NCBI RefSeq assembly: GCF_004010195.1
Contig: NC_057718.1
Location: 50,650,747-50,682,607, forward strand
Length of the DNA stretch: 31,861 nucleotides
Source: Chiloscyllium plagiosum
Taxonomy: Eukaryota
Direction of reading: 5' to 3'
The notes under the pieces were generated by a model. It did no database searches. It saw only the letters and a list, made by a program, of their open reading frames with translations, and was not told the DNA's origin. A program made the translations under genes and the position numbers. Positions within the stretch are counted from its first letter, which is position 1, and each line of letters starts with the position of its first letter. Shown one piece after another: positions 1 through 31,861 of this stretch.

Positions 1-2418
1 CCTAAAGTAAAACAGGTTGCCTCCATCCTTTTGCCTAAGATAAATATTGATTTTAAATATTTTATATAGATTCATAGCTTTGCTTTCACTTGAAGGTTTT
101 TAATTTATATTTATAATATTTACAAGTCTATCACTTAACCTGTAAAGAACTATTTTATGTATGCATCTAACCTCTTTAAAGACCTGAAACATATCTCCTC
201 ACAGAATTCTTTTCTCCAATTAAAACAAGTTCCATTCTGCACTATGAATTTTATTCCAAGAAGTACTTTGATAAATATTGAGGAATGAAAACAATATATA
301 CCAGCAAAAAAAATTAGCTTTAGAAAGAAATGTCATCAGAGGGTACAACAATAAAGGGAAAAAAAAAACCTGTTTTCTCTGTGGGATGCAAGTGGTTTAT
401 TGGAAATCCCAGAGGTATTTGAAAGCTAGTTTGAAAATTATGAGGAAGTAAGAAAGAATAATTATAACATGGGTAGAGTTATAACTTCATTGATAATGTT
501 TTTGAATATTTATCCACCATCAAAATAACTAACAAATGAGTTATAATACTTTAGATTCTGGGAAGAAACAATATAACCATTATAAGTACCTTTTGTTATC
601 ATCCTAGTTGATACTATTACAGGGCAAATCAGATCCCAGACTGAATCTGGCTTTATAAAGCACATTTTTTTTTGCTTTAACAGAGTGGGCTGTTGCTGAA
701 ACATAAGCACACAGTGTTGTGGATTTTGCTTTAACAAAACAGAAGTTTATTAACCAAAGAAATGAAAATAAAATGGAATAAACCAAACTCTCTATTTATA
801 GCACAAATTGAAAGACTTCTTACACAAATAGAAAAAGTATGATTCTTCTAATCCCAAAATATTTCTTTATAAATTGAAAAAAAAATGACAGTCTTTGTGT
901 AGTACCCAAAATATATTCCTGATACAGTACCCAAGAATACTTTTTGTTTAGTACCTAAGAACACCAGTGATATAGTCCTCAAAACCAGAATCCCCGTCTC
1001 TAACAGCTCAGGAGTTTTAAGTCACTCATGAGTCTAACTAACAAATTAGAATGACACGTTGCTTATTTCTGAAGCTACTATACACTTGAGCTTCAATGTA
1101 CCCAACTTTTATAACCTATTTAGGATTTAACCCAAACTTTTTGCTCCAAGACTAACACTAACTCTTTGTTCTCTAGTAATACAGTTTCACTACATTTTTC
1201 CCGTCTTGGGTGTATTGGTTCATACAGACATCTGCTTCCAAGGCCTTCACAGGACTATTCAAAACTCAAGTGAAATTTGGAAAAAAAACTTTATCTCATG
1301 TAAAGATGTTTCTCTTAAGATTCAAAATAAACCTCTCCTGACCTTGTAACTAGAGTTCATTTATCGTGTTCAGTACTGAAACCCTACCATTGAACACAAA
1401 AAGCCATGACTTCTAAAGTTAGGCCTTAGCATCTATTTTAAATGAAATCATCATGGTGACAGAAAAATTTGTAAGCTAATAATTAACTTCAGAAACAGTG
1501 AAACCAGATATTTCTCGCTAACCCAGAATCTAAGAATCTAAAGTTACAATGAAAGACATCAAAAATATATGAATGACACAGTTTACATCACACTTTGAAA
1601 AGAAGGTTCTAGTTGCGTATCTGAAATCCATGGATAAATGAACACTGAGATTGTTCTCTACGAAGATGATCCACATTCAGATGTGGACAAAACATTTTTT
1701 CAACATCAAATCACATTTCATTTCACTTCATACCAATATATGCTGCAATTTCCCTCCAGGATACCATCATCACTGAGCAGCGCTGACCTCCCAGCCTGAC
1801 CTCTTTTGCAAGGATCTCTAATCTGCACATAGGACCTAATGCTACAATGAAAGAAATTGCTAATGGGATCAAATATACCCTGATGATCTCGAAAACATTG
1901 TCTTCTCTGAGTGAGCCATGAAGGGAGATCTGCAAACAATAGGAAGGCAATAGAGAGGAAGAAGAAAATTCAGTTTAAATATGACAATAGATGTCTATTA
2001 ACTGTCATCTGCTTTTATAAATTACAATAGTAGATGTTTTAATTAACTGATTTATACAGCAAAGAAATAAATACTATCATAAATGAATTGTAATTGGAAA
2101 CATCGGCAAAAGGTCACTTTTCTATGATTTGTTGTTATTACCTAAGCAACATTATTGAGTTGCACCATGACAAGTAGAGCAATTCTAAGTTGATTAGTGT
2201 CCAATAATATGCATCTGAAACTATTGCCGGAAGGCTGTGCTTTGATTTGCACTATTGACATTATTGTTGTCCACTGACACTTTCTCAAATACCACCCTTT
2301 CAATACCATTTATTTCCATAAATATTGTGCTTGAAAGAGCAAGAGTTATCAACATTGAGACACAGAACACAATTATAGCAAGAAGCATCAATATTAATGT
2401 TAGGTCCAATAATATTAC

Positions 2419-3637
2419 TAAAAATCACACAACACCAGGTTATAGTCCAACAGGTTTATTCAGAAGCATTAGCTTTTAGAGCACTGCTCCTTCAGTTGGT
2501 TGTGGAGTAGGAACATAAGACACAGAATTTACAGCAAAAGATTACAGTATCATGCAAGTAAAATGATATATTTAACTAACTCGATTGTTGTTCAACTGTT
2601 CATCTTTTAGAATGGGTTACAGGTTTCAATTCATTAGTATGTAAATCCCAGAACTTCTTTTAAGTCACATTCTCAAGATATGTTAGGGGTTCATCAAAAA
2701 AAAAGGTGCCATCTCAACTCAGGCAATGCCTTAAAAGGTGTAAGGTCAGAATCTGTCTGTATCCCAAACTTGACTCAGACTGGTTCTATTTCCAAAATGG
2801 AATTTACAAAATATTATATGGATTGACTGCCTGCATTGACTGCCTATGTGTTGTGTATTATTTGAGCAAAATAGAATGTATCTGTAAATGTAATTCTGCA
2901 AATTCAAATTCACCCCATAAACTTATATATGTATGTGCATGCAGGAGACAGAGGGAGGGAGTGAGTGTGTGCATATGAGTATGTGTAGTTCACTGTGAGT
3001 GCATGTGAGAGAGTTTGTACATGTGCAAGCTTGGTAAAGTGTATGTGTGAGTGTGATGGTGTATAAGCCTGTGAGAGGATGCACACGTGACTGTATGTGT
3101 AGGGGGTATATGTGTACGTGTATGAGGGAGAGCATGTGTATTAGAGAGGGCCTGTGTGAATGTGTGATGATGTAAGAGTGTATGTGTATGTGTGCTTGTG
3201 TATGTGTGAGAGAGTGTATAGTGTAGTGGGGTCACCTGTACTGTGATAGAACCAGTCTGACTCAAGATTGGGATACAGACAGACTTTGACCTCACACCTT
3301 TAAGGCATTGTCTGAGCTGAGATGTCACCTTTTTTCATAAAACCTTAATTTATCTTGAGAATGTGCTTTAAAAGAAGTTCTGGGATTTATGTTTTAATGA
3401 ACCAAAACTTATAACCCATTCTAAAAGACAATCGAGTTTGTTAAATATATCATCTTACTTGCATGACACTGTATTCTTTTGCTATAAACTCTATGACATA
3501 TAGTCCTACTCCACAACCACCTGGTGAAGAAGCAGTGCTACAAAAGCCAGTGCTTCCAATAAACCTGTTGGACTATAACATGGTGTTTTGTGATTTTTAA
3601 CTTTGTCCATCCCAGTCCAACACCTGCTCCTCAACAT
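2419..3637 (+). mobile_element. Non-autonomous Penelope-like element (family A) with inverted pseudo-LTRs
   Basis: 2419-2789 is the reverse complement of about 3246-3599. The right arm extends about 37 nt further. Degenerate HHR at 3518-3552 (CAC-CTGGTGA-A-GAAGC-AGT-GCTAC-AAAAGCCA-GTG). Flanked by caataatattac (2407-2418) and caataatattgc (3638-3649). Confidence 0.85.
2925..3230. repeat. Degenerate (TG)n/(AG)n low-complexity tract inside the PLE hairpin spacer
   Basis: Continuous gtgtgt/gagaga/tatgtg runs; explains the His/Thr-rich ORFs in the track. Confidence 0.9.
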
Positions 3638-3954
3638 CAATAATATTGCAAAATGTCTGCTGTTTGGTATTTTAGCTGAATTCTAAATGTAGTTTATACA
3701 CATTTACAATTTCATAATAAATAAGAGGTTTTGTGACTTATTCTGAGCCTGAAACAGTGCATGAACTTGCAGCACCCAATTCTACACACAGAGTTTGTCA
3801 GAACCATCACTCGTCTTGTTACTTATTGAACACTGAGAAATTTGAGCTGATTAATGTACATCAACATGGAGTTGTAAAGGGTAGGTTATGTCTATCAACA
3901 TTTACGTTCTACCTTTAACATAGTAAAATGTATCAATTGAGATGCTTCACAGGA

Positions 3955-4548
3955 GCATTATCAAAGTCACAATTGACATGATATGGAGCTGTGACAAAGG
4001 TAATGTATTTCTCTTCATCCTTGTGGTCCTGTTTGCAGCCTTCAATATGACTGACTACACCATACTCCTCCAATGCCTCTTCACTGTTATCCAGCATGAT
4101 GTGACTGTCCTCACGTGGCTTTATTCTCATTTAGCTAATCGGGGTATTTAACAATGGCTCCTGTTTCTGCTCCTAAATCATCATCTCAGGTATGTGCACA
4201 AATTCTACTTATTTTGTATCTAGTGCTTCCTCTCAACAACATAATCTGAAAACATGCTTTCAAATTCCATAAGTATGTTGGTGACACCCAACTCTACCAC
4301 AATGACACTTTCTCAGCACTTGCATTATTTTGAAATTATCAGATTTCTTGTCAAAAATTCAGTATTAGATGTGTAGGAATTTCCTCTAATTAAATTTTAT
4401 AAAGACAGAAAACAAATATATTTGATATCCCTTACAAGTTTCATCTTCCCAGTAACTCCCTGGTAACTCCACTCCCTGGAAACTACATGAGGCTGAATCT
4501 GACTATTCTCAAGTGTCATCTTTGACTCCCAGGTGAGGTTCTGACCAC
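3955..4548 (+). mobile_element. L2-clade LINE, degenerate RT region
   Basis: Translates to DKGNVFLFILVVLFAAFNMTDYTILLQ (cf. LLDLSAAFDTVDHxILL), FHKYVGDTQLY at about 4265-4297 (cf. YADDTQLY), and PGNYMRLN near 4475. Confidence 0.8.
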
Positions 4549-4549
4549 A

Positions 4550-5528
4550 TAGTGCAACCGGAATCAGTGCTGGAGCCACAATTATATGCAATATATAATA
4601 ATAGCTTGGATAAGGAAAGTGAATGTACTACAGCCAAGTTTCCAGGTGACACAAAAATAGATGAGAAGGCAAGTGGTGAGCAGAACTCCGAGTCTGCAGA
4701 TGGATATATACAGGTTAAGCAAGTGGATAAAGGTTCGGCAGATGGAATGTAATGCAGGAAAGTGTCAGCTTATGCAATTTGGTATGAAGGATTGAGGAAC
4801 TAAATGTGGAGAAAAAAAAAACAGAGAAAACTACAGCAGAGATGGATTTGGGAGATGTTATGCACAAATCACAAAAAACTCGCATCAAATTTAGCAGGTA
4901 GTGGGGAAGATTGATCTTTATTTTAAAGGAAATGGAGCATAAAAATAGTGAAATCTTGCTAAAACTACAAAAGACCACAGCTAGAATAGTGTGAATAGTT
5001 TTGGGCCCCATGTCTAAGAAAAGACCTATTGATATTGGAGGCAGTCCAGAAGAGGTTGCCTCAGCTGATACCAGGTGTGGAGGAATTGTCTTTTTCGGAG
5101 AGACTGAGTAGGTTGGGCCTGTACATATTAGATATCAGAAGAATGTGGGGTGATCTTTTGAATCATACAAGGTTTTAGAAAACTTGAAAGGATAGGTGTG
5201 AAAAGGTTATTTCTGCTTATGACAGAGTCTAGACAAGAGGGCATAGTGCCAGAATAAGAAGTGGCACACTTAAAGGAAGAGGTGAAGAACAATTTCTACT
5301 CTCAGAGGGTAATAAATCTTTGGAATTCTTGACCAGAGAGGGTTTTAGGTATTGGGTTGTTAATTATATTCAGTGTTGAGACAGATAGATTTTTAATCAA
5401 TAAGGGAATCGTGGGTTATGAGGAACAGGGGAAAAGTGGAGTTGAGGGTTATTAGTTCACCCATGATCTCATTGATAGGTGGAGCAGACTCAATGTGCTA
5501 ACTGGCCTGTTTTAGGTCTGTGGTCTTA
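4550..5528 (+). mobile_element. Old 5'-truncated CR1 LINE (RT C-terminus and 3' UTR), inserted in the L2
   Basis: QPESVLEPQLYAIYNNSLDKESECTTAKFPGDTKI (cf. PQGSVLGP...KFADDTKI), followed by CR1 C-terminal remnants with many stops and frameshifts. Confidence 0.9.
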
Positions 5529-5779
5529 GCTGCGACAATAGCCAACATGGCTCAGCTGATAATGCTTCTGTATCCGAAATCAGCAAACTAACAGACCTAT
5601 TCCAGAGCTTGTAAACTGTGGATGACCCATTCAGGTGACTCAAAGCAGGTTATTAATCAACTTTCAATTCCTTCTAACACACCAAGTAAAAAGCATGAAG
5701 ATACAAATATATCTGCAGCACTGTTAAACATATTTCTAGTCCATAATGCTGTATCACACTGCTGCTATTAGCTGCTAAG

Positions 5780-5975
5780 GTTTTGTGGTTATATCATCTC
5801 TAACTTGACTATTCCTTCACAACCCTGCTGGCCTGAGCACTACCCTCTGCTTGTTATCTTCACCCATCACTGATCACCATTGATCTACAGGGACCCGTGA
5901 TTGAACAAAAATCATTATTTTCGAATCTCTCATGCCCTCACTGTCCCATCTCTGTAATGTCTTCTAGCTTTTTTT
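5780..5975 (+). mobile_element. L2 C-terminal fragment, probable continuation of 3955-4548
   Basis: atctctaacttgactattcc...gctggcct (cf. TSRLDYSNALLAGL), cacccatcac...tgatctaca (cf. PITPVLADLH), cccatctctgtaatgtcttc (cf. PYLCNLL). Heavily decayed. Confidence 0.55.
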
Positions 5976-6082
5976 GCCTGGTCTGCTCAAAACAAAATTC
6001 TGGATTACTGGTGTTTCCAGCGATGGACTTTCAAATGGCAGAAGTTACTGGAAGTAATGAATAACTTTATGCCCGTTTTTCT

Positions 6083-6311
6083 TTTCTCACAGAGAATGGT
6101 GGGTGTATGAAATGAGCTGCCAGTGGAGGTGGTGGAGGCTGGTACAATGACAGCATTTAAAAAGCATCTGGATGATATATAAATAGGAAGGGTTTAGAGG
6201 GAAATGGGCCAAATGCTGGCAAATAGGACAAGATTAGGTTAGGATATTTGGTTGGCATGGACAGGTTGGACTGAAGGGTCTGCTTCCATGCTGTATATCT
6301 CTATAACTCTA
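6083..6311 (+). mobile_element. CR1 3' end fragment
   Basis: Matches the reverse complement of 13241-13430 plus 11101-11159; ends ctctataactcta, a CR1 octamer-type tail. Confidence 0.9.
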
Positions 6312-6329
6312 CCGTTAATATGCAAGTAT

Positions 6330-6870
6330 TATGCAAAAAGTGGTAGAAATTTGGAACTCTCTTCCAGAGATGAGAATTGATATTTCTGGGTTCATAAGTT
6401 TAAATGTGGGATTGATAAGTTTTTAACATTAGAATCCCTACAGTGTGGAAACAGGCCATTTGGTCCCAAGAAATCCACACTGACCCTCCGAAAAGTAACA
6501 GACTCATTCCCCTGCATTTACTCCTGACGAATGCACCGAACACTATGGGCAATTTAGCATAGCCAATTCACCTGACCTGCACATCTTGGACTGTGTGAGA
6601 AAACTAAAGCACCGAGAGAAAACCCACATAGACACAGCAAGAATGTGCAAACTCCACACAGATGGTCACCCAAGGCAGGAATTGAACCTGGCACTGTGAG
6701 ATAGCAGTGCTAACCACTGAGCCACCCTGTCACCCCAAAGTTCTTTGTCATTGAACCATATTAAGGAATATAGGGCAATGATTTCTATATAGGTTTGGAT
6801 CATGGATGAACAAATGCCTCATTGAAAGCAGATCCACTTCCCATTGTAAATGACCTACTCATGTTTCCAT
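6330..6870 (+). mobile_element. Older CR1-like 3' end fragment, interrupted by a SINE
   Basis: caaaaagtggtagaaatttggaactctcttcca reads QKVVEIWNSLP. Resumes after the SINE with a candidate TSD aagttttt (6417-6424) / aagttctt (6738-6745). Confidence 0.65.
6428..6736 (-). mobile_element. HE1-like tRNA-derived SINE
   Basis: Minus strand: A box tggctcagtgg, B box ggttcaattcc, core tgtgtggagtttgcacattct, CR1-like tail ggcctgtttccacactgtagggattct. Confidence 0.92.
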
Positions 6871-6990
6871 AACCTGAGAGGAAAGGAAGTGCAAGTTGGG
6901 ATAGATTTGACGTCAATCACCATTGAACCAAATGCCAATTATACATGTTTCCTGAATTTCATTTTTACTTAGTTCAACCTAGACCATTTT

Positions 6991-7342
6991 ATAGAATCCC
7001 TACAGTGTGAAAGCACGCCATTCAGTCCATCATATCCATACTGACCCTCTGAAGAGCATCCTTTCCAGACCTATCCTCCTATCCTATTCCTGTAAACATG
7101 CTATTTCCCATGACCTATCCACCGAACCTACACATCCCTGGACACTATGGGACAATTAAGCATAGCCAATCTACCTAACCTTTACAGGTTTGAACTGTGG
7201 TAGGAAACCAGAGAAATCAGAGGGAACCTGAACAGACATGGGGAGAATGAACAAACTCCACACAGTCAGCCGAGGATTGAATCAAACCCAGGTCCCTGGT
7301 GCTGTGAGGCAGTGGTGCTGAACACTGAGTCACCATGCAACC
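6991..7342 (-). mobile_element. HE1-like SINE
   Basis: Colinear with 6428-6736 and 24756-25075, more diverged. Confidence 0.92.
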
Positions 7343-7770
7343 ATTAACTATCATTCAATTTGTGTTGAGAAGATAAGTGCAGGTATGTGAAGTTCAATCT
7401 TTAAATGGTTGCAATACAGGTGTGAAAAAAGTAAGCTGGGATGAGAGCAAAGAAGCAACGAATGTTGAGGGAAATAGTGTGTGATGAGAGTAGATGATGT
7501 TTGCACATGAGAGATAAAGCATGGGCATGAAAATGTGAGCATTACCTCATGATTATATGCTGAGCAATGTAGCGGACTGAATGTCTTCATTCAGAGTAGT
7601 GGAGGAAGGAGGTTAAAGATGAGTTTTGAGATATTGATGAGAAAGCTAGAAAGATATAGACGTGTTCCTTCCTTTGCTCCTCTTGGGAGATCATTGACCC
7701 TCCTTTATTTTTATCCATTGAACCAGATCATTGGAACGATAGTGAAACTGACCTTTTAGTCAGTTCTGTA

Positions 7771-7965
7771 AAAGGAATCCCTGATTTATAAACATCTGAC
7801 TTAACGAACACTCATGCTTACGAACATGATCCCCTAAAGGAGTGTAATTTTGAACATCTAAGATAAAAATGTTTCCTGTACTTACAAATGGCTATTTTGT
7901 ATTGTCTTGCATTTTATTGCAACTTGCACACAAATCAACTGAAGAACATAACGGGAGACTGCCTG
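7771..7965. mobile_element. Degenerate Tigger/pogo-like MITE
   Basis: TA on both sides (7769-7770, 7966-7967). The right end read on the minus strand is caggcagtctcccgttat; the left end aaaggaatccctgatttat is a weak match. Internal repeated (a)cttacgaac-like motifs. Confidence 0.45.
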
Positions 7966-10900
7966 TATATGTTTGCCTGACTGAGGATGCTCTTGCAGGG
8001 GCCTGTAAAGTGTGCTTTGCTTGGTCTTCACTTCTCAACGTAGCAACTCCAAGGTGATATCAAGAAAGTTAGAAACAGCCTTTCAAATCATCTCTGCAGA
8101 GGTTCACAGAGAAGTAGAAATGTGCAATCTCCATTCCTTCTAACATTTCTCAATGTGTTTATATATCCTATTATTTATCATTCAACTCTGCACATCTTGT
8201 GCAGAAATAATGCAGCAATGCCCTTAATTTAACCTTTATGTTCTACTTTAAATTTGTTAGCTTCTTCTGAATTTCCCTCAGATCTATTGAACACTCTGCC
8301 TTATTATTTTGCGTTCTTAACAAATTTGCGTCTCTCTTCGTCCAATTCAGCTCCTTTTTGTCAGTAACAGAGTTATTGTAGTCAGGTCCTGATCAGTAAA
8401 ATGAATTCTTCTTAATTTGGTCGATCACACTCATTGAAAATTTGACATTCTAACATTGGATGATGGAATTTCTTTGGCACTTGCTCTATTGTTTAGCTTG
8501 AGACTAGCTTAAAACAACATCTTCATTATTATTGACCATTATGTCTGCAGACAAGTTTGTATTCTCAGAAATGGCACATTTCCTAACTGTGAGACCTAAC
8601 AATTTCAATTTCATGTATTTTTCACGGAAATCAAATGTACATTTCGCTTCAACTAATGGAAATATGTTTAAGGAACACTGTAGTTCAAAAAAGGTTGTGT
8701 GGGACTTTTGTTATGGTGAGAGAGCTGCATGCCAATGTTACTTGCGTTATACAAAATAAATTATTACCCAACCAGTGTATAATGGTTATTGGAACATTTT
8801 TAAAGTGACATTGACAGCCAGTTTCTATTGCTTTTTGGTAGTGTTATTCCACATTCAATTACTCAGCTTCAACGAGTTACACAATTGCATGGTTTCACTC
8901 TGAACTTCCTATTTCCCTTTAGTGACATTTTTGATAGAAGATTTTGTGTAATTCATTACAGATTATTGTTAGGGATTATTCTGAACTTTGACTGATGTGG
9001 AAAACTGGCAATACCAAAATGTGCACCCATTTATTCGGTACTCAGTATTGCTTTTCATTGTTTTCAGAAGGTCATGTGTATAATGGACATCTAATCCACT
9101 GCTGCTCAATGTCTGATGTCACCAAAGTTGAAAATTACTCTTGAAGCTTAAGGGTTAATGGAATGCTTTAATATCTCTTAGTTTAGTATACATTCAGTTC
9201 CTTGGAGTTGGTTGGCACGTTTTAAAGGCATGAATCCACACATTGTTTGAATCACACACACAATGTTGCTGTAGATATGGGAGCAAAGAAAAATCATTTC
9301 CTCATTGCATTTCAATATTTAGGAGACATGCATGTGGAAATAGGTCTGTTGACAGCAAATCACTTGTGAAATTGTTTTTTCTGTTCCCGACGTTAGAATT
9401 TAACATCTGTGGCAGCAAGGCAACCACGCAAATGCAATTTTCAGGAACCTTAATATCAAAGTACATCGAGGGACTGTTTCAAGGAAGCCACTCATCAGGC
9501 TTTATGGAAGTCAAATAAAAGTGTTCTTTTGCAGCTTACACAACTATTTAAGGACATACCTCTCTTCAATGCACAATCAGCTATCAGAAATGTGTGGGGG
9601 AGATTTCCTCAGTATGCTCTGTCTACAATAGAGTATAAACCTTTTCCTTTAGGAATGTCTTTTTCATGTTAGTGCACATTAGTTCACAGAGTAAACTTTC
9701 CTTCTGCGGCCATTTATTACAATGAGGTATTTATATACAGCTGCAATCATGAGATAAATATTCAATAGCATATGAGAGTTCAGCTTTAAAGACAGTACAG
9801 ATGGTACAGATCTGGTAATACGCATGATTATTTATAATGGTATGACAGCCAGGCACATACACCCAGATTTCCTGAAGTAAAGCCAAGGTAGGAAGGCTTT
9901 TAAAAATTATGGGTGAGCTTTGATTTCAGGGTTCTTGCACCCATTGCAATTTCAGGAATTTTGTTGGCTCAGAATAAGAGTGTGTTGACAGGCTCATGTA
10001 CAGCATTCAAATTCTTGTTGATTCAGTTGCAAAATGGTCATTTCACACTCTCATGTAATTTTGATGGATTTGGACAAAGTCAATCAATAGACCTGGTTCC
10101 CAGCACCTCAGAGGACACACAAACTACAAGAGGACTTTGTCAGGAAACAAATCAAAAAGATCCATCTGACGTTCCCTTTGAATTATATTTCCTTTCTTCA
10201 CCTTTCATAAAACTGCCAAGTAATCATGCCATTCATATAATCAATGTCAAAAGGCCATTATCTATTTCACGATTGGGGAAAGGTCACTTTTCTAAAAGTT
10301 TTTGTTAATGCTGCAACATTATCGAGTTGCGGAATGACAAGCAGAGTACTATTGCATTTTTTAAAAATCTCTTCTAAAAATTGATCTTTTACAAGGTAGT
10401 AAATGCGTCTCCAGTTATCATGTCCCTCTGCATCGACAGAGACAGTCCCATGATGACAGCCAAATAGAAAACCATTCTTGGAGCTCAACCAAATATTCAA
10501 AATGAGGTTATCTGACAACTGTATGCTCGGAAACAACTCGAATTGATTGTTTTAGAATAGAAAATGATCAGAACTCTGCAGAGCACACCAGCTATGATCT
10601 AACCATTCCTTTATTTAGTTCTTATGTAAACTCCCTCCTTTTGTATTTCAGGCTTCGGATTTTGCCATCAGAGGTCAAAGTTGGAAGACAGGATTGTGTC
10701 ACAATCTCATCTGGTTGCCAGGATGTCAAGAAATCTCCTGTTGGAAGTATACTATGTGCTGGACACAGTTGTAAGATCTCAATCAGCAAGCTTGAAAGTA
10801 TCATCAGAGGTGTGATAGCCCTGGAACAGATTCACTGAAAGGGGAATGTCTGCTTCTATTTATTTTCAGAAATTTCAACGATTCCTTACCTGTACCAACA

Positions 10901-11100
10901 ACTGATCTAAAACTTCAATTGCCTGTTCTTAAAAATCCAGATCCAAGCCTCTTGTAAAATCACTGCCTGCTCAAAGTTTTATCCTTGAGCGATAGACTTC
11001 CTGTAACTTCCCTCTTCTACTGAACTCCGTGAATGATTACTTGATTCCAATGCCACAGTTAAGCCTGTAAAAATCCATTACACATCCTCTGAATTACCTT

Positions 11101-11159
11101 TATAGAGTCATAGAGTCAAAGAGATGTACAGCATGGAAACAGACCCTTTGGTTCAACCC
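11101..11159 (-). mobile_element. Displaced 3' tail of the CR1 at 13241-14867
   Basis: (atagagtc)x2 octamer tail plus gatgtacagcatggaaacagaccctttgg; continues seamlessly into 13255 once the PLE is removed. Confidence 0.9.
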
Positions 11160-12950
11160 AGAGACAGGCAAGGCTGGGGCCCATACGGGTGCCCATCGCT
11201 ACCCCTAAGGTCTGGATGAAGTGGGAGGATTCAAAGGAGAAATTGTTAAGGGTGAGGACCAGTTCAGCCAATCGAATGAGAGTGTCAGTGGAAGGGTACT
11301 GTTGGGGACGTCGGGAGAGGAAAAAAAAGGGGGGTTTAGAGGCCCTCGTCATGGCGGATGGAGGTGTAGTGGGATTGGATGTCCTTGGTGAAGATGAGGT
11401 GTTGGGGGCTGGGGAAACGGAAGTCTTGGAGGAATTGGAGGGCATGAGTGGTGTCTCAAACGTATGTGGGGAGTTCGTGGACTGGGGGGATAGGACAGTG
11501 TCGAGGTTGGTAGAGATGAATTTGGTGGGGCAGGAGCATGCTGAGACAATGGGTCGGCCAGGATGGTCAGGCTTGTGGATCTTGGGAAGGAGGTAGAACT
11601 GGGTGGTGCGGGGTTCCCAGACTATGAGGTTGGAAGCTGTGGGTGGGAGATCTCCTGAGGTGATGAGGTTCTGTATGGTCTGGGAGATNNNNNNNNNNNN
11701 NNNNNNNNNNNNNNNNNNNNNNNNNNNNNNNNNNNNNNNNNNNNNNNNNNNNNNNNNNNNNNNNNNNNNNNNNNNNNNNNNNNNNNNNNNNNNNNNNNNN
11801 NNNNNNNNNNNNNNNNNNNNNNNNNNNNNNNNNNNNNNNNNNNNNNNNNNNNNNNNNNNNNNNNNNNNNNNNNNNNNNNNNNNNNNNNNNNNNNNNNNNN
11901 NNNNNNNNNNNNNNNNNNNNNNNNNNNNNNNNNNNNNNNNNNNNNNNNNNNNNNNNNNNNNNNNNNNNNNNNNNNNNNNNNNNNNNNNNNNNNNNNNNNN
12001 GTGTGAGTGCAGTGGGGAGGGGGGGGGGATCCTGTGACTGGAGTGGGCCTGGCGGTAGGGGGAATGGGGGTGGAGTCATGAACGGGGTGATGTTCCCCTC
12101 AGGGTTCTGGGGAGCGGGGATGGTGACAGTGGGACCTGCGGAGGTTGGGGGGGGCGGGGAAATGTGTCGGCAGAATGCAGGTGAGTGGGGTGGAAGTGGT
12201 GGTGAACACGGCAGAAGGGGGGCAGAGGTCACTAAGCTTGTGACATCAGCGATGATGTGAGGGGCGGAAGTGATGTCATGTGTGGTGCATGAGGAATTGT
12301 GAGGGGCGGAAGTGACTGTGGAAATGGCCATGATGGGGCTCAAGTGACATCATTGATCACCCTGGGGATGGTAGCTGCACCAGCCGCATGGCTAATGGTG
12401 TCCGAGCAGTTCCAGAGGCCGGGGGAATCTTCTGGAATGTTTGAGGAGTGCTAGTTATGGAGGTGGGTGTATAAAAGTTTGTTGTACTTATAGTTTTTGA
12501 TGTTTGAGATGGTGTTGAAATACTGTTTGTTGAGAGTATGAATTCTCCTGAGGATGTAGTACAGAAGGGGTCCTTTGCAGTTTTGAGAGAATGTGGCCCT
12601 CAGCTGAGGCAGTGCTGACTGTAGAGAGGTTAGTGCCGGCGCATTCCTGCAAGTGTGGAGCGGAGGATCCTGAAGGAGAATCGTTGCTGGTGTTTTTGAG
12701 TCTGTAGTCTGTACTGTTTGTCCTGTTCGGGTCCAAACTCTGCTGGTTTAAAGGTGGTCCGGAGTTCATGTGGGATCAGTTGGTTACGGAGGCAGGCACT
12801 GAGGAAGCAAATATGGCTGTGGTAATGAGTCTGTTTCAAGACATGATTGAGGAGCTTCAGGGCAAAGGAGATGACCTGGGAGTTGCAGTGAGAGAGAGAC
12901 TCACTGAGATTCTTGTAGAGAGAGGAGGAGAACTTCTTCAAAGCAGGCAT
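11160..12950 (-). pseudogene. PLE ORF remnant (N-terminal domain, Pro-rich linker, RT up to motif B); no GIY-YIG domain present
   Basis: MPALKKF...HICFLSACLRNQLIP; FYLLPKIHKPDHPGRPIVSACSCPT at about 11525-11600; LAELVLTLNNFSF...GVAMGTRMGPS. Contains stops and frameshifts and is truncated at 11160. Confidence 0.9.
11689..12000. other. Assembly gap (312 N)
   Basis: Run of n characters. Confidence 1.
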
Positions 12951-13110
12951 CCTTGCAAGAGGATTCACAGTTAGGTTAAAATCAACTCGGTAAAAACAAG
13001 GACTGCAGATGCTGGAAACCCGAGTCTGGATTAGAGTGGTGCTTGAAAAGCACAGCAAGTCAGGCAGCATCCAAGGAGCTGGAAAATTGATGTTTCCTGA
13101 TTCATCAGGA

Positions 13111-13146
13111 TTCCTGATGAAAGGCTTTTGCCCAAAATGTCGATTT
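13111..13146 (+). ncRNA. Minimal type I hammerhead ribozyme motif, decayed
   Basis: CTGATGA (13114-13120), A, stem II AGGC-TTTT-GCCC, then AAAATGTC, which is GAAACGTC with two CpG-type transitions (one is G12A). Predicted cleavage after 13141. Confidence 0.75.
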
Positions 13147-13240
13147 TCATGCTCCTTCGATGCTGCCTGACTTGCTGTGCTTTTCCAGCACCACTCTAAT
13201 CCAGACTTGGGTTTCCAGCATCTGCAGTCCTTGCTTTTAC

Positions 13241-14867
13241 CTTTGGACCAACCCTTCCATGCTGTCCAGATATCCCAAAGCAATCTAATCCCAACTGCCA
13301 GCACCCAGCCATATCCCTCCAAACCCTTCCTATTCATATACTCACCGAAATGCATTTTAAATGTTGCAATTGTACTAGCCTCCACCACTTCCTCTGGCAG
13401 CTCATTCCATACACAAAACTCCATCTGCATGAAAAAGTTGCCCCTTAGGTTTCTTTTATATCTTTCCTTTCTCACCCTAAACCTATGCCCTCTAGTTCTG
13501 GACTCCCCGACCCCAGGGAAAAGACTTTGTTTATTTATCCTATCCATGCCCCTCATAATTTTGTAAACCTCTATAAGGGCACCCCTCAGCCTCTGACGTT
13601 CCAGAGAAAACAGCCCCAGCCTGTTCAGCCTCTCCCTATAGCTCAAATCCTCCAACCCTGGCAACATCTTTGGAAATCTTTTCTGAACCCTTCCAAGTTT
13701 CACAACATCTTTCCGATAGGAAGGAGACCAGAATTGCATATAATATTCCAACAGTTGCCTAACCAATGTCCTATACAGCCACAAGATGACCTCCCAACTC
13801 TAGTACTCAATACTCTGACCAATAAAGGAAAGCATACCAAATGCCTTCTTCACTATCCTATCAACCTGAGACTCCACTTTCAAAGAACTATGAACCTGCA
13901 CTCCAAGGTCTCTTTGTTCAACAGCACTCCCTAGGACCTTACCATTAAGCGTATAAGTCCTGATGAGATTTACTTTCCCAAACTGCAGCACCTCGCATTT
14001 ATCTGAATTAAACTTCATCTGCCACTTCTCAGCCCATTGGCCCATCTGGTCCAGATCCTGTAGGAATCTGAGATAACCCTCTTTGCTGTTCCTTCAATTT
14101 TGGTGTCATCTGCAAACATACTAACTATACCTCTTATGCTCACATCCAAATATTTTATATAAATGATGAAAAGTAGAGGACCCAGCACTGATCTTTGTGG
14201 CACAGGCCTCCATTCTGAAGAACAACCTTCCATCACCACCCTCTGCCTTCTACCTTTGAACCAGTTCTGTATCCAAATGGCTAGTTTTCCCTGTATTCTA
14301 TGAGATCTAACCTTGCTAACCAATCTCCTGTGAGGAACCTTATCGAACGCCTGACTGAAGTCCATATAGATCACATCTACCACTCTGCCCTCATCAATCC
14401 TCTCTGTTACTTCTTCAAAAAACTCAATCAAGTTTGTGAGACATGATTTCCCACCCATAAAGCCATGTTGACTATCCCTAATCAGTCCTTACCTTTCCCA
14501 ATACATGCACATCCTGTTCCTCAGGATTTCCTCCAACAACTTGCCCACCACCGAGGTCAGGCTCACCGGTTTATAGTTCCCTGGCTTGTCGTTACTACCC
14601 TTCTTAAACAGTGTCACCACGTTTGCCAACCTACAGTCTTCCGGCACTTCACCTGTAACTACCAATGATACAAATATCTCAGCAAGGGGCCCAGGAATCA
14701 GTTCCCTAGATTCCCAAAGAGTTCTCGGGTACACTTGACCAGGTCCTGGGGATTTATTCACCTTTGTGCATTTCCTCCTCTGTAATATGGCATTTTTCAA
14801 GATGTCACCATCTATTTCCCTACAATCTATATCTTCCATGTCCTTTGCCACAGGAAATACTGATGCA
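13241..14867 (-). mobile_element. 5'-truncated CR1 LINE (RT domain and 3' UTR)
   Basis: KPGNYKPVSLTSVVGKLLE, GKSCLTNLIEFFEEVT, DFSQAFDKVPH, FADDTKI, YRTLVRQLLEYYMQFWSP; frameshifted. Confidence 0.97.
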
Positions 14868-14892
14868 TTTTCTGTCCTGCCTCCATGGTTAT

Positions 14893-15006
14893 TCCCAAAA
14901 CGTCGATTTTGCTGCTCCTCAGATTGCTGCCTGAACTGCTGTGCTTTTCCAGCACCACTCTAATCTAGATTCTGGTTTCCAGCATCTGCAGTCCTTGTTT
15001 TTACCT
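14893..15006 (+). mobile_element. Solo PLE family B pseudo-LTR fragment
   Basis: cccaaaacgtcgatttt...gtccttgtttttacct is colinear with 13131-13241; retains only the 3' half of the HHR. Confidence 0.9.
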
Positions 15007-15632
15007 AAGCTCAATTACTTCCTAGTTGCAACAAACTTTGATATAATGCACTCATTGGAAGGCATGCAAATTACAGACTAAAGTGAAATTCTAGTTAAGA
15101 AAGAGTTCATTCTCCTATATAGGCCAATGCCACAAGCAAGCTTGAAGCCAATTTTGTACTAAGTGCTGAGTTCATGTAATTTACAAATAGAAACATCCGC
15201 AGGTGTAGTGATGAACTAGGTCCTAATCTCACCGAGTTGGTGACAAGACATTTCTCATCTTGGACTGCTTTATAAATCAAATGTATTCTGAATGGGAGTC
15301 TACGGACTCAAAACGTTAGATCTTATATTGTTTTGGCTAAATCTGAGTCATGTCAACATGTCTGGCGTGATTCTCGACTCAAAGCCCAGCAAGTTTTCTT
15401 GCAGTATCTTACCAAACTCGCTCATAATTACATATTATGCACTATGGCATCATGACATCCAATTTCCATCCATAGCTATACACTATCTCCGGAGCAAACT
15501 GCCAGTCAGCACATATCCCAGAATGCACTGACATGTGTTGTACCTGTGCCATCTTTAAAAGCCTGCTGTGCATTTGCTTAAGCATTGTCAGTGTGAAGAT
15601 GCCCTGCCTGATTCCTACTATTTGTCCCACAC

Positions 15633-15860
15633 ATGGTAGACAGGGGAAAGCAGTGCCTTTCTCTGTAGGCAGAGTCCTGGAGGTCCTTTTGGGTAGGATG
15701 GGGTCAGTATAGGACTTTCTCTTCCTCCATGATCAGCAGCGGAGATCACGCCAGATCATGCCAGCCAGGTCCAAGGTTGCTATCTTGATTCAAGCACTCT
15801 CTGTCATCTGAAGAAATGCTGAGGAAGTAGGAAGAAGATCAATGCTCTCTGCATCAAGGC
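15633..15860 (+). pseudogene. PIF/Harbinger-type Myb/SANT-like ORF remnant
   Basis: With frameshifts: GKAVPFS...LEVLL...FLF..DQQRRS...PARSKVA...ALSVI*RNA..RKKINAL (cf. PRF...LEVLV...AWxEVA...R...QCRKKxNDL). Confidence 0.5.
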
Positions 15861-15992
15861 TCATGCTGTACCACTTTCACTATTGTCTGTGATATCTTAT
15901 CTACTTGTCCCAATCCCTGACACGACAATGCCCTCTGTGCCATCTACTCAATTGCTCAGAACACTTCTGCGTCTTAAAGGGAACATGTTTAA

Positions 15993-16351
15993 AGGGGTGG
16001 TGGCATTATCATTAGACTGTTCATCCAGGGGTCCTGGGTTCAAATCCTGTCAAAGCAGATAATGGAACTTGAATTAAATTTTTAAAAATCTGGAATTAAG
16101 AATCTACTGATGACCATGAAACCATTATTGATTGTAAGGGGAAAACCAATCAGGCTCTCAAATTTCCTTCAGGAAAGGAAATATGCTGTCATCACCTGGT
16201 CTGGCCTACATATGACTCCAGACCCACAGCAGTGTGGTTGACTCAACTGCCCTCTGAAATGGCCTAGCAAGCCACTCAGTTCAAGGGCAGCTAGGGACAG
16301 GCAGTAAATCCAGGCCAGCCAGTGACCCCCATGTGCAACAAGTGAATAAAA
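15993..16351 (+). mobile_element. tRNA-derived SINE, second family (not HE1)
   Basis: B box ggttcaaatcc at 16037-16047; body homologous to 30486-30905 (reverse); tail shared with the LINE at 28058; ends tgaataaaa. Confidence 0.85.
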
Positions 16352-17216
16352 TGAAATAATAGTGCCATCCACAGAGACATAACCATTATCACTCAACTTC
16401 TCCACTCAAACTTCTTTGTTTCCCAATACTGCTCTCTAGTGGCTGGTGTGATTGGTGGGCAGAATGGCATTCAGATAGATTTTGTTGGTTGGTAGAGATG
16501 TGTGAGGCTTGTGAAGTGGGCAATTTGGGTGAGGCAGACGAGATGGGTAAATGGGAGAGGTGGATAGGTGTTAAAGTGAGTTTTTATGTGGTGGATCTGG
16601 CATATTCCAATCAAGTTGTAACAGAAGATGCAGTGGGGTGGGTGGTGTGGGGGTGACTGGCAGATAGTTGGGTAGTGGGACTAGTCAGTTTGGGCCAGGA
16701 CAGGGTAATCATTTGGTGGGGATTTAATGTGGTTGGGAAGCGTAATCAATGCTGTGATATTGCACTAAGAGTTGAGCATGCTAATGAAGCAGGGACCAGA
16801 ATAAGAACATGTGATCAGACTGCAGCAAAGCAGTTGTAACAGTATGCATGTATGCTTCTGTGGAATTGCATGTATTGAACTTCTGTAATTATTCTCTCTG
16901 ATGAGCAAACCTGTCTTAGATTTTCAAGCAAACTGTGCTGTTAACCAGCCCTGTATGAGAGTGATAGTTTTGTGAGAGGAAAATAACACAAGAAGCCTGC
17001 AGTTGTGTTAGGTCAGGAGGGGAAGTCAAGAGGTGGTCCTTTCTGGCCAGGAGTCTGTAATCAGGCGGTAGAGTATGAGTGAAATCTGAACACTGGTCAG
17101 GTCAGCTCTCAAGGGGTAATTTTTTGTTGGGGTTTCAGGGGCAGAAGGGTGGTTTGGCATGAGTTTGTGAGGGTAGCTGGTTTAGGTCAGAGAATATCAG
17201 GGGGTTGTCATGAGGG

Positions 17217-17279
17217 GATGATTTTCCTGCTCCTCGGATGCTACCTGACCTGTTGTGCTTTTCCAACACCATACTACTC
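17217..17279 (+). mobile_element. About 60-bp PLE family B micro-insertion with TSD
   Basis: gattttcctgctcctcggatgctacctgacctgttgtgcttttccaacacca matches 13142 onward; TSD ttgtcatgaggg (17205-17216) / ttgtcatggggg (17280-17291). Confidence 0.88.
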
Positions 17280-17756
17280 TTGTCATGGGGGTAGTCAAGT
17301 GGTCAGGTGTACTTGAGTTTCTAGGGCAGTAGTCAAGGGGTTAGTGTGAATGATTGGAATGTCAGCTCTGTAATTGTCCAAGAATCAAACTAGATATTTT
17401 TCTATCTAAGTTTTCCAAGATATGTACATGTTAAAGTACACCAGAACTAACATTAACTCAGAACTGGAGATACTTGTGAAGTGAGCAGAGGAACAGGGGA
17501 ATTATCCATGAACATGAAGACTTCCTGCAAAATTCCCACAGATGTTAACATTTGGGACTGCTGTAGGATCCCAATATCTAGAATGGGTCCATACATCCAG
17601 TCTCCAACAATCTGGAGACCAAGGTCAAAGACACTTGTAACAATTTCTAAAATTAAAAGTCAAATTTCCAGAATTAGATGAACTGTCTCTCTATCCCTGG
17701 AGTGAAATCAAGCCCAAGTATGTAGACTATTGTCCTCCGTATCGATACTGGCAATA

Positions 17757-18064
17757 GGCAGCACAATAGCTCAATGGTTAACACTGCTACCTCACAGTGA
17801 AAGGGATCCAGATTCAATTCCAACCTTGGGCAACTGTGTGAATGGAGTTTGCATGTTCTCACTGGGTCTGCATGGGTTTCCTCCCACAGTCCAAAGACAT
17901 GCAGGCTAGGTAAATTGGCCTTACTAAAATTGCCCAATATCATTCAGGAATGTGGAGTAGGCACAGGGTAAACGTCCATGCAGGGTATGGAGCTGGATAC
18001 TCTTCAGAAGGATGGTGTAGACTTGATGAGCTGAATGGCCTCTATCTGTACGGTAGGATCTATA
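17757..18064 (+). mobile_element. HE1-like SINE with a small internal deletion
   Basis: ggcagcacaatagctcaatggttaacactgctacctcacag...gattcaattcc...tggagtttgcatgttctc...cccacagtccaaagacatgcagg. Confidence 0.9.
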
Positions 18065-18554
18065 TATTATATTGGACAGTCAATAGTGATTGTCATTACT
18101 TAACAGCTATATTTAATGTCAATATGTTACCCCTTCACATATTCTTAATTTATCTCTTGCAAATGTTTATTTATGGTGGGATGCTCAGACAATAAAAAAA
18201 TTATCTTTTCTTGAAAGTGAAGATGATCATTATTCCGCCATACCAACGGGTGGGGAGATAGTGTAGAGGAATGGAAAACTATTTCAGAGACTCAGTCATG
18301 GACTGTATTGTTTTATTATTCAATTCTGGAGTGCTAGGAGGCTTGTGAGAATTCAGCCAATGTCATTATTCATGTGCTCAGTCAGTGGTCAGCTCTTTAT
18401 TCAGGTTGCTGGAGGCATCGTAGTTTGTTCCCATCTTCAGTCAATGTTCACACACTTGGGCTGTCTGACAGGGAATACTGGATGTCATTGGGAATGCAAA
18501 CCTGACTACTTCTTCCCCTCCAGGGGCCCGCTATTGAGTCACTCTTTCTTAAGC

Positions 18555-18830
18555 AGTAGCTTAGAATTGGGGATAACTTGCTTCCACTCTGGTTCAATGG
18601 ATTCTGACATGTCTGTTAATTCTAATGCATGATCTGCAGGCTCTGCCACATGCAAAGCAGGCAGAAGGTTTGAGAAGATGAGTTGTTGGGAGGCTTATAC
18701 ATTTTGTTTAACTTCACTCTTGCAAATTTCAGTGCAAGGATGTTGATGTGCTCAATGCTTTCCCAAATCAACCTATTTTTCTTAGTTGGCCAGGGAATCT
18801 CATGCATTGCGGGAAATGTTAAACCTCTTT
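18555..18830 (-). mobile_element. RTE-clade LINE 3' end remnant
   Basis: Minus strand about 18653-18594 reads ACGRACRSCIRINRHVRIH*, matching the RTE C-terminal CGRxCxSRIGLxSHxRxH motif, followed by a short 3' UTR. Confidence 0.7.
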
Positions 18831-18994
18831 AATTAAGATACTGACATTAGAATTAACAAGAGATGAACTGGTGATTCTGAGCTGGCAGCCCCCAATAATA
18901 ACTGCGAGGTCTGTTTACATCAGGATTGGGGCAAGTAGCAATTTGAGAGCGACATTCAAAATATGTTTTAGTGTAACACCAGCCCTGTGTTTTG

Positions 18995-19120
18995 CTGAAC
19001 TTGAAACTTTAACTCTGTTTTCCCTCCACAGATGCTGCCAGACCTGCTGAATTTCTCAGGTTCACCAGCAATTCCTGTTTTGATTCAGATCTTTAGCATC
19101 CACAGTTCTTTCATTGATAT
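18995..19120 (+). mobile_element. PLE pseudo-LTR fragment, third family (C)
   Basis: gaaactttaactctg (decayed GAAACGTT half of an HHR), then cagatgctgccagacctgctga...ccagca...agcatccacagttctt, distantly similar to family B. Confidence 0.7.
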
Positions 19121-19445
19121 TAAGAGTGTTTCCTAGTTTGTTTATTTTCATTTCTGTTATTAAACATTTTCGTTAGTTTTATTGTTAAAGCAGAAACTGC
19201 AACATTGCATACTTATCTTTCAGTATAACATTACCTTAATAAAACTAATATAAAATTAAAATAATGTGATCTAGCCAGCTAGGTTCCTGTTAGGAATCTA
19301 ACTTCTCCAGTATTCATGTTAACTGGACACTCCCCCGTAACATTTGGGACCATGTAATCATAGTAGGGACTTCATACTAATTTAACAATCCATCACTAGA
19401 TACTCGGAGCAGTGAGGAACCAAAGAGAGTCACCCTTCTCCACAG

Positions 19446-19563
19446 CTTTAATGCATTGTCTGAGCTGAGATGTCACCTTTTGTTCTAAACCTGTTGGACT
19501 ATAACCTGTATTGCATGATATCTAACTTTCTGCACCCCAGTCCAACATTTGCACCTCTACATC
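19446..19563 (+). mobile_element. Internally deleted PLE family A fragment
   Basis: gcattgtctgagctgagatgtcaccttt matches 3305-3332 and is joined directly to taaacctgttggactataac...cccagtccaaca (3560-3637). About 225 bp including the HHR is missing. Confidence 0.88.
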
Positions 19564-19674
19564 TTTAAATTTTGTACTTTTTAAAATTTGGAATGAAATG
19601 CTTAATTCCCAGGAAGTTACAAGGAAGGTTGTATATTTTGAAAGTGAGCAATTTGATGCCTATTGTGAACTCTG

Positions 19675-19776
19675 TTAAACATCTCACAACACGGGGTTAT
19701 AGTCCAACAAGTTTAATTGGAAGCACTATCTTTCGGAGCGTCGCTCCTTCGTCAGGTGATTGTGTGCTCTGTTTGG
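19675..19776 (-). mobile_element. PLE family A micro-insertion with perfect 15-bp TSD
   Basis: Colinear with 2419-2505; ctattgtgaactctg at both 19660-19674 and 19777-19791. Confidence 0.92.
19724..19758 (-). ncRNA. Minimal type I hammerhead motif, near intact
   Basis: Minus strand CAC-CTGACGA-A-GGAGC-GAC-GCTCC-GAAAG-ATA-GTG: core boxes intact, perfect 5-bp stem II, stem I CAC/GTG. Confidence 0.8.
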
Positions 19777-20424
19777 CTATTGTGAACTCTGCTTACTGTA
19801 GGTTCCAAAAATGTGCAGACAAACCAAAGTCGAGGGTTTGTTTACAAGTGAAGCCTGATTGAAATGTGGATTAGGAGCCAGGTATCAATGACAAAAGTCC
19901 TCTTCCTACCAACAAATACGTGATTGGTTATCAAGTAGCTAATCAGCTTCTTGTGTGAATAAGTTAGATATGCATAAATTAGCCTTTTTATCAGTAAAAC
20001 AGCCACCTATTCCTCTTGTAAGCAGTGGAAGTATTCAGAAAAGGAAAGTCAAAGGAGAAATATTCAGATCAGCAAGAATCAACCCATCAGGTCTTGCAAA
20101 TAAAATTGATATTTCCAGTTTTTCCTACATCTGTGTATATTTTTTTTCCTTCTTATGTATATCCACATGTGTACAAGTGGGAGTTTCTCAGAGGTTTAGA
20201 GTTTTAAATTTAAGAGTTTAATTCATTTAATGTACTTAATTAGCTGTAGCTAGTATCTAATTACCTATAATAAATAGCAGTTCTTGTGAAATACAAAAAC
20301 CTGATCTGCACTTTCTATCAATCTGGGTCTGAAATTCAGCTCTTTTGGAATTTTATGTTTTTTTTTAAAATCTTTAATTTCTGTGATGACTGCAGAATTG
20401 CAGAACTGGATTTCCATTACACTA

Positions 20425-20569
20425 GTCGAGAGTGTGGTGCTGGAAAAGCACAGCAGGTCAGATAGCATCTGAGGAGCAGGAGAATCGACGTTTCGGGCAA
20501 CAGACCTTCATTAGGATTCCAGCACCACACTTTTGACTCTGATCTTCAGCATCTGCAGTCCTCCCTTTC
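20425..20569 (+). mobile_element. Mini PLE family B hairpin insertion
   Basis: Antisense arm 20425-20516 includes the HHR; sense arm 20517-20569; TSD ttccattacacta (20412-20424) / ttccagtacacta (20570-20582). Confidence 0.9.
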
Positions 20570-20619
20570 TTCCAGTACACTACCTCAGTGAGTCATGGCA
20601 ATAGTCCATGACCCACAAT

Positions 20620-21623
20620 GCTGATAGTTCCCAATGAGGAAGAACAGTTCGAGGAAGGAAATAAACCAACCATGGTTAACCAAGGAAATGAAGGATAGTA
20701 TCAAATTGAAAGAAAACGTACACTGTGACAAAGATTAATAGAAAACCAAAGGATTGAAGAATTTTTTAAAACTCAACAAAAAAATGAATGAAAAAATATA
20801 ATGTTAGAAGGAAAAAATATGTTATGAGGGTAAACCATCATGTAATATGAAAAGGAATGATAAGAGCTTCTTTCGATATATGGAAAGGAAGAGAAAAGCC
20901 AAAATGAAAATGGGCCCCTTGGAAAATGAGGGTAGGAAATAATAATGGTGAACCAGAAAAAGGTAGAAGAGTTGTGCACTAACAAAAAAAGTCAAAAGGG
21001 GAGAAAATAAATACAATAAATATCACGAGAAGAAATATATTAGGGAAGTTAATAGGACTAAAAACTGAAAGGTGCCCTAGACCTGATGGGTTGCATCTGA
21101 TGATGCTAAAGAAAGTAGCTACAGAGATAATAGAAGCATAAACTCTAGCAAAGTCCCAGAGGTTTGGAAAACTGCCGATGCAACAATAATTGGACACAAA
21201 AACAGGCAAGTATTGATCAGTTAGCTTAACATCTATCATTGGGAAAATGGTAGAGTCTATTATAAAGATTTAAATAGAACATCAAATAGAAATACATAAT
21301 CTGATTAAGTAGAGTCAAAAAAGCTTCATGGAAGGTAAATCATGCCTGACAAGTTTATGAGGATTCTTTGAAGAGGTAACAAGCATGATAGATAAAAGGA
21401 AATCATTAATGTCATTTATTTGGATTTACAAAAGATACTTGATAATGTGGAAAGATAAAAGGTGAGGATGACACAAAGAGTTCACAGAGGAATAAAGACA
21501 AATCAAGTGAATGGGCAAAAACTTCACAGATGGAATATAATGTAGAAAGGTGTGAGATTATACACTTTCAGAGAGAGAAGACCAGCTGAATATTATTAAA
21601 TGGAGAAAGGTCCTCAGAATGCT
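20620..21623 (+). mobile_element. Old, AT-decayed CR1 ORF2 fragment (left part)
   Basis: QPWLTKEMKDSIKLKE, EGKSCLTSL, FFEEVTSMIDK, EWAKTSQMEYNVERCEIIHF; several internal deletions. Confidence 0.9.
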
Positions 21624-21871
21624 TAACATCTTTAAAAAGGGACTTACCTCAGAGTCGGGCCTCCATTTGAACAGAGTTTCGAGGAGAGAGGATGTGGAGA
21701 AGCGAAGGCTGCTGGGAAGTTTTTAAGTGGGTGAGATCTAAACCTTAGACCCTACACCGTAGGGCCTCCTCTAACCTTACTAAGGGTCTGTAAACTCAGT
21801 AAGTTTTCAGGTTTTCCCTTTTTTTTTCTCTTCCTTGTTTAGTCCAGTTTAGGCTTTTACATTAGCGGGGT

Positions 21872-22810
21872 ATGGCTGATAGGGCAGTTGCATGTTCCTC
21901 CTGCAGAATGTGGCAGGTGAGAGACCCTTCACATGTTTCTGCTGACCACATCTGCAGGAAGTGCGCCCAACTCCACAGCTCCTCGAAAACTGAATTAGGG
22001 AACTGGAGCTGGAGCTGGATGAACTATGGATCATCCGGGAGGCTAAGGGAGAAATTGAGAGGATGTACAGGGAGGTGGTCACTCCTCAGACACAGGATAA
22101 GGACAGCTGGGTTACAGTGAGGGGGAGGAAAGGGAGCTAACAGATAGAGCAGGGATTCTCTGTGGCCGTTCCCCTCAGCAATAAGTTTACCATTTTGGAT
22201 ACTGCTGGTGGGGACGGCCTACCGGGGAAAGCCATAGTTGTCAGGTCTCTGGCACTGAGGCTGGCATTGAGGCTCAGAAGGAAAGGGGGGGAGAATAGAA
22301 AAGCGCCAGTGGTAGGGGACTCAATAGTTAGACGGATTGACAGGAGATTTTGTGGTCAGGAAAGGGACTTCCGAAAGGTATGTTGCCTCCCCGGTGTCAT
22401 GGTCCAGGATGTCGCCGATCGGGTTTACAAGATTCTGAGGGGGAAGGGTGAGCAGCCAGAAATCGTGGCACATATTGGCACTGACAATATAGCCAGGAAA
22501 GGGACTGAGGATCAGAAAAGTGACTACAGAGAGCTAGGTTAGAAGCTGAAGAGCAGGACGAGTAGAGTAGTGTTATCAGGTTTGCTACTGGTGCCACAAG
22601 ACAGTGAGGCAAGGAACAGTCAGCGAGTGCAGCTTAACACGTGGCTGCAAGGCTGGTGCAGGAGGGAGGGCTTCAGATACCTCGACCATTGGGATACATT
22701 TTGGGGAAGGTGGGACCTGTACATGAAGGACAGGTTGCACCTGAACTGGAGGGTCACAAATGTCCTCAGTGGAAGATTTGCTCATGTGGTTCAGGAGGGT
22801 TTAAACAAGT
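21872..22810 (+). pseudogene. CR1 ORF1: zinc finger, coiled coil and SGNH esterase-like domain
   Basis: MADRAVACSSC...CRKC; VVGDSIVR, VCCLPG, AHIGTDNI, DRLHLN; frameshifts and stops. Confidence 0.92.
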
Positions 22811-22927
22811 TTGGCAGGGGAGTGGGAACCAGAGCTACATATCTGAGAGGGGGGTAGGAGTAGATGGGGCAGTGACAGGATGTAGCGAATTTATCGGGAA
22901 GGGTTTTCACGTGATGGAACAAAGGGA

Positions 22928-25900
22928 TTGGTTAAAGTTGTCTGTTTTAACGCAAGGAGTGTCAGAAATAAGAGTGATGAACTTAGAGCGTGGATCAGAA
23001 CTTGGGACTATGGCGTTGTGGCCATAACGGAGAAGTGGGTTTTACAGGGGCAGGAATGGTTGATAGATGTTACAGGGTTTAGAACATTTAAAAAGAACAG
23101 TGAGGAAGGGAAACAGAGGAGGGGGTGTAGCATTGCTAATCAGAGAATGCATCACAGCTACAGAAACAATGGTTGTTGAGGAAGGTTTGTCTATTGAGTC
23201 AGTATGGGTGGAAGTTAGGAACAGCAAAAGAGCAGCCACCTCATTGGGAATTTTCTACAGACAGCTTAATAGCAGCAGGGAGATTGAAGAACTCATAGGC
23301 CAGCAGATTTTGGAAAAATGCAGATGTAGCAGGGTTATTGTTTTGGGTAACTTCAACTTTCCCAATGTTGACTGGAATATCCTTAGTATAGATGGTTTGG
23401 ATGAAGCTGTTTTTGTCAGGTGCATTGAGGAGGGTTTCCTTACTCAATAGGCAGCCAGGCCAACGAGGGGAGAGGCCATTTTGGATTTGTGCTCGGCAAT
23501 GAGCCAGGACAGGTGTCAGATCTCGCGGTGGGAGAACACTTTGGTGACAGTGACCGCAACTGCCTGACATTTACCATAGCCTTGGAAAGGGAAAGGAGCA
23601 GTTACCATGGGAAGATATTTAATTGGGAAAAGAAAAAGGATGCTATCAGAAAAGAGTTGGGAAGTACAGACTGGGAGCAATTGTTCCACAGAAAGGGCAC
23701 AACAGACATGTGGAGACTGTTTAAGGAGCAGTTGTTGTGAGTGATGCACAAATTTGTTTCTCTGAGACAAGCAAGAAGTCGTAAGGTTAAGGAGCCTTGG
23801 ATGACGAGAACAGAGGAGCTTCTCGTCAAAAGGCTAAAGGCAGCTTACGTAAGGTGGAGGAAGCAAAGATCTAGCACAACTTTAGAGGATTACACGCTTA
23901 TGAGAAAGGAGCTCAGAATGGACTGAGGAGAGCCAGGAGGGGGCACGACAAAGGATTGGCAGGAAGGATTAGGGAGAACCCAAAGGCATTTTACTTATAC
24001 ATGAAGAATAAGAGAATGAATAAGGAGAAGGTAGGGCCAGTCAGGGATAGCGTAGGGAACTTGTTCAAGGAGTCTGAGCAGACAGGGGACGCCCTACATA
24101 CATTTTTTGCTTTGGTTTTCACTGAGGACTGGGACCTTGAGGTGAATGAGAACTTTGAGGAGGTGGAAAACAGGCTTGAACAGATCACGATTGATGAAGT
24201 TGATGTGCCGGACTGTTGGCAAACATTAAGATTGATAAGTCCCCAGGGCCAGACCAGACTTTTCCTAGGCTGCTCCGGGAAGCAAGAAAGGAGGTTGCTA
24301 AGCCGCTGGTGAACATGTTTGCTTCCTCACACTCCATGGGAGTCATACCAGTGGATTTGAGGGATGCGAATGTTGTTCCTCTTTTCAAGAAGGGGAATGG
24401 CAAATCCCTGGCAATTACAGACCAGTAAGTCTTACGTCTGTGGACAGCAAGGGTTTGGAAAGAATTCTGAGGGATAGGATTTATGACTATTTGGAAAAGC
24501 ATAGAGTGATTAAAGGCAGTCAGCATGACTTTGTGAAGGGCAGGTCGTGCCTCATAAATCTTATTGAATTCTTTGAGGACGTGACGAGACAGGTTAATGA
24601 AGGTCGAGCAGTGGATGTGGTGTATGTGGACTTCAGCAAGGCATTTGATAAGGTTCCCCATGGTAGGCTCATTCATAAAGTCAGGAGGTATGGGATACAG
24701 GGAAATTTGGCTGTCTGGATTCAGAACTGGTTGGCTGACAGAAGGCAGAGAGTGATTTTTTTAGATTACTTTACTTTACAGTGTGGAAACAGGCCCTTCG
24801 GCCCAACAAGTCCACACCGACCCGCCGAAGCGCAACCCACCCATACCCCTACACATCTACGCCTTACCTACCACTACGGGCAATTTAGCATGGCCAATTC
24901 ACCTGACCTGCACATCTTTGGACTGTGGGAGGAAACCGGAGCATCCGGAGGAAACCCACGCAGACACGGGGAGAATGTGCAAACTCCACACAGTCAGTCG
25001 CCTGAGGCGGGAATTGAACCCGGGTCTCTGGCGCTGCGAGGCAGCAGTGCTAACCACTGTGCCACCGTGCCGCCCACTGGTTGTAGATGGAAAGTATTCT
25101 GCTGGAGGTCAGTGCTGAGTGGTGTCCTGCAGGGCTCAGTTCTTTGGCTTCTGCTCCTCGTAGGTTTTATAAATGACTTGGATGAGGAGGTTGAGGGGTG
25201 GGTTAGTAAATTTGCCGATGACATAAAGGTTGGAGGTGCCGTTGATAGTATCAAGGGCCAACCTGGATAAATGCGAAGTGATGCATTTTGGAAGGTCGAA
25301 CTTGAATACTGAATATAGGATTAAAGACAGGATTCTTGGCAGTGTGGAGGAACAGAGGGATCTTGGTGTTCAAATGCATAGATCCCTCAAATGCATAGAT
25401 TCCACCTAAGTGGAAAGGGTTGTGAAGAAAGCATATGGTGTTTTGGCTTTCATTAACAGGGGGATCGAGTTTAAGAGCCACAAGGTTTTGCTGCAGCTCT
25501 ACAAGACCCTGGTGAGACCACACTTGGAATATTGTGTCCAGTTCTGGTCACCCTATTATAGGAAAGATACAGAGGCTTTGGAGAGGGTGAAAAGAAGATT
25601 TACCAGAATGCTGCCTGGACTGGAGGGCTTGTCTTATGAAGAAACGTTGACGAAGCTCAGACTTTTCTCTCTGGAGAGAAGGAGGAAGAGAGGTGACCTG
25701 ATCGACATCTACAAGGTAACAAGAGACATGGATAGAGTGAATAGCCAGAGACTTTTCCCCAGGGCAGGATTGACTGGCACAAGGGGTCATTGTTTTAAGA
25801 TATTAGGAGGAAGGTATAGAGGAGACGTCAGAGGTAGGTTCTTTACGCAGAGAGTTGTGAATGCATGGAATGCGTTGCCAGCAGTGGTGGTGGAAGCAGA

Positions 25901-25967
25901 GTCATTACGGACATTCAAGCCACTGCTGGACATGCACATGGACAGCAGTGAATTGAGGGGTGCGTAG
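22928..25967 (+). pseudogene. CR1 ORF2: APE endonuclease plus reverse transcriptase
   Basis: VCFNARSVRNK, VVAITEKW, LGNFNFP, GDSDRN, DFSKAFDKVPH, QGSVL, KFADDIKV, YKTLVRPHLEYCVQFWSP. Disrupted by stops, a SINE and a deletion near 25258. Confidence 0.97.
24756..25075 (-). mobile_element. Young HE1-like SINE inserted in CR1 ORF2
   Basis: Intact 5' end gggcggcacggtggcacagtggttag, B box ggttcaattcc, many preserved CpGs; the CR1 frame RRQRV|VVDGKYS rejoins across it. Confidence 0.96.
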
Positions 25968-26058
25968 GTTTAGGTTATTTTATTTTAGATTAGGAATAAT
26001 CCTCGACACAACATTGTGTACCGAAAGGCCTGTTCTGTGTTGTACTTTTCTATGTTCT

Positions 26059-26160
26059 CTGCTGTCACAAAGAGGGATTTGTGGACCTTATGCATGAATC
26101 ACAAAATACAAGCATTGAGGTTCAGCAGGTAATAGGTATAACAAATGGAACGTTGGCCCA
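26059..26160 (+). mobile_element. Right part of the old CR1 at 20620-21623
   Basis: agggatttgtggaccttatgcatgaatcacaaaa...caggtaatagg...aatggaacgttggcc (RDLxxLxHESQ...QQVI..NGTLA) is the segment expected after NGER at about 21600-21610. Confidence 0.8.
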
Positions 26161-27136
26161 GGCTGTTACTGCTCTTGAAGATCCAGGCACTCTCTCTACT
26201 GGTGGAGGTAAATTGTCTAAAGCAGCCTCCTCACCGATGTCAACACTAAGACGTTATTGGCCCAGAGCATCTCAGCAGTCAGAGCAGAAATCTGAGCAGC
26301 CTGCCTTGACTTCTGCTGGAGACATAACATCTGCCTCTGTAGGAGCAATAGAAAAAGAAACAGTAACTTATAATTGCCCAAGGATATTCACACCGTCATT
26401 TGAGAAAGCATTATTTTTGTCTGTGTGCATTTTGTAGAAACACGTCATTGCATTTGTTTACGGTGTGCCAATTTGACTTTTCAGTTTCTTGTTGAAGGTT
26501 GTGAGGATGTGAAAGGATGTGACTGATGATATTGTATGGAATGAGCGGCTGGTTGACTATAGGACCAGCTCTGTGATAGTGAGATTAGGGAATAGAGATG
26601 CAGATAAATGGTTGTTAGGTTGGCTTGTTGTTACAATGGCTTAACAATGCAATGAATTGAAGTGCATGTCAGAGAATGCGTGACATTCTGGGCCTCAATG
26701 GTGGAACACTGGAGGGGAAGGATCATACAAAAGCATTCCACTCCTCTCCCTTCTCCCCTAATGCAGACATGAAGCTTTTGGTATCTTGCTCCTTCAGTGA
26801 TTTCAATCTCCACTGTAGTACAGAGTGCAGAGCCCCATGCTGCAACCATTCTGAAAAGTCTCACTAAGGTTACACGTCATGTGCATCTCGAACTCCCAAT
26901 CAGTTGTTCAATCATACATCTGGCTGTTATATGGGTTTCATTGTTCTATTCTTGCAGTCAAGATTTGGGTTTCTTAAGAGTGTCATCCATCAAGTTTGTA
27001 CAGAGTAAATCCTCAATCTCCTGACATTTACTCCTTGAGAAAGTTTGCAGGAACGAAGAAGTTTTTAGAGCCTGGGCTGTGATCGGACGAAAGCATCGTG
27101 GCATCTCCCCAGGTATCTGGTGCTCTCCTGCACAGC

Positions 27137-27255
27137 AGATATTTTCTCATCAGCTTGTTCAGAGATGTTATTACACAGCTCTGGACCAGTTAAGACTTGA
27201 ACATTGGTCTCCTGGCTCAGAGGTCGCAACACTATCACAGCACCACAAGAGCCCT
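27137..27255 (-). mobile_element. Short tRNA-derived SINE head, degenerate
   Basis: Minus strand agggctcttgtggtgctgtgatag (A-box-like) ... gttcaagtc (B-box-like), with tRNA-like spacing. Confidence 0.6.
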
Positions 27256-28057
27256 ATGCACTTGAGCCTGCATAAACCATTATGAGAGATTGGACACTGC
27301 TGAGCATTGTTGAACTGGAAGACCTTACTAGGTCTGCAAAGTCAATGGCACACCCAGGCAAGGGAAAATCAGTCTGAGGTACAAAACCAAATGGCTGCTT
27401 ATTAAAGATCCACATCACCACAGACAAAATAGACTTACTTGTCAGGCCTACTAAGCATCATGACCATTTAATGCAGCCAATCTGGGAAATCCTGCGTATC
27501 CCTCCTATAAGGCCCTTGAAGGTTCCTAAAGCAAGAAGGATGAGGGGTGTGGTCACACATTTAGTGTCACTAATTGAACACGGACACCAACCTCAGCAGA
27601 CAGCAGTACTTCTTCCAGCAGGCCATAGGTAACTGCTGCCAGCTGACATGACAGTTTTCACTCCCAGAAGCATCAATGAAGGAAGTTGCAGTTCTGTCTG
27701 GACATGCTGTTATGCAAATTGTGCTTCCTGAGCAATACAGACTTCTGCAGCTTCCCTCACTCCTGTTCCTCTCTACACAGACACCAGCTTCTTTCTACAT
27801 TACAAGGTATTGCTGTTGCTGCTACTCCTCCTAGTCAGCTTGCTCTTTGTCCAAAAGTGACTTCGATCAGGCATGTTTTCAACCCTCCTGATTTTGAGTC
27901 TCAATGCTTCCAAAAGTAGAATTTCACAAATCGCAAGTACTCGCAAAAAGCTTTCCCCAGAGGTAACTGTGACCACTAACTAGTTATTGCTTATCATGCC
28001 TGATGCTGATCAAAGTAATTCAGCAATTCTGCAACCTTTTTACTTCTTTATTACACG

Positions 28058-28838
28058 GCAGCACAATTGACTAGGCCAGCATTTATTACTCATTCCTAAT
28101 CGCCTTGGAGAAGGTAGTAGTGAGCTCCCTTCTTGAACCTCTGCAGTTCTTGCTGTGTCAGGTAGATCCATGGAACTGTTAGGGAGGGATTCCAGGATTT
28201 TGACCCATCAACAATATAGGAATAGGAATATAGTTCCAGGTTAGTGTTTTGTGTCACTTAGAGGATACTTTGCATGTGATGGTGTTCCCAAGTATCTTCT
28301 GCACTTGCACTAGGTGGTGCAGGTATGAAATGTGCTGTTGAAGGAAGTTACTGCAGTCCATCTATCGATGGTATACACTGCTGCTATTGTATTCGGTGGT
28401 TGTGGCTTTTAATGATGGATAAGGTGGCATCCAAAGAGGTTACTTTGTCCTGGATGATGTTCAGCTTCTTGAGTATTGTTGGAACTCTACTCATTCAAGT
28501 AACTGGGTGACACTCCTGATCAATAAATTATGGTTGGTGGAGAGCATTGGAAGTCAAGAGGTGATGTGCTCTGACCTGCTCTTGTAGCTACAATGTTTAT
28601 ATGTCTCATCTAGTTCAGTTTCTGTTCAATGATAGCCTGCAGGATGTTGATAGTCAGGGATGATATTATCATGGAAAGTTAAGGGGAGATAGTTCACTTC
28701 TAACTTGTTGGTGATAGGATTGCCTGTGCTTGTATGGCACAAATATTGCTTGCCACATATCAACCTGTATGTTGACCAGGTTTTGCTGCATAAAGTCACA
28801 ATGGACTCCAAAGGTTGTGAATGCTGCTGAGCATTGTG
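28058..28838 (-). mobile_element. Old LINE 3' fragment (CR1/L2 group), partner of the second SINE family
   Basis: Minus-strand remnants LKKLNIIQDK, NILQAIIEQKLN*MRHINIVATRAGQ; its 3' terminus ggccagcatttattactcattcctaatcgcc matches the SINE tails. Confidence 0.8.
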
Positions 28839-28849
28839 ATACTGACACA

Positions 28850-28950
28850 GAGATAATGCCAGTGAGCTAGCAATCCATAAGCCCAGCCAATACTCTCGAG
28901 ACATCATGGCAGCTTGTGGAACTTGAACTCAACTATTAAATCTGGGTTTA
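28850..28950 (+). mobile_element. Degenerate 5' part of a second-family SINE
   Basis: ggcagcttgtggaacttgaactcaactattaaatctgg resembles 16055-16093 (gcagataatggaacttgaattaaat...aaatctgg). Confidence 0.5.
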
Positions 28951-30485
28951 AGTATTCAAATTTGTAACCTACCTCTCCTGAGGGGATTTGCACATGCATC
29001 TGAATTATATCCAAAAGTCAGCACTCCTACCTGAACATACACATTCCTCAATAGTTAAACTAATGCCTGAGTCTCAGAATCAGAAAAAGCAATAGGTGTA
29101 TCAATGGAATTATTCAAAATGACAGCTCATTTCTATTACTGATTCTTTGTGCAACATGATTGCACATTCAACATTTCTTTCATCGACAAAATAAGTTATA
29201 ATAACCTCTATGGAATCTGTGCTTAAATATTGGTTCATGCCTACTGTCATGGCCCCTGTCAGCTCGTTAGGTTTTCTGCCAACTGTATCTCTCTGCTAAT
29301 AGCTATATTTCCTGTTGCTACTGTTCTGTAATCTACAATGGTTATTAACTGGTCATGATTATAACCAGTTTATCACTTAATATTTGGGATTTAAATTCTT
29401 TTTTTTAATCACAATTCTTCAGTGTCGTTGGATGTCTACCTTTATCAGTTGCATAGCAATAACGAACCTTGATAAAACGTCAATCTGTCGCTTTTGTTTT
29501 GTTCAGACTCCTGCTGTTGCTGGGCAGCTGGTTAAGAGAAAATAATTGGAGGCTGGTGCTGCTTGAAACCTGTGTTTGGTAGCTTAGTTTTTGTTGTCAC
29601 TGCAATGGATGGATTTTTACGGCTGATGTGACCATCTTTGCATTCGGCTGACAATAATGACACTTGATATTTGCATATGATTTACATTTTTGCATATATG
29701 AACAACAAGTATTAAAGGTGAGATGATCCTGAATTTTTCACATTAACAATTAGCTGATCAAACAGTAAAACAAACAGAAAAGAAATCAGAAAAGCTGAAG
29801 AAATAGAAGATATTTTTGTTAATTCACAAGTTAAAGTAATTAGTCAAACACCTAAAAACTGACACGATAAAATCTTCAATAAACCATGAAGAGCTTGTAT
29901 TTACTGACAAAATATCAATTGTCATCTTAACAATTAAGTAAAGGAAGACATTAAATAAGTGAGTGTTGCTCAATGACTCTAAGGAAGGATAATGTTTGTG
30001 GAGACAATTCTGATATGGGAATAAATAAGCATTTTAAATGAGAAAAAGGAATAGGAAACAAATGGCAAATCATGCTCTTTGTATGCAATATTAAATTTTC
30101 ATTGTTAGTCTTTTCTAACATCTTCATTATTACACATAAGGAATGGGATGGGCATGCATCAAAATAGCTCAATAGTACACCCACATTTGAGGGTCCAATA
30201 GTTGACACAAATCTTGTTCACAGTCTGTAATTAAGAAAGAGCTATGTACTGCTGCTAACTCATTACCTCTTGTAACCTAAATTGTTAGCCCTGGAGATTT
30301 CACAAATTGAAAGACGCATCCCATGAAAATGAAAAACAAAGCAGTCATAACCAAAGGTGTACTCCCAAAAACTAACCCATATTGCTGCCACTGCTTGTTG
30401 CCAAGCTGGCATTAAGGAGAAAATATTTCACCAATATTATTGCGAGGAAATCTTTCTTAGATACAAACGTCTGAGGAGTTTGTCC

Positions 30486-30728
30486 TTATTCATGGGATGA
30501 TGGCATCACTGATTAGGCCAACATTTATTTCCATCCCTAATCGCCCCAGAGGGCAATAAAGAGTCAACCATATTGTTATGAGTCTGGAGTTACCTGTAGG
30601 CCAATCAGGTAAGGATGGCTGTTTCCTTCCCTAAGGATACTAGTGAACCAGATGGATTTTTCCTGACAATCAACAATGATTTCATAGTTGTTACTAGAAC
30701 CTTTATTCCAGATTCCTTTTTGAATTAA
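30486..30728 (-). mobile_element. Second-family SINE lacking the tRNA head
   Basis: Reverse-complement match to about 16070-16350. Confidence 0.85.
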
Positions 30729-30905
30729 CAGGATGAAGGCATGAGTGGCTCGGCCAGAATTTATTGCCCATCTCCGAGTCTCCAGAGGGCAGCTAAGAGT
30801 CAACCATATTGCTGTTGGTCTGGAGTCACATGGGCAAGGATGGCAGTTCCTTCTCTAAAGAACATTAGTGAAGCAGATAGTTTTTTTTTCCCAACAATCA
30901 ACAAT
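30729..30905 (-). mobile_element. Second-family SINE, tandem copy ending at a CR1 junction
   Basis: Repeats 30494-30680 (ccagagggca...aagagtcaaccatattg...caatcaacaatg). Confidence 0.85.
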
Positions 30906-31861
30906 GGTATAACGGCTGCAGAAAGGCAGTTCGAGGGGGATCTGCCTTTGGAGTCAGAAATAGGAAAGGAGCAGTCACCTTGTTGGGTGTTTACTATAGG
31001 CCCCCCAATAGCAGCAGAGATGTGGAGAAACAGATTGGGAAACAGATTTTGGAAAGGTGCAGAAGCCACAGGGTAGTCGTCATGGGCGATTTCAACTTCC
31101 CAAATATTGATTGGAAGCTCTTTAGATCAAGTAGATTGGATGGGGCGGTGTTTGTGCAGTATGTCCAGGAAGGTTTTCTAACTCAGTATGTAGATTGTCC
31201 GACCAGAGGTGAGGCCATATTGGATTTGGTAACGAACCGGGACAAGTGATAGGCTTGTTAGTGGGTGAGCATTTTGGTGATGGTGACCACAATTCTGTGA
31301 CTTTCACCTTGGTTATGGAGAGAGATAGGTGCGCACAACAAGGTAGATTTTATAATTGGGGGAAGGGAAATTACGATGCTGTAAGGCAGGATTTGAGGAG
31401 CATACGTTGGGAGCATAGGATGTCAGGGAAGGATGTGGTGGAAATGTGGAACTTGTACAAAGAGCAGATACGACGTGTCCATGATATGTATGTACCTATC
31501 AGGCAGGAAAGAAATGGTCGTGTGAGGGAACCTTGGTTGACGAGGGAGGTTGAATATCTTGTAAAGAGGAAGAAGGAGGCTTACATAAGGTGAGGAAACA
31601 GGATTCAGACAGAGCAGTGGAAGGATACAGGATAGCCAGAAGGGACCTGAAGAAAGGGATTAGGAGAGCTAAGAGAGGGCATGAAAAATCGTTGGCGGAT
31701 AGGATCAAGGATAACCCCAAGGCATTTTATGCGTATGTGAGAAACCTGAGAATCACGAGAACGAGGGTAGGTCCGATCAAGGACAGTAGTGGGAGACTGT
31801 GTATTGAGATGGAAGAGATAGGAGAGGTCTTGAATGAGTACGTTTCTTCAGTATTTACAAA
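30906..31861 (+). mobile_element. 5'-truncated CR1 LINE starting in the endonuclease domain, running off the window
   Basis: LGVYYRPPNS, VVMGDFNFPNIDW, PTRGEAILDLV, GDGDHNSV, EPWLTREVE. Confidence 0.96.

Follow-up and report, generated by a model that had tools for sequence, protein, structure and literature searches.

Why do the truncated Penelope-like elements (PLEs) of this shark locus stop at two recurring points 3' of their hammerhead ribozymes, and what do these points have to do with the inverted, head-to-head copies among them? We addressed this question in a 31,861-nt stretch of the Chiloscyllium plagiosum genome (contig NC_057718.1; here "the window"), for which a sequence-only reading had proposed that both points are priming sites and that each nicked target strand primes at a different one, a programmed twin priming that would explain the hairpins.

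Two PLE families and where their copies end

Family A is represented in the window by the following features:

2407..2418, no strand: target duplication on the left of the hairpin, paired with 3638-3649 (10/10 match, 12 nt with one mismatch)
2419..2789, minus strand: left arm with the short outer end (+51), 82% identical to 3246-3599 in inverted orientation
2790..3245, no strand: unpaired 456-nt hairpin centre, CA/TG-rich, single copy in the window
3246..3637, plus strand: right arm with the long outer end (+88), from the inverted alignment to the left arm
3638..3649, no strand: right target duplication of the hairpin (partner 2407-2418)
19441..19562, plus strand: single arm with the long end, its hammerhead removed by an internal deletion, no duplication above chance
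19660..19791, minus strand: single-arm insert 19675-19776 with the short end (+52), in an exact 15-nt duplication

Both hairpin arms carry decayed hammerheads, with 2470 and 3549 as the bases immediately preceding the cut, and the hairpin centre matched none of 120 family B relatives at better than E 0.78. The single-arm insert holds an intact minimal hammerhead at 19727-19755 (no core mismatches, a 5-bp stem II and a helix I), the only strict match in the window against 0.05 matches per shuffled window, and family A thus has in its terminal repeat the ribozyme expected of an endonuclease-bearing PLE. No RT or GIY-YIG ORF of this family was recognisable in the window, and Pfam was blank in the three frames tried.

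Family B and a related stub occupy the following positions:

11145..11159, no strand: left target duplication of a large inverted insertion, within the 3' tail of a CR1 element (partner 13240-13254)
11159..13109, minus strand: left arm, from tblastn to the proteins P0001, P0006 and P0056
13110..13241, plus strand: right arm with the long outer end (+98 to +101), 92% complementary to 12989-13095
13240..13254, no strand: target duplication on the right, sharing 2-3 nt with the element end
14883..15005, plus strand: single arm with the long end (+101), without target duplication, adjoining a truncated CR1 5' end
17205..17291, plus strand: single-arm insert 17217-17279 with the short end, between duplications 17205-17216 and 17280-17291
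18994..19108, plus strand: stub of a third, B-related family with a long-type end, aligning with the family B copies and having the same stem
20412..20582, no strand: hairpin with duplication 20412-20424/20570-20582, from arm alignments

The large left arm has a hammerhead without stem II, a broken ORF and an assembly gap at 11689-12000; it reads through the short and the long site, at about 13021-13024 and at 12989, and ends outwardly inside the RT gene, directly past GVAMG..GPS. Its segment 11155-11688 matches P0001, a protein with RVT_1 (E 6.8e-08), at E 1.7e-62, and the ATG lies at 12950, where residue 1 aligns in 5/7 relatives, with both end sites upstream of it, the long one by 39 nt. 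A TAG resembling a splice acceptor directly follows the long end of this family. Family B therefore encodes a telomerase-like RT in a single ORF, as endonuclease-bearing PLEs do. The DKG motif is present in 10/10 long relatives, its place in the window falling in the assembly gap, while the GIY-YIG motif with two core cysteines and a CX2-5CxxC linker between RT and endonuclease each occur in 9/10 (Pfam finds GIY-YIG in the relatives P0056 and P0097). The window copy stops inside the RT and lacks the linker region, and a GIY-YIG endonuclease of this family is inferred from these relatives; by their linker, family B is putatively Neptune/Nematis-like. Its hammerheads are decayed in the window and fail the strict scan, whereas the loose-end consensus of 30,745 reads has an intact core and stem II, which places a minimal hammerhead in the terminal repeat of this family as well. 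Pfam gave no match in five window fragments, no Rfam hammerhead model matched the window (one chance match, E 0.93), and no match came from exact-motif scans of metagenome and viral contigs or from protein-based scans of prokaryote genomes and viral contigs. Both families show the insertion pattern of PLEs, with a tail, an inverted truncated copy and a target duplication, and the window holds three inverted insertions. The stub at 18994..19108, absent from the sequence-only list, has no target duplication above chance, and its agreement in alignment and stem is that of a copy belonging to the profile that found it.

Among the window copies, outer ends lie at +50-52 (short) and +88 (long) after the hammerhead cut in family A, and at about +60-65 and about +98-102 in family B. 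In family A, the ends 2419, 19675 and 3637 fall at +51, +52 and +88; because the first two copies share a 1-nt insertion, they correspond to +50 and +51 on the scale of the 3637 copy, and the end at 19562/3 has the same ACAT terminus as that copy, equivalent to +88. In family B, ends 17279, 20425, 13241 and 15005 fall at +60, +62, +100 and +101. In the hairpin at 20412..20582, the left arm (20425-20516, minus strand) has the short end at +62, and the right arm (20517-20569, plus strand) starts at +42 and runs to a long-type end at 20569. This end lies 32 nt beyond the position homologous to 20425, one more than the 31 nt first given. Ends agree to 1-2 nt within family A and for the long end of family B; the two family B short ends are 2-6 nt apart. 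The interval between the sites, 37-38 nt in family A and about 32-35 nt in family B, is the known 30-40-nt PLE "tail".

The end positions of the earlier reading thus proved real to within 1-2 nt, as did its identification of the interval with the known tail and its remark that the inserts at 17217 and 19675, bounded by target-site duplications (TSDs), use the short end alone. Its account of family B needed amending: this family comprises two subfamilies, its short end is represented by two window copies 2-6 nt apart, and the end at 13241, correctly placed at the long site (+100), has an inverted partner at about 11159, within the RT gene and away from both fixed sites, that had been missed.

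Read classes, target duplications and a shared stem

Public shark reads were used to test the end classes of family B, family A being examined in the window. Raw read depth is 78,003 at 13058 and stays nearly flat at 30,896-35,403 over 13021-13035, giving a tail-to-core ratio of 0.40-0.45; at the long end over 90% of it is lost, with 2,582 left at 12988. Among the ends listed, loose ends gather at 13036 (22,799 reads), at 12999 (11,928 reads; the second subfamily, with 11 extra element letters) and at 12989, where 8,405 reads have mixed flanks that agree at 0.34. In three organisms, contigs contain the short class, which ends at 13029/13036 and continues into AT-rich flanks of mixed sequence; the long class occurs, among the ends listed, in reads of one organism and contigs of the other two. 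The reads confirm two end classes in family B, the long end sharp and the short end less so, and with a plateau between them the ends are bimodal rather than continuous, as the earlier reading had required. Since the family B short end coincides with the divergence of the subfamilies, part of the pile at 13036 consists of clipped longer copies. Among the joints listed, a recurrent strand-switch joint, 13016/13096, was seen in 175 reads and implies arms consisting of the tail alone. For a genome of 3-5 Gb, the core depth of 78,003, reached with 1,934 Mb of sequence, corresponds to roughly 120,000-200,000 family B copies.

Given these reads, it is very improbable that the true ends are continuous and that the two classes only reflect a small number of decayed copies. 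Only 2-3 copies represent each class in the window, the family B short end is blurred, contig loose-end agreement is 0.37-0.44 against the 0.47-0.54 that a mixture model expects for one sharp end, and there are minor ends at 11159 and in a depth shoulder of 1,900-2,800 at 12855-12973. Against this stand the plateau and the fall at its edge, the recurrence of both classes across organisms, and a probability of chance clustering of about 1% per family (1.4% for A and 0.9% for B under a uniform null, with widths picked post hoc); for family B the artefact reading is already largely refuted. A separate idea, hinted at by the insert 17217-17279, which starts 3 nt before the cut position, was that 5' ends are set by the hammerhead cut; it was rejected, as reads clipped at 13087 and 13096 (agreement 0.76-0.77) mostly continue into stem II.

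Target duplications were scored as matches minus three times mismatches against 300 random pairs, of which 6 reached a score of at least 8, 3 at least 9 and none at least 10. Six of nine element ends adjoin a duplication, and duplications across the insertions measure 10-15 nt. Those at 19660-19674/19777-19791 (score 15, 15/15 match) and 2407-2416/3638-3647 (score 10) are followed by 20412-20424/20570-20582 (score 9; 13 nt, one mismatch) and 17205-17216/17280-17291 (score 8; 12 nt, one mismatch). The pair 11145-11159/13240-13254 scores 7 (15 nt, two mismatches), which 24/300 random pairs reach, but an uninterrupted CR1 tail at 6103-6311 has a single copy of 14 nt of the duplicated sequence. 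No duplication above chance was found at the end 19563 (score 6, reached by 77/300 random pairs) or at 15005 (score 2), and one shared around the CR1 and the 14883-15005 arm was discarded at score 6, the chance level. The short ends at 2419, 19675, 17279 and 20425 all adjoin duplications.

A possible guide for both sites lies in the RNA itself:

3566..3622, plus strand: family A 9-bp stem, 3566-3574 with 3614-3622 (+17..25 with +65..73), enclosing the short site

Its predicted pair probabilities are 0.69-0.85 (shuffle p 0.012), and the stem has p 0.004 in the family A copy 19441..19562. A 7-bp stem in family B, 13159-13165 with 13216-13222 (+18..24 with +75..81), has pair probabilities of 0.93-0.97 and shuffle p 0.076; taken alone this stem is weak (p 0.076 and 0.13). 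One copy has a different best stem (p 0.84), and folds of the whole region barely beat shuffles (z +0.94 to -1.6). The printed RNA of PAc, the Poseidon element of Anolis carolinensis, has a readable 7-bp stem at +21..27/+65..71 by our own count, matching those of A and B. A 7-9-bp stem bracketing the short site thus appears common to both families and the anole RNA, a small addition whose anole part may already appear in the supplement figures of PMC11167929, and it is probably such a pairing, between about +20 and about +70-80, that sets both start sites.

Choice of start site within one insertion

We consider it somewhat more probable than its alternatives combined, at roughly 55%, that these insertions are 5'-truncated copies of endonuclease-bearing PLEs that prime at either of two sites, each event largely independent. 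The endonuclease would cut the two target strands 10-15 nt apart, as the duplications suggest, and the RT would start inside its own RNA, at either of two points that lie 30-40 nt from each other and 3' of the hammerhead. Priming of a single strand would give a single-arm insert, and priming of both, with a separate RNA copy or repeat unit for each, would give cDNAs joined head to head in a hairpin. The site would be picked largely independently at each priming event, occasionally with another start point, and because each event chooses largely on its own, mixed hairpins would be common without programming. For families A and B, we infer internal starts at two sites from end positions that match those of anole Poseidon; the suggestion of the earlier reading that priming occurs at both is supported but already published for the anole element (PMC11167929). 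In the window, single arms flanked by TSDs have the short site only. The arms of the three inverted insertions overlap by about 370, 107 and 20 nt, so two RNA templates ("dual priming") fit better than L1-style twin priming from one RNA, and L1-type twin priming, with its non-overlapping pieces and internal deletion, was set aside for the same overlap. Tail-only arms, as at the 13016/13096 joint, could nonetheless have that L1-type form.

Whether the pairing of a short with a long end is programmed is a different matter, and the earlier proposal holds for the sites without one site per strand being established. In a programmed two-primer mode, a single complex, for example an asymmetric dimer, would assign one stem-presented start site to each nicked strand, so that one always primes long and the other short; we think this unlikely. 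Hairpins with standard ends are mixed in 2/2 cases (those at 2419 and 20425, as first described), the anole protein is a predicted dimer (PMC11167929), the joint in 175 reads implies tail-only arms, and reports of a tail often at one end only (PMC8557442, PMC3846280) could mean real coupling. But two mixed hairpins out of two have a probability of 0.23-0.25 under independent choice, the third inverted insertion (11159-13241) has the long end on one side and stops within the RT gene on the other, and the tail-to-core depth ratio, compatible with about 1:1 site use, fits independence equally well. In vitro, start sites were not seen to differ between the top and the bottom strand, in an assay that left the two strands of one molecule unlinked (PMC11167929). 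Making the second arm by self-priming, or fold-back, at a palindromic junction, with endonuclease resolution leaving a one-sided tail, seems slightly less likely still. This was the view before 2024, put forward in PMC3846280 and PMC8557442; both family B hairpins have AGGA-T-TCC at their centre, roughly 36 nt upstream of the cut, and in the larger one the left arm could have been copied to give the right arm 13110-13241. Purified anole protein, however, initiates at either site of a sense RNA and elongates both target strands (PMC11167929), single arms within TSDs stop at the short site and have no second arm, and each arm of the 20425 hairpin holds sequence absent from the other, so that these are not simple copies, barring a later TTCC-to-TTCC deletion.

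If pairing were programmed, a long-known PLE signature would be explained by an RT complex that primes both strands by design, and the head-to-head insertion with a one-sided tail would be a mode shared by Poseidon- and Neptune-type elements and no accident. The end of PLE integration and the formation of inverted repeats are steps left unvalidated by the 2024 paper (PMC11167929); sharks offer a very large natural sample of such insertions, and the shared stem is indicated as the probable guide of the two start sites.

Comparison with known systems

In our literature search, with most subscription papers outside its scope, none of the listed titles concerned twin or dual priming by PLEs; three papers joining "Penelope-like" and "twin priming" were, by listing, on L1, telomerase RNA or human TEs, and the word "tail" is absent from a 2026 retrozyme preprint. 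Minimal hammerheads in metazoan PLEs (Cervera and de la Pena 2014, PMC4209133) share with 19727-19755 the core, the unpaired base before stem II and the 2-nt helix III stub; the parts of that paper seen by us already note hammerhead pairs on opposite strands 100-700 bp apart, without locating the ends of elements with respect to the cut. In L1 (Meyer et al. 2010, PMC2837659), as in our reading of the shark copies, both nicked strands prime and an inverted insert lies between duplications. L1 twin priming yields non-overlapping pieces with a deletion from one RNA, whereas shark arms overlap as expected of the proposed two-RNA dual priming, and starts lie at the poly(A) tail in L1 and at fixed internal sites in the shark.

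Inverted PLE insertions with the tail at one end only were already described (Arkhipova et al. 2013, PMC3846280; Craig et al. 2021, PMC8557442). As far as the sections consulted go, these inverted-pLTR insertions share with the shark copies head-to-head arms, a one-end tail and junction palindromes, have 8-10-bp duplications and are explained there by self-priming and endonuclease resolution; shark copies, in contrast, are extremely numerous and in most cases stubs of 60-140 nt. The closest parallel is PAc, for which Frangieh et al. 2024 (PMC11167929) showed in vitro, with purified protein on sense RNA, that both target strands are cut and extended and that reverse transcription starts at two sites bounding the tail; the text does not treat the pairing of ends inside one insertion. 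As in families A and B, these sites lie 3' of the hammerhead and targets are AT-rich. The main PAc start, at ORF 111-118, is +82 to +89 after its cut, compared with +88 in A and +100 in B. Both PAc sites lie within the ORF, whereas both family B sites precede the ATG, and family B relatives carry the Neptune/Nematis linker while PAc is a Poseidon. With two start sites already known, the addition made here is mainly their extension to a Neptune/Nematis-like family, in untranslated RNA.

Arm ends and the repeats that carry them

Self-comparison of the window, repeat-rich vertebrate DNA with a gap of 312 Ns at 11689-12000, yielded two hammerhead-bearing repeat families, A and B, and the stub of a third. 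The nine arm ends named in the sequence-only reading all proved real, lying no more than 1-2 nt from where it had placed them, and fall at a short and a long site in each family.

Recurrent ends (+n, nt downstream of the hammerhead cut)
2419 and 19675: family A short end, +50/+51 (1-nt insertions allowed for)
3637 and 19562/3: family A long end, +88
17279 and 20425: family B short end, +60 and +62
13241 and 15005; also 20569 (second subfamily): family B long end, +98 to +101
18994-19108: B-related stub representing the third hammerhead-linked family; it carries the stem found in B, and its end is of the long type

If ends were distributed uniformly, clustering of this kind would arise with a probability of ~1% in either family, the widths having been chosen post hoc. 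Target duplications of 10-15 nt adjoin six of the nine ends, and four score above at least 98% of 300 random pairs. The duplication at 11145/13240 scores only 7 and is confirmed by an uninterrupted CR1 tail, which has these 14 nt once; at the long-ended single arms 15005 and 19563, no duplication above chance was found.

The RT fragment of family B is matched by Penelope-like element (PLE) proteins, the nearest named ones being those of Chiloscyllium punctatum, a shark (91%, across 68% of the query). DKG is present in 10 of 10 long relatives, and the CX2-5CxxC linker and GIY-YIG cysteines that mark Neptune/Nematis in nine. The ATG at 12950 aligns with residue 1 in five of seven relatives, placing both end sites in untranslated RNA. 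Family A has an intact minimal hammerhead (19727-19755) and no recognisable ORF in its window copies, so its PLE membership is based on ribozyme and insertion pattern. One family A copy lacks ~220 nt, hammerhead included, at 19484-19486, where a short ATAAA(A)CC repeat, seen on both sides in the intact copy, suggests a template jump or repair deletion. Another repeat (copies near 30547-30908) opens with CTGATGA, 4 nt and GAAA at 16107-16135; these hammerhead-core-like words, without stem II, are probably due to chance. A CR1 on the minus strand (11101-14870) has its 3' tail split by a family B insertion, and its truncated 5' end adjoins the family B arm 14883-15005. The near full-length LINE at 21640-25970, with several frameshifts, and its insert at 24777-25075 we take to be CR1-type and a SINE, respectively.

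End classes in raw reads and contigs

We aligned a single run of raw reads and contigs in three sets (three organisms) to 12600-13108, the family B arm that runs on into the ORF; 98,247 of 12.9 million reads could be placed. The expectation that ends would be bimodal is supported for family B: two classes are separated by a depth plateau, with depths of 575-905 at sampled ORF positions, 2,582 at 12988, 30,896-35,403 over 13021-13035 and 78,003 at 13058. Among the loose-end piles listed (six per run), those at 12989 (8,405 reads, agreement 0.34 as in unrelated flanks) and 12999 (11,928 reads, with eleven extra second-subfamily letters before mixed flank) are a single long end; the pile at 12989 is absent from those listed for one contig set. 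Further listed piles lie at 13036 (22,799 reads) and 13040 (5,548), and in contigs at 13036 (771, 875 and 1,043) and 13029 (141, 207 and 203). These contig piles run on for 8-12 element letters into mixed AT-rich flank, which puts the family B short end near 13021-13024, with loose-end agreement below that of one sharp end. The two subfamilies part at 13036, so the pile at that position includes reads from longer copies that were clipped. A depth shoulder (1,900-2,800 at 12855-12973, versus <1,000 deeper in the ORF), accompanied by joints of the "goes back" type around 12862-12918, may represent a less frequent set of longer ends, or else partial tandems, in the region of +170 to +230.

In both families the short site lies within the loop of a stem, formed in A by +17..25 with +65..73 (9 bp; shuffle p 0.012 and 0.004, two related copies) and in B by +18..24 with +75..81 (7 bp; p 0.076 and 0.13); in the 15005 copy this is not the best stem. 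The printed RNA of the anole element, Poseidon PAc, has a counterpart 7-bp match (+21..27 with +65..71), and in all three RNAs the long site lies 11-19 nt past the stem. Because stem positions are kept while sequences differ, a common guide structure is suggested, with modest support per family; the figures of Frangieh et al. may already include this stem.

An A at 12988 in 81% of reads gives family B a pyrimidine run and then TAG directly past the long end. The TAG of this splice-acceptor-like site (12986-13002, minus strand) lies 36 nt upstream of the ATG; such motifs have a background of 0.076 per 100 nt in the window, and the strict pattern was not found in the family A tail. A genuine acceptor here would make the hammerhead and both start sites intronic, leaving unspliced RNA as the sole copyable template.

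Origin of the inverted insertions

A third inverted insertion (11159-13241), missed by the sequence-only reading, includes the arm that ends at 13241. Its left arm reads through both end sites into the ORF and stops within the RT gene; thus two of three inverted insertions combine short and long ends and one a long with an internal end. Programmed pairing, in which the two target strands are assigned different start sites, is a fair but rather unlikely hypothesis. Two mixed hairpins out of two are expected with probability ~0.25 if site choice is independent, and the tail-to-core read depth ratio (0.40-0.45) is compatible with both models. The arms are head-to-head and overlap, so two RNAs or displacement would be needed, resembling the "dual priming" of the L1 literature and unlike classic twin priming (PMC2837659).

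Fold-back, or self-priming, is a possible source of the hairpins. The family B hairpins are both centred on AGGA-T-TCC, and palindromes of this kind have been put forward as points of self-priming (PMC3846280). The 20425 hairpin would then be explained only with an additional deletion. The two centres (13100-13120 and 20505-20521) are identical and lie ~36 nt upstream of the cut. The arms that start at -36 and +42, as well as those that reads show starting at +73, open with TTCC, a candidate fixed junction motif or trace of microhomology deletions.

Relation to the published PLE mechanism

In the anole element, two RT start sites were found and both target strands were extended in vitro, the strands not observed to differ in where synthesis began, and the protein was predicted to form a dimer (Frangieh et al., PMC11167929); by our count from that paper, the main start site lies +82 to +89 after the cut. 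The shark ends would correspond to these two start sites, with both target strands priming and the cDNAs joined into a hairpin. Inverted insertions with a tail at one end are described in Arkhipova et al. 2013 (PMC3846280) and Craig et al. 2021 (PMC8557442). With two start sites and the one-sided tail already in print, the core of our finding is published. The shark ends are real and, in the main, ordinary: they add one more case of a known feature, the PLE tail with its two start sites.

Follow-up and report, generated by a model that had tools for sequence, protein, structure and literature searches.

The window, that is the whole analysed stretch of 31,861 nucleotides from Chiloscyllium plagiosum, contains at 17205..17291 a short insert which, judged by its relatives, is a target-duplicating stub of a Penelope-like element (PLE) of the RT/GIY-YIG type, copied from the leader of that element. 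Positions in the element family are counted from the predicted hammerhead cut, with +1 as the first base after GAAACGTC and -1 as the C of the GUC triplet. The parts of the insert and the other family copies in the window are:

17205..17216, plus strand: left TSD, ttgtcatgaggg, 12 bp with one mismatch between its two copies
17217..17219, plus strand: gat, likely hammerhead core -26 to -24, acquired by a template hop across -23 to -1 with GA microhomology
17220..17279, plus strand: PLE leader piece +1 to +60, gattttcc...catactactc, from the predicted hammerhead cut to the first internal RT-start cluster
17280..17291, plus strand: right TSD, ttgtcatggggg, whose first 3 nt also fit element +61 to +63
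13110..13242, plus strand: plus arm of an inverted insert, a family copy that begins at the main 5' end of the family, -32, reaches about +100 and bears a hammerhead affected by CpG decay
12989..13097, minus strand: inverted arm of the insert whose plus arm is 13110..13242
14894..15006, plus strand: family copy from about -11 to +100
20431..20518, minus strand: family copy, roughly -30/-32 to +60, which forms an arm of an inverted insert

The initial annotation had described a 12-bp TSD with one mismatch around gat and 60 bp of further sequence, and this description is borne out. The TSD motif TTGTCATGRGGG occurs twice in the window against a mean of 0.03 in shuffled sequences, none of 100 of which reached two occurrences, and random local draws, up to 20,000 in number but with some passed over by the script, yielded no comparable pair of 12-mers. 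Comparison with other copies places 17220 at family position +1, so that the 60 bp do begin exactly at +1 of the predicted minimal hammerhead as had been claimed, and the closest genomic relatives of 17220..17279 are 92-98% identical to it across 50-60 bases. The first three bases of the TSD at the 3' junction, TTG, are also element +61 to +63 in close relatives, and the 3' end of the insert may therefore lie anywhere from +60 to +63. A contig of DNA run X19 (17070-17248, with one difference, at 17132) spans the 5' junction and contigs of DNA runs X17 and X19 span the 3' junction, which argues against an assembly error at the insert, with the proviso that the sample behind the assembly may be among those sequenced in these runs. 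No empty-site joint was seen in the contigs of four DNA runs, the stub itself contains no ORF and the fold prediction for the insert gave no signal (z +1.08). For the other copies in the window the boundary positions given in the initial annotation stand, whereas the literal triplet context GAAACGTC before the cut is present only at 20487/20486; the contexts at 13141/13142 (AAAATGTC) and 14904/14905 (AAAACGTC) are both CpG decay of GAAACGTC. Taken as a single locus the insert is real and ordinary, and its 5' junction assigns it to a minor class of junctions in which cleavage has likely left its record.

A 32-mer from the family of the insert has 20,999 exact matches in the genome, and 142-174 family copies lie within 776 kb of evenly spaced stretches, which extrapolates to several hundred thousand copies in the whole assembly. 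Long copies extend upstream into the pLTR and then into ORF remnants with RT and GIY-YIG matches, namely an RVT_1 match (E 7.8e-7) in locus L303 that ends about 670 bases upstream of a hammerhead copy on the same strand and a GIY-YIG match (E 1.7e-4) in locus L276 upstream of a family copy, both of which fall just under the Pfam cut-off. Five of the seven upstream fragments searched for RT and GIY-YIG domains had no match and no intact ORF was found in the fetched DNA. These domain matches in relatives, together with the core motif of the ribozyme, support the earlier assignment to a PLE with a minimal type I hammerhead. An unselected sample of 222 copies was drawn from 1.75 Mb, made up of 80 spaced stretches and the flanks of fetched loci with the central 600 bases excluded, and weak or partial matches were dropped; 95 of the 222 are inverted copies. 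Their 3' ends fall into two clusters, at +55 to +70 (89 copies) and at +95 to +106 (104 copies), with two copies ending beyond +110. The clusters match the two internal RT starts of PAc (Poseidon of Anolis carolinensis), which lie downstream of the cut and define the tail and which PAc shares with the present family, as it does a hammerhead located where pLTR and ORF meet (Frangieh et al. 2024; PMC11167929). This makes an internal start the norm of the family, and the proposal in the initial annotation that reverse transcription began about 60 nt past the cut holds accordingly, with the 89 copies of the first cluster ending there. TSDs are mostly 11-17 bp in many family loci; in L154, L239, L267 and L317 the left TSD ends in ATT or ATTT and overlaps element +2 to +6, which echoes the ATT cut preference of PAc.

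The motif at -28 to -1 carries the published marks of minimal type I hammerheads, including a CUGANGA...GAAA core, a GUC triplet, helix II, a G10.1-C11.1 pair and a palindromic 15.2-16.2. The core with its extra nucleotide between 9 and 10.1, the G10.1-C11.1 pair, the palindrome and the lack of a helix III loop are all shared with the minimal type I hammerheads of metazoan PLEs, from which the present motif differs in that its helix II has 4 bp and its helix I is weak (Cervera and de la Pena 2014; PMC4209133). Across 113 copies the non-CpG bases of the core and helix II are mostly 86-99% conserved and CpG positions are lower. The four pairs of helix II form in the predicted fold and the palindrome reads A-C-G-U; helix I, which consists of C-G, U-A, a U-U mismatch and A-U, is absent from the minimum-energy fold and has almost no compensatory changes. 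A search with Rfam gave no hammerhead match in the window, and none of its RNA families, U6 included, matched 20 selected loci with a junction at or near +1 and a non-element or unclear partner.

Heavy 5' truncation, an adjacent inverted copy and a 30-40-bp tail are features that the family has in common with EN+ PLEs (Craig et al. 2021; PMC8557442), but its 5' ends are non-random, most of the clustering being at -32 and a smaller part of it at +1. Among the 222 unselected copies 46 begin at -29 to -33 and five at +1. The histogram of 5' boundaries suggested in the initial annotation, with its expected peak at +1, is upheld as regards a minor local peak, seen in the enriched samples below, but not as regards the main end of the family, and the expectation from R2-type elements, that most 5' junctions lie at the ribozyme cut, does not hold for this family, given the same five copies of 222. 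Loose ends of reads and contigs aligned to an intact copy likewise pile up at -32 and -34. The main product of the family retains the ribozyme. The 5' end at -32 is found family-wide, and in the window at 13110 and at about 20516-20518. It lies in a pyrimidine-A-pyrimidine setting that would resemble an initiator, an AT-rich box being located some 30 nt further upstream, and a transcript start is hence a plausible cause of the main 5' end, with -32 as the candidate transcription start.

The minor peak at +1 was weighed in three enriched samples. Sample a comprised 171 copies without AAA at -7 to -5 (99 of 100 matches listed in one set and the first 36 of each of two others, from 2,171 matches in all), of which EM assigns about 50 to +1 (90% bootstrap 33-62); +1 is the sole position with an excess among the 11 in the range -4 to +7 (2dLL 18.7), and by class the value is 12.9 in 81 non-inverted copies and 6.4 in inverted ones. 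Sample b was made up of 200 matches listed of 2,883 that are intact from +1 to +19 and lack the T run, 194 of them used and six indel rows excluded. Tallied by eye and corrected for chance extension, it gives, among the matches listed, an estimate for +1 of about 50 true ends (30-70), while the positions -1 to -9 average 8, a ratio of 6 (3-12); the average over -1 to -12 is 11 and -1 alone has about 9. Scaled up, some 1,900 of roughly 80,000 matching copies would end at +1, or 2.4%. The GA site at -8 was removed as a control from sample b because the filter excludes its main partners, and sample c, in which the partner is held fixed, took its place. It draws on the first 100 of 630 matches, from which 31 sense and 50 inverted templated junctions were used, the remaining 19 rows being untemplated, complex or second arms; junctions were again tallied by eye and a simple model of microhomology length was applied. 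With microhomology length so modelled, +1 is 4.0-fold high among the sense hops (12/31 junctions, p=0.0015) and 1.95-fold high among the inverted joins (15/50, p=0.04). A minor excess at +1 is observed in the enriched samples, amounting on hand tallies and simple models to about 6-fold over -1 to -9 and to 2-4-fold after microhomology correction. Probably this excess is real beyond microhomology, and cleavage is the likeliest of the causes considered for it and would by itself be a rather probable one.

Raw exact-boundary counts, at 130 for +1, 41 for +2 and 69 for -2, overstate the excess because a subfamily with an extra G makes up 15 of the 38 in-order +1 loci; after filter correction about 75 remain at +1, compared with 37 for +2 and about 48 for -2, which is under about two-fold. 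Among the 23 in-order +1 loci that remain, 17 join an inverted arm, 14 of these with G or GA microhomology, and the other six consist of locus L357, which has a blunt +1 junction with an 11-bp TSD, one deletion with untemplated bases, and four loci with other or unclear partners. Fifteen loci with a simple TSD mostly show microhomology intervals or ends at +2 to +8, and about three of them admit +1. At the RNA level no pile-up of starts or ends was found at the cut in 2,798 reads of one poly(A) single-cell run, a type of library unsuited to cleavage, and 96% of these reads continue into other sequence; a second raw single-cell RNA run contained 0 family reads.

In the extra-G subfamily (L341, L344, L347, L350, L353, L358, L359, L361, L363-L365, L367, L373, L375 and L377) the additional base directly follows the cleavage triplet, and by inspection helix I then has four contiguous pairs, C-G, U-G, U-A and A-U, and no U-U mismatch. 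This mobile subfamily may possess a stronger ribozyme. Loci L379 and L380, which were chosen for their different downstream sequence, carry the extra G independently. The 1-nt insertion at the scissile bond had been considered as a non-templated base from a nick-crossing jump, an idea that was rejected since 15 of 15 in-order loci share the marks of one subfamily, and that is further ruled out by the presence of the insertion in both arms of inverted inserts.

The three bases gat at 17217..17219 equal core -26 to -24, and the GA that follows them can be placed at -23/-22 as well as at +1/+2. Genome-wide, 198 short joins span the ribozyme; among the 100 matches listed of these about 36, counted by eye, hop from +1 to -26, about 16 hop from +1 to -24/-22, which is the type of the 17219/17220 junction, and in about 27 the microhomology is TGC or GCT near +10. 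The most favoured reading of the insert, given a probability of roughly 45%, is that it was copied from a cleaved template and then hopped onto the core. Reverse transcription would start internally and target-primed at +60 to +63, as inferred by analogy with PAc; the cDNA would reach +1, run off the likely self-cleaved RNA and hop via the GA microhomology onto the ribozyme core, from which the three further bases would be copied prior to joining to the target. The hop itself does not discriminate between cut and uncut RNA since helix I would keep +1 beside the core in either state. The microhomology behind the hop is a GA of 2 nt, and junctions of this kind are also found at other sites. A single locus cannot show cleavage; the initial annotation had offered this insert as in vivo evidence of cutting, a question on which only the excess in the population bears.

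It is possible, with a probability somewhat lower than that of the cleaved template, that the RNA was uncleaved and that RT paused at the hammerhead fold, +1 being the end of helix I, and skipped helix II with the aid of the GA microhomology, in which case the +1 excess would be owed to structure and microhomology and not to cleavage. The GA at +1/+2 does find three frequent partners within the element, and direct joins are equally frequent at other sites, with 7 sense and 10 inverted at -8 and 10 inverted at -6 against 7 sense and 9-11 inverted at +1 among the first 100 of the 630 matches. Several junctions, moreover, still have GTC ahead of +1, which excludes cleaved RNA as their origin. The excess nevertheless survives the microhomology model and falls narrowly on +1 instead of extending over -1 to +4, and helix I is weak and not formed in the predicted fold.

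The version put forward in the initial annotation, a plain run-off at the 5' end made by the ribozyme, is not supported as stated and is improbable. It would require gat to be untemplated, slipped from +1 to +3, or the remnant of a longer TSD that has decayed. A blunt +1 insert with a TSD does exist in L357, and gat is identical to +1 to +3, so that a 3-nt duplication is conceivable and the templated reading depends on three bases. An untemplated triplet would match the core by chance in about 1 in 64 cases, however, and a 15-bp TSD needs three mismatches, two of them transversions. GAT, as templated by the core, is also the commonest triplet before apparent +1, -1 or -2 junctions (7/55, six of the seven preceded by TCCT), and the end at -26 lies within the main 5' shoulder of the family. 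Subfamilies with a different core or +3 base retain the upstream triplet at such joins, which speaks for templating and not for duplication. On these grounds gat is most likely a piece templated by the ribozyme core, and the junction one of break and hop.

The least probable course, an ordinary insert from -26 to +60 that later lost 23 bp by microhomology-mediated DNA deletion, can appeal to the overall rarity of such joins, 198 genome-wide, a rate inseparable from background DNA deletion, and to two of the seven GAT junctions (L172 and L173, both clean core-to-+1 junctions) being plain internal deletions in long copies, but it is very unlikely given that +1 is enriched after microhomology correction and that all 10 loci fetched for the sister class, which hops to -26, are complex inverted inserts, compared with a baseline of 95 in 222 (p about 2e-4), which points to formation at the time of insertion. 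In this class (L191, L192, L194, L196, L204, L209, L212, L214, L216 and L219) the plus arm holds only about -33 to -27 and then +1. The class that hops to -24 is mixed, with 4 of 7 inverted. Both arms of inverted inserts share private variants at L212, at L363/L364 and at L373, an indication that the two strands came from a single template molecule or source. At L349 the partner upstream of the +1 junction looks like the N-terminal region of the element's own ORF running in sense; the join at the cut would then be a permuted one, for which a circular or ligated RNA template is possible.

The element, its motif, its tail and its inversions are already known (PMC11167929, PMC4209133, PMC8557442, PMC7229834). 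Whether animal PLE minimal hammerheads cut in vivo, and to what purpose, is the open question that the junctions address (PMC4209133, PMC8557442, PMC11167929). For metazoan PLE hammerheads the data given by Cervera and de la Pena are in vitro only, with an inactive monomer and weak dimers, and in vivo evidence is stated to be absent (PMC4209133). The function of the hammerhead in EN+ PLEs is called unclear by Craig et al. (PMC8557442). For PAc, cleavage was unneeded for insertion in vitro and no RNA-seq reads begin or end at the cut according to Frangieh et al. (PMC11167929). That most insertions are copied from uncleaved RNA is common to PAc and the present family; the minor genomic excess at +1 and the recurrent hops from +1 to the core distinguish the latter, no genomic excess at the cut being described for PAc in the text considered (PMC11167929). 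The HDV-like ribozymes of R2 are comparable in that a cut marks genomic 5' junctions and that microhomology primes the second strand, but in R2 the cut sets the element's 5' end and its activity was shown in vitro, whereas here the predicted cut is internal, concerns about 2% of copies and is known from sequence alone (Eickbush et al. 2013; PMC3774820). The literature searched yielded no account of an enrichment of genomic junctions of PLEs at a hammerhead cut, a point on which the supplements of PMC11167929 (Fig. S2) and PMC4209133 may bear.

With odds slightly short of even, the genome may hold thousands of fossils of hammerhead-cleaved PLE RNA; copying would then have ended at the scissile bond in about 2% of copies, and RT could cross the nick by moving off the 3' product to the core of a 5' product that is still bound. 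By itself the single locus contributes little. If the genomic reading is true, it would amount to evidence, on the scale of a genome, that the minimal hammerheads of metazoans are active in the germ line within the RT complex and that the fraction they cleave can be measured, and the excess of junctions at the exact bond would serve as a readout of cleavage obtained from sequence only. The excess suggests that cleavage would be a minor side path beside the copying of intact RNA from -32.

Elsewhere in the window, 19024-19109 has a weak match to the core profile (E 0.001) and is read as a distant related family. A second repeat family with long inverted arms is present at 2419-3601 and 19441-19764 and is probably another family of the PLE type. 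Between two copies of the present family, 13243-14893 shows a strong negative GC skew and is presumably a reversed LINE-like fragment.
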